Positions 1 to 64,000 of a DNA stretch of 64,000 bases are shown here, one piece after another. The stretch's first letter is position 1; every line of letters begins with the position of its first letter. The notes beneath the pieces are model-generated. The model made no database searches and was not told where the DNA came from. It saw only the letters and a program-made list of their open reading frames with translations. A program made the position numbers and the translations under genes. This DNA is from Mobula birostris (taxonomy: Eukaryota): positions 7,006,001 through 7,070,000 of the forward strand of contig NC_092390.1 in assembly GCF_030028105.1 (NCBI RefSeq), written 5' to 3'.

Positions 1-258
1 GAGGAGTAAGTTTTTTTTCACCCAGAGTGGTAGATGGCCTGGAATGCGATGCCTGGTATGGCGGTGGAGGCAAATGTGTAAGAGGCTATTAAGAAACGTT
101 TGGATAGGCACATGGATGTAAGGCAGATGGAGGGATACGGACATTGTGTAGAAGGAGGGATTAATGTTTGAGTGTTTTTGATTTGCTTTTTAGCAGGTTC
201 GGCACAACACTGTGGGCTGAATGGCCTGTTCCTGTGTTGTACTGTTCTACATTCTATG
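1..258 (+). mobile_element. CR1-type LINE 3' fragment
   Basis: Similar to the 3' end of the CR1 at 17540-17760 (ggcacaacactgtgggctgaatggcctgttcctgtgttgtactgttcta). Confidence 0.85.
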
Positions 259-471
259 GCCTAGAGCACTTCGTGTTCAGGGCACCGCTTCTGAAGAGTG
301 GCAAGTTTCAAGCAAGTGGCAAAGCAGTGAGCTGGTCCGTGTACAGCAAGGTCCAAATAACTTAACCAGAATATCACAGGGGACCGTTGTAGATTATCAG
401 CTCCATATCCTAGGTGCTATATCCCTGCGTAGGCTTTTATTAAAGGTAGTTTTTCATCAAGTTACAATGAA

Positions 472-472
<1 letters not shown>

Positions 473-505
<33 letters not shown>

Positions 506-760
506 CCCTATATAAATAGCAGAGTCACCTGTACATACACCATACACACGCATATGCATCCACACAAACACCATGGACACAAGCACCACACAAATACACA
601 CACACACACCACACGTGTATACACAAGCTCCACATGCACATAAACACACAGCCATCACACCCCACCCAAACATACTCACACACATACACCCCATCCACAC
701 AAATATCTCACGTGCACACGACACACAGTGTCCCCCCTCTCTCTCTCACACACACACACA
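473..760. repeat. (CA)n microsatellite and degenerate CA-rich tract
   Basis: Direct inspection; explains the His/Thr and Cys/Val ORFs here. Confidence 0.95.
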
Positions 761-1103
761 AAATCAAAGATCACAAGGCAGAGACAGGTGACTTGTGCTG
801 ACCTGAATATGGTAGTGCTGCTGGTAGACGTAGAAACAGGTCTCAATTTGACAACAAAAATTCAGAGATATTACATCAATATATCAGAACAAACACATTT
901 GTTCACTCAAAATAGCACTCAGAGCAAATTGCTGCCCTAGATAATGCTGAGGCCTGACAGACTGATATTTTTCCTTGGAGCAGAGATGTGAAGCGGAGGG
1001 GCTGGTCAAAGTACAGCTCTCCACACCACATGACCACTTGCCTGGAGGCAGCAAGAGTGAGGATTCCTGGCAGATGGCTTCCTCCAAACTACATTAATCA
1101 CTG

Positions 1104-1325
1104 GGTAACACACACCAAATGCTGGAAGAACTAACTCAGCCGGTCAAGCATCATCTATAGAGAGAAGAAACAGTCGATGTTTGGGACCAAGACCCTTCTT
1201 CAGGGCTCAGACTGAAACACTGACTGCATATTCCTCTCCATCGATGCTGCCTGACCTGCTGAGCTCTCTACCATCTTGTGTCAGTTACTCTGGATTTCCA
1301 GAGTCTGCAGAATATCTTGTGTTTA
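1104..1325. mobile_element. Inverted pair of Penelope-like terminal repeats (pLTR fragments)
   Basis: Left arm (aaatgctggaagaact...cagtcgatgttt...gacccttcttcag) is the approximate reverse complement of the right arm (gaaacactgactg...gatgctgcctgacctgctgag); the same repeat lies 3' of GIY-YIG ORF remnants elsewhere in the window. Confidence 0.8.
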
Positions 1326-1605
1326 CATAAATCTCTAGCCCATGTCCCTAAACCTTTTTATGCGATGCAGTCTTACCATTAACCAAGGGATCTGACAATT
1401 CCAGCCTGGAAACCCTTGCCCTAAACAAAGGTCATCTGAGTCCACTTTAAGCCCAACCTACAAATTGGTCACAATTTGTACACTTGGTTCAGAAGTGAAG
1501 TGCAGTGTAAGTGGTGAATTATCCCAAAGGCTGCAAGTGCCCAGTCAGTAGATGACAGAAAGTGAAAGGGTGAGCCAGAGAGACAAGAAATAACAACAAA
1601 TCATG

Positions 1606-2045
1606 AACACAAGGGATTCTGCAGATGCTGCTAATCCAGGGTAACACACACAAAATGCTGGAGGAACTCAGCAGGCCAGGCAGCATCTACGGAGAGGAAT
1701 TAAATAACCAATGTTTCGGACCAGATCCTTCATGGAGAGGAAGGGAGACAAATCCCGAATAAGGAGGTTGGGGAAAGGGGAAGGAGTACAAGCCGACAGG
1801 TGATAAGTCAGACCAGGTGAGGGGGGAAGTTGGGTGGGGAGGGGGAAGAGGATGGAGTGAGAAGCTGTGAGGTGATAGGAGGAAAAGGTAAGGGGATGAA
1901 GAAACAGGAATCTGATAGAAGAGAGTGGACCACGGAAGGAGGGGAAGGAGGTGATGGGCATGTGAAGAGGAGAGGTAAAAGGGAAGCCAGAAAGGAAAAT
2001 GAAAAAGGACAGAAGGTGCTAGAGGTAAAAAATTACCAGAAATTG
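1606..2045 (-). mobile_element. Penelope-like element 3' terminal fragment
   Basis: Matches 12899-13330 (ctgcagatgctg...cacacaaaatgctggaggaactcagcaggccaggcagcatc plus purine-rich tract). Confidence 0.8.
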
Positions 2046-2267
2046 TCAGGTGCTCATGCTGTCAGTTTGGAGGAACCTGAAGGAAAGGAACAGTCCCTCC
2101 CGAATGCGGAAAAGGGCTGTGTGTTGTCAGTCTCTCCCCAGATCATTCACCCTTCTACGGGTCTGAAATGGAAAATCAACACCAAGACATTGAATTGGAA
2201 GAAGCAGAAGTAAATCAACATTTTATTTGAAAGGGAAGGGTTGAAAAATTGAGTCAGTTATTGTATC

Positions 2268-2425
2268 ACACACAAAATGATGGAGGAACTCAGCAGGTCA
2301 GGCAGCATCTATGGAGGAGAATAAACAGCTGGGTTTACCCTCTTCATTAGGAGGGGTATCAGCTCAAAGCGTCAACTAGTTATTCCCCTCCAGGCCCTGC
2401 TGAGTGCCTGCAGCATTTTGCATGA
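2268..2425. mobile_element. Short inverted pair of Penelope-like terminal repeats
   Basis: cacacaaaatgatggaggaactcagcagg ... ccctgctgagtgcctgcagcattttg in inverted orientation. Confidence 0.7.
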
Positions 2426-2753
2426 GTCTCAGAATTTGGAACATTCCAGCTTCAGGGGCAAGGAGATGAGGGCTGATGTCAGTGTTTCTCAGCTGGACTG
2501 CATGAGTTACTCTCTGACACAAGTGCACATTTGTGGCGTGTTCTCATCATGGAACTGATGGGCTTTTTAATCTGTTAATATTATTTTATGTGCTGTATGT
2601 GATATACGTTCGTGTTTCGTGACTTGTTCCCAGAGGGACGTTATTTCATTTAGCTGTGTACATGTGTACAGTTGAATGACAATACATTTAAGCTTGGACT
2701 TGATTACCCTGCCCTCTCCCACCTTCTTATTCTGGCTCCCACCCGTTCCTTTC

Positions 2754-2791
2754 CAGTCCTGATGAAGGGTCTCAGCCCAAAACATTGACTG
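2754..2791 (+). ncRNA. Degenerate minimal hammerhead ribozyme motif in Penelope repeat (repeat ~2705-2873)
   Basis: cagtc-CTGATGA-agggtctcagccc-AAAAcatt-gactg; stem I cagtc/gactg intact, G12 changed to A. Confidence 0.75.
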
Positions 2792-3633
2792 TTTATAGAT
2801 GCTGCCTGCGTTCCTCCAGTATTTCGTGTGTGTCGCTCTCGGTCTCCAGCACCTACAGAATCCCTTGTGTTTAAGTCCTACATCTTTTGTGGTTGAGTTA
2901 GAGGTGCATGAGAAGGAGATGGTTGCTGAAGATGGTAAGACAGAACAGGGAAAGGAACCAGGACAGGAATGGTCCCTCTGCAATGCTGAAAGGGAAGTGG
3001 TGGTGCTGCTTTGAATAAAGGTTACAGGAATGAAGGGGCCAAATGGCCTGTAATAGAGATAACGATGAAACGATAAAGATTAACGTTATTTGTCACATCC
3101 ACATCGAAACACACAGTGAAATGCGTCATTTGCATCAATGACCAACACAACCCGAGGATGCGTTGGGGCAACCCAGAAATGTTGCCATGCTTCTGGTGCC
3201 AATATAACAAGCTGTTGGATTACACTGTATAATTGTTACTTTCACTGTAGTCTGACCTTTCTCATGTCTGCTTGTATTCCACACAATTGTTCGCATGTCC
3301 CCTAGTGGTTACAGTTCTTGATATTATTCTGGAAGCTTTTTGGGGAGATACAGTCTATCTGACTGGTTAACTCTTATCTACAAATTTGAATGGAATGGCT
3401 GTTATCAATGGTATAAGAAGAGCAGAGCATGTTGGCTTGTTATCTTTTCTTCTTTAATTGTTCTCTCCCCTTCATAGCATTCTCTCTATTCTTGCTACTC
3501 TCCTTTTCAAATTCCTCGTCCTCTTTGTGCTTAATAAAATTATTGTGAGCAATGAGTTATATGCCTCATTCTTGACTATGGAAAGAACCTCAAACAAAAA
3601 CATCAGATTCCAACAATACCACAGCTACACGAA

Positions 3634-4123
3634 AACCCAATTTATACTTCTGCGTTAAATGTACGCCGTAGGTACGGTGTAGCCGCGTACCCTACACTGT
3701 ATTCTATGCCGAACCCTACACCGTAGCCTAATGCGCCCAAAATGTAACTACGCATCGCGGCGACACAGACCGCAACAACTGTGATTGGTTCGCTTGGTAG
3801 CATCGCATTTCCTCCTACACATTTCCAGTTGCTGTTTCTTCTCTGCCATTTCAGAATTGAGAGAGAAGAAACTCTTGTTCAACATTTATTAGCTCTAACT
3901 CCAACATGATGCGCTCAGTTCCAATCGCCATTGTTTGTAGTACGGGAAGAAACTCAACACAGTGGCATAGAAACCCCACCGCCAACTAGCGTTTTGGCGG
4001 TGAATTGCAGAGCGACACAGACACACTAACACACAAGTATAAATGCTCACAACGGCGTAGGTCACTTGCGTAGGCTACGGCGTAAGCTACAGCGTAGCCC
4101 ATACGCACAAGTATAAATCAGCC
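3634..4123. mobile_element. Non-autonomous DNA transposon (MITE), probably PIF/Harbinger
   Basis: Terminal inverted repeats atttatacttctgcgt / acgcacaagtataaat (15/16 match), subterminal cgtag/ctacg repeats, CpG-rich, ttaa on the right flank. Superfamily from recalled TIR type. Confidence 0.7.
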
Positions 4124-6499
4124 TTAACCCTAATCCATACGTCTTTAGAATATGTGGGAAACCGGGAGCACCCAGAGGAAATTCATCGATTTAAGAGCCG
4201 AACTGAATTGGAAAGCTTTGGTTCTGTCCGTATTGAGGTGACGGGACCCGAGGTTATGGGTGAGGAACGACCTGAGTTTTGGATGATTTAAGCACCGAGC
4301 CAAATTGAATGGATCAGGATGTCGGGGTTGGAGGTGAGAGATGGGCCAGTTTGGCTTGCTGCTCTGCGGGGTTTTCTCGTCTCTGAGCTGGACTGAGATC
4401 GTGGCCTGCAACTCGTGAATGTCTGAATCGGCTGCAGTGATGCTTAGCTTTGTGAATTTCAGTTCTGAATGAAATTTGCTTGCTTTTATTGTTTGCACGA
4501 TTCATTCTTTTTTTCTCTCTCTCTGCACACCAGGTGTTTGGATGGTCTTTTGTTTTTAATGGATTCTATTGGGGTTCTTGGCTACCTGTAAGAAGACAAA
4601 TCTCAAGGTTGTATAATGCATACATACTTTGAAATAAAATGTATTTTGTACTTTGTAGTTTGAAACCCACATGGTCCAGGGAGAACATACAAACTCCTTA
4701 CGGACAGCAGCAGGAACCAAACCCTGGTGCCATGAAGCGTGGTCACTGTAATGTCACCTTTACGTACTGTATGACCACATATCAGGAAACTGCTGGGATA
4801 GTGTACATCTCTCAGCCAACCAGACAAGCTGCAAGGAGATAGCGATAGAGTGACGGAAGATCTGCATTCTGTTGCCTGCTGCCTACACTCATTAATCTAC
4901 TCATAAAAACTAAGGGCTCTTCACCTCATCTTCTTGATATTTATTGCTTATTTATGTTTTTTTTCTTCTCTTTCTTTTTGTATTTGTACAGTTTGATGGG
5001 TTTATTTTTTGCACACTGATTGTTGTCCTTTACTGATTCTATTGTGTTTCTTGTATTTTCTGTGATTGCCCACAAGAAAAATGAATCTCAGGGTTGTATA
5101 TGGTGACAGATGTACTCTGATAATAAATTTACTTTAAACTTTGAATTATTCATCCCTACTACGAGATGCTCATGAAAATGTGCTGTAAACAGGCACAACA
5201 TACGGAGGTCAAGACTGGAGCTTCAGGCTCAGCTTGTAGACCAGAAAGATGAAATATCTGTTATAACTGCGCATTGCCAGAATGAGGGAGAGTGGGTGTT
5301 CAGACCCTGTTATGGAGCCTCCAATTGTTACTGCTGTTGCAAGAAGTACTTTCAATCCCCTGTTGTCTTTTGTTAGCAAAAGCTTTGATGTACAGAACAG
5401 CATAGAAACTGGCCCTCCTTACCAAGACTCCCATCTAAGCTGGTCCTATTTGTCTGCATCTAGCTCGTCACCTTCTAAACCGGGGGTTCCCAACCTTTAT
5501 TACGCCATGGTTGTTTTTTAAACGGTTTAAGCCCCATCATCCCTACTGGGGCCTAGACAGCAGCCTGTCAGAGGCCTCTACCTCTGCCCTGGGCCAGTTT
5601 TTCAGGCTGTCTCCAGGTGTGGCACCTTTTCTTGGTTAGAGAGGAGGCCTTTAGAGCTTCAGCTGGGTTTCTGGAGCACTGGGTTTTCTTATTTGCTTTG
5701 CACCAGGCCTTGTGCTCTTCCACCTCCTCTCTGCAGGCCACCTACCTCGTCATTACTGGTAACGGGCCCCAACTCTGTCGAGTCATTGGTGAATCTGACA
5801 GTGTGGTTACTCAGTTATTACTTGGTTCCCTGTATACATCTGCCCTATCTATGCCCACCACTACCCTATATACAGTACTCTGAAAGATCAGCCCTCATTC
5901 TCTTATGCTCCAATGAAAATGCTCAACCTCTCTCCAAAACTCAGTCCCTTGAGCCCCGGGAATCTCCTGAGTATATCATTATCCATTACACTGCCTGACT
6001 TACTGAGTTCCCCTTGTACACATCGATTGTTGAGAGTCTCGTGTACCCTTGCAGAATCTCAGAGACAGATTATCTACAAGAGTAACATTTCTGTGCTCCT
6101 CGGAAACAATCACACTTCAAGGATATAAAAGCTGGCATGCAACGCTTGCATTTCGCTTCCTTGAAAAGAATTAGGATTCAGGATTGTTTAATGTCATTTC
6201 TAGTACGCAAGTGTAAAGGAGACAAAATAATTGTACCTCTGCATCTGATGCAGCACAGAACAAAACACAACAAGATAAAGTACATAATAATAATAAAAAC
6301 ACAATACAAATACATATGATATCTTGTATACATAGATTGATTGTATGTCCATAAAGTGATTCTGAGCACGAGTGATGCTTGGCGTTAACAAGTCAGGGGA
6401 AGACACAAGGATAGAATTTTGTCGGTGATGTGAGGGTGAATTACATGGGTAAAGGGACAGTAGTAATGTGGCAGCTTCCCACATGACTAAAAGTAGCCT

Positions 6500-7188
6500 T
6501 TCAAAGTTTAAAGTACACTTATTACCAAAGTATGTATACACGACCTTGAGAGACGCATCTACAACCTTGAAATTCATCTTCTTACAGACAGCTACAAAGC
6601 AACCCAATAGAACCCATTTAAAAAAACTGTCATTCACCCAATGTGTGGGAAAAAAACAAATCGTACAAACAATAAAAAGAAAACACGGAACACTCAGAAC
6701 TAAAGTTCACAGAGGTGAGTCCACAGCCACAAAGCCAGCTTATCGCTGGTGCCGGCCCGTTAGTTGCCTCGGTTCAGCGCACAGACGAGTAAACCTCGCC
6801 AAGCAGCGAGCTGAACACCGGCTCGTCCCTTGCCTCCGGCCCCAACCTTTTCAATCTGACCAAGCGCATAAATGGGCCAAACACTGGCTTGTACCTCACT
6901 CCCAGCCCCGGGCCCTGCTGTTTTAATTTGGCTCCAATTCCGCTCCATTAGTGGCCGAACATCAGCCCATTCCTCACCCTCGGGCCCAGGCCCTGGCCCC
7001 ACTGCCTCGATTCAACACATACCGGCCACACCGTAATCCCACTGCACCTTTGAGACTCCAGTTCACACTGCAACAATGTTAGGTTCAAAACCACGACTCC
7101 AAAAGCAAATTTGCAGGCTATTAAATGGCTAGTTAGTAGATTTCTTTGCTGCCAGTAAGGTATCATTGTGTCTCACCAATGTCATCTT
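6500..7188 (-). mobile_element. Non-autonomous retroelement with Rex1/Babar-type 3' tail
   Basis: Tail aataagtgtactttaaactttga on the minus strand, shared with many copies; 5' end aagatgac resembles the AAGATGGCG start of 22914-23595. Confidence 0.55.
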
Positions 7189-7579
7189 ACACTGTAATTG
7201 AATTGCATGGAAACAGGCTGTTCGGCCCAACTTGTGCCTGCTATCCACATTGCCTGCCACAGCTATCCCTCATTTGCCTGTATTTGGTCCATACCCCTCT
7301 AAACCATTTCTATCCATGTACAAGTCCACATGTCTTTTAAGCACTGTAATTGTACATGCCTCTACCACTGCCTCTGGCACCCGCCACCCTCTGAATGGAA
7401 AAAGTTGCCTCTCACCTAGAATCGACCCCTCCAAAACGTCTCTTGTTCCTTAATTCACACATCACCAACAATTCCCCACTGGAGAAAATGAGACACAAAG
7501 TTTCATATGAAAATACATGCATTTGGTGTTTATATTATCGCCTTCGTAACATCAGATGACACAACCAGACACTGTCCCT

Positions 7580-7920
7580 GCTTACTCACTTACTGCCCAT
7601 TACACCACTGGTGTTTAGGGCAGCAATGAAGGTCCTCCATCTTTGTGTGTCTTTGGCCACTCAGACGTAGAAGAATTCTTCATTGCTGTTTCCGTTACAG
7701 CTTTGTTTTACCAGTCAGGGTTGTTAGCCCTGAGCAGAACCCCTGAACCTGGAGGACCAGTGGATCACTCTTGGCCTGGCCTCTACCCTTTGACCTGTTT
7801 GGCATGAGTGACCCTGCCAAGAACCAAAGCATAAAGCCCTGACTCCAGCCAGCGTAGCTCTCTGAGGTCAGTGAGCCACGCAAGCCTCCAAACCACGATA
7901 AGGTTGTGGTCCTCTTGGAG
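7580..7920 (-). mobile_element. Bipartite RTE-derived non-autonomous element
   Basis: Minus strand starts accacaaccttatcgtggtttggaggcttgcgtggctc...caaacaggtc (RTE-like 5' UTR) and ends gatggaggaccttcattgctgccctaaac...gtaagtgagtaag (RTE-like tail); no ORF between. Confidence 0.65.
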
Positions 7921-8084
7921 AACCGTTGCTATTAAAACATAGGAAATACAGTCATTCTGCAAGCCTGCACAAACAAAAAAAAAAGTACAATAATTAAATC
8001 AATTCTTTCTTTGGTGCAACAATCAGCTGGAAGAAGTCAGCAGGAGCATTTTTTCATTATTATCTGTCATACAAGTATTTCCCA

Positions 8085-8240
8085 GTGTACCAGGGAGAAC
8101 CAATGCCACACCAGCGCCTGTTCCCACCTCTGCAAAATCTTCTCCAAAATGGTACCAGGGGTATTTTGTGGTTGCCTGCAAAGGTAGACAGGGCTTGTCT
8201 TAATGTATTATCTTAAAGACAGCCACTCTGGCAGCATCCC
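8085..8240 (-). mobile_element. Ancient Deu-domain SINE remnant (SacSINE1/AmnSINE1-like)
   Basis: Diverged match to the recalled Deu-domain consensus and to the copy at 29470-29690. Confidence 0.5.
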
Positions 8241-8735
8241 AAAAACACAAGAAACTCCAAAGATGCCAGAAACCTTGAGCAACACACACACACACACACA
8301 AAGCATGAACACCAATTTCTCTAACTTCAGTTAATTTCACCTCCCCTCCCCTTTTTCTCTTGTTCCTTTTCTCATTCTGGCTCCCTTCTCACCACTTCTC
8401 CTCACCTGCCTATATCACCTCCCTCTGGTGCTCCTCTTCCTTCTCTTTCTCCCATGGTCTATTGTTCTCTCCTATCAAATTCCTTCTTCTTCACCTCTTT
8501 AACTTTGCTGCCTATCACCTGCCAGCTTCTCATTTTCATTTGACCTCCCCCACATCCACACACCCTCTCCCTCACCTGCCAGCTTGTATTCCTCCACCTC
8601 ACCCCCCACATATTCTGGCTTCTGCCCCCTCTTTTCCAGTCCTAATGAATGGCCTTGACTTGAGACATTGTCTGTTTATTCCTCTCCCTAGACGCTGCCT
8701 GGCTTGCTGAATTCCTCCAGCACTTTGATTGTGTA
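8241..8735 (+). mobile_element. Penelope-like terminal fragment with short inverted 5' piece
   Basis: Pyrimidine-rich tract, hammerhead relic at 8637-8674 and agacgctgcctggcttgctgaattcctccagc; inverted terminal piece at 8241-8300. Confidence 0.75.
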
Positions 8736-9388
8736 TCTGCGGAAGCATGATGCTCCCTCTGTACCACTCCCAAAGATCAAACCTACGTCCAGGTCAGATG
8801 CCTGAATTTAATCCTAGGATAGGATAGAACATGAGACCGTTTGAGAAAGGAGAAAGGAAGAGATACAGGGGAAAAGCCCGACTTCTGCTTTTGAAAAGCA
8901 AAGTTTGAAGATGCTGGAAATAGGATGCAAATACTTAGCATTCACCAACCTTCTTGATATAACAGCTTCTTCCCTCAGGCTGAGAGATGAATAATACCCT
9001 GCCACCTCCAGGTTTTGTCCCTAGGTCAGTGAGATGTTTACTGTACTGTTTACCTGTGCTGGGCACTACATGCATTTTGGAATTATATTTTGTTAACAGT
9101 TACATTATATTTTGGTTTATGTGCAGTGTTGTGGGTGCACTGTTATTCAGGAAAAGGTTGTTGTGTTTGGTTGTATATATGTACAGTCAGATGACAATAA
9201 ACTTGAACGATCCTGTTTACACTGTGTTTCTCTCTCCACAGACGCTGCCTGGCCCACTGAATGTTTCCAGTAGCTTCTAGTTTTATTCCATTTCCCCTGA
9301 AACTTGGCCCAAACCCAAATGGACAAGGGCCAGAAGTCCACTGCAGTCTTGGAAAAACTGACACGAGGTCTCAGAAAATAAAACTTAC

Positions 9389-9414
9389 TGACAGGGAGCT
9401 AAAAATGCTGAGAC
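9389..9414 (-). other. Candidate 26-nt microexon of a minus-strand host gene
   Basis: Acceptor ttgttttcttttgagtctctttttttctttcccaAG, exon GTCTCAGCATTTTTAGCTCCCTGTCA, donor GTAAGTT; lies in apparently unique sequence. Confidence 0.5.
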
Positions 9415-9875
9415 CTTGGGAAAGAAAAAAAGAGACTCAAAAGAAAACAATTGCATAAATGGCCCGTGAAGATGGGTTTTGCTTTCAAGACAAGTGAACA
9501 AGTCCAGTCTCTTTTTATTACATTGCTGTTAGGATTATTGCTGCTGTGGGAGTCCTCCAGCACAGTTCTCTTCGTTTCTCTGCTGGAAGTTTAATGATGA
9601 AGGTAAACTGTAGAAGTTTGCTGTAAGCTGCAGACACACCAGAGACTCCTGTCTGCCTCTTGGTCAGGATGCCTTTTCCTTACGATAGTAGAAGAGGCTG
9701 TTCAGCCCATTGAGTCTCTGCTAGCTCCCACTGCAATTCCATTTCCTCATTAATTTGTTTGTTACACTCTCTCTTAAACACTCATCAACACCCCTCTGAT
9801 TCCCCTTCTACCCATCAATCTTCAGGGTAACTTCCATTCACCGAATCAACCACCCAAGCTGCACATATTTGGGAT

Positions 9876-10459
9876 AAGATATAAGAGCAGAATTAGGCCA
9901 TTTGGCCCATTGAGTCTACTCCGCCATTTCATCATGGCTGATCCATTTCTCTTCTTGGCTCCAATCTCCCGCCTTCTCCCCATATCCCTTCATGCCCTGA
10001 CCAATCAAGAATCTATTAACCTCTGCTTTAAATGTACGTAAAGACTTGGCCTCCACAGCCACCTGTGGCAACGAATTCCACAGATTCACCACTCTCTGGC
10101 TAAAGAAATTCTTCCTCATCTGTTCTAAAAAGACGTCCCTCTATTCTGAGGCTGTGTCCTCTGGTCCTAGACTCTCCCACCAGTAGGAAACATCCTCTCC
10201 ACAACCACTCTATTGAGGCTTTTCAACATTCGATAGGTTTCAATTAGGTCACCCCTCATTCTTTTGAGTTCCAGTGAGTGGAGGCCCAGAGCCATCAAAC
10301 GCTCTTCATATGACAAGCCTTTCAATCCTGGAATCATTTTCGTGAAATCTTCTTTGAACCCTCTCTAGTGTCAGTATATCATGTCTTAGATAAGGGGCTC
10401 AAAACTGCTCACAATACTCCAGGTGAGGCCTCAGCAGTGCTTTAGAAAGGCTGAACACT
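9876..10459 (-). mobile_element. CR1 LINE 3' fragment inserted in a V-SINE
   Basis: ORF 9916-10119 MRKNFFSQRVVNLWNSLP is the CR1 ORF2 C-terminus; host SINE ttgggat / gatgtgcgaggaaactggagc resumes after it. Confidence 0.9.
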
Positions 10460-10810
10460 GATGTGCGAGGAAACTGGAGCAGCTAGTGGGGGTGGGGAGA
10501 AGCAGGGCTCAGAGAGATGGTGCAGACTCCACAGAGACAGCATCCAAGGTCAGATGTGAGGTCGAGGTCCGTGGGGCTGTAAGGCAGCAACACCGAGTGC
10601 TGTAACGCTCTGCTACGCTCCCCACATTCACAGGATCACTGGCGTGTATTGCCATCACTAATCACCATTGTACAACGTGGCCTGCTAGAGAAATGCAGAG
10701 AGGAGCCTCTGTGTCCCACACAGAGATGCCCATCTTCCCACTGAAAATGATGCAAGCAAACCAGACGAGGACTGTGTTCCAACTTCATTTCATTGTTTTG
10801 GTTTAAATTT

Positions 10811-11125
10811 TGTGGGTGGCGGTGTAGAGATACGTCTATACCAAAGGAGGTGTAAGGTGCTCCCTCCCTCCCTCCACTAGCCTGGACGTCACCCTTGGGC
10901 AAGGTATAGCACCCGCCAGCCCCCCTGATCAGGGGCACGTGAAGCCATGGGAGATGTATGAGCAGCTGGTGCATATCACATGTCCTGGTGATGCGACCAC
11001 TGACGCCAGGCAGACAATCTCTGAAGAGTATTGATAATGGCTGGGGTCACCCACCTTGTAAAGGCACTGCCCAGAAGGTAATGGCAAACCACTTCTGTAG
11101 AAAAAATTGCCAAGAACCATCATGT
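10811..11125 (+). mobile_element. Short RTE-related retroelement (copy 1 of 3)
   Basis: Collinear with 49588-49968 (+) and 60641-61030 (-); contains gaaggtaatggcaaaccacttctg, resembling the BovB/Bov-A RTE motif. Confidence 0.7.
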
Positions 11126-11199
11126 CAGACCTCATGCTTGCATTACAAGTCTGAGAAGGCATGGCTGAAGTCACGGAGAAGGAGCCCTGCTGTACAGTG

Positions 11200-11432
11200 G
11201 GTGGCATGGTGGTTAGCATAATACTGTTACAGCACCAGTGACCCGATTCAGTTCTGTGCTGTCTGCAAGGAGTTATGTTCTCCTCGTGACCATGTGGGCT
11301 TACTCAAGGTGCTCCGGTTTCCTCTCATTCCAAAGGTTAGCAGGTTAATTGGTCACATGGGTACAATCGGGTGGCACAAACACATTTGGCCAGATGGGCC
11401 TGATACAGTGCTGTATCTCTGGATAAATAAAA
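11200..11432 (+). mobile_element. tRNA-derived V-SINE (HE1-like)
   Basis: A-box-like tggcatggtgg, V-domain gttctcctcgtgaccatgtggg...ggtgctccggtttcct, tail gctgtatctc...aataaa. Confidence 0.8.
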
Positions 11433-11840
11433 TTTAATTTAAAAATTCACTAACTTACCAAAACATCTTGATTTAATGGCTTCCACGTTGAGTAAAAAAA
11501 AAACCCAAATCTAATTTAAAAAAGGAATCAAATATGTTCTGCAGTTTTCCTTCTACTTTACTCTCCGCATATTTCCAAACTCATTAAGAAAGCAAGGCTG
11601 TCCAGACAGCAACAAGCCTGAGGCCTACACATTTGGGCAGGTGACCAAGTGCAGAGACACAGACACATCTGAACTTCCCTGGAAACACCGACATCTGACA
11701 ATGAATGTCCTGGGCCCAGCACACAGGAAGACACACCAGCATTTTTTTACTTTCTTAGGAGATGAAGGAGGTTCACCTCGTCACCAAACACTAACAAGCA
11801 TCGACAGATGTACTGTTGAAAGTTCCCTGACTGGTAGCAT

Positions 11841-12718
11841 AAACACGAGAAAATCTGCGGATGATGGAAATCAAAGCAACACACACACACAAGATGCAGG
11901 AGGAACTCAGCAGGCCAGACAGCACCCAGGAAAAGAGTAAACTCAACGATTTGGGCCGAGACCCTTCATCAGGCCTGGAAAGGAAGCAGGAAGAAGCCAG
12001 AAGGGGAAAAGTGGGGGAAGGGAAGTACAACATGGCAGGTGATAGGTGAGACCAGGTGAGGGGGAGGATGGAGGGGCTATGAAGTGAGAAGCTGAAAAAC
12101 TCTAAGTGCAAGTGGTTAAGGGCTGAAGAAGAAGAATCTGATAGGAGAGGAGAGTGGATCAATGGAGAAAGGGAAGGAGGAGGGCACCAGAGGGAGGTGA
12201 CAGGCAGATGAGAAGGTTCCTCCTTCTTCAGCCTTTTACCTCTTCCACTTTATCACATCCTAGCTTGTTACTTTATCACCCCTCCCCCTCACCTGGTCTC
12301 ACCTATCCCTTGCCAGCTTGCAAACCTCCCCTCCCCTATACACCTGACTTCCCTCTCACCTATCACCTTCCAGCTTGTAAACCTCCCCCTTCTTATTTCC
12401 TCGTGTTTGCCCTTCTTATTCTGACCTCTTCCCCTTCCTTTCCGGTTATGATGAAGGGTCCTGGCTTGGAACGTTGAATGTTTATTTGTCTCCATAGATG
12501 TTGCCTGACCTTGCAGNNNNNNNNNNNNNNNNNNNNNNNNNNNNNNNNNNNNNNNNNNNNNNNNNNNNNNNNNNNNNNNNNNNNNNNNNNNNNNNNNNNN
12601 NNNNNNNNNNNNNNNNNNNNNNNNNNNNNNNNNNNNNNNNNNNNNNNNNNNNNNNNNNNNNNNNNNNNNNNNNNNNNNNNNNNNNNNNNNNNNNNNATCT
12701 GCAGAGTCTCTTGTGTTT
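11841..12718. mobile_element. Large inverted pair of Penelope-like terminal repeats
   Basis: 11841-~12200 minus orientation, ~12215-12718 plus orientation; outer ends aaacacgagaaaatctgcggat / atctgcagagtctcttgtgttt; hammerhead relics at 11940-11977 (-) and 12443-12480 (+). Confidence 0.8.
12517..12696. other. Assembly gap (180 N)
   Basis: Run of n. Confidence 1.
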
Positions 12719-12987
12719 ATGAGGCTTCACCCTTTCCCAAGAGTCAGTGCATTGTGAGTGGACATGATGGATAAAGAACGTTTTTTAAGTTTTCCATATC
12801 TTAATAATTTTGGGAACCTTTAGGGAAGAAATAGAAGGAAGCTATGGAGGAAAGCTCTCCAGCAGAGGTGATAAGGTGAACATGATTTACATGGACTGAG
12901 AGAATCTGCAGACGCTGGAAATCTGAGTAACACACACAAAATGCTGGAGGAACTCAGCAGGCCAGGCAGCATCTGTGGAAAAGAGTA

Positions 12988-13025
12988 GAGTCGATGTTTC
13001 AGGCTGAGACCCTTCATCAGGACTG
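12988..13025 (-). ncRNA. Best-preserved minimal type I hammerhead ribozyme motif
   Basis: Minus strand cagtc-CTGATGA-agggtctcagcct-GAAA-ca-TC-gactc: core CUGAUGA and GAAA intact, stem I AGUC/GACU, stem II GGG/CCU, NUH site AUC. Confidence 0.75.
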
Positions 13026-13414
13026 GAAAAAAAATATGGGATCAGGACAAAAAGGTGGTGGGAGGGGAGGAAGTAGTACAAGGTGGTAGGTAATAGGGTG
13101 AAACCTGGAGAGTAAAGAGCTGGGAAGTTGATTGGTGAAAGAGATAAAGGGCTGGAGGAGGTGGAATCGGATCGGAGAGCATGGAAGACCATGGAAGAAA
13201 GGGAAGGGGAGGAGCACCAGAGGGAGGTGATGGGCAGGTGAAGAGATAAGGTGAGAGAGGGAAAGGGGATTGGGGAATGATGAAAGCCGGGGGTGGGGGG
13301 GGGGGGGTGATTACCAGAGGTTCAAGAAGTTGAAGTTCATGCCAACAGGTTGGAAGCTACTCAGACAGATTTACAAGGTGTTGCTCCTTCAACCTGAGTG
13401 TGGCCTCGTCGCGG

Positions 13415-14266
13415 TGTGACAAGAATACACATAGATTACGATGTAGCTGTCCTGTGCTGGCACCAGTGGGATCAGCAGTTGGTCTGCCACCTGTCTTCAG
13501 GAGAGAGAGAGAGATAAGGAAAACAATGGAGCAGCATTTGGAGATGTTAATGAAGGAAGGAGAGCTGTCGGGAGCGGCTCCCCCTTTGAACCCTGAACTG
13601 TTTGAAGTGATGGACAGGCGATACCCCAGCAGGGGGATAAAAAGGGACAGGTTCGCTAAGGCAGGACACACACACGACACCTGAGGTAACAAGACCCTGG
13701 AAGCCGTGCGTCTCTCACAAGTCGGTGGGAAGTACCAGGCCATAGACGCACAGGGTGGAAAGGCACGATCGGCGGGAACCTGGTGTGTGTCCACCCTTGC
13801 CTGGGTGCCAGGTTCACCGCAGGGAAACGATCGTATCTGGAAACGGAGGGGTCACGGTCGGTGACCTCAGATGACATCACAAAGGACTCGCCCGAAAGCT
13901 GACTGCGAAGGTCTGTGCGGAAGCCTTGAATATTCATTCGTTTTGCTCTCTCTCTCCTTCCCCCCACTGTCCATCGCCACGGCAGCAATTACTGTGAACT
14001 GAACTGAACTAAATTGGACTGAACTTTGCGTCACTTTGAAACTGGTCATTTACCCCTAGACAACGATAGAGCTTGATTGATCCTGTTATCTTAATTCTGT
14101 GTACATGTGTGTTTATCATTGCTGAACTGTTGCATTTATTATCCTTTTGATTAGAGTACTGTGTTGCTTGTTTCTTTAATAAAACTTTCTTAGTTCTAGT
14201 AATCCAGACTCCAACTGAGTGATCCATTTCTGCTGGTTTGGCAACCCAGTTACGGGGTACGTAACA
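13415..14266 (+). mobile_element. Solo LTR (852 bp), Gypsy- or ERV-type
   Basis: TGTGAC...GTAACA termini, perfect 4-bp TSD GCGG (13411-13414 and 14267-14270), TATA-like GATAAAA at ~13636, AATAAA at 14178; the host Penelope sequence rejoins seamlessly. Confidence 0.9.
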
Positions 14267-14299
14267 GCGGCAATAGAGGAGGCCATGGAGTGGTGGGAC

Positions 14300-14818
14300 G
14301 GAGAAGAGGAGAGCTGTTGTCATTGGAGACTCAATAGTCAGGGGAGCAGACAGGGATTTTGTGGATGTGAGAAGGACACCCGCATGGTTTGTTGCCTCCC
14401 AGGTGCCAGGGTCCAGGATGTCTCTGACTGGGTGCACGACATCCTGGTACGAGAGGGAAAGCAACCAGAAGTCATGATACATGTTGGGACCAATGACATA
14501 GGCAGGAAGAGGGATGAGGTCCTGAAGTGTGAGTTTCAGGATCTAGGCAGAAGGCTAAAGAACAGGACCTCAAGGGTGGCGTTCTCAGGATTGCTGCCAG
14601 TGCTACGTGACAGTGATGGTAAAAATTGGAGGAGATGGCAGTTGAATGCGTGGCTGAGGAATTGGTGCAGGCAGCAGGGTTTTAGATTTTTGGATCATTG
14701 GGATCTCTTCTGGGGAAGGTGGGACCTGTACAGATTGGATGGGTTGCACCTGAACTCGAGGGGGAGCAATATCCTTGCAGGTAGGTTTGCTAGCATGGTT
14801 CGGGAGGGTTTAAACTAA
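14300..14818 (+). pseudogene. CR1 ORF1, SGNH/GDSL esterase domain (frameshifted)
   Basis: VVIGDSIVRG in an alternate frame at ~14313-14343, then CLPGA, HVGTND and DGLHLN blocks. Confidence 0.9.
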
Positions 14819-14901
14819 TTTGCAAGGGGGTTGGGACCCAGAGCAATAGAGCAGTGAAAGAAGTGCATTGAGTAAAGCCAGATCTAACATATAGAGAGGC
14901 T

Positions 14902-17600
14902 TTGAGGAAAGAGAAGCAGAATAAACGGTGTAAAGACAGAAAGGTAGAAGGGCTGAAGTGTGTGTACCTCAATGCAAGAAGCATCAGGAACAAAGGTGAT
15001 GAACTGAGAGCTTGGATACATACATGGAATTATGATGTAGTGGCCATTACAGAGACTTGGCTGGCACCAGGGCAGGAATGGATTCTCAATATTCCTGGAT
15101 TTCAGTGCTTTAAAAGGGATAGAGAGGGCGGAAAAAGGGGAGGAGGGCTGGCATTACTGGTCAGGGATACTATTACAGCTACAGAAAGGGTGGATAATGC
15201 AGCAGGATCCTCTTTTGAGTCAATATGGGTGGAAGTCAAGAACAGGAAGGGAGCAGTAACTCTATTGGGGGTACTCTATAGGCCCCCTGGAAGCAGCAGA
15301 GATACAGAGGAGCAGATTGGGAGGCAGATTTCGGAAAGGTGCAAAAATAACAGGGTTGTTATCATGGGCGACTTTAACTTCCCTAATATTGATTGGCATC
15401 TGATTACTTCCAAGGGTTTAGATGGGGCAGAGTTCGTTAAGTGTGTCCAGGATGGATTCCTGTCACGGTATGTGGACAGGCTGACTAGGGGGAATGCCAT
15501 ACTAGATCTACTACTTGGTAATGAACCGGGTCAGGTCACAGATCTCTCAGTGGGTGAGCATCTGGGGGACAGTGACCACCGTTCCCTGGCCTTTAGCATT
15601 ATCATGGAATCAGAGAGGACAGGAAAATTTTTTATTGGGGAAGGGCAAATTATGAGGCTGTAAGGCTAGAACTTGCGGGTGTGAATTGGGATGATGTTTT
15701 TGCAGGGAAATGTACTATGGACATGTGGTCGAAGTTTTGGAGATCTCTTGCAGGATGTTAGGGATAAATTTGTCCTAAGTGAGGTGGAAAATCTAGTCAG
15801 GTGGAAGAAGGCAGCATACATGAGGTTTAGGAAGCAGGGATCAGATGGGTCTATTGAGGAATATAGGGAAGCAAGAAAGGAGCTTAAGAGAGGGCTGAGA
15901 AGAGTAAGAAGGGGGCATGAGAAGGCCTTGGCGAGTATGGTAAAGGAAAACCCCAAGGCATTCTTCAATTATGTGAAGAAAAAAAGGATGACAGGAGTGA
16001 AGGTAGGACCAATTAGAGATAAAGGTGGGAAGATGTGCCTGGAGGCTGTGGAAGTGAGCGAGGTCCTCAATGAATACTTCTCTTCAGTATTCACCAATGA
16101 GAGGGAACTTGATGATGGTGAGGACAATATGAGTGAGGTTGATGTTCTGGAGCATGTTGATATTAAGGGAGAGGAGGTGTTGGAGTTGTTAAAATACATT
16201 AGGACGGATAAGTCCCCGGGGCCTGATGGAATATTCCCCAGGTTGCTCCACGAGGTGAGGGAAGAGATTGCTGAGCCTCTGGCTAGGATCTTTATGTCCT
16301 CGTTGTCCACGGGAATGGCACCAGAGGATTGGAGGGAGGCGAATGTTGTCCCCTTGTTCAAAGAAACTAGTAGGGATATTCCGGGTGATTATCGACCAGT
16401 GAGCCTTACATCTATGGTGGGAAAGCTGTTGGAAAAGATTCTTAGAGATAGGTTCTCTGGGCATTTAGAGAATCATGGTCTGATCAGGGATAGTCAGCAT
16501 GGCTTTGTGAAGGGCAGATCGTGTCTAACAAGCCTGATAGAGTTCTTTGAGGAGGTGACCAGGCATATAGATGAGGGTAGTGCAGTGGATGTGATCTATA
16601 TAGATTTTAGTAAGGCATTTGACAAGGTTCCACACAGTAGGCTTATTCAGAAAGTCAGAAGGCATGGGATCCAGGGAAGTTTGGCCAGGTGGATTCAGAA
16701 TTGGCTTGCCTGCAGAAGGCAAAGGGTTGTGGTGGAGGGAGTACATTCAGATTGGAGGATTGTGACTAGTGGTGTCCCACAAGGATCTGTTCTGCGACCT
16801 CTACTTTTTGTGATTTTTATTAACGACCTGGATGTGGGGGTAGAAGGGTGGGTTGGCAAGTTTGCAGACGACACAAAGGTTGGTGGTGTTGTAGATAGTG
16901 TAGAGGATTGTCAAAAATTGCAGAGAGACATTGATAGGATGCAGAAGTGGGCTGAGAAGTGGCAGATGGAGTTCAACCCGGAGAAGTGTGAGGTGGTACA
17001 CTTTGGAAGGACAAACTCCAAGGCAGAGTACAAAGTAAATGGCAGGATACTTGGTAGTGTGGAGGAGCAGAGGGATCTCTGGGTACATGTCCACAGATCC
17101 CTGAAAGTTGCCTCACAGGTGGATAGGGTAGTTAAGAAAGCTTATGGGGTGTTAGCTTTCATAAGTCGAGGGATAGAGTTTAAGAGTCGCGATGTAATGA
17201 TGTAGCTCTATAAAACTCTGGTTAGGCCACATTTGGAGTACTGTGTCCAGTTCTCGTCACCTCACTATAGGAAGGATGTGGAAGCATTGGAAAGGGTACA
17301 GAGGAGATTTACCAGGATGCTGCCTGGTTTAGAAAGTATGCATTATGATCAGAGATTAAGGGAGCTAGGGTTTTACTCTTTGGAGAGAAGGAGGATGAGA
17401 GGAGACATGATAGAGGTATACAAGATAATAAGAGGAATAGATAGAGTGGATAGCCAGCGCCTCTTCCCCAGGGCACCACTGCTCAATACAAGAGGACATG
17501 GCTTTAAGGTAAGGGGTGGGAAGTTCAAGGGGGATATTAGAGGAAGGTTTTTTTACTCAGAGAGTGGTTGGTGTGTGGAATGCACTGCCTGAGTCAGTGG
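14902..17600 (+). pseudogene. CR1 ORF2, APE endonuclease plus reverse transcriptase (frameshifts and stop)
   Basis: YLNARS, ITETW, GDFN, LDL and SDH APE motifs; KSPGPDG, YRPVSL, QHGF, DFSKAFD, GVPQGS and FADD RT motifs; broken at ~15630 and 17203. Confidence 0.95.
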
Positions 17601-18944
17601 TGGAGGCAGATACACTAGTGAAGTTTAAGAGACTACTAGACAGGTATATGGAGGAATTTAAGGTGGGGGCCTATATGGGAGGCAGGGTTTGAGGGTCGGC
17701 ACAACATTGTGGGCTGAAGGGCCTGTACTGTGCTGTACTATTCTATGTTCTATGTTCTATGACATGTCAGAATGGGAATGGGAAGTGGAATTGAAATGAG
17801 TGGCCACCAGGAGACCCCACTTCTTCTGGTGCACAGCGAAGTGGTCTCCCAATCTACGTCAGATCTCACCGATATACAGCAGGCCACACCGGGAGCACCG
17901 GACACAGTATATGACCCCAACAGACTCACAGGTGAAGTGTCGCCTCACCTGGAAGGACTGTTTGGGGCTCTGAATGGTGGTGAGGGAGGAAGTGTAGGGG
18001 CAGGTGTGGCACTTGTTCTGCTTGCAAGGATAGGTGCCAAGAGGGGGATCAGTGGGGACGGTTGAATGGACAAGGGAATCACATAGGGAGCGATCCCTGC
18101 AGAAACTAGGGGGATGGGGAGGGAAAGATGTGCTTGGTGGTGGGATCCCATTGGAGATGGAAGAAGTTACAGAGGATTAAATGCTGAACACAGAGACTAG
18201 TGGGGTGGTAGGTGAGAACAAGAGGAACTCTATCCCTGGTGGGGTGGTGGGAGGATGGGGTGAGGACAGACGTGTGCTACATGGAAGAGACGTGGGTGAG
18301 GGCAGTATTGGTGGTGGAGGACGGAAAGCCCCCTTCTTTGAAGGAGGAGGACATCTCAATGGTTCTGGAATGAAAAGCCTCATCCCAAAAGCAGATGCAT
18401 TTTACAAGTGACAGGGTGGGGAAAGGTATACTCCAGGTAGCTGTGAGAGTCAGTGGGTTTACTAAAGGTATCAGTAGATAAGCTGTCTCCAGAGATAGAG
18501 CCAGAGAGATCGAGACAGGGAAGGGAAGCGTTAAGGAATGACCAGGTAAATTTGAGGGCCAGCAGGTGACTGGTAGTATCATGGCCTGGTACAGCAGTTT
18601 GACTGCACAGGAACACAAGAAGCTGCAGAGAACAATGGACTCAGTCTAATACATCCCCCCCCCCCCGCCCCCCACCATCGGAAGTATCTACAGGAGGTGC
18701 TGCCTCAAGATGACAACATCCATCATCAACGATCCCCACCATCCAGGCCTTGACATCTTCTCACTGCCATAGGGCAGGAGGTACAGAAGCCCGAAGCCCC
18801 ACACCACCAGGTTCAGAAACAGCTACTTCCCTTCAACCATTCAGTTCTTAAACCAACCCTAATCACTGCAGTTTACCAACACTCTGACCATCAAGATAGA
18901 TTTTTAAAAATTTAATTATGTGTATTTGTGTGGAATTTATTTTA

Positions 18945-19460
18945 TTTATTATTCAGTGATACAGTACAGAATAGGCTCTTCCGGCCTCACCAGCAGCCCA
19001 CCTATTTGTCCCTAGCCTAATCACAGGACAATTTACAATTAGCCGACACACCTGCATGACCTTGGGATGTGGGAGGAAACCAGTGCACGTGGACAAAACA
19101 CACATGGTCACGGAGGGAGGAAGGGAGGGAATGTCGACTCAGACCATGAGAGGCCTGCGTCGGGCGTTTTTGTGCCTTACAAGGCGCAGATTGGAAGTCT
19201 GTGTGGGGCACCACTCCTCACACAGACACTAGAGCGATGTGTGATTAAGTACCTTGCTCAAGGGCACAAACACACTGCCACTGCTGAGGCTCAAACTAGC
19301 GACCTTGAAATAACTAGACGAATGCCTTAACCACTTGGCCACGTGCCCAACACACAGAAGAATGTACGAACTCCTTACAGATGGCTCCAAAACTGAACTC
19401 CAAACTCCGAAGCCCCGGGTTGTAATAGTGTCACACTAACCACTACACTACCGTAGCAAC
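18945..19460 (-). mobile_element. V-SINE interrupted by a second SINE
   Basis: gggatgtgggaggaaaccagtgcac...ggtcacgg, insertion, then agaatgtacgaactccttacag. Confidence 0.75.
19113..19351 (-). mobile_element. tRNA-derived SINE with CORE/Meta-like central motif and RTE-like tail
   Basis: Minus strand: A box TGGCCAAGTGG, B-box-like AGTTTGAGC, gtgcccttgagcaaggtacttaa, tail ctctcatggtctgagtcgac followed by pyrimidine repeats. Confidence 0.7.
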
Positions 19461-21554
19461 CCCTAATAAAATTTGGCTGCCATTATTTACTACACCCGAA
19501 ACGGCACGTCATTAGTTGTGAACCTGTTTGGGACAGCCTGGGGTTATTAAAGTGAGAGTTCTCCGTGGAATTTAACTGCGAGACCATTCTTAGTAAACCT
19601 TGAAAGAAGGTCAATAGTATATATATTTTTTCAAAGTTCAAAGTACACTTATTATTAAAATATGTATGCAGTATACAAGCCTGAGATTCGTCTTCCCCAT
19701 AGACAGTCACGAAACAAAGAAACACCATGGAACCTGTTCAAAGTAAACATCAAACACCCAATGTGAAAAAAAAATTTTGCAAACGACAAAAACTGAGCAA
19801 ATAGTGCACCGAATATTAAACATCAAACCACAGAGTCCTTGAGACAGACCAGGAATGTTCAGCTTAGTTCAAGTTAGCGCTGTGTCATTTGATGCATGCT
19901 GGCCGCAGAGCCAGTGCTCCAATCAAAATCGTGCAAAGTAGCAATAATAAAAAACTGTAGCCGGAAACCAAAAACGGATATAACATGAACTGCAGGGTCC
20001 TCTAGAAATGAGCCAAATCCTCAAACCTTGCCCAAGACCCCTGTACCTTCATCCATCAACAGCAAGCAAGAGGGAGAGGAAGGCTGGTCAAACTTAGGCA
20101 GATGGTGCCAAACACCGCTTGCCTTCCTCTCTCATTCTCATTGATTTCAACCTTGCTCAATGCTTTATTTGGTGAGATCAGCAAGTAATGGACAAAGCAA
20201 AAGCTAACAAAAACTACATCCGAATATAATAGTTTCTGACAACACAAGGACTTCATGTTTTCCCACCACCTCGCCGGGACCAAAAGGTTGAAGAGATCGT
20301 GTAGCTATTGGGACCTTCCTCTAACATAAGTATGATTAATATCTCCCTCATGATTGCTGTTTATCTGATGCTCTGTGCTGGTAGGCTTTCCATTGCACCT
20401 GTGCATACATGTACTTGTAGTTTTGACCTTGAGTCAAATCACAGAGCTAGTTATTGAGAGGGTATTTTTAAGGATAAAATTAGCTTTATTTGTCATAGGT
20501 ACATCGAAACACACAGTGAAATGTGTCATCAAAGTCTGTGGATGTGCTGGAGCAGCCCACAAATGTCACCATGCCTTTGGAGCCAAGATAGCATGCCCAC
20601 AACATTTCCTGTTGTTCTCATAACGCTGACCCACACTCCAGAACCATGGCAACCCCAACCTCAGTGGCTGAGTGTCAGTACACACATAACATGCACAGTT
20701 GTGCACACCAAACTGCACATGGAGTCAAACTGCGTTTATTGTCACATGCAATAATACAACGAGGCACAAGTACAATTAGTGTCACGTGCACATGTACGGT
20801 GAGAGTCAGGTACAATGAAACATCACAGGCCCATAGATTCAGACTACTCAAGGCAGTGGCATAGTGGTTAAGTTATGTTACTGGGCCAGCAGCCAATTCT
20901 GCACGATTGACCTAACGACACAAGTTCAAATCCCACCACGGCAATCAAGCAATTTAGATTTAACCAACTGGATAAATCTGGAGTTTGAAAATTGAAAAAT
21001 CTCAAATCACAAAACATTAACCACAAAATTAACATATGGGTGCCATGGTAGGGTAGCAGTTAGCGTGACTCTATTACAGTTCAGAGTTCAACAAGGCATT
21101 GAAGAGACAAATAAAAGAGCATGCAAGACATTAGTGCAAAACAAAGACAAAATCAGAGACAAGTCCGTAGTGTTCCATTGCCGTGGTTAGGACTTGTGTG
21201 CAGCTTCACTGGAGCACGAGAGAATGAGTGTCACACTAACCTAACTCTGATCCTAGATCTTATCGTCTTATGTTCTTTGTAAGTCAAACTGTCCTCAACT
21301 AGGGTCGCACAGTACGGTAATGAATGCATTACAGCCGTAAGATCAGGGTTCAATTCCCACCACCGTTCGTAAGAAGTTTGTATGCTCTCTCTCTGACTGC
21401 GCGGGGTTCCTCCGCATGCTCTGGTTTCCTCCCACATTCCAAGTAAGTTGTGGGCATGCGACGTTGGTGTTGGGTGAGGATGAGGAACTGGGCCACCACC
21501 TTCTGTACAACAGCATAGTCTTCATCCATCTGGGGAAAGGGTGTATGCAGGTGG

Positions 21555-21810
21555 CCAGGCACTAAAACTTTTTCACCCAGCAAGTGGTGGATGTATGGAA
21601 TGCTCTACCCCATAAGGCTGTGGAGGCCAAATCTCCGGATGCTTTCAAGAAAGAGATGTATAGAGCTCTTAAAGATAGTGGAATCAAAGGTTATGGGGAT
21701 AAGGCAGGAACTGGATATTGATTGTGGATGATCAGCCATGATCACAGTGAATGGCGGTGCTGGCTCGAATGGCTGAATGGCCGAATGGCCTACTCCTGCA
21801 CCTATTGTCT
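21555..21810 (+). mobile_element. CR1 LINE 3' fragment
   Basis: Close match to 51050-51295 (gatgatcagccatgatca...gaatggcctactcctgcacctattgtct). Confidence 0.85.
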
Positions 21811-22159
21811 AAACTCATGGTCTACCAGGCGTCAGCAATTCCTGTAGCCCTGCACTCTTCTCATTTGGTACGTTACCAACCGTTCTAGAAAATTTCTACA
21901 GATGTACCCTGGAGAGCATGCTGACTGGTTGCATCGCCCTCTGGTATGGAGGGGCCACTCACAGGACCAGAAAAAAAACTGCAGAGTGTTGCAAACTCAG
22001 TCAGTTCCACCATGAGCACCAGCCTCCCCAGAATCAAAAACCTTCAAAGAACGATGTCTCAGAAAGGCTGCGTCCATCATCAAGGACCCCCATCACTCTG
22101 GATTTGCTCACTTCTTATTACGACTATAGCCCAGTAGCACTCTTATCTAATGTGAGAGG

Positions 22160-24150
22160 CTGATCATGACTATAATCAACTGCTGTCTGATCAGGGACCT
22201 GGCCCTGCTGCAATTTGCCTATCGGCACAAAAGGTCTACAGCAGATATAATCTCCACTCGGCCTTGATCGCCTGGAATGTCAGGCTGCTGTCTATTGATT
22301 ACAGCTCAGCGTTCAATACAATTATACACTCAGTTCTAATCAACAAGCTCCAAAATCTGGGCCTCTGCATCTCCCTCTGCAACTGGATCCTTGACTTCCT
22401 CACCTGGAGACCAATCTGTGCTATCGGAAATAAAACCTCCTCCTGCTAAAAACCAACACTGGTGCACCTCAGGGATGTGTGCTTAGCCCACTGCCCTACT
22501 CTCTCTACACCCATGACTGTGTGGCTAGGCTTAGCTCAAACGCCATCTATAAACTTTCCCACAGCACAACTGTCGCAGGCAGAATTTCAGATGGTGACGA
22601 GCAGGCGCACAAGACAAGACAGATCAGCTGGCTGAATGCTGCCACAATAACCTCGCACTCAACATCCGTAAGACCAAGTAACTGATTGTGTAATTTAGGA
22701 AGGGAGAATTGAGGTAACACACACCAGTTCTCATTGAGGGATTAGCAGTGGAAAGGGTGAATTGTTTCAAGTTCCAACGTCTCCGAGGATCTATCCCAGG
22801 TCTGACATTTTGATGCAATTACAAAGAAGGCACGACAACAGATGTATTTCATTTGGACCTTGAGGAGACCTAGTATGTCATGAAAGACACTCTTAAGTTT
22901 CTACATATATATTGGAGGAGGAGAAGATGGCGGCGCGACGTAGCTTGCACGGCCACTCTGGTGAATGATATCTGTAATCTGTCAAGTAGGGTGCCGTGCA
23001 CAATCCTGATTTGATGGAGACAGACGTGAGAGAACAGAGGAACATCTGGAGAAACTTCTGAAATGCCTTTTTCGCTGCCATTGTTACTGTGTGATCCTGA
23101 ATCTCCGGAGGGGAAGGCCCCGAATCCTTGGCTTTGCTTGTTGCTTGGTGGCCGGGGCCGGGGTCGAAGCACTTGGCAGAGACGGTGCTCAGTGTCGAAG
23201 GGCTGGTTGGAGGCTCAAAGTTTTCAGACGGACTCAGTGTCGGCTGTGGTCAGGTGCTTCCAATGCATCGACAGTTGTCGGTGCCTGGAGGTTTATAGCA
23301 GAGAGAGTTTCTCCCTTCTGTCGCCTGCTAGCGGGTCTATCGGGAGTCGATCGAAACTTTGAGATTTTTTTTTACCGTTCCCATGGTCTGCTCTTTATCA
23401 AATTATGGTATTGCTTTGCACTGCTGTAACTATATGTTATAATTATGTGGTTTTGTCAGTGTTAGTCTTTGGTTTGTCCTGTTTTTTTTTGTGATATCAC
23501 TCCTGAGGAACATTGTATCATTTCTTAATGCATGCATGCATTTCTAAATGACAATAAACGAGGACTGAGTGACCTCATAATCTAATCTAATCTAAAGAGT
23601 ATTTTGACTGGTTGCATCACCATCTGGTGTAAAGAGCCCACTGCACAGGACTGGAAAAAGCTGCAGAAAGTTGTAAACTCAGCCATCTCCATCATGGGCA
23701 CTAGCCTCCCCAGCGTCCAGGACACCTTCAAAAGGCATTGCCTCAAAAGGGTGGCTTCCAACGTTAAGGACCACCATCACCAGGTCATGCCCTCTTCTGA
23801 CTGCTACCATCAAGGGGAAGCCTGGAGACACACACTCAATGCTTCAGATCCAGCATTGGGCTTGTGAATGGACAAGGAACAGCACCTCACTGTTGATACT
23901 GAACCTGACTGAGAGAGAGGAGCTACAGAGCCTTCAGGGCACATTCTCAGTGTTTAACCAACAGCTTCCCCCCTCTGCCATCAGATTCCTGAACAGACAA
24001 TGGACCAACTATGAACAGAAACTCACTATTTTTGCATTATTTATTTTAATATATATATATATATATATATCCTTTTGTAAATTACAGTCTTCTTATGAAT
24101 TTCTCTATACCGCTGCCACAAAACAACAAATTTAACGACGTACATCAGTG
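22160..24150 (+). mobile_element. Decayed Rex1/Babar-type LINE RT fragment, interrupted
   Basis: [51 protein letters not shown] and SILTGCITIW...KKLQKVV motifs spread across frames. Confidence 0.85.
22914..23595 (+). mobile_element. Young non-autonomous retroelement (copy 1 of 2)
   Basis: Starts GGAGGAGGAGAAGATGGCGGCG, ends acaataaa...(CTAAT)n; CpG-rich; highly similar inverted copy at 32075-32703. Confidence 0.85.
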
Positions 24151-24299
24151 ATACTCTCATTGTAATTCTGCAGCCTGGACAAGGCACTGGAAAGTCACAA
24201 CCAACAAAATGCTCCAGATTCACTGGAAAGATTAGCAAACCACCATCAGTGGCCGGGCACAGCAGTGTGTGGTATAACAGAGGGACCGAGCAGTACAAA

Positions 24300-25030
24300 T
24301 TCCCCTGAGAGTGATCTCACAGGTGGACAGGGTGGTGAAGAAGGCACGCAAGATGCTGGCCTTCATCAGTCAGGGCGCTGAGTAAATGAATTGTGATACT
24401 GTGCTGTGCTGTCCAAGGCGTAAGTGAGCCTGAACTTGGAGTATTATATACAGTTTTGGTCTCCCTATTATAGGACAGACGTCATTATGCTGGAACAAGT
24501 GCAGAAAAGCTTTACAAGAAGGTTGCCAGGATTCACATAAAAAATGCTGCCTGGCCTGCTGCGTTCACCAGCATTTTGTATGTGTGTTGCTTGAATTTCT
24601 AACATCTGCAGATTTCCTCATGTTTGCCAGGATTCAACGTCCTCAGATATAGGGAGAGGTTGGGCTTTATTCTTTGGATGTAGGAGGCTGGGGTGGGGGG
24701 ATGACCTTGTAGAAGTGTAGAAATCAGGAGGGGTATTGATAGGCTGAATACACAGTCTTTCTCCCAGGTAAAGGGTATCATAAACCAGAAGGCAAAGGAT
24801 TAAGGAGAGAGGGGAAAGTTTTAACAGGAACCCGAGGGCATAAGGGTGGTGAGTATATGGGACAAGCTGCCAGAGGAAGTGGCTGCGGCTGGTTCAATAG
24901 CAATGTTTAAAAGGAATTTGGACAGGACATGGATAAGAAAGCTTCAGAGGAATATGGGCAAATGGGACTAGCTAAGATGGGGCAGTTAGTGGGCTTCGAT
25001 CAGTTGAGCCAAAGGGCATGTTTCCTCTGT
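24300..25030 (+). mobile_element. Old CR1 3' fragment containing a mini Penelope insertion
   Basis: caggtggacagggtggtgaagaaggc...ttggagtattatatacagttttgg aligns by eye to the CR1 ORF2 end. Confidence 0.75.
24536..24623 (+). mobile_element. 88-bp Penelope terminal insertion with 13-bp TSD
   Basis: TTGCCAGGATTCA duplicated at 24523-24535 and 24624-24636; insert is a short inverted piece plus the pLTR terminus. Confidence 0.85.
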
Positions 25031-25592
25031 TGCCTTTTGAAAAACAGACTTTTGAGTCATAAATATTCTACGACTCAAAGACTGTTTTTCAAAAGGCAGA
25101 GTTATTCACAGTGCTCATCTTGTACTTATCCTTGGAAACAAAGCATCTGGTTATTATCATACAGCTGCTTGTGAGATGTTCCACACGTCTCCCATGTTCC
25201 CCACATTGTGAGAGTGTCCGCACTCCTGAAGTACCTCAGTGCCTACCGATGACCATGAGTTGACATGGAGTTGATTACAGACACAATGAAAATACTGTTA
25301 AAGCACTTTGGAAGTGAACATCCCACATAAAAGCAAGCCTTTATGCGGATTGCTTGAAAGAGCTGTGGCTTCATTACCATCATTTGGATAAGTTTATTCA
25401 ATTTTCGGGAAGTTTTTGGCAACACTCCAGTTGAAACTCTTTGCTTCGAGGTGATGCCAACAGCACTGAAAATGTGCTGATCTGCCATGTAACCTCTGAG
25501 GAGAGTGAAGGGGGGGGAGGGGGGGAAGAACATGAACACATAAACCCATTTGAAGCCTATTCAGTCCTATGATTTGAACTGGGAGTCTCTCC

Positions 25593-25609
25593 AACTTGGT
25601 CAAAGGTCA
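25593..25609 (+). promoter_or_regulatory. DR1 nuclear-receptor element, near-perfect PPRE
   Basis: AACTTGGTCAAAGGTCA versus PPRE consensus AACTAGGTCAAAGGTCA (16/17). Confidence 0.5.
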
Positions 25610-26319
25610 GTCTGGTAACCTTTCTTTCCAACAGGTCTAACTTATACTTCTCTCTCAGTGTTTAAAAAAACAGCTGGAATTAATCTTCAAAATTTACGAA
25701 ATGAGGCATTAACAGCTCTGGTTTCTCCTTCACCAACCTGGTTCCAGAGTCCATCATCAAGACGAGTGTGTTTCTCATTCACACATTACCTCTGCCTGGT
25801 ACAGATTATTAGTGACCAGAGTCCTTGTGCAAGGGGATAACTCTCAACTCTTCTTATCTCTTAACACCCCAAACTCCTGTCCTTGCCCCTTGCTTGCAGT
25901 AACATCTATAGTCCAGGCTTCAACTGGTGGATGAATCGTATTGGATCCATTATGCTCCATGTCCTCCTCCCACCTTCTTATTTTGGTTTCTGTTTCCTTC
26001 CTTTCCAGACCCGATGAAGAGACTCAGCCCAAAACACCAACTGTTTATTCCCTTCTATAGATGCTGCCTGACCTGCTGAGTTCCTCCACCATTCTGGGTG
26101 TGGTGCAGAAAGTTCCACAGGTTGGTCACCATGCTCTGGATGAAGATATTTCTCCTAATTGTGCTTCTAAACAGCAGACCCCCTACCCTGAGGCTGCGAC
26201 CACTGATTCTGGAATCACTGGCCATTCAGATCAGTCTGTATGTAATCTCTTTAGTTCTGCTGAGCTTCAATAGATTTCTAGGAGGTTCCCTGTTTACGCA
26301 GTGAACGGTAGTGCACTTG

Positions 26320-27010
26320 GTGTACAGTAGAACGAAGGAGCTTGGGAATACAGATCCCTAATTCTTTGAAAGTGGCAACGCAGGTAGACAGAGTCACAAA
26401 GAGAGCCTTTGGCACAGGGCCATCCGAGCTCTGAGTACAGGAATCGGAATCTTATTTGAAGCTGTATTAGACGTTGGTGAGGCCAAATTTGGAGTATTTT
26501 GTGCAGTTTTAGTCACCCTTCTACAGGAAAGATATCAATAAGATTGAAAAAGAGTACAGAGAAAATTTACAAGGACGCTGCCAGGACCAGAGATAGAGGA
26601 AAAGGTTGAATAGGTGAGGACTTTATTTTCCAGAATGTAGAAGACTGAGAGGAGATTTGATGGAGGTATACAAAGTGATGAGGGGTACAGATAGGGTAAA
26701 TACAAGCAGGCTTTTCCCCCTCAGGCTGGGTGAGACTAGAACTGGAGATCACAGGTTCAGAGTGAAAGATGCAATATTTAAGAAGAATCTGAGAAAGAAT
26801 CTTCTCCACTCAGAGGGTGATGCTAAAGTGGACCAAGTTACCAATGAAAGTGGTCATGAGGGTTCACTTGTAACAGTTAGGAGATGCTTGGAGAGGTACA
26901 TGGATGGGAGAGGTTTGGAAGGCTATGGTCTGGGTGCAGGTAGATGTGACTACCAGGCTGTTAAAGACTAGAAGGGGCAAAAGGCCTGCTACTGTGCAGG
27001 AGTGCTCGAT
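26320..27010 (+). mobile_element. CR1 3' fragment
   Basis: ORF 26657-26971 MMEVYKVMRGTDRV...LFPLR.GETRT.DH. Confidence 0.85.
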
Positions 27011-27621
27011 GACTCCGTGATTCTCATCTTTATAAACAACTGTGAATGTCAGCTTAATTGACCACTTCCCTTCCCGCACCAGTCCTGCCATCCCAATAAC
27101 TGGCCGAGTAAATCTTCATAACAAAAATATTTCCATCCCATGAGACCAAAACAGCACATAACTCCAGGAGGAGCCTTACCAAGCTCTACACAGCAGCAGT
27201 AAAGCATCCTGGTTCCTCTACTCAAACCCTCTTGCACTAAAGGCCACATAGATCTTTGTCTCCTAGCAACTTACCACATCAGATCATTGGTTTGCAGTGT
27301 ACAATGACAACAGGGTCTTCTTGTACTCCCCCATTCCCCAAACTCTCACCACAAAGGTAACGAACTGCGTTTCCATTTCTGTAATCAAAATCGATAACCC
27401 CCAAATTCATCCACTTTAAACTCCATCCACCATTTACTGAACAGGTCTTACACATTGCTTTTCAGAGGATTTTGGCCCTCTTTCAAATGGACTATAACTC
27501 AATCTTAGTGCTTAGGCACAACAGACTAACTGATGGCTTGTTCATAGTTTACCAACTCTGTACGAAGACTGTTGCAGCTTTAAGGAACAGAAGAAAATAG
27601 GCAAACACGAGCTGGGGGGGG

Positions 27622-27844
27622 NNNNNNNNNNNNNNNNNNNNNNNNNNNNNNNNNNNNNNNNNNNNNNNNNNNNNNNNNNNNNNNNNNNNNNNNNNNNNNN
27701 NNNNNNNNNNNNNNNNNNNNNNNNNNNNNNNNNNNNNNNNNNNNNNNNNNNNNNNNNNNNNNNNNNNNNNNNNNNNNNNNNNNNNNNNNNNNNNNNNNNN
27801 NNNNNNNNNNNNNNNNNNNNNNNNNNNNNNNNNNNNNNNNNNNN
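27622..27844. other. Assembly gap (223 N)
   Basis: Run of n after a G homopolymer. Confidence 1.
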
Positions 27845-29469
27845 GGAAGGTGGGGGAGGAGAACAGAGAAAGAAAATGAAGTGGATTAAATCCAGATGAG
27901 GGGGGGGGGAAGAGAGAGAGCCAGATGAAGTAAACAGTGAGACCAGATTCAGCCTGCGTGAACAGCTTACATTGTACCAGCTTTCATTTTAGTGCAGAGT
28001 TTGCAGGAGTGTTTGCCAACATCCACCTCAAACCCCTCCCATTAGATGTGCATCTGCTTCTTATCATGTATAGTTGTTTGCTACAGTAGTAATGAAATTG
28101 GCCCCGTTTAATTTCTGTGTTTAGTGTCCTTTGTTGTTCCTGATTTCATTAACCTTATCCTATGAGCCACTGGATGAAGCTCCATCAGTTACATTGCAGT
28201 CCATATATTGTCAAAGAAAGAGCTGTCTCTTTGAAAAAATTCAAGAGAAAGGTTTGCTTTGTGTGTCACTTCCCCATTACCTGTTTGCCACTGAATATGT
28301 GCAAGTCACATGCACAGGAATGGTGACATTTGACATTTTAGCGTTCCACTTCCAGGAAGGATTCTGTTCACACAGGAAGGCACCCGTACCCGTTACCCTG
28401 ACTGGAGATGTCTAGGTGGCAGAATGTGTGTTGAGTCGGGATGAAGTGATTGGGGTTGGGCAGGGACGAGTCACGGAGTCATGCAGCATAGAGAAAGGCC
28501 CTTTGGTCTCCAAGTGTTGGATGTCAGCCAAGGTTCCCCTTTACGATGAAGCGTCTCAGCCCAAAATGTCAACTGTTCATTCCTTTCCGTAGATGCTGCA
28601 AACCTCCAATGTTCTGTGTCCCTTACTCTCTGCTACCTTGTCCCATTAAGCCTACTCTTTGGTCCATATCCCTCTAAACCTTGCCCATCCATGTACCAAT
28701 GAAAGTGCCTTTAAATTGTTAACGTGCCTGCTTCAAGCACTTCCTCTGGCAACTCCTTCTATGTTCAAACCACCTTCTGGGTGAAAAAGTTGCCCCTCAG
28801 GTTCCTATTAAGTTTCTCCCCTCTCATGTTAAACCTCTATCAGGAAGGAGGTACAGGAACCTTAGGTCCCACAGTGCCAGGTTCAGGAACAGTTCAGCCT
28901 TCACCAGTCAGGCTCCTGAACGAGCATGGGTAACTTCACTTACCTCAACTCTGAACTGTTTCCATAACCTATGGACTCATCTTCACTACAACTCATGCTC
29001 ATAGTGTTATTTGTTTGCTTTTTAAAAAATATTTCACAATGGTTATTTGTCAGTTTTTGTTTGTGTGTAGTTTTTCATTAATTCTGTTGTATTTCAATGC
29101 TCTACTGTGAATGTCTTGAAAGAAAATGAATCTTAAGGAGGTATATAATGATATACATGTGCTTTGCTAATAAATTTACTTTGAACTACCATGTCCTCTA
29201 CTTCTTAATTCCCCCAAATCTGAGAAACAGACTGTGCATAAAACTAAAAGAATCAAAACAAAACAGTGTGGAAATGGCCCTCCAGAGCTTTATGGTCCTT
29301 ATAAAGAGCAGGTTCTGAAGCAGCTTGCATCTCCATTTCTAGGATATGGAGGACAGCAAACAGGATGTGCAGACAGGGTGAGTCCTCCCTGCAGGGACTT
29401 CAACACCCTGCCACCACACCCCTCTCTTACTCACTTGGCTTGACTCAGGAGTGTATTGCCTTTAGCTTG

Positions 29470-29690
29470 CATGTTTCTTGGTTCAAGACCCACTCAAGCA
29501 TAACCACCTGAGCTAACAAGTGAGATGGTGTAGCAGCAGAGGCCTCATCTTATGGATGAGACACTGAACTGAGGTCCCCTCATAAGTTGCACTCAGCTTA
29601 ATGCCTTCCACAAAATATCCCCTGGCTCTATTTGAAGAAACACAAGGGAGCTCTCGTGGCCTGCCACAATGTCAACTACAACCAACATCC
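29470..29690 (+). mobile_element. Ancient Deu-domain SINE remnant
   Basis: tcttatggatgagacactgaactgaggtccc...atatcccctggctctatttgaagaa resembles the recalled Deu-domain consensus (tctttcggatgagacgttaaaccgagg...agatcccatggcactatttcgaagaa). Confidence 0.6.
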
Positions 29691-29889
29691 ATGCTTACTC
29701 CAGTAGCAAAATACAGCAGATGCCGGCAATCTGAAATAAAATTGGAAAATGCTGAAAACGCTCAGCAGATCAGGCAATACCTCTACGGGAAGGAGAGTTA
29801 ATGTTTCAGAGCAATGTCCTACATCCTCTGCCATCAACTGACAGAGATGTCAAACTTCTCTCATTCCCCACTCTCCTCCAAGCACTTTA

Positions 29890-30930
29890 TTCAAAGTGCA
29901 AACTTCAAAGTAAATTTATTATCAAAGGGCATTTGTTACAATATACAACCCTGAGATTCACTTTCTTGTGGGCATACTCAACAAATCTACAGAATAGTAG
30001 CTAACAGGATCAATGAAAGATTGTAGAAGAGTGCAGAGTCCAGAGTGCAGAAGATAACAAACTGAGCACAGGCAAAGTAAATAGCAATAAATAATTTCAA
30101 TGTGAGATCAAATAGTTCAGTTTATTTTCAGAGAATGTATGCATTACATGACCTGAAATTCTTACTCTTCAGACATTCACAAAACAAGAACCCTCACAGA
30201 ATGAATACACCCCAACACCCTCCCCTCCCACGCACAGGTCCTTAAAGTTAGATCATTCATTGTAGGAACATTTCAATGATGGGGGAAGTAAATGTAGTTA
30301 TCCCCTTTTATTCAAGAGCCTGATGGTTGAGGGGTAGGAGCTGTTCTTGAACCTGGTGGTGCAAGTCCTGAGGCTCCTGTACCTTCTACCTGATGACAGC
30401 AGTGCGAAGAGAGCATGACCTGGCTGGGGACGATCTCTGATGATGGATGCTGCTTTCCTACGACAGCTTTTCATGTGCTCAATGGCTTTACCCACGACGT
30501 ACTAGGCTGTGAATTCACCACCTTTTGTAGGACTTTCCATTCAAGAGCAGTGGTGTTTACATACTAGACCATGATACAGCCAGTCAATATACTCTCCACT
30601 ACACATCTATAGGTTCATCAGTTTTTGATGACGTGCCGAATCTCCACAGACTTCTAAGGAAGCAGAGGCACTGCTCTGCAATTGCACTTACGTGCTGGAT
30701 CCAGGACAGGTCCTCTGAAATAATAACAGCCAGGAATTTGAAGTTGTTAACCCTCTCCCCCTCTGATCATCCGATGAGAACTAGCCTCCGGTTTCCCCTT
30801 CTTAAAGTCTATAATCATTTTCTTGGTCTTGCTGACGTTCAGTGAGAGGCTGTTGTTATGGCATCACGCAGCCAGATTTTCAATCTCCCTCCAGTTTGCT
30901 GATTCAGCACCACCTTTGTTTCAGCCCACA
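29890..30930 (-). mobile_element. Rex1/Babar-type LINE 3' fragment
   Basis: ORF 30298-30495 KAASIIRD..QPGHALFALLSSGRRYRSLRTCTTRFKNSSYP; tail aataaatttactttgaag. Confidence 0.8.
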
Positions 30931-32074
30931 CTTACTGTTCTCCATAATACTTAGAAAACATCCATCAAATTACCATTGCAGCCTCCTAAATTCCAGAGAA
31001 TACACTCCCAGTTGTTGTCAATCCACATAATTTAACATCAGAAATATGTTCTTCACAAGGAGAAGTAGTAAAGATCTGTAGAAATAACTGAAAATAGCAG
31101 CGTAGGCTTTACCAGCACAAAGAAGGAGCAAAGAAAGCATTGTGGTTAATTTCTACAGAAACTGGACGGAGAAAGAACAAGTTAAACATACCTAGAACTT
31201 TGGCGTGGTTCCACTCAGGCAGTTCTAGACCATACAATATATTATGAAAAGCGCAGAGGCACTGGAATGTTTTCAGTTTTAAATCTTTCAGAAAAGACTA
31301 AACAAGCTGGAAAGTGAAAATCTAGTGGTGACTTGATAAAGGTCTCAAATATGACTAAAGGATTAACAGGGTTGACATTCAAGGATTCAAAGTACATTTA
31401 TCATCAAAGAATGTATAAATAATACAACCTTGAGATTCGTCTGCTTACAGGCAGCCACAAAGCAAGAAACCTGAAAGAACCCAATTTTTAAAAAGCCAAA
31501 CACCCAATGCAAAGAGACAGAGAGACAACCCCGCCACAGTGATACAGTCTGATCAGGTCTGAACCTTGGATAACTGGAGCTTCGAGGCAGCCGCACTACA
31601 GCTGTACCACTGTAGGAAGATTGCTCCAGTGACAATCTGAAGATGAGCTTATGACACTTCACAGTGAGTTTGCCAGGGAGTGGGATCCCAGCAGGATCCC
31701 TTGCAGGCTAACAGCCATACCAATTTTCTCCCTTGGGATATCAAAGGGTCAATATGTTGAATTGACAATTAGTATTAGAAGGTAATCAAAAATTATCAAG
31801 CTGTTTCAAAGACAGCTGCTATGCCACTGTTATCAGACTTTTGAATGGACATCTTGTACAATAAGATGGACTTTGACCTCGTAATTTTGTACCTTACTGT
31901 TTACCTGCTCTGCACTTTTTCCATAGCTCTTACATTTTATTCTGCTTTGTTTTTACATTGACCTTTTCTCGTTCAACGCACAGTGTCATGATAAATCAAG
32001 GAAAGCTTTTCACTGTATCTTGGTAGATTTAACAATACACCAAACCAAAACAAAAATCCAATATCAATTCCAAA

Positions 32075-32703
32075 TTAGATTAGATTAGATTAGATTATGA
32101 GGACATGCAGTCCTCTTTTATTGTCATTTCGTAATGCATGCATTAAGAAATGATACAATATTCCTCCGGTGTGATATCACAGAAACATAGACAGACCAAG
32201 ACTGAAAAACTGACAAAAACCACATAATTATAACATACAGTTACAACAGTGCAAACAATACCGTAACTTGATGAAGAACAAGCCGTGAGCACAGCAAAAA
32301 GTTCAAAGTCTCTCGAAAGTCCCACATCTCACGCAGACGGGAGAAGGAAGAAAACTCTCCCTGCCATACCCGACTACAGTCCAACTGAGTAGTCCGAAAA
32401 CTTCAAGCTCCAACCAGCTCTCCGACACCGAGCACCATCTCTGCCCAACGTTTCGACCTCAGCCCCGGTCACCAGCAGCAGGCAAAGCTGAGGATTTTGG
32501 GGCCTTCCCTCCCTAGAGTTTTGATCGCACAGTAGCAGCGGCAGCGAACCAGGCGTTTCAGAAGTCAATCCAGATGTTCCTCCGTGCTCTCACGGCTGTC
32601 TCCATCAAATCAGAATTGTGCACGGCATCCTACTTACAAATACGATATAATTTCACCGGAGAGGCTACGCACGCTGCGTCACGCCGCCATCTTCTCCTCC
32701 TCC
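32075..32703 (-). mobile_element. Young non-autonomous retroelement (copy 2 of 2)
   Basis: Reverse complement of 22914-23595 with internal indels; (TTAGA)n tail, gccgccatcttctcctcc head. Confidence 0.85.
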
Positions 32704-34009
32704 CTCATTTAAGGTAATTACAGTCATTTCAGAGAGATACAAAAAATAGGCACCCTATTGCTGCATCAAATAGCTTTACTAAATAATAGCAGAATTGTGT
32801 TAATGTAACTGGGAGCCTGGTCCATGCTCGACCTCACTCCCAGTGCTCTCTCTGACTTGCTGACATCAACTTCAAATTTAACTTCAACTAGGTAGGATCA
32901 ATATCACCCTGTTCTGCTTTTATAATTGAAAGTAATTTTCCAGATCTACACTTTTCAGGCTGTTTAGGATCTTGTAAACATCAGTGGGATGACGTTGTGT
33001 ACACGTAGCTCACGGCTGAGGGGCCTATATTACTTCCATGCTTCCCCGGAACAGAAGGGCTCCAAGAAGGAACGGACCTCCACCCATCCCCAGCTTTCAC
33101 ATCTCCAATCAAGAATAACAGTTACCAACTCCCCGCCAAAAAAATATCTACCTAAAGAGTTAAAAACCATGACATTTGATCCCATAGAAATAACAGAATA
33201 AGAAACCCTGCTTCCTTCATTAAATGCTGGCCAATGTGACACATGCTTTTGTTTTTCAACCACGTCTTCTGCTTCCGGAAACTGGAGCTAAGTGTGTGTC
33301 CCCAAGGTGTTCTACCGGGCCCTCGCTGCCAGAACTGGAAGCAAATGGCCAGGCCAGGTTATTATTAGCAGCTGAGAGACAATTTACTCAGCTTCCAGTT
33401 CCCAGAGCCCATCCTCAGCCTCGGTTCAAAGCCCAGCACGTGCTAACGGTGGTGATAAATCAGCAACTGCGCTCCGAGTCGACGTGCTCGTTTCAGTAAT
33501 GAGCAGCCGCAGCAGTTGGCACACCTCTACATCAACTCGCAGGGGGCAAGTCCAGGCCCCCACGGATCGCCCATTAGCTGGTGAGGTAAAACACTGCTCT
33601 CCGTGCCCTGAATAACCTAAACAACTCCCAGCGGCAGCACCAGAGGCAAACACACGGTGGCGCAGCAGCCACACAGCGCCAGTGATTATCCTTACCGCTG
33701 TCCGGAAAGAGCACGTCCATTCTCCCAGTGACCGTGTGGGTTTCCTTCAGGTCCTTCCACACACCAAAGACTTGCGGGTTAGGGTCAGTAAGTTGTGGCC
33801 ACGTTACATTGGTACCTAAAGCACGGTGACACTTGCGGGCTGCCCCCAGCACATACTCTGACCGTGTTGCCTGCGAAAGCAAGCACTGCATTTCACTGCA
33901 AGTTTCAATGTACAGCTAACCTTCAAATGAGTGTCGCACCTTACAGGAATCATTATCCCTTTGAAGCGGATGACAGCCAAGGCAGCAGGCAAGATAACTT
34001 AAAATTGGT

Positions 34010-34680
34010 AAATCAGTCCATTATTGCCAGATGTACCAAGATAGTGAACAGCTTGCCCATATCGCGTACCGTCCATACACATCAATTCATCGCGACAACG
34101 CACTGAGTTAGTACAAGGTAAAGCAATAACAGATTTCAGAATAAAGTGCTACAGTCTCAGTTAAAGAGCAATGCAGGTAAGCAATAAGGTGCAAGGCCAC
34201 AATGACACAGATTGAGAGGTCAGGAGTCCATCTTATACAAGGGAAATACTCAACAGCCTTACAACAGTGGGGTAGAAGCTGTCCCTGAGGCTGGTGGTTC
34301 ATGCTTTCAGGCTTTTGCATTTTCTGTCCCTACAGGGGGTGGGGGTGGGGGGAGAAAGAAAAGAGAATGCCCAGGGTGGCTGTGGTCTTCGATTATGCTG
34401 GCTGCCTTACTGAGGCAGCAGAAGGTATAGACAGAATCCACAGAGGGAAGGCTGGTATCTACCATGTGTCCAAGAATGCTTCCACGCGGTCACATGCAGA
34501 GCCATTGCAAAGTCAAGCCCTTATGCATCCAGGCAGGATCCTTTCTATGGCGCACTGATAAAAATGCACTTACTGCAGGATACCCGGCTTCTGACTTGCT
34601 CTTGTAGACACAGCATTGATCTGGCTGCTTGAGTTTGGCTTTGGACCGATGGTGAATGCTACTGATGGTAGGGGACACCA
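34010..34680 (-). mobile_element. Rex1/Babar-type LINE 3' fragment
   Basis: gaagctgtccctgaggctggtggt...atgctggctgccttactgaggcagc, shared with other Rex copies. Confidence 0.65.
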
Positions 34681-35864
34681 TTGAATGTCATGCGTAGATA
34701 GATATTCCTTCTCTTATTAGAGTGGTCATTGGCTGGCATCCTTCCATGGCATGGATGTTACTTGTCGTTGTCCAGTCCATATCTGAATGTTGTCCAGGTC
34801 TTATTAAGTGCAGACATGGGTTCATTTGCCGAGGAGTTGCAAACTGAATTGACCATAGGGTAATCATCAGGAAACATTCCCACTTCTGACCAAACAATAG
34901 ATGGAACAGCTGATCACCACCAGCCCCAGGACCCTGCCCCGAGGAATTCCTGCAGCAATACATTGGGGCTAGGATGATTGGCTCAGTCAGAACAAGCCCC
35001 GTCCACGAATGGCCTGCTTTGAGGCAAGACTTATTGGAAGAAATGCCAATATCTTGCCAGCTCACTGCCCCATCACTCACAAGGATTGCCAGGATGCTGA
35101 GGTATTTATCTAATCAACCGCATGCAATCCATCTCCATCAAATGAATTCACCGAGAGATTTAGATGTGAAATCTGCCCCGGATTAAGTTAATTTATCACC
35201 AGTGAAACATAAACCAAAGCAATGAAACGAGGAAGGAAGTTGCTATAATTGAACTTGAACTTATCTCGTGATGAATTACAGAAAGAAAAACAAAATTACA
35301 CATTTTCCACTTTTCTATAAGGAATGCCAGTAAAATCTCTCTCACTGTCTTCAGTTTCCAAACTGCAAGGATGGAGATCAGATCTGAGCAGAGAGAGCTG
35401 TACAAAACATCGAGGGGTTAAGCTTCGTGCCTGGTGTCACACTTGTGTATAGATGGACGCGGGCCAGGAAAGCACAGGATCACCAGTTGTATTGCTTGTG
35501 TTGGCTCCAGTGTCAGGCACTTGAAATGTTCCAAAGCAAACATGCTGCTCGATGGGACCAGCGTAGGCAGGTCTGGAGCAGAGGGGAGAAAGATACAGGG
35601 CTCACAGGGCTCTCTCTCTCTCTCCCCCTGTAAAACTCTCACTCCCTCTCATTCTCTCTCTCTGTCTTTCTTGCAGGATTCAGGTTGACTGGGCAAGATA
35701 ACCAGAAATTTTTAAAATGCTGGATATGCTTAACATTCTAATGGAACCCCACACAAAGTGTGCTGGAGGAACTCAGCAGGTCAGGCACCATCTTTGGAGA
35801 GGAATTGATCCTGACACTGTCATGCATCAGAGGCTTAGAAGCAGAGACTGCAGCAGGAATCCAC

Positions 35865-36148
35865 GACATGGTGGTGCAGTGGTTAGCACAACGTTTTACA
35901 GTGCCAGCAACCCAGGTTCAATTCCCACCACTACCTGTAAGGAGTTTCCACATTCTCCCCGTGAGCACCTTCATTTCCCCTGGGTGCTCCAGATTCCCAA
36001 GTCCAAACATGTACCGGTTGGTAGGTTAATTGGTCATTGTAAATTGTCCCATGGTCAGGCGAGGGTTAAACCGGGGGTTGTTAGGATGCACGGGCTCAAG
36101 GGACCGGCAGAGCCTATTCTGCACTGTATCTCAATCGATCAATAAATC
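35865..36148 (+). mobile_element. V-SINE (HE1-like)
   Basis: tggtgcagtggttagc...caggttcaattccc (A and B boxes), V-domain, tail ctgtatctcaat. Confidence 0.85.
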
Positions 36149-37679
36149 AATAGTAATCCAATGGATTTATTCCTCCAAAATATTAATGCAGAACTCATCC
36201 AGGACCAGACATCCTTTAATAAGTTGGAACACAGAACAGATCAGAAGAGTGGGGTTTGGCGACCTCACCGACTGGACATGGATAACGTTAGGATTGGATT
36301 GTGCAGAAAAGACACAGAAGGTAATGTTACCAAAGGTAGTGTCTAACTGTGAAACTGAAGGGGGCCAAACAGGAGGTGTTCTGGGGAGACTCCGGAGGCA
36401 ACAGTGAAGGAAAACCATTGTGGGGGCTCTCTAATGTACGAGGGCAAACGATCTCACCCCTAATGGAAGTACAAGTGAGGAATAGAAGCTCAGACACAGC
36501 AAAGGGGGAGGAGGGACACTGTATCCTGGTCACATCACATGCACCATCAACAGACCATTATTAAATCAGCACATTACAAAGTGCCAACAATATCTTTGGA
36601 GCAGCTGACAAGTAACTGCTGAGCAATACTGTATATGGATTGTTTGTGAAAAGGGTGTAAAGGAACTGGCTTGTAATGAATATACCCATACTGGCCTTTG
36701 CCAATGGCCAGCATTAAGAACTTAAACTTGGTAACAATCTCCCCCTTCGCTGCAAACACAAGCATAGTGCAACTAGTGATCCAACATTCCACACGTTTTA
36801 AACGGGCAAACAACTTCCATGAAAACAGATGAAGAATCTAAGAAGGAGAAAGGGTTGGCAGAGTGGAGTGGAACAGAATGCGAGCAGGAGAGGAAGTGGA
36901 GGGAATAATTCCTTGTGTTTAAATTACAAAAAAAAAATTAAGTTTCTGAGGACCACAGAGATTAGTTGAGGCAGCCATGATCATGTTGAATGGCAGGACA
37001 GGCTTGAGGGCTGAGCAGTCTCCTGTGTTTTTTTTCTGGTATTTTTGATGAATGATCTAACAATCCACAGAAATTGTTTTCAAATTTTCTCATGGTCTCG
37101 GTCTCCAGTTCAACTGGCCAAGTCCCATGTGGGTGTATTCCCTCTTAGCCTGTCCCTTCACATCCAGATTCACAAACCATTTCTAGGAATGAAACAAGAC
37201 CATTCAAAACTCCATGTAATCCCAGTTTAACCATGCTAGCACTTTGAAAGCATCAGTCATTAGTCCCACTTCCCTGCTCACATCTGACAGCCCAACAAAT
37301 ATCGTGAATCAAACATTCTCCACACTCAAATACTTTTACAGAACAAAATCAGATTTAATCATAACAAGGTCAACTTCTGCTACGACAACAATGGGGGAAA
37401 TTCTGCTTATCTTTGCATTGATCAGTTAATAAACAAAAAAAACTGTCTGCAATTACAGGTCCTAAAACCACTTTTCATTGTAATGTTAGTAGTTATAAAG
37501 AGAAACAGGCATCACTGGTTAAAAATTATGTTGAGGCAACTTCTTACTTTAATGCTGCCTTATCCCATCAACCTGCACCCCGACCATAGCCCATATCCCT
37601 CTCACCCATGAGATCAAATGTTGAAATCAGAAATAAGTGTGAAATTGTGATTCCTACTGTACAAAATACTGAGGTTCTG

Positions 37680-38550
37680 ATTCTGCAGATGCTAGAAATC
37701 CAAAGTAACACACAAAATGCTGGAAGAACTCAGCAGGTCAGGCAGCATCAATGGAAATGAATAAACAGTCGACATTTTGGGCCGAGACCCTTCTTCAGGA
37801 CTGGAAAGGAAGGCAGAAAGTAGGGGAAGGGAGGAGGACAGCGAAAAAGTGATAAGTGAGAAAAGGAATCTGATAGGAGAGAAGAATGGATCGTGAGAGA
37901 AAGGGAAGAAAGAGAAACACCGGGGGAGATGACGGCAGGTGCAGAGAAGAGGGAAGGGGGGTGGAAAAAAATTAATGGAAGGAGAAATCAATGTTCCTGC
38001 TATGAAGTTGGAGGCTACCCAGATGGAATTATAAGGTGTTGCTCCTTCAACCTGAGTGTGGCCTCATCTTGGCACAAAAGGAGACCATGGACTGACATGT
38101 CGGAACAAAAATGGGGATAGGAATTAACAGTTGGCCACCAGGAAGTTCCACTTTTGGCAGATGGAGCAGAGATGCTCGACAAAGCAGTCGCCCAACTTAT
38201 GCCAGGTCTCACCAATGAGGAGGAGGCTGCATTTGCAGCACTCTATACAATTGACAACCCCAATACATTCACAGGTGAAGTGTTGCCTCACCTAGCAAAG
38301 ATGTTCAGGGCCCTGAATGGAGGTGAATGGACCTCTGTCACTTGCAGTGACAAGTGCTGGGGTGGAGATTAATGGGGAGAGGCAAACGTCCAAGGGAGTC
38401 AGACAGAGAGTGGAAAGTGGGGAGTGGGGGCGGCGGCTGGTAAAGGTGGTAGTGTTCCATTGAAGATGGCAGAACTTGTGAAGAATGAAATTTTGGTTGC
38501 GGAGGCTCATGAGGTGGTAGGTGAGGACAAGAGGAACCCTATCCCTGTTA
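37680..38550 (-). mobile_element. Penelope-like element fragment (degenerate GIY-YIG plus pLTR)
   Basis: Minus strand VNCIECCKCSLLLIGET and GLLLCQDEATLRLKEQHLI; hammerhead relic at 37766-37803. Confidence 0.85.
37766..37803 (-). ncRNA. Degenerate minimal hammerhead ribozyme motif
   Basis: cagtc-CTGAAGA-agggtctcggccc-AAAAtgTC-gactg; stems I and II perfect, G12 changed to A. Confidence 0.75.
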
Positions 38551-39189
38551 AGGCAGTCATCTGTCTGTCTGTCTGTCTGTCCGTCCCTCATTCCAATCCA
38601 CAACAGCAGCCTTCGCTTAAAATTGTCACTCCTACTCTGTGGGTCCCAAACAGAACCATAGAGCAAGAGAAAAGAGAGCGGGAGAGGGAGAGGGAGAGGG
38701 AGAGGGAGGCACAGTGTCAGAGTTCACACACACACAGGTAGAGACACAAAGAGAAAGATAGGTTGTATTAGTCACAGAGAGAGAGAGTTGAGTTGATCAT
38801 TAACCTCACGGTGATTTTGTATTCACTCTTGTTTTTCAGTAAGCTCTTCCACTTCCCACAACAACATGACATCTGATGGGAAATTCCACAAATCCTTCAC
38901 CTACAGTGAATTGCTTTGCACTCAGAGTGTGGGCAAACACCGTAATTGTTTATCACAAAACAGATTACTGTTTAGTTAATCTCTCCTATTGGCAATGCTT
39001 GCTGGTCAAGGATTTGCCTTCTGTCTTAAAAGCCAAGAGTCAGAATTCAAAACCAGGTTGGGAACACTGGGTAAAACCTAGATCTTCAAACATGGGGAAG
39101 ACAGAGTCAGGACAGTCAACAGAGAACATTAAGGAGGTCCTGGAGTTCATTCAATATTACCAACTACAATGCAGCTTTCAATTCTAGTT

Positions 39190-39770
39190 GTCCTATTAAA
39201 GGAAGGATGTGGAGGCTTTGGAGATGCAGTTTACCAGGATGCTGCCTGGATTAGAGTTGGATGTGCTACAAGGACGGTTGCTTCTTTTCTGGAACAAAGG
39301 GGGCTGAGGAGACCTAATTGAAGTTTGTATAATTATGAGAGGCACAGATAGAGAAGACAGCGGGTATCTTTCTCCCAGGGTCGAAATGTCTAATACCAGA
39401 GGACGTGCATTTAAAATGAAGAGGTGCAGTCCAAAGGAAATGTGCAGGGCATCACACAGAAAATGCCAGAGGAACTCAACAGGGCAGGTAGTGTCTATGG
39501 AGATAATAAACAACCAAGATTCTTCAACAGGACTGGAAAGGATGGAGGAAGAAACCAGAATAATTTTGTACACAGTTGTGGATGTCTGGAATACTTTAAC
39601 AGAGGTAGGGTGGAGGGCGATATGATAGAGGTGTTATAAACGCTTTCACTTGGCACACAAATATGCAGGGAATGGAAGGGTATGGAGCGCATGCAGGCAG
39701 AAAGGATCAGTTTAACTAGGTGTCAGCAGTTCAGCACAACACTGTGGAGAGAAGGGCCTGCCCCCAAGCT
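39190..39770 (+). mobile_element. CR1 3' fragment with a Penelope terminal piece (~39450-39560)
   Basis: ggaaggatgtggaggctttggag...tttaccaggatgctgcctgg; ORF 39335 MRGTDREDSGYLSPRVEMSNTRG. Confidence 0.75.
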
Positions 39771-40694
39771 CTGTTTGAAATGGGGGCTCCCTGACACACA
39801 GCACTAACCCCCTTCAGAGCCAGAAGTCAGCATTAATGTGGTTTTGCTCTGTACAGAATATTAGAGAGGAGAAAAGCCACGTCTGCCTGCCATCTGCTTG
39901 TGTTCTTGAGATTATTAAAGGCAGGCGACGAGGCAGCTGTAACCCAGCAAGAGTCAAATCAATCTTAATGTTTGAGTAGTCAAACGCATATCATCAAACA
40001 ATGCAAGCAGAACACACTAATAAAAAGTTCAGTCAAAACGGTTTGCATTATAATCTTATTTCCATAAAATAACCATCTTTCATTTTCCATTGCACTGGCC
40101 ATGACCCTGCTTTATACAAGCACACACAGTGAATTTCAATTCAATTTCAAGTTTATTATCATTCAACCGTACACACATATACAGCCAAATGAAACAACGT
40201 TCCTCTGGACCAAGGTGCACAACGCAATACAAACAACACCACCATAAATAAATTAACAAATAATACAATATATTCCAGAAGATTAACATTTAGCACAAGG
40301 TCCATTTATGACACAAGTTAAAAAGTAAACGGTATAACGCTACAGGCACTTCATACGTGATGGAACCTGGGTGCTGGCAGGGAGTTCAGTCATCTCACAG
40401 CCTGGGGGGAGACACGGTTAGCGGAGCCGGAGTGGCCACTGCTGGGTGCGACACATTCTTGAGAACTTTGAGAGTGGTGTTTCACAATTCAGATTTAAAA
40501 GATAAGAAAGTGATGAGGAAGGTCATCTATAATTTAATGAGTATCAACTCAATTAAACCAGATTAAAGCTCTTAAATTCTACAGACTGGATGGGTTCCCA
40601 TGGAGAGTGGGAGCAAAGGACACCACATACAACTCTACATGATAAAGGAGGCCTTTACCCCACTGGATCCTGCCAGGTGCCATGAGAGCAATTC

Positions 40695-40808
40695 CTCCAG
40701 TCCAGTCCCACCCGTCCAGTCCCTCCAGCCCAGTCCAGTCCCATCTGTCCAGTCCCTCCAGCCCCACCCATCCAGTCCCTCCTCCAGTCCAGTCCCACCA
40801 GCCCAGTC
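40695..40808. repeat. CCAGT-rich degenerate tandem repeat
   Basis: Repeated tccagtccctccagc / ccagtcccac units. Confidence 0.8.
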
Positions 40809-41239
40809 TCTCTCTCAGTGCAGACAGCCGACAGCCCACAGCCATGGCTGAAGGACCTTGCTTCACTGTTGTTCTATGGTTTGTGCCAGGCAGAAGCGCT
40901 GACTGCTATGCCAGATGAAGCCTACGTGATTACCCCTTCAGCTCTTGGGCAGGAAAAGTTTTCACAGTGCCATAGCATCGCAGAGAGTCACAACACATAA
41001 ACAGGCCCTTCAGCCCATCAAAGCTGTGCAGACTATCAATCAGCCCTACAGCAACTGCATTGCACTCCTCCTATCAGTCATCTCCCAGTTTCTAACATTC
41101 ACTTACATACTAAGGGCTGTTTACAATGACTAAACAATCTGAGAACACATGAATTTTTATCATATTTTATTAAAGCCTGAATGCTGTGTAATGTCAATCA
41201 CCTCATTCTGGACATCAAGGCCTTATTCTGACCAAGTTG

Positions 41240-41900
41240 ACCTTCTGCTGACATTGACGGGCTATCATAGCAACATCCTTTCCCTCAATGTCGACAAAAG
41301 AGCTGCTCATTGACTTCAGAAAGAGGGACAGAGCACATCCTCCTGTCCACATCACTGAGAGGTTGAGAGCTTCAGGTTCCTCGGTGTGAACATCCCCAGT
41401 ATCATCCTGGTCCAGTATGTTGACGTCGTGGCCAAGAAAGCTCGCCAATGCCTCGACTTCCTCAAGAGGCTAAAGGAATTTGCATGACCCATATCAAGTT
41501 TTAATCAATGCCCCACAGAAAGCATTCTGTCTGGATGTATATGGCTTGGTATGGCAACGGCTCTACCTGTGACTACAAAGAACTGCAGATCATAGACAAC
41601 CAGCCTCCCCTACATAGACATTGTCGACACTTCTCACTGCCTCACTAAAGCAGCCCACATAATCGAAGACCCCAGCCGCCCCAGTTATTCACTCTTCTCT
41701 CCCGCCTCCCAACGTCAGGTGGAAGATAGCACGCACCACCAGGCTCAAGGACAGCTTCTATCTCACTGTTATCAGACTCTTAAATGGATGTTTAGTATGA
41801 TAAGATGGACTCTTGGCCTCGCAATCTACCTCATTATGTTCTTGCACATTATCATTCACCTACCCTGCACTTTTTCAGTACATTTTACAGTTTATTCTCC
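41240..41900 (+). mobile_element. Rex1/Babar-type LINE fragment
   Basis: ctcaatgtcgacaaaagagctgctcattgacttcagaaag and gaaagcattctgtctggatgtat...tggtatggcaac. Confidence 0.7.
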
Positions 41901-42689
41901 ACTGCTACTGTTTTAGGAACAGCTCCTTCCCCTCTAAAGCCAGCCTTCTGAATGGGCCATGAACCCGTGAACACTGTCTCGTTAATCTTGCTTTGCACAA
42001 CATAAGTCCGTGACAATAAACCCGATTCTAAATAAAGAACAAAATCTTTCCAATGTTCTTTGATCTCTCCCTTTCCTGGTTGTTCACCGTAATATTTTGG
42101 AGATAAGTACCTAACTACTGGAGTTTCCAAACTCTCCTGCAGAGATGTCAACTCTTGTATAATGGCTATAAATTACATTGGTAAATACATAGTGGGAGAA
42201 AAGCAGCTTCCCTACAACCCCATTAGGTACAAAGATTCCAATTCAGTAATAACTAACTATATTTATCTAGTGTAAAACCACCCTGCATTTAATGATTTCT
42301 TTATGGTTCCCTGAGTGCAGAAGATTAAGAGTGATATATTTAGGTATGTTATGGTTAAGCTTTTCACAGAGGTTCATGGATAGAAAGTACTTCCAACAAA
42401 ATGGAGGGATGGTGCAGTCAGACTAAGGGTTCATAATCTTTATTTCAGAGCACAGCTGTGGACAGACGTGACCCAGGAAGAGACATTTCTTCACAAATAT
42501 TTGAAGGATAAGAACTTTAGAAGCATGAGAAAGCTATTTGGTCCATCAGGCCTACACTAGAGCAGCTGTCAAACTTGTAGGAGGGACAGCTAAGTTTGAG
42601 ACATTCAGCTTTCCATTACATGGGGGTGAGGAGCAATTCAGAGCAAACACAGACAGGTGGCAACTCAGCTTCAGATCAGCTGAAAGACA

Positions 42690-43115
42690 GGATAGACCAC
42701 ACAGTCCATTTAGCCCATCGAATCTTCTCCTACACTTCTTCACAGCTGATTCCCTCTCAAATCCTTTCTCCTGCCTTCTTCCCAAAACCTTTTTCACCCT
42801 TACTAATTAATCTATCAACCTCTGCTTTAAATACACCCAGTGACCTAGCCTGCACAGGAATCTGCGGCAATAAATTCCACAGATTCACCGAAGTCTGACT
42901 CAGAAAACTCCTCCTCAACGCTGTTCTAAAGGGACATCCTTCTGTTCTGGCACTGTGCCCTCTGGTCCTAGATTCTCCCACTACAGGAAATCTTCTCCAA
43001 GCCTTTCAATGTCCAATAGGTTTCAATGAGATCTCCCATCATTCTTCTAAATTCCAGTGAGTACAGGCTCAGAGGCATCAAACACTCCTCATACATTAAC
43101 CTTTTCATTCCTGGG
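42690..43115 (-). mobile_element. CR1 3' fragment
   Basis: ORFs 42757-42981 and 42968-43168 (GESRTRGHS, LYSLEFRRM.GDLIETY). Confidence 0.85.
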
Positions 43116-43699
43116 ACATCTGTCCTGTCACATTCTGGTTTGTGATGTATATCACTCAGGAACTCCACACAAAATTGGATTTACTAGCTCTGACATACAT
43201 CATGAAATGTGTTATTTTGCAGCAGTACAGTACAAGACAAAAAAAAAACTCAGTCACAATTAAAAAATAAAATAAACGAAAATTTCAAAAGAGAAATGCA
43301 TGAAAAAATTACTAAAAGTTACAAAAGATTTTTTTTTAAATAGTGCAATAAGAGAGCAAAGAGTGTGGGAGTGTTCATGGGTCCATGAATATCTCTGCCT
43401 CGATGTCAACTCAGGCCCGGTTAACTTCATATCTCCTGACAGATATGTGGTTGCTCCTTAACAATAATAACCTGTGAAACATGCCTGCTTGAGAAAGGAC
43501 TGACATTAATAACACCATCATATCTCTCAAAACCAGCCTATGGTAATTTAGATATAATTAATTACCATCGTTAGGTGGCAGCTGCTATATACCACACAAG
43601 CTGATGATGCACGGGCCCCTTCTAAGGCAGCGACAAACACCCACAGGGACACGAGTGCGGACAAGGTCCATCTCCAGATCAATAATCTTAGACTTGTAG

Positions 43700-44495
43700 G
43701 GATTCCCATTTCAACTTGTCAGCCCACGGCCTCCTCTACTGCCTCAAGGATGCGTATTCAGGTTGGAGGAACAACACCTCATATTCTGTCTGAGTAGCCT
43801 CCAACCTAATAGCGTGAATATCAATATCTTAAACTTCTGGTAATTTCTCTCCCTTCGCCCTTTTACTATTCCCCATTCTGGCTCCCCCCCTTACTCCCCT
43901 TTTCCTCACCTGCCCATCAACCCCCCTCTGGTGCCCTTCCTCCTCTTTTTCCTATGCTCCTCTCCAATTGCATTCCTCCTTCTTCCACTGATCACCTCCC
44001 AGTTTCTAACTCTACCCCACCCACCTACCTACCTACTCCCTCAACTTTTTTAGTTTTATTGAGGCACAGAGCGGAAAAGACCCTTCCGTCCCTCAAGCTG
44101 CACCACCCTGCATTCCCCAGTTTAACCCGAGCCTAATTAATTTACAATGATCAATTAACCTACCAACCATTACGTCTCTCGACTGTGGGAGGAAACCTGA
44201 CCACCTGGAGGAAACCCACATGGTCATGGGGAGAAGGCACAAACTCCTTGCAGGCTGTGGCAGAAATTGAACCTGGGTCACCTGTACTATAGAGCGTTGT
44301 GCAAACCACTATGTCTGGCCTTGCCGATAACCCGCCAGCTTGTGCTCATTTCCCTCACGCCACCTTGTTATCCTCTCTCCTTCCCCCACCTTTTTCCAGC
44401 CCCGAAGAAGGGTCTCGGCCTGAAACGTTGACTGGTTATTCCTTTCCATAGATGCTGTCTGGCCTGCTCAGTTCCTCCAGAATTTTGTGTCTTGT
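43700..44495 (+). mobile_element. Penelope-like fragment with nested minus-strand V-SINE (~44050-44315)
   Basis: RLEEQHLIFCLSSLQPNSVNI C-terminus, pyrimidine tract, hammerhead relic at 44397-44434. Confidence 0.85.
44397..44434 (+). ncRNA. Degenerate minimal hammerhead ribozyme motif
   Basis: cagcc-CCGAAGA-agggtctcggcct-GAAACGTT-gactg; keeps GAAA and the ACGT palindrome, U4 changed to C. Confidence 0.7.
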
Positions 44496-44683
44496 TAGTA
44501 GAGGTGATGTTCTCACCACAGAACTGTGCCCTTTCATTGTCGAATTCCTACAGTGAGCATTACAAGTTTTCTTTTCGCCTCAACGTTGACTGGGTTTTTA
44601 ACAATCTTGGTCACCAGGGCCATTCTGAGATCCGAACAACAGCTGCTATGCTTTCAGTGTCTGAGACCCCAGCCTCGGAAATA

Positions 44684-45655
44684 CAATGGATTTTAATTGA
44701 TTGGGACACATCAGGGCAAGTACATTTCAGCCCAATTAAACGGATGCCCCAATTAGCTGAAGTTTCATGGAAATAGTTAGAAAAGTGTAATAAAGACAAA
44801 TAAGTATAATAAAGCTTAACAGTAACAAATTATGTATTTTAGCAGATTAGAAACTACCAATAATACTACAGTACTACAAAACTGTATTCAATATCAACGG
44901 GGAAATTCACCCAATGTATGCTGCCATGAACAGGATGTCCAGGGAGGGGTAGCGCCTCTGGTGAAGGAGCTTGCCATGTCCATTCTGGGGCAGCTCACTC
45001 AGCTTTGGGCCCCACTGGACATCAGCTCGCACCGGTGGCTCCAAGCCGCAACACCCGGGTACACTGCTTCGACTGGCAGGCTGAACCAGGCGAGGACAGC
45101 CGGCAGGCCCCATACCCTGGTGAAACAGGGACATGCCTGTCCTAGCATGTGAAGTCAGCTCTGGAAGACTGCACAGATGAGATCAACAGAGAGATCCGAT
45201 GGCCAAGGTGGTCCTGCAACGTTTCAAGGAGAGCGAAGGCCTGATAAGGCCCAGGAGAAGTCATGGCTATCCACTGTAACCAGGGAAAGCCTGGTTTGTG
45301 ATGACTACTTGTGCTATTGGGCCCAGACTTCCATGTTCAAGAGACTGGAATTGTCCCGATGCAATGGCTTCTCCCGCACATTTCACTGTCATCGTCAGAT
45401 ACGATGGACAACTAATACACTGCCATGTTCTTTTTATTGACCTTAAATGAACAAAATTGCGCAGACACCTAGTACAGATAATGTATTGTCTTCATACAAT
45501 GGTTTTGATGAATGCATCGTCCAAATCTTCATTTTCATTGTAACATTAAAAATGATTATCGATACCTTCAAACTCTTCATAGTGCCTAACTTATTGAAAC
45601 AGTAAAATTGTTTCATTGTCACTCCCAGCTGTTTCTGGCATCCCCAAGTCTGAAC
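44684..45655. mobile_element. Tigger/pogo-like DNA transposon remnant interrupted by an RTE-derived element
   Basis: TA then caatggattttaattgattgggacac...gcccaattaaacggatgccccaattagctg, resembling a Tigger terminus; acidic transposase-like tail on the minus strand at 45500-45650. Confidence 0.55.
44930..45412 (+). mobile_element. GC-rich short retroelement, probably RTE-derived
   Basis: Sharp GC-rich block in an AT-rich host; ctggtgaaggagcttgc head with gatgtccag/ctggacatc stem; tail gtcatcgtcagatacgatggacaac. Confidence 0.5.
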
Positions 45656-46273
45656 CACAGTGAGCAAAATGGTTCTAAATGATGTTACTGCTTTTCTCAC
45701 CAACTATCACTGACAAACACCAGAACAAGCAACTTAGTAAAATACAGCTTTCAAGAACATGGCACTCCCTCGAGTACTGCACTGCTGAAACGTCATTTCA
45801 GAAGGTAAAATAGATCTGATCCACACCCATAACTTCTGGATATGGTAGGGATGACATTTAACATCAAGATACAGTATTAATAAACGCCTCCCAAACTGCA
45901 AGTCTTGCTCACTAATAGCTTTCAAATGACAATTGTTATAACTTTTAATGAACACGTACAGCCTCAAAGCCACTTTAAGATTGGCTACAGCTGGCTGTTA
46001 AATAAATCGCGCACTAACACACACTTGTGGAACAAAACTGCTTAGCGTTTGGGAACGTGTTCTCACTTGATGTGCACAACACAACTCGGAAATATTTTGT
46101 ACACTAATTCAGTTGGTTTTGATTACTGATTTAATTGTTCGGAACAACATTGTGGGCCGAAGGGTCTGTTCCTGTGCTGTACTAATGTTCTAATACAAAC
46201 CAAAGGGTCCCTCACAGTCACTACACAACCTCTGGCAGTCGGGACTACAGATGGCGCCAAACAGGCCACTTAC

Positions 46274-46306
46274 AAACCGCTCCCCTTTACTTCAGGTTTT
46301 CATTCT
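46274..46306 (-). other. Candidate 33-nt non-coding exon 2
   Basis: Acceptor tatattttctttctcctggcacAG, exon AGAATGAAAACCTGAAGTAAAGGGGAGCGGTTT, donor GTAAGT; stop codons in all three frames. Confidence 0.5.
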
Positions 46307-47071
46307 CTGTGCCAGGAGAAAGAAAATATAAACGACCAGCAAATGAACATACTGTACCTGGAAACTGAATCCTTCTGCTAAAAGCCTCACAGACTCATCC
46401 AGCTTCAACACGAACCCAGAATTAAAAATCCACCTCTGTTTTCCCCCGAGGCACGAACACGCCCCCCAACCTTTCCCCAGCGGGACAAGGAGGTGAGCAT
46501 GTCCCAACGTCATCCTACCGATCCTGGACTACCAGGTAACAGTCTCTGACTTGATGGTCTTCTCCAATCGCCATGCACTGACCGGGTTTCTAATATCCTG
46601 GGCAAAGACGCAATCTGGGATCTATTCAAGGGTTGTGATGCTTCCTCTAACCCAGGCCTAAACCATTAACATCTCCTCCTCATCTCTCTCCCCGTGATCT
46701 ACCTTATGTCTACCTCCTTGACAAACATATCCCATCTCCTTTAACGTCTGTCGAGGCCCAGCATGTAATGTTTATATTTTTTGAAAAACAAATACACTCT
46801 GCTGGGGCGCCATGCACGTCGTTTTCAAGGGTGTATACAATACATATAAGTTGTCCGGTAAGTGCGCGCACCACAAAATGTGAATAAATCCGACTAATTG
46901 ACAGGATTTGCTGAACATCTGTTTTTTCCCAGTTAATGCCAGAATATTTATGTCCCTTTTTTGGGGGGAGGTTGGGGAACGCAGTAAACCTCGGACAGAG
47001 AAATGTTTTCCTAAAAAGCAACGCACACAGAACCGATCGATAAACACTCCCCACACTCGCGCACCACTTAC

Positions 47072-47320
47072 CGTCGACCGAGTTCGCTTCTCTCCGGGAG
47101 TATAACAAGTGGTTGGCCCCGGATCCCGGGTCCCTTCCCAGACCCTGCGAATGCTCCCCCCTGGAATTCTTCGAGTAATCCAACCTCCGCAACGCCAGAG
47201 CGCTCAGGACGGCAAAAACAGGGAGCCTGCGCCTGGCAAAAGTTACCACATCGCCAGTCAGAGTGGGTAGCTGCCGGGCGCCGCTCTCCAGCTTCGTTAC
47301 AGAACAGGCAACGATGTGTA
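47072..47320 (-). other. Candidate non-coding first exon (5' boundary uncertain)
   Basis: Strong donor ACG/GTAAGTGG (intron begins at 47071) inside the CpG island; the only ATG opens a two-codon uORF (ATG TGG TAA). Confidence 0.55.
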
Positions 47321-47400
47321 GGGGAGGGAGGGAGGGAGGGAGGGAGGGAGGGAGAGAGGAAGGGAGGGCAGGAGGAGGAAGGGGGACCCCGAAGGGGAGG
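47321..47400. repeat. (GGGA)8 polypurine tract
   Basis: Direct inspection. Confidence 0.95.
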
Positions 47401-48259
47401 TGTGACTAACTACGGGTTCTTATGAAATCTGTACCCTCATGTTCCAACCGCGAGGGGAAATTGTCACTCCCGATAAACTCGGTCTACGGGAAGATTCTTG
47501 TACTTTCTTGCTGAGACATTAAATGTATTTTTAATCGTGGAACTCAGACACGGGAGGGGGGGTGAGGATAAGTGAGACTGACCTGAAACTGATACCACGA
47601 TCGATCTGGGTGGCGGGCAAAACTACAATGAAAAAAGGAGGCAGTGAAATGGATTGCATAAAAAATACATAAGGTTGTGCTGTGTCCGCCTTCTATCTAG
47701 GAACCCTCTCAGTAGCCCTTCCGGATTCCTGGACTCTGACTGGCGAGGTGTTGAAGTCGAAGACTGAATAGTTTTTTTCTCTCTCCTCCTGCCGGCCGCA
47801 TGTTCAGTGCGCCGCAAACCTCAAAGTAAATAGTTCTCCGCTGTCCGGCTGATAAGAGTTGGGGCTGCGCTCTTTATTTGGGGTTGGAAGATGGCATTTT
47901 AGAGTGGGCGCATTTGAGCAAACTGCAGCGAGATATGAACGGCCTCCATTTGTATAGCGCTTGCCACGTCCCACGGCGCTTTGCTTCCTCGAACCAAAAA
48001 TTAGCAGCGAGACTCGGTAGGTGACATCAAAGTGGTTGTGGAGGAGGGGGGGGATCTCCTAGTGAGTGTGAAGAACCTGTGGAATTCTCTACCACGTAAA
48101 GCAGTTGAAACCAAAACCGATAATTATATTCAGGAATGAATTGCGTACTTCTATAGAGCTGCTGGGAGCAAGGGCAATGGGGAGATGACTGGAACTGAAG
48201 AAGGATTTTGGATAATTAGCCATGATGACGTTAATTGGTTGGGCAGTTCCAAAGAGCCC

Positions 48260-48500
48260 AATGGGGTGGCACGCTGTTAGCACAAAGCTTTGCCGGGTTC
48301 AATTCCCATCGCTGCCTGTAGGGAGTTTCTACATTCTTCCTGTGACCGCCTGGGTTTCCTCCAAAGACCTACCAGTTGGTAGGTTAATTGGGCATTGGAA
48401 ATTGTCCCATGATAGGCTAGGATTAAATGGGGGGGGGGATTGCTGGGTGGAGCAGCTCAAAGGGCCAGCAGGGTGTACTCCTGCTATACCTCAATAAATG
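48260..48500 (+). mobile_element. V-SINE
   Basis: ccgggttcaattccc B box, V-domain, tail gctatacctcaataaa. Confidence 0.8.
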
Positions 48501-48504
48501 ATAG

Positions 48505-49112
48505 AAAGACAGACATACTATATTGATCCAGAGGGAAATTGGGTTTGGTTACAGTTGCACCAACCAAGAATAGAGTATAAATATAGCAATATAAAACCAT
48601 AAATAATTAAATGGTAATATGTAAATTATGCCAGGAAATAAGTCCAGGACCAGCCCATTGGCTCAGGGTGTCTGACCCTCCAAGGGAGGAGTTGTAAAGT
48701 TTGATGGCCACAGGCAGGAATGACTTCCTATGACACTCTGTGTTGCATCTCAGTGGAATGAGTCTCCGGTTGAATGTACTGCTGTGCCCAGCCAGTACAT
48801 TATGTAGTGGATGGGAGACATTGTCCAAGATGGCATGCAACTTAGACAGCATCCTCTTTTCAGACACCACCATCAGAGAGTCCAGTTCCATTCCCACAAC
48901 ATCACTGGCCTTACGAATGAGTTTGTTGATTCTGTTGGTGTCTGCTACCCTCAACCTGCTGCCCCAGCACACAACAGCAAACATGGTAGCACTGGCCACC
49001 ACAGACTCGTAGAGCATCCTCAGCATCGTCCAACAGATGTTGAAGGACCTCAGTCTCCTCAGGAAATAGAGACGGCTGTGACCCTTCTTGTAGACAGCCT
49101 CAGTGTTCTTTG
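48505..49112 (-). mobile_element. Young Rex1-like LINE 3' fragment with uninterrupted ORF end
   Basis: ORF 48607-49026 LYESVVASATMFAVVCWGS...NRINKLIRKA...HPLH...RCNTE.HRKSFLPVAIKLYN. Confidence 0.85.
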
Positions 49113-49587
49113 AATGGATAAATGTCCCAGTGGTGCTACTGTTTTCTGTAAGGAGATAATTAGGCTGATTTGAGGTTCTAGTCTAGTCTAGGTTATAGGG
49201 GTAAACATGTAAGGCAAGCTTTTCACTGTATCTTGGTACATGTGGCAAAATAACATACCAAAACCAATAGGTTCAAGTTTTGGGGGAGTAGATTTAGGCG
49301 CACCTCGTTCTGGTCTTACTTGTTTCTTGATACATACACCTGCTAGGGTGCATTCTCCAGATACCTTATAAGCTGCACTGCACTTTCTCTGGAGCTGGTT
49401 CACTTTATTTTGCATTTTGTTAATGTTCCACCTCAATGCACTGTGTTATGATCTGATCTGCATGCACGGTCTGCACGACAAGCATCTCACTGTATCTCGG
49501 TACGGTGACAATAATAAATTCAATCCCAATGTCAGCTTTGCCCAGGGAATCAGTAGAGACTACCTCATTAAATGTATTTAAGACATC

Positions 49588-49968
49588 GTGGGTGGCGGGA
49601 TGGAGATACGCCTCTACCGAAGGAGGTGTAAGATGCTCCTCCCTTTTGCGAGCCTGCAGGTCACCCTTGGAAAAGGTGTAGCACCTGCTTAGCCCCCTGA
49701 ACAGGGTCACCTGAAGCCATGGGAGCAGGTGGTGGATGGTCATATGAGCAGTTGGTGCATCTCACAAGTCCTGGTTATGTGACTATTGATGCCAGACAGA
49801 CAGTCTCTGAAGAGTATTGATAATGACTGGGGAGGGGTCACCTGTCTTGTAAAGACACTGCCCAGAAGAAGGCAATGGCAAACCAGTTCTGTAGGAAAGT
49901 TTGCCAAGAACGATCAAGTCATGTAGACCATGATCACCCACATCATATGACACTGCACATGGTGATGA
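49588..49968 (+). mobile_element. Short RTE-related retroelement (copy 2 of 3)
   Basis: Collinear with 10811-11125; aagaca occurs at both flanks (possible TSD). Confidence 0.75.
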
Positions 49969-50509
49969 AGACACAGATAATTTTTTTGCCCTGTAAGGAG
50001 TAAGATCGGTAGCTGGGACTGAGACCACAACCAGATGAGCTCGGCTCAATGGGTCACATGGCCTCGTCCTGCTCCGAATTATTTATGTTCTTATGACACG
50101 ACAGATGCTATAATCTGCAGCAATCACAATCTTGACAACATTATCACATCATTCAACATCATTAATCACCCCAGGCCTCTTGTTAATAATTCTACACGCC
50201 AAACTCTTCCCATGATGATGTAATTACATCATCCAATGTTAATGCTACACATATGACATCTTCATACAAAGTGATAGGTGCCATCATTACATAACTTTTT
50301 TTACTTTTATATATCAAAATAAACTTTATTCATAATAAATTATTTGCAAGAAATAACTGAGCAGTGCCTTTTTATTCTTACATTCATAGACAATGAGGTA
50401 AGTACTGTTCTATGGCATTCCTTAAGACCAATAGGATTGTTGCCACTCATGTGCCCCCCCCCCCAGGGTGCTATATTACTACAGTAACTGAGAGGCTTCT
50501 TCACCAACC

Positions 50510-51296
50510 ACTTTGGTGGCAAGAACAGGAAGGCAGATTACTATCTGAATGGTGTCAAGTTAGGAAAAGGGAAGTACAATGAGATCTAGGCGTCCTTGTT
50601 CATCAGTCACTGAAAGTAAGCATGCAGGTACAGCAGGCAGTGAAGAAAGCTAATGGCATGTTGGCCTTCATAACAAGGGGAGTTGAGTATAGGAGCAAAG
50701 AGGTCCTTCTGCAGTTGTACAGGGTTCTGGTGAGACCACACCTGGAGTATTGTGTACAGTTTTGGTCTCCAAATTTGAGGAAGGACATTCTTGCTATTGA
50801 GGGAGTACAGCGTAGATTCACGAGGTTAATTCCCAGGATGGTGGGACTGTCATATGTTGAAAGATTGGAGTGACTAGGCTTGTATACACTGGAATTTAGA
50901 AGGATGAGAGGGGATCTGATTGAAACATATCAGGTTATTAAGGGATTGGACACACTAGAGGCAGGAAACATGTTCCCGATGTTGGGGGGAGTCCAGAACC
51001 AGAGGCCACAGTTTAAGAATAAGGTGGAGACCATTTAGAATGGAGTTGAGGAAAAACTTTTTTACACAGAGGGTTGTGGTTCTGTGGAATGTTCTGCCTC
51101 AGAAGGCAGTGGAGGCCAATTCTCTGGATTCTTTCAAGAAAGAGTTAGATAGAGCTCTTAAAGACAGTGAAGTGAAGGGATATGGGGAGAAGGCAGGAAA
51201 AGGGTACTGATTGTGGATGATCAGCCATGATCATGGTGAATGGCAGTGCTGGCTCAAAGGGCTGAATGACCTACTCCTGCACCTATTGTCTATTGA
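50510..51296 (+). mobile_element. CR1 3' fragment
   Basis: ORF 50622-50873 AVKKANGMLAFI...LVRPHLEYCVQFWSP; tail cctattgtctattg. Confidence 0.92.
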
Positions 51297-51524
51297 CCCA
51301 ACCTCTCCATGCCCATTACTCGAATAACCTTATACTGTGATTCTTCCCCACTGAGCCCTTGCTGTGAGTTACAGTGCATCCCTCAGGACAAACTCCTGCA
51401 GGATTTCTCTGCGGACATCTCGACGAGTAGGCAGAACAAGGGGGCATCTTTCGCTCTTGATGATCTGCCAGCAGCACTTCATGTCCCTCTATCCCTAGGA
51501 ACAGCCCATAGATCTGAGTTCAAA

Positions 51525-52090
51525 GTAAAATTTATTATCAGAGTACATACAATCCTGAAATTCTTTTTCTGTGTTCCTGCTTAGCAAATCTATAAAACAG
51601 TAACTGTAAACTAACTGTGCAACTGCAGATATAAATAAATAGCAATGGATAATAAGCATAAAATAACAATATAACAGAGTCCTTAAATGAGTGCAGTTAT
51701 CCTCTTTTGTTCAAGTTGAGGGGTAGAAACTGTTCTTGAACCTGGTGGTGCAAGTCCTGAGGCTCCTGTACCTTCTACCTGTTGGCAGCAGCTAGACTAG
51801 AGCGTGGCCTGGGTGGTGAGGATCTTTGGATGCTGTTTTTCTACGACAACATTTCATGTAGATGTGCTCAATGGTTGGGAGGGTTTTACCTGTGATGTAC
51901 TGGGCGGAATCCACTACCTTTTATAGGATTTTCCGCTCAAATGCATTGGTGTTCCCATACCAGACTGTAAACCAGCCAGTGCACACTCTCCACCACTCAT
52001 CTGTAGAAGTTTGCCAGAGTTTTCGAGGACATGTTGAACCTCTGCAGACTCCTGAGGAAGTAGAGGCGCTGTCGTGCTTTCTTCACAAAT
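51525..52090 (-). mobile_element. Rex1/Babar-type LINE 3' fragment
   Basis: Collinear with 29890-30930. Confidence 0.8.
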
Positions 52091-52369
52091 GCTGTTTATA
52101 TGATAAGAATGCCCTCTGCCAAGCAGCTGCTGGGGATGAAGCATGACACAGGCCTCTGCACTCCCTCTTCGCACACCCACAGTCTGTAAAGTGGTGAACA
52201 ACCGCCTCATCCCACTAGTGATCTCACAGGCAGTACATGGTGGGAGTCATGCTCCTGGCCTTCGATATATCATGCCATGATATTATATCAAGCCGATCAG
52301 TTTCAGCTAATTTCCTGTGCAATTAATTCCTCGTTGGCAGACCTCAATAAGTGAAGATTGATAATTATA

Positions 52370-53385
52370 TCTCCTCCTCACTGACTGAAACACCTATGCT
52401 ATTATCTGTCTATCTATATATATATACCATTTATTACAAATTACTACAATTTGCACATTGCACATTCAGACAGAGATGTTACATAAAGATTTTTACTCCT
52501 CATGTATGTGAAGGATGTGAGAAATAAAGTCAATTCAATTCAATGTACGCGCATGACTGTGTGGCTGAGCACAACTCCAGAGCCATATACAAAATTTGAC
52601 AAAGATACCACTTTGGCTGAACAAATCACAGGTGCTGATAAGTCAGCTTGCAAGAGGGACATAGGGCACCTGGTTAAGTGGTGCCACAACAACAAACTCT
52701 TGCCCAACATTAGTACAACTAAAGAGCTGATTTTTGACTTCAGGAAAGGGAAGGAGAACCATCACGTGCCAATCGGAATTAGTGCGTTGACAGTGGAGAG
52801 AGTCAGCGACTTTAAATTCCTGGATGATCTCTTCTGAGTCCAGCAGCCACAAGGAAGGTGCGCCAGCATCTTTCTTAGGAGGTTAAGGAGGTGTGCTTAT
52901 CATCAAACACTCTACCAAACTTCTGCAGGTGGACTGTTGAAAGTATTTTGTCTGGTAGCATCATGAGCTGGTACGGTAATTTAAATGCGCTAGGACAGAA
53001 AAAGCAGCAGAGAAGATCGGGAGTATCTACCGGGGGTGCTGCCTCCACCACCCGGGCCAGGCAGCTGCCATTGGGCAGGAGGGGTAGAAACCCAGAGACC
53101 CACTCCAACAAGTGCAGGAACAGTGACCTCCCTTCAACTATTCGGTCTTGAACCCTAATCACTACCTCAGTATCGTGATACTTTGACCGCTTTGCACTAC
53201 AATAATCTTTATTTTTTGGTTCCAATTGTACAATTTGTGTATAATTTATATATAACTGCTTTAATTTATGCTCTTCTTCTGAGTGTTGTGTCTCCAGTAC
53301 CACATGCACCAGCAAGTTAAGTGTCTCACTGCACCTGTGCATGCAGGTTCTACTGCATATAGTAGTAATTCTGACTTGACTAAAC
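52370..53385 (+). mobile_element. Rex1/Babar-type RT fragment with an inserted short tail (~52410-52543)
   Basis: KFDKDTTL...LVKWCHNNKLLPNISTTKELIFDFRK and TVESILSGSIMSWYGN. Confidence 0.8.
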
Positions 53386-54046
53386 ATTACTCCAGCAACA
53401 GGGTCAACAAGGCTGATTCACCTGGCCACAGCAATACTTGACATTTCGATTTTGCTGAATGATTTTTCCGATATAACTCGTAGCTCATATTTTTTCACCT
53501 CCAAAACCGTTTTCATAATTTACAATCATTTTCATTCATAATTAAGGTGAACCTCTTCCTGGTTTTCTGCAGAGTTGTTCACATCAGGAGGAGCCAGCCT
53601 CAACCTCTCCCACAATCCACAGCTACTTCTCTTGGCTGACAAATTAAAGACTAATCTGGGGCTCTTATTTCTGTTCGCTGCTTTGCTGATTTACCTCTCT
53701 AACTGAAGACTTTCTGGGCAGATTAGAGCAGAGCAAGTGAGTAGTTCCCCTGTACGTGCATACTCCTTTACAAGAGGGGGAAAAAAGGCAACAGGTGCTC
53801 AAGAGTGCATAAAATATATTCACAGAGAGAGATGCACATGCACACACACACACACACACACACACATGCATGCACATCAGCAGTTTAAGTATACACACAG
53901 CTTAAACACACACGATACACGATTTACACATGGGAAACTGGAGGAACTCAGAAAGTCAGGTAGGATCAATGGAGGGGCTATTGCCTCATTTTCCTGTAAA
54001 TGCCTGCAAGAAAATGAATCACAAGGTGGTACATTGACATATATAT

Positions 54047-54505
54047 GAAATGGAAGTCGGACATTTGATACATCCTTTAAATTTGAGCAAATCTGGCGAC
54101 CTTTTATCCAATATTTTCATCTAATTTGATTTATTACTCTTTCAATCTTTTTCTTCCGAAGTTTTAAATTTGATCAGAAAGTCTTTCTTTCTTTTTTTTT
54201 GGTCGTATCCGCAAAATGGACTGCCCAGTCCCTTTTTTTGGGTTTTTTTTTTGTTTTTTTTTCTTTAGTGTAGTGGTTTTTTTTTCTTTTCATTTAAAAC
54301 CCAATGCTTTTTCTTTTCTCTTCATATACTGATAAGAGGAGAATTGCTAGTTTCATTTTTTTTTATTATATATTTTATACTAGTTTAACAATATCTATGA
54401 TTTTGACAATGTCTATCTTAATCTCGGTTTATATTGTTACTGATATATATATATATTTGAGATAATTCTTGATTGTATTTATGCTTCTTTTAAATCAGTA
54501 AAATT
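54047..54505 (+). mobile_element. L1/Tx1-type LINE 3' fragment
   Basis: Encodes SRTFDTSFKFEQIWRPFIQYFHLI*, resembling the fish L1 ORF2 C-terminus, followed by a T-rich 3' UTR. Confidence 0.6.
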
Positions 54506-56255
54506 ATAATGGATAACAAAGAGATGGTGGAGGAACTGAATGAGTATTTTGCATCAGTCTTCACAGTGGAAGACATGAGCAATATACCTGATAGCCAGAG
54601 GTATCAGGGAATAGAATTAGGTACAGTGAAGATTACTAGAGAGAAAGTGCTTGGGAAGCTAAGTGGACTAAGAATAGATAAGTCTCCCTGTCTGGATGAG
54701 GTGCACCCAAGGGTTCTGAAGGAGGTGGCTTTGGAGATTGTGGAAGCATTGGAAAAGATCTTCCAGGAATCAATAGACTCTGGCATGGTTCCGGAGGACT
54801 GGAAGGTCGCAAATGTAGTTCTGCTATTTAAGAAAGGAAGGAGGCAGCAAAAAGAAAATTACAGACCTATTAGTCTGACATCGGTAGTTGGAAAGATATT
54901 GGAGTCAATCCTCAAGGATGAGGTTATGAAATACCTCGAGGTGCATGACAAGATAGGCCGAAGCCAGCATGGTTTCATGAAGGGAAGATCCTGCCTCACC
55001 AACCTACTGGAATTTTTTGAGATAATCTCAAATAAGATTGACAAGGGAGAGGCTGTGGATGTTGTGTATTTGGATTTTCAAAAGGCCTTCGATAAGGTGC
55101 CGCATATGAGGCTGCTTAATAAGATGAGAGCCCATGGAATTATAGGAAAGATATTGAAATGGGTGGAGCATTGGCTAATAGGCAGAAAGCAAAGGGTGGG
55201 AATAAAGGGATCCTAATCTGGTTGGTTGCCGGTTACTAGTGGTGTTCCACAGGGGTCGGTGTTGGGGCCGCTTCTTTTTACGATGTATATCGATGATTTG
55301 GATTATGGATTAAATGGTTTTGTGGCTAAGTTTGCGGATGACACCAAGATAGGTGAAGGAGCAGGAAATGTTGAAGAAACAGAAAGGTTGCAGAGAGACT
55401 TTGTCAGTTTAGGAGAGTGGGCAAAGAAATGGCAGGTGAGATACAACGTTGACAAATGTACAGTTGTACATTTTGGAAGAAGAAATAATTGGGCAGATTA
55501 TTATTTAGCTGGGGAGAAAATTCAAAAATCGGAAGTGCAAAGGGACTTGGGGGTCCTCGTGCAGGATACCCGAAAGGTTAACCACCAAGTTGGATCAGTG
55601 GTAAGGAAAGCGAATGCTATGTTGGCATTCATTTCAAGAGGAATAGTGTATAAGAGTAAGGAGGAGTTGATGAGGCTCTATGGGGCATTAGTGAGACCTC
55701 ATTTGGAATACTGTGTGCAGTTTTGGGCCCCCTATCTTAGAAAGGATGTACTGATGTTGGAGAGAGTTCAGAGAAGATTTACGAGGATGATTCCTGGAAT
55801 GCAGGGGCTAACATATGAGGAGCATTTGTCGGCTCTTGGACTGTATTCATTAGAGTATAGAAGAATGAGAGGGGATCTGATAGAAACGTTTCGAATGTTG
55901 AAAGGGTTGGACAGAGTAGATGTGGAAAGGTTGTTTCCCTTGGTGGGTGAGTCCAGGACAAGAGGCCATAGTCTTAGAATTAGAGCGTACCCAGTTAAAA
56001 CAGAGATGAGGAGAGATTTTTTTAGCCAGAGGGTCGTGGATTTGTGGAATTCGTTGCCACATACAGCTGTGGAGGCCCAATCATTGAGGGTGTTTAAGGA
56101 GGAGATTGACAGGTATCTAATTAGTCAGGGTATCAAGGGATATGGGGAAAAAGCCAGAAACTGGAACTAGATGGGCGAATAGTTCAGCTCATGGGGGAGC
56201 TGCGGGGCAGACTCGATGGGCCGAATGGCCTACTTCTGCTCCTTTGTCTTGTGAA
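54506..56255 (+). mobile_element. 5'-truncated CR1 LINE; RT ORF broken by a single in-frame stop
   Basis: ORFs 54509-55216 and 55226-56170 are in the same frame; YRPISLT, DFQKAFD, GVPQGSVLGP and FADD motifs. Confidence 0.95.
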
Positions 56256-58084
56256 GATTAATAAAGACATGCATAATAAATTTACTTTGAACTTTGAGAA
56301 ATGCTCTCCATTGTGCGTCCGTAGAAATGTTGCAAGTCTTTGGTGACAGGCGGAATCTCCTGAAATTCCTAATGAAATAGAGCCACTGATGTGACTTCTT
56401 TGGGCCCATCAACAGAAGGGCTAAGGGGGGAGGAAGGAGTCTGAAAGAGGATCTCAAGAGTAATTTGTTTACACTGAAGGCGAATGGTACTAGAGGATCT
56501 GATGGAATTCGATAGTTAACACATTTAAGATGATTTAGACAGACATTAAATAGGCAAGGCATAGAAGAATTTGGGCCTAGTGTGGGCAAATGGAATCAAC
56601 ATAACACAGCAAATCAGGCAGCATCTATGGAGAGGAATAAGCAGTCGATGTTTTGTGCCAAGGACTGGAAAGGAACAGGGAGGTAAGGGAGTACAAGCTG
56701 GCAGGTGATAGGTGAAACCAGGTGAGGGGAAGGTAGGTGAAGTAAGAAGCTGGGAAGTGAAGGGTAGCAGAGCTCCTCCAGTATTTTGTACATTGCTTTT
56801 AAGTCCAGGCTCAAAACTTACCTTTATTCACTAGCGTTTGAATCTTCCTGATGTGGCTGATTTTTGGCTTGTGCTTAGGCTCATGTGTGTTTATTTTGTG
56901 CCTGTAAGCTGTGTGCCTTGTTGTTTATATCTGTGTTTCTTGTATTTGTGATTTTAGCTACCTGTTATGGTTTGTATAGCACTTTGGTCAACATGGGCTG
57001 TTTTTAAATGTGCTTTAAAAATAAAATTGACTTGACTTGACTTGACTTCACAATGAATTGTGTTTACAGTTTACACAAAAATGATTGCTTAAACAGATAC
57101 CCAGTTTAAAAACACAAGCAGACAGAGTTACAGAGCTGGGATACAGGCCCTTTGACCCAAGCAGTCCATGGTCTCCACCAAGCTTGTCCCAGCTGTCCAC
57201 ATTGCGCCCATAAGCCTCTCAGCCCCACCCCTCCATGTATTTATCCAAGTTATTCATGTATTATATTTACGTAGCTGCCTCAACCACTACCACTGGCATC
57301 TAGGATCACACAAAGAATGCCCTACTTAATACACACACACACAACTAAGCACAAGTTGAAAATCATATACAGTTTACTCAGACACACACATGCATTTGCA
57401 TATGCACGCATACACAAGCATGCGCAGACAATTGCCTACATAAACACACAGCTGAGAGGAGTCATTGTCTCTGGGTGGAGGCAGCTGCTCCAATTTGCTG
57501 AACTCCAGACTCCTGCCTGCAGGATCTCTCCCCTTCGGAAACTGTTTAAGCAGAGGATGAACTGATTATTCCAATAGCCAGTTAATTATAAGGTGCAGGC
57601 CATCTTGAATTATTTATTTGAACTCAATCATTCCAGTGGTTCTTATAGCGCTGGGTTGATTAAAGAGAACTAGATGTGGTTTGGTCATTATGGGGAGAGG
57701 ATACGACCAGAAGTCTGCCCAATGTTCAGTGACTCTGAAGGTTAGAGTGGTTAGGCGAGGGCAGCAAGCTTTCTGCAGATGCACGTGGAGAGAACTCTGA
57801 CTGGTTGCATCACTACAGGTATGACTCCGCCAGTTCTATCTTGGGGCACAACCCTCCCCACTATCGAGGGCATCCTCAGGAGGGCTGCATTCATCATTAA
57901 GGACCCTCGTCATCTGGGCATGGCCACCTCTTACTGGAGCACCCGGAGGAAACCCACTCGGTCACAGGGAGAACACATAAACTCCTTACAGACAGCAGTG
58001 GAAATTGAACTCACCGGCGTTTGCTGGTGTTGTAAAACAATTGCACTAACTGCCACAACACATGCTGCCAATTTGCACAGAGCA

Positions 58085-58392
58085 AATGTCATCATGACCA
58101 GGTAATTAATGTTAACGAGATCACAGCCAAGTAATTTACATTAAAGTGACCGTGGCCAGGTAAACTGCGTTAAAATGATCACGGACAGATACTCTAAGTT
58201 AAAATGATCATGGACATGTAAACTACATTAAAGTGATCACGGACAGATAATCTAGGTTAAAGTGATGATGGCCAGGTAATCTGCATTAAAGTGACCGTGG
58301 CCAGGTAATCTATGTTAAAGTGACCATGGCCGGTTAATCTGTGTTAAAGTGACCATGGCCAGGTAATCTGCGTTAAAGTGACCATGGCTAGG
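58085..58392. repeat. 29-bp minisatellite, about 10.5 copies
   Basis: Consensus TTAAAGTGACCATGGCCAGGTAATCTGCG, head to tail without spacers. Confidence 0.95.
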
Positions 58393-58639
58393 TGCTCAGG
58401 CTTCCTACCATATTCCAAAGATGTATTGGTGAGAAGGTTTATTGGTGACATGGGTGTAATTGAGTGATGTAGGCTCGTTGGGCCAGAAGAACCTGTTGCC
58501 TGCTGTGTTTTGAAATTTAAAAAAAATTCTACATAAAGAAAGGCCCTTTGGCCCACAACGTCTGTGTGACCATGATGCCAATTCAACTAATTCAATGCAC
58601 ACAGCCTATATCCTGCAATGTGAGATGTTGTGTGCCTGT

Positions 58640-58875
58640 CTAGATGCCCCATCTACCCACCTTCCCTCTCCCCTGGTCTCACCTATCACCTTCTAGCTTG
58701 TACTGCTTCCCCTCGCCCTCCGTGTGTTTCTGTCACCTTCCCCCTTCCTTTCCAGTCCTGACAAAACTGTTGACTGTTTCTTCCTCTCCATAGACGCTGC
58801 CTGACCTGCTGAGCTCCTCCAGCATCTTGTGCATGTTACTCTGGATTTCCAGTATCTGCAAAATCTCTCGTGTTT
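58640..58875 (+). mobile_element. Penelope-like terminal fragment (hammerhead core partly deleted)
   Basis: ttccagtcctgacaaaactgttgactg...agacgctgcctgacctgctgagctcctccagc. Confidence 0.75.
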
Positions 58876-59149
58876 AGACTTAATCCAATTTGAAAAAGTC
58901 GGACAAGAAAATTGAGGAGATAAGAATTTCTGAAATGTGTTTAATATGAGAAAAGAAAAGAAAACGGGAGATTTTCTTGACCTTGTATTTCACAGTACAC
59001 CACCATTGAGCACATTTACAAGGAACATGGTCATAGGAAAGCAGCATCCAGCTCATGCTAGCTTCTCACTGCTGTCATTGGAAAGGAGGTACAGGAGCCT
59101 CATGTCCCACACCACCAGGCTCAGGAACAGTTATTACCCCTCAACCATC

Positions 59150-59373
59150 TGTGGAATTCTCTGCCACAGGAAACAGTTGAGGCCAGTTCATTGGCTATAT
59201 TTAAGAGGGAGTTAGATATGGCCCTTGTGGCTACGGGGGTCAGGGGGTATGGAGGGAAGGCTGGGGCGGGGTTCTGAGTTGGATGATCAGCCATGATCAT
59301 AATAAATGGCGGTGCAGGCTCGAAGGGCGGAATGGCCTACCCCTGCACCTATTTTCTATGTATGTTTCTATGT
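59150..59373 (+). mobile_element. CR1 3' fragment with AACCATC duplication, inside a triplicated Rex1 segment
   Basis: AACCATC at 59143-59149 and 59374-59380; ttctatg-type tail. Confidence 0.85.
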
Positions 59374-60640
59374 AACCATCAGGAAGGAGGTACCAGGAGC
59401 CTCAGGTCCCACACCACCAGGCTCAGGAACAGTTATTACCCCTCACCACCAGGAAGGAGGTACAGGAGCCTCAGGTCCCACACCGCCAGGCTCAGGAACA
59501 GTTATTAACCTTCAACATCAGGCTCCTGAACCAGCGTAGATAACTTCACTCACCTCAACACTGAACTGATTCTACAGCCTGTGGACTCACTTTCAAGGAC
59601 ACTACAACTCATGTTCTTGACATTATTTATTTATTATTTTATATTTGCACAGTTTGTCTTATTTTGCATAATGACAAAAACTTTTCAGCTTTTGTGTTTA
59701 GTTTTTCACCAATTCTATTGTATTTCTTTCTTCTACTGTGAATACCTGCAAGACAATGAATCCCCGGGTAGTATATGGTGACATATACACACTTCGATGA
59801 TAAATTTACTTTGAATTTAGAGTAGGGGTTCATTGCAGTATAGCGTGCTGATAGTCTGGGAGTGTACTTGTAAACCGCAGCATTATCTGTCCGTAAGGGA
59901 ATGTTCCACTAAAGCTTTCCCCCCACATTCAGAGCATGCACATCAGCTAAAATGCCCGTGAGCCCAGGAAAATCTCACGAGTTCAGCAGCATTTAAGACC
60001 AGAGAATTTCAACTAAATTTAACAAAATCAGCCCAGCAGTGATGAAAATAATTAATCTATTAATTAGTTAAGTGATCTCATTATGGAAATAATTCCTACC
60101 ACGGTAAATAATTAACATGATCATTGTACTGGAGGGTCTAAATTTGCAGACAATTTTGTCATTAGCTAAACGCAGCTGATTATGCAGATGAATGACTTCT
60201 CATGCATTCTGCAAGGATTAATGAAGAAGGCAATATAGAGTAAGTACTACCGTTCTGGATGCAGTACAGGGATTGAGAGAACAGAGGTTCATTTATTCAC
60301 TTCTTTGAAGAGGCCTGATTGAGCTGTTAACATGAGAACAACAGCACAGAAGTAGGCCATTTGTTTCAATCAACTGATGCTGCAATTGTGCTCCATCCCA
60401 AACTCTTCTTGCCACAACAAGCCTAATCCACCATTCTCTCTTCCCCCCCCCCCGATATACATTGAAACTTTTCAAACACTCCCACCAGTTAAGACATCAA
60501 TAAGATTGAAAGAACACAGAGAAAATTTACAAGGATTTTCCCAAGACTTGAGGATTTGATTTACAGGGAAAGATTGAATAGAGTGTAGGAGAATGAGGGG
60601 AGATTTGATAGAGATGTGCAAAAATATGGGGGTCATATGA

Positions 60641-61030
60641 CATCATCATGATGTGCCATGTCGTATGAGTTGTCGATCATGATCTTTCCATGACCATGAT
60701 TGTTCTTGGCAAATTTTTTTTACAGAAATAGTTTGCCATTGCCTTCATCTGGACAGTGTCTTTACATGACCGGTGACCCCAGCCATTATCAATTCTCTTC
60801 AGAGCTTGCCTGCCCGGCGTCAGTGGTCGTATGTCCAGGACTTGTGATGTGCACCAGCTGCTCGTACGATCATCCACCACCTGCCCCCATGGCTTCATGT
60901 GACGCTGATCGGGGTGGGGGATGGTGCTAAGCAGGTGCTGAACCTTGCCCAAGGGTGATCTGCAGTCTAGTGGAGGGAAGGAGCGCCTTATACTTCCTTT
61001 GGTAGAGACGTGTCTCCACCCCACCACCCA
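60641..61030 (-). mobile_element. Short RTE-related retroelement (copy 3 of 3), inserted in a CR1 remnant
   Basis: Reverse complement of 49588-49968. Confidence 0.75.
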
Positions 61031-63344
61031 ATGAAGAGTATAGATAGGGTACATGAAAGAAGGCTGTTTCCGCTGAGGTTGGGTGAGACTTGAACTAGGG
61101 GTCATGGGTTAAGGGTGAAAGATGAAATGTTTAAGAGAAACATGAGGGATTGTTCAGTTGACATGGACTAAATGGGTCAAAGGGCTTGCTTTTGTGCTGT
61201 AGTGTTCTATGAACTCCCCAAGGAAACCAGTCCCACAAACTCATCTCGGTTCTTCATCGGAATTTACGAGGACGCTGCTAGGATTTGAGGACAGGAGTTA
61301 TAGGGAAAGATTGAATAGGCTAGGACCTATACAAGTCTTAGCCTATTCAAAAAGAAGGAAAAGAAAGCAAGTGAAAGCTTTTCGCTGTGACAATTACTCT
61401 ATATGCTCTTTAAAAGGTCCCTCAAATTCTTTAGGCAATAATCAGCCTTGGGATCGAAATGGGCTACAAAATTTACCTTTCTTCAAAAAGACTTTTGAGG
61501 ATTAAGAGCTCTGTCCATGTGTTCCACCTTTCGGAATGACTGTTGATTATGTCTCTTTACACAGTTATATTTTCTTTTCTATCTTGTTACATGAATTGGA
61601 GCTATTCTGGGCTTGGCCTCCAGGCCAGCAAACAGTCCTGAACCAGTTACTGTCTTCCTGCTGGATGAGATTAAACTAGGGCACTTCTGCTGAGTGTATA
61701 AAGTGCCCTGGGTTCTGTGGGTCCTGGCATGGTGTGTGTGGCACGTAATGCTCACTGTATCTGTGTACCGTGCTGTTTGGTTTAACAGAAATAGAATTTG
61801 CAAACACAACACTTGTACATTGTGATCCAAGGTTTGACATAAAGGAGATTAGAATGACTATCCAATTCAGTGGGAAATAGCCTGGTCAAACAGTAATTGA
61901 ACCACACACTCAGAACTCACAAAAGCTTTGCTATTCACATTAAGACTGACATCTTTGAGCATGGTATGTCTAATAGCGTGTGGCACTAAATTCCTGACTC
62001 TTCAGGATCAACAGTCATGAACTTGAAACTCCAGAGCTGGCTGCAACTGAAGACTTTTCTTGCTTCAGATTCAGATTCATTTATTGATCACACATACATC
62101 AAAACATACAGTAAAGTGTGTTGTTTGCATTAACAATCAACACAGCCTAACGATTATACTGGGGGCAAGTGTCACCAAGTGTCATCCACATCGGAGTGGA
62201 CGTTTTTGTTTATTGCTGGCCAAACAACAGCAGAATGATCTTTAGAATCTGAGAGGTGTAAGAGCGGACACTTGGTCCATCAGTTGGTACTGTCCCACAT
62301 CTTCAGCAGCTCAGGTTCGATCTCACCCTCCGGCACTGACTGGAGCCTGGACGTTCCCTGATATCGGGTGGGCTTCCTCTAGTGCTTGGGTTTCCCTCCC
62401 CCATTCCAATTTAGGTGAAGTTGCTTAGATCCTGTCCACTGTAAATACCCCCCCCCCACCACCCAGTGTCAGTCATGAATAAGTGATAGAGCAGACTTAA
62501 TGGGCTGAATGCCCGAATTCTGTTCCTATGTCATATGGTCTTATGGCATTAAAAACTACACACAATCAGAGAATAACGAACAATGAATATGCAAAAAAAG
62601 ACAAATTGCGCGAATACAATAAAATAATAAGTGAATAAATGATATTGAGAACATGAGTTGTAAGGTCCTTGAAAGTGAGTGCGTAGCTTGTAGAATCAGT
62701 TTGGTGTTGAGGTGAGTGAAGTTATCCAGGCTGGTTCAGGAGCCTGATGGTTGAGGGGTAATAACTATTCCTGAACCCAGCGGTGTTGAGCGTAAGGTTC
62801 CTAAGCCTCCTTCCCGATGGCAGGAGCAAGAAGAGAGCATGGCCTGGATGGTGGAGATGCATGATGATAGATGCTCCTGGTAGGTGTCGTCAACGTTGCC
62901 AATAACATACCAATTCCAAGTTCCTCTCTCTGAACCTTTGCTTCTTCCTCACATATTCATTCCATTTTCCCTTAAAGCTAGTTACCTCTGTCTCCACCAG
63001 TATACAGCGAAGCCACATCATGGGCACAATCTTCCCCACCATGGAGAGCATCTTCGAAGGTCAGCGCTTCATGAAGGCAGCATCTATCATTAAGGACCCT
63101 CGTGATCCAGGATATGCCCCCTTCCCACTACCTACCACCATCAGCGAGGAGGAAAGTGCATACTCTTTAGGAACAGCTTCTTCCGTCTGCCGTCGGGTTA
63201 CTGAGTCATGAACGCTACCTCACTGTTCCTGTTTTGTACTATTTATTGATTTTATTCCTTTTTGTAACTTTGTCATGTTTTATGTCTTGCACTGTACAAA
63301 ACAGCACATTTCATGACACATACTTAGTGGTTATTTTATTAAGT

Positions 63345-63633
63345 ACCTCCCCTACCTAATAAAGTGGCCACTGTGTACCTTCGTGATCCTCTGCTGCTGT
63401 AAGCCCATCCACTTCAAGCTTCAACATGTCTGTGCAGAGATGCTGTTCTGCACACCTATGTTGTAACGTGTAGTTATTTGAGTTACTGTCAGTCTTCTGT
63501 CCATTCTGCTCTGAACTCTCTCATTAACAAGATGTTTTCACCCACAGAACTACCACTCACTGGATTTTTTTTGTTTTTTTTGCACCATTCTCTGTAAACT
63601 CTAGAGACCGTTGTGCGTGAAAATCCCAGGAGA
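63345..63633. mobile_element. Tc1/mariner-like non-autonomous remnant
   Basis: acctaataaagtggccactg TIR motif and the accattctctgtaaactctagagac...gtgaaaatcccaggagat segment recalled from fish Tc1 elements. Confidence 0.7.
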
Positions 63634-64000
63634 TAATGGGACAATGTCTTTCCTGTCAAGGAGGGTCAGTCTGCTGATGTATTAGATCTTAATAAACTAA
63701 CGTCCTCTCTCACTGTCCTATCAGATGAGAAACTGAGTTGTGCAGTCCTTAGAAGTGAGTCTGTAGGTTGTAGAATCAGAGTTGTGATGAGTGAAATTAT
63801 CCATGCCAGTTCAAGAGCCTGATGATTGTGGGATAAGTGTCGGTTTACCCTACAACCATCAGGACAAAAGGTAAATTTAGTTTGGTTTCCCCTCTGTGAT
63901 GTGCCTAAGGGATAATATAGGTGCTGCCTAAATACAGATTTCCATTTTTATCATGGGAGAGGGTGAAGAAGAGGCAGTCTCTGGATATAGGGAACCTTTT

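Follow-up and report, generated by a model that had tools for sequence, protein, structure and literature searches.

Penelope-like element relics in the window

The window (the whole 64-kb stretch of DNA that was analyzed) was searched with an nhmmer profile built from 8 copies. At E ≤ 0.01, 23 relics of the end of a Penelope-like element (PLE) were recovered, 12 on the + strand and 11 on the − strand, and the same profile gave 0 matches on the reversed window. A 38-nt hammerhead-like motif was overlapped by 18 of the 23 relics, or one per 3.6 kb; the density of about one per 6 kb given in the original prediction was too low. All ten motif sites which that prediction had listed carried a copy at the coordinate and on the strand claimed.

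A relic at 1107–1207 (−; motif 1171–1207, G12 lost) formed the left arm of a head-to-head inverted pair, the right arm of which (1202–1323, +) started in stem II, was absent from the earlier list and shared a short AGG overlap at the joint. A second inverted pair was made up of relics at 2262–2352 (−, 8-nt motif deletion) and 2347–2454 (+, degenerate motif), and both pairs (1107–1323 and 2262–2454) had their joints at similar points, lying within stem I for one arm and at the beginning of stem II for the other. Between them lay 1604–2063 (−), which extended from the final codons of the ORF across the 3′ non-coding part and had lost C3–G5 in a 7-nt motif deletion. A third pair had its left arm at 11840–12215 (−; motif 11940–11977, G12>A, A15.1>U). 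Other motif-bearing relics on the + strand were found at 2718–2874 (motif 2754–2791, G12>A, palindrome ACAU), 8305–8739 (from the last ORF codons; motif 8637–8674, G5>A, A14>G), 12240–12516 (motif 12443–12480, C3>A, A13>G; running into an N gap at 12517–12696), 25969–26117 (motif 26006–26043, U4>C, G12>A, U16.1>C) and 58640–58874 (14-nt motif deletion, stem II gone). At 28545–28614 (+, G12>A) the alignment began at motif offset 8, in keeping with the 5′ truncation claimed for the copy at 28543. On the − strand, a degenerate relic with a partial motif was present at 29706–29825, and motif deletions of 13 nt (G12–C17 gone) and 12 nt (in the core) were carried by 39436–39563 and 56603–56770, respectively. 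Relics of the part 3′ of the motif lay at 24546–24621 (+), 35715–35805 (−), 53926–53977 (−) and, weakly (E = 0.0014), at 5971–6063 (+).

The claim that the motif lies downstream of the ORF on the sense strand in three copies was confirmed by tblastn. The relic at 12899–13458 (−; motif 12988–13025) carried the C-terminal end of the GIY-YIG ORF, and the longest continuous relic (37678–38546, −) comprised an ORF remnant at 38027–38546, the 3′ non-coding part and the motif at 37766–37803. In the third (43704–44537, +), an unrelated insert of about 300 nt (about 44058–44357) lay between the ORF end (43704–43837) and the motif (44397–44434, U4>C). A motif-less ORF relic at 17760–18559 (−), frameshifted and with stops, held the RT C-terminal part, a CX4CxxC linker and GIY-YIG; within 17760–18110, C-X4-C-X2-C preceded the GIY-YIG stretch (Pfam GIY-YIG E = 0.04, below the cut-off). 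A CX2-5CxxC linker was present in 89 of 92 homologs with a GIY-YIG-like motif. ORF remnants were 56–80% identical to ray PLE proteins over the aligned stretches (10 matches), rays giving the closest proteins, and full-length relatives of the matched ray proteins carried RVT_1 and GIY-YIG matches. Three motif copies follow what is read as RT/GIY-YIG remnants of a PLE with a Neptune/Nematis-type linker, the clade being assigned by the linker motif and not by a tree, which leaves Neptune and Nematis unseparated. No full-length element, no intact PLE ORF, no tandem with two motifs and no tRNA was found in the window.

Relic 5′ ends were scattered between positions within the ORF and a point about 20 nt beyond the motif, as truncation predicts, and none of 11 arrays returned by Tandem Repeats Finder held the motif, whereas non-LTR retrozymes are tandem. 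Both results argue against the short copies being a non-autonomous SINE-like or retrozyme-like derivative, spread by the PLE machinery, instead of truncated autonomous elements. Such a derivative is unlikely, although the ORF was detectable by tblastn in 3 of 23 relics only (2 more reached its last codons), the inverted pairs 1107–1323 and 2262–2454 were joined at similar points, and non-LTR retrozymes have been reported from one chondrichthyan in a preprint (Li, Clavereau, Pollet 2026, bioRxiv 10.64898/2026.07.22.740005).

Motif consensus, decay and sister families

The consensus proposed earlier was identical in every letter to the CpG-corrected consensus of the window copies. The 38-nt motif stands as a family consensus; as an actual reading of the copies it does not, being a reconstruction with all core bases kept in 1 of 15 spanning copies (12988). 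The consensus had the core CUGANGA and GAAA...UH, a 5-bp stem I closing around the core (type I) with a pair probability >0.9 in the predicted fold of the isolated motif, an unpaired nucleotide after A9, G10.1-C11.1 in stem II, and a palindromic ACGU at 15.1–16.1 with no stable helix III. Two structural details were amended: the 3-bp stem II was right in its 3 G-C pairs, to which the predicted fold adds an extra U.G pair and a 4-nt loop, and the stem III placed in the ACGU palindrome was right as to the palindrome but, having no loop, cannot close in a monomer.

A 25-nt core pattern (≤3 mismatches) gave 6 matches in the window vs. 0.00 in 100 shuffles. Rfam hammerhead families, suggested originally as a check, gave 0 matches in the window, whether at the gathering threshold or at E ≤ 10, and likewise none at 5 loci whose sister motifs are intact; since even the intact motifs were missed, this check is uninformative. 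A covariance model of 18 metagenome motifs recovered 37766 and 12988 at E < 0.001 and 2754 at 0.027, with three further claimed copies at E 2–8 amid chance matches, a test with some circularity, as the core pattern derives from the finding itself. Its match at 50577 was rejected as chance (inside a LINE ORF, without GAAA).

No window copy was intact, and the earlier label of ribozyme relics was apt. The full descriptor (core, stems and ACGU palindrome) was found in 0 of 15 spanning copies, GUC in 2 and the ACGU palindrome in 2. The copy at 12988–13025 was the sole one with all core bases and stem II, combined with palindrome ACAU and 3 of 5 stem I pairs; that at 37766–37803 had both stems complete, with G12>A and palindrome AUGU. 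CpG columns differed from the consensus in 46% of cases vs. 15% in the 3′ flank, and the CpG at C11.1/G12 had become CA 8 times and TG 6 times (P = 0.79), the catalytic G12 being lost as often as kept. Non-CpG substitution was 13/142 (9.2%) in the core vs. 171/1132 (15.1%) in the flank (P = 0.058, not significant), a lower core rate that would be compatible with weak constraint or with a spread of subfamilies in the flank. Deletions of 7–14 nt inside the motif affected 5 of 15 spanning copies; counted by eye, 5 deletions fell in the motif and 3 in the 3′ flank, and the idea of a deletion hot spot in the motif was dropped (P = 0.08). The slightly lower core substitution, together with thousands of family contigs in runs X6 and X21 (guessed to be RNA, transcription not thereby being shown), would suit retention of some copies by the host as working ribozymes. 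This is scarcely credible given the absence of the full descriptor from every window copy, the unbiased loss of G12 and the motif deletions; moreover, solo minimal hammerheads did not cleave in the 2014 study (PMC4209133).

Sister motifs were examined at 121 metagenome loci chosen by the core pattern alone, with stem I outside that pattern. The ray family itself was not among these loci (the window profile matched 1 of 121, over the motif only), and two patterns gave 0 matches in viral contigs. At least 3 stem I pairs were present in 56 of 88 distinct metagenome motifs vs. 20.8 (maximum 32) in 1000 shuffles, all 5 stem I pairs changed on both sides in a 22-row alignment, and loop II letters also varied freely among sister families. 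A PLE ORF match was found at 24 of the 121 loci, and at 16 of those 24 the endonuclease ended 81–138 nt upstream of the motif on the same strand, the same layout as in the window, where the motif is placed in the terminal repeat 3′ of the PLE ORF. Since sister motifs keep stem I pairing while the letters change, the motif fits the minimal hammerhead that Cervera and de la Pena described in 2014. The hammerhead reading of the original prediction is thus supported by the published metazoan consensus, the place 3′ of the GIY-YIG ORF and stem I covariation, and the 38-base motif is, judged by its sequence, the already known minimal hammerhead of PLE ends.

Run X1 yielded 118,287 contigs of the family (contig numbers and summed depths are not copy numbers), in which N7 was 39% U, 27% C and otherwise A (depth-weighted). 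G12 (53%) and C15.2 (52%) were the majority letters, though the reference has the other letter. Among the variant rows listed (21 others unseen, and the table biased towards the reference copy), no other core base varied except G12; a variable N7 beside otherwise steady core bases is what selection in source elements would be expected to produce. One frame is open for 16 codons through the consensus motif, with N7 at a third codon position, and an anole element has a hammerhead that overlaps the ORF start and is dispensable for insertion in vitro (PMC11167929), as might be expected if the motif were conserved as a protein-coding or DNA signal and its hammerhead likeness were incidental. That account is very improbable: sister families swap stem I and loop II letters with the pairs kept, no other third positions were among the variable rows listed, and the frames, compared also for an ORF start just 3′ of the motif, gave no credible match to the N-termini of 130 PLE proteins.

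Predicted cleavage and candidate intron

The motifs are best explained, with a probability of about 0.9, as minimal type I hammerheads carried in its terminal repeat by a single, very abundant PLE family, the copies of which are 5′-truncated, mutated and likely dead. Active source elements would be arranged as partial tandems, and a pair of motifs within a single transcript would anneal via their ACGU palindromes, form helix III and be cut after GUC; cutting would probably be slow and aided by the element's own protein. Reverse transcription may begin some 100 nt 3′ of the motif and in most cases end prematurely, which would leave the motif in nearly every insertion and the ORF in few. Methylated CpGs would decay after insertion, and as the catalytic G12 sits in one CpG, with two others located in the palindrome and at the cleavage site, copies would quickly lose ribozyme potential. 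Selection on the motif would act only in source elements.

Thermodynamic models did not favor the active fold, with a predicted −19.9 kcal/mol for the strand-swapped dimer vs. −33.7 for the cofold minimum, and the open-core monomer was predicted at P = 0.02 with U at N7. So abundant a family offers a computational test of whether PLE hammerheads cut in vivo, as cleaved templates should leave insertions piled up with their 5′ end exactly at the cleavage site. One of 23 relics starts there; the relic at 9221–9295 (+) begins at motif offset 35, one base past the predicted 5′ end of the cleavage product. In the family contigs, no loose end fell at the cleavage site among the 24 of 1719 rows listed, and depth showed no step down across it.

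The pyrimidine-rich stretch of 350–400 nt from the ORF stop to the motif is a doubtful candidate for a retained spliceosomal intron. Its GT donor would overlap the stop codon and its AG acceptor would fall within the 5′ stem I strand. The inner 3 stem I pairs would survive splicing and a C/U-rich tract able to pair with the catalytic core would be lost, so that splicing, if true, would switch the ribozyme on. An intron end inside stem I is also the placement in Drosophila virilis Penelope, whereas the element here is a vertebrate PLE of a different clade. The consensus upstream tract suppressed stem II in the predicted fold (P ≤ 0.06), and 4 of 6 real upstream flanks allowed it (P 0.5–0.8; random flanks, median 0.34), which is mixed support for the intron. 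The predicted splice joint was absent among the 15 of 545 joints listed from family contigs, none of 6 candidates matched in a protein search for exonised pieces, and metagenome families had no AG just before the core.

Comparison with known elements

Minimal hammerheads from truncated PLEs, dispersed genome-wide, were the chief finding that Cervera and de la Pena reported in 2014 (PMC4209133). The metazoan motifs described there share with the ray family the type I topology, CUGANGA, an extra nucleotide after A9, G10.1-C11.1, GAAA-CG-UC without a helix III loop, palindromic 15.2–16.2 and UH, as well as the terminal-repeat position and a predominance of solo copies derived from truncated elements. 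The same GAAA C G U C end recurs in many rows of their Fig. S3. Stem II is shorter here (3–4 bp) than in Schistosoma and fugu (7–8 bp), and the density of 18 per 64 kb is far above that implied by 4,000–9,000 motifs per genome, although those are intact and these broken. The Fig. S3 list, as extracted, has no cartilaginous fish among its hosts. The ray family adds cartilaginous fishes to these hosts, no print report having been found in the literature search; no paper describing the family was found either, though the families listed in the supplements of the 2026 retrozyme preprint, which name its chondrichthyan, may already include it.

With Neptune/Nematis-type PLEs (Craig et al. 2021, PMC8557442) the family has in common the RT, the CX2-5CxxC linker, the C-terminal GIY-YIG, 5′ truncation and inverted truncated copies, head-to-head inverted pairs being a described PLE feature; it differs in that the window has no intact ORF. 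The anole Poseidon element PAc (Frangieh et al. 2024, PMC11167929) likewise has a hammerhead near the terminal repeat/ORF junction and an element end shortly 3′ of it (about 100 nt in the ray family). PAc, however, is a member of the Poseidon clade with an ORF that begins in stem II, and its cleavage with protein help has been demonstrated, whereas for the ray family cleavage is a prediction from sequence. Non-LTR retrozymes also have type I hammerheads of PLE origin, in vertebrates that include one chondrichthyan, and form tandem arrays, whereas window copies occur singly or inverted and are linked with remnants of the ORF. The motif is of an ordinary kind, known since 2014, to which the ray family is an added member.

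Motif copies and the element that carries them

All ten copies of the 38-nt minimal hammerhead (min-HHR) motif listed in the original prediction were present at their positions. A 25-nt core pattern (≤3 mismatches) matched the window 6 times against 0.00 expected, and a profile built from 8 copies recovered 23 relics, broken copies of the end of a Penelope-like element (PLE), at E ≤ 0.01; with the same profile and threshold the reversed window gave 0. The motif was overlapped by 18 of the 23 relics and spanned by 15. Five CpG-type columns near the motif (four inside it) carried a TG/CA mix typical of methylation decay, and once these columns were corrected the predicted consensus was reproduced exactly. 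The CpG observed/expected ratio of the whole window (0.33) is consistent with a methylated genome.

The motif lies near the 3' end of the repeat, and the longest copies extend 5' from it through a pyrimidine-rich stretch of 350–400 nt into a broken ORF. Read-through of relic 17760–18110 retrieved 10 proteins (56–80% identity; 8 labelled Hypanus sabinus or Mobula hypostoma), which contain a YIDD-type reverse transcriptase (RT) stretch, a CX4CxxC linker and a GIY-YIG end. Their labels suggest a ray or a close relative as the host. Full-length relatives (742–1626 aa) gave RT and GIY-YIG Pfam matches, both below curated cut-offs. Linkers of this kind are described as a mark of Neptune or Nematis PLEs (Craig et al., 2021, PMC8557442), and the element here is, to judge by its linker, of Neptune or Nematis type. 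Four ORF relics were located by tblastn of the window with the matched proteins: 17760–18559, and three upstream of a motif on the same strand, at 38027–38546 (copy 37766, named by motif start), about 13314–13458 (an ORF end, copy 12988) and 43704–43837 (copy 44397). The claim that three ORF-bearing copies have the motif sense-strand downstream was thus borne out; the original observation is confirmed, and its interpretation as a PLE minimal hammerhead is supported.

Three head-to-head inverted pairs of relics were found (1107–1323, 2262–2454 and 11840–12516), an arrangement described for PLEs (PMC8557442). The first two are joined at similar positions within the motif, with a CCT/AGG overlap, reflecting either a small palindromic subfamily or repeated template switching. 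Six or seven relics crowd 1100–2900.

Other features included a near full-length CR1/L2-type LINE with breaks (14219–17592, +; SGNH/GDSL esterase-like ORF1, AP endonuclease, RT), a second at 54494–56170 (+), many 3' fragments, and a LINE C-terminal fragment with a Pfam ALKBH8_N match (48607–49182, −). The CpG-rich island at 46800–48100 (observed/expected 0.79 versus 0.33 overall), with a GGGA run, is likely a promoter region and contains 0 of the 23 relics. A tandem array (29-nt unit, 10.4 copies) occupies 58093–58393, and a ~600-nt dispersed repeat, its two copies about 80% alike and inverted with respect to each other, lies at 22984–23595 and 32079–32635. Two N gaps were present, at 12517–12696 (between two facing PLE relics) and 27622–27844.

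Decay and abundance of the family

Among the 15 spanning copies, only 12988 kept all core bases; in that copy the palindrome has become ACAU and stem I retains 3 of its 5 pairs. No window copy matched the full descriptor (core, stems and ACGU palindrome intact). Deviations from consensus numbered 96 of 210 cells in CpG columns, 171 of 1132 in the 3' flank and 13 of 142 in the non-CpG core (core versus flank, p = 0.058). At the C11.1/G12 CpG, CA (G12 lost) outnumbered TG (G12 retained) 8 to 6, which gives no indication that G12 is under selection. Deletions of 7–14 nt inside the motif affected 5 of the 15 (near 1720, 2330, 39520, 56660 and 58760), an excess over the flank that was not significant (p = 0.08). 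The core change U4>C, common to copies 26006, 28543 and 44397, is due either to chance or to a minor subfamily.

Contigs of four sequencing runs were compared with copy 37766 at ≥80% likeness. Matching records (118,287 in run X1; 131,407 in run X3, under another organism label) are not copy numbers, and they show the family to be very abundant. Among the variants listed for matching contigs, N7 occurred as three letters (27–39% each) and CpG sites carried decay letters at 13–47%; other core positions were absent from these variants. Ribozyme selection in the source elements would leave such a contrast.

Sister families, proposed cleavage and a possible intron

Outside the window, a scan of metagenome contigs that fixed the core and three pairs of stem II, and left all else free, matched at least 121 loci. 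Among the matches listed, 56 of 88 distinct motifs had at least 3 stem I pairs (shuffled flanks: mean 20.8, maximum 32), and 51 of 88 had a fourth stem II pair, absent from one large family. In a hand-picked 22-row alignment (18 metagenome and 4 window rows), all five stem I pairs had changed on both sides, with weaker pairing at the outer two, and the hammerhead structure scored above every slid version; its shuffle control is inflated by relatedness among rows. A PLE ORF matched in 24 of 121 loci among the matches listed, 16 of which had the endonuclease end 81–138 nt 5' of the motif, and locus L001 holds a frame of 595 codons, 47% identical to a ray protein. The metagenome PLEs are AT-rich sister families, distinct from the ray family. 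Motif anatomy, location and decay are shown for the ray family, and covariation of stem I for its sister families.

L001:1060–3609 is a near-complete Neptune/Nematis-type PLE with one frameshift; an intact min-HHR follows its ORF on the 3' side, and a second, inverted min-HHR lies on the 5' side. Head-to-head or opposed motif pairs also occur in loci L007, L019, L042 and L050.

Solo min-HHRs are reported not to cleave and dimers to cleave weakly (PMC4209133), the same behaviour being given for PLE dimers in a review (PMC6765202, citing Lunse et al., 2016). The anole PAc hammerhead reportedly cleaved only with the element's own protein and was dispensable for insertion in vitro, reverse transcription starting just 3' of it (PMC11167929). 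Tandem source elements here may cleave slowly after GUC, dependent on dimer and protein; insertion would be initiated about 100 nt downstream of the motif and would often end in a 5'-truncated copy, and inserted copies would then decay neutrally. In folding models the cofold minimum was 14 kcal/mol more stable than the active dimer, and with U or C at N7 core bases G5–G8 were able to pair with the CGUC stretch; these predictions fit a ribozyme in need of help.

An intron between ORF stop and motif, with its acceptor inside stem I, is unlikely. It is made plausible by a donor-like G|GTAAT at the ORF stop (3 of 5 copies checked; the donor G is the 91% letter in X1 contigs), a pyrimidine tract ending CAG inside stem I, and the D. 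virilis Penelope intron, said to end at the 5' end of helix I (PMC4209133). Against it, the composition of the stretch is C/T-rich in any case, there is another acceptor-like site about 17 nt downstream of the motif, and three checks (contig joints, exonised-protein search, folding) gave absent or mixed support. In loci L032, L037, L070 and relatives the motif is followed after 15–20 nt by a pyrimidine tract ending AG, a possible splice acceptor, at roughly the spacing seen in the window family.

Relation to described hammerheads

The literature search turned up the 2014 min-HHR paper (PMC4209133) and work that followed it, but none of the texts found described a PLE hammerhead from a shark or ray. 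No cartilaginous fish is among the entries of Fig. S3 in PMC4209133, as extracted, and the words 'Penelope' and 'ribozyme' are absent from the accessible text of a manta ray genome preprint. Hammerhead retrozymes are reported in one chondrichthyan in the available part of a 2026 preprint (bioRxiv 10.64898/2026.07.22.740005), and cartilaginous fishes are therefore not wholly unreported. The window consensus agrees with the min-HHR line published by Cervera and de la Pena (2014, PMC4209133).
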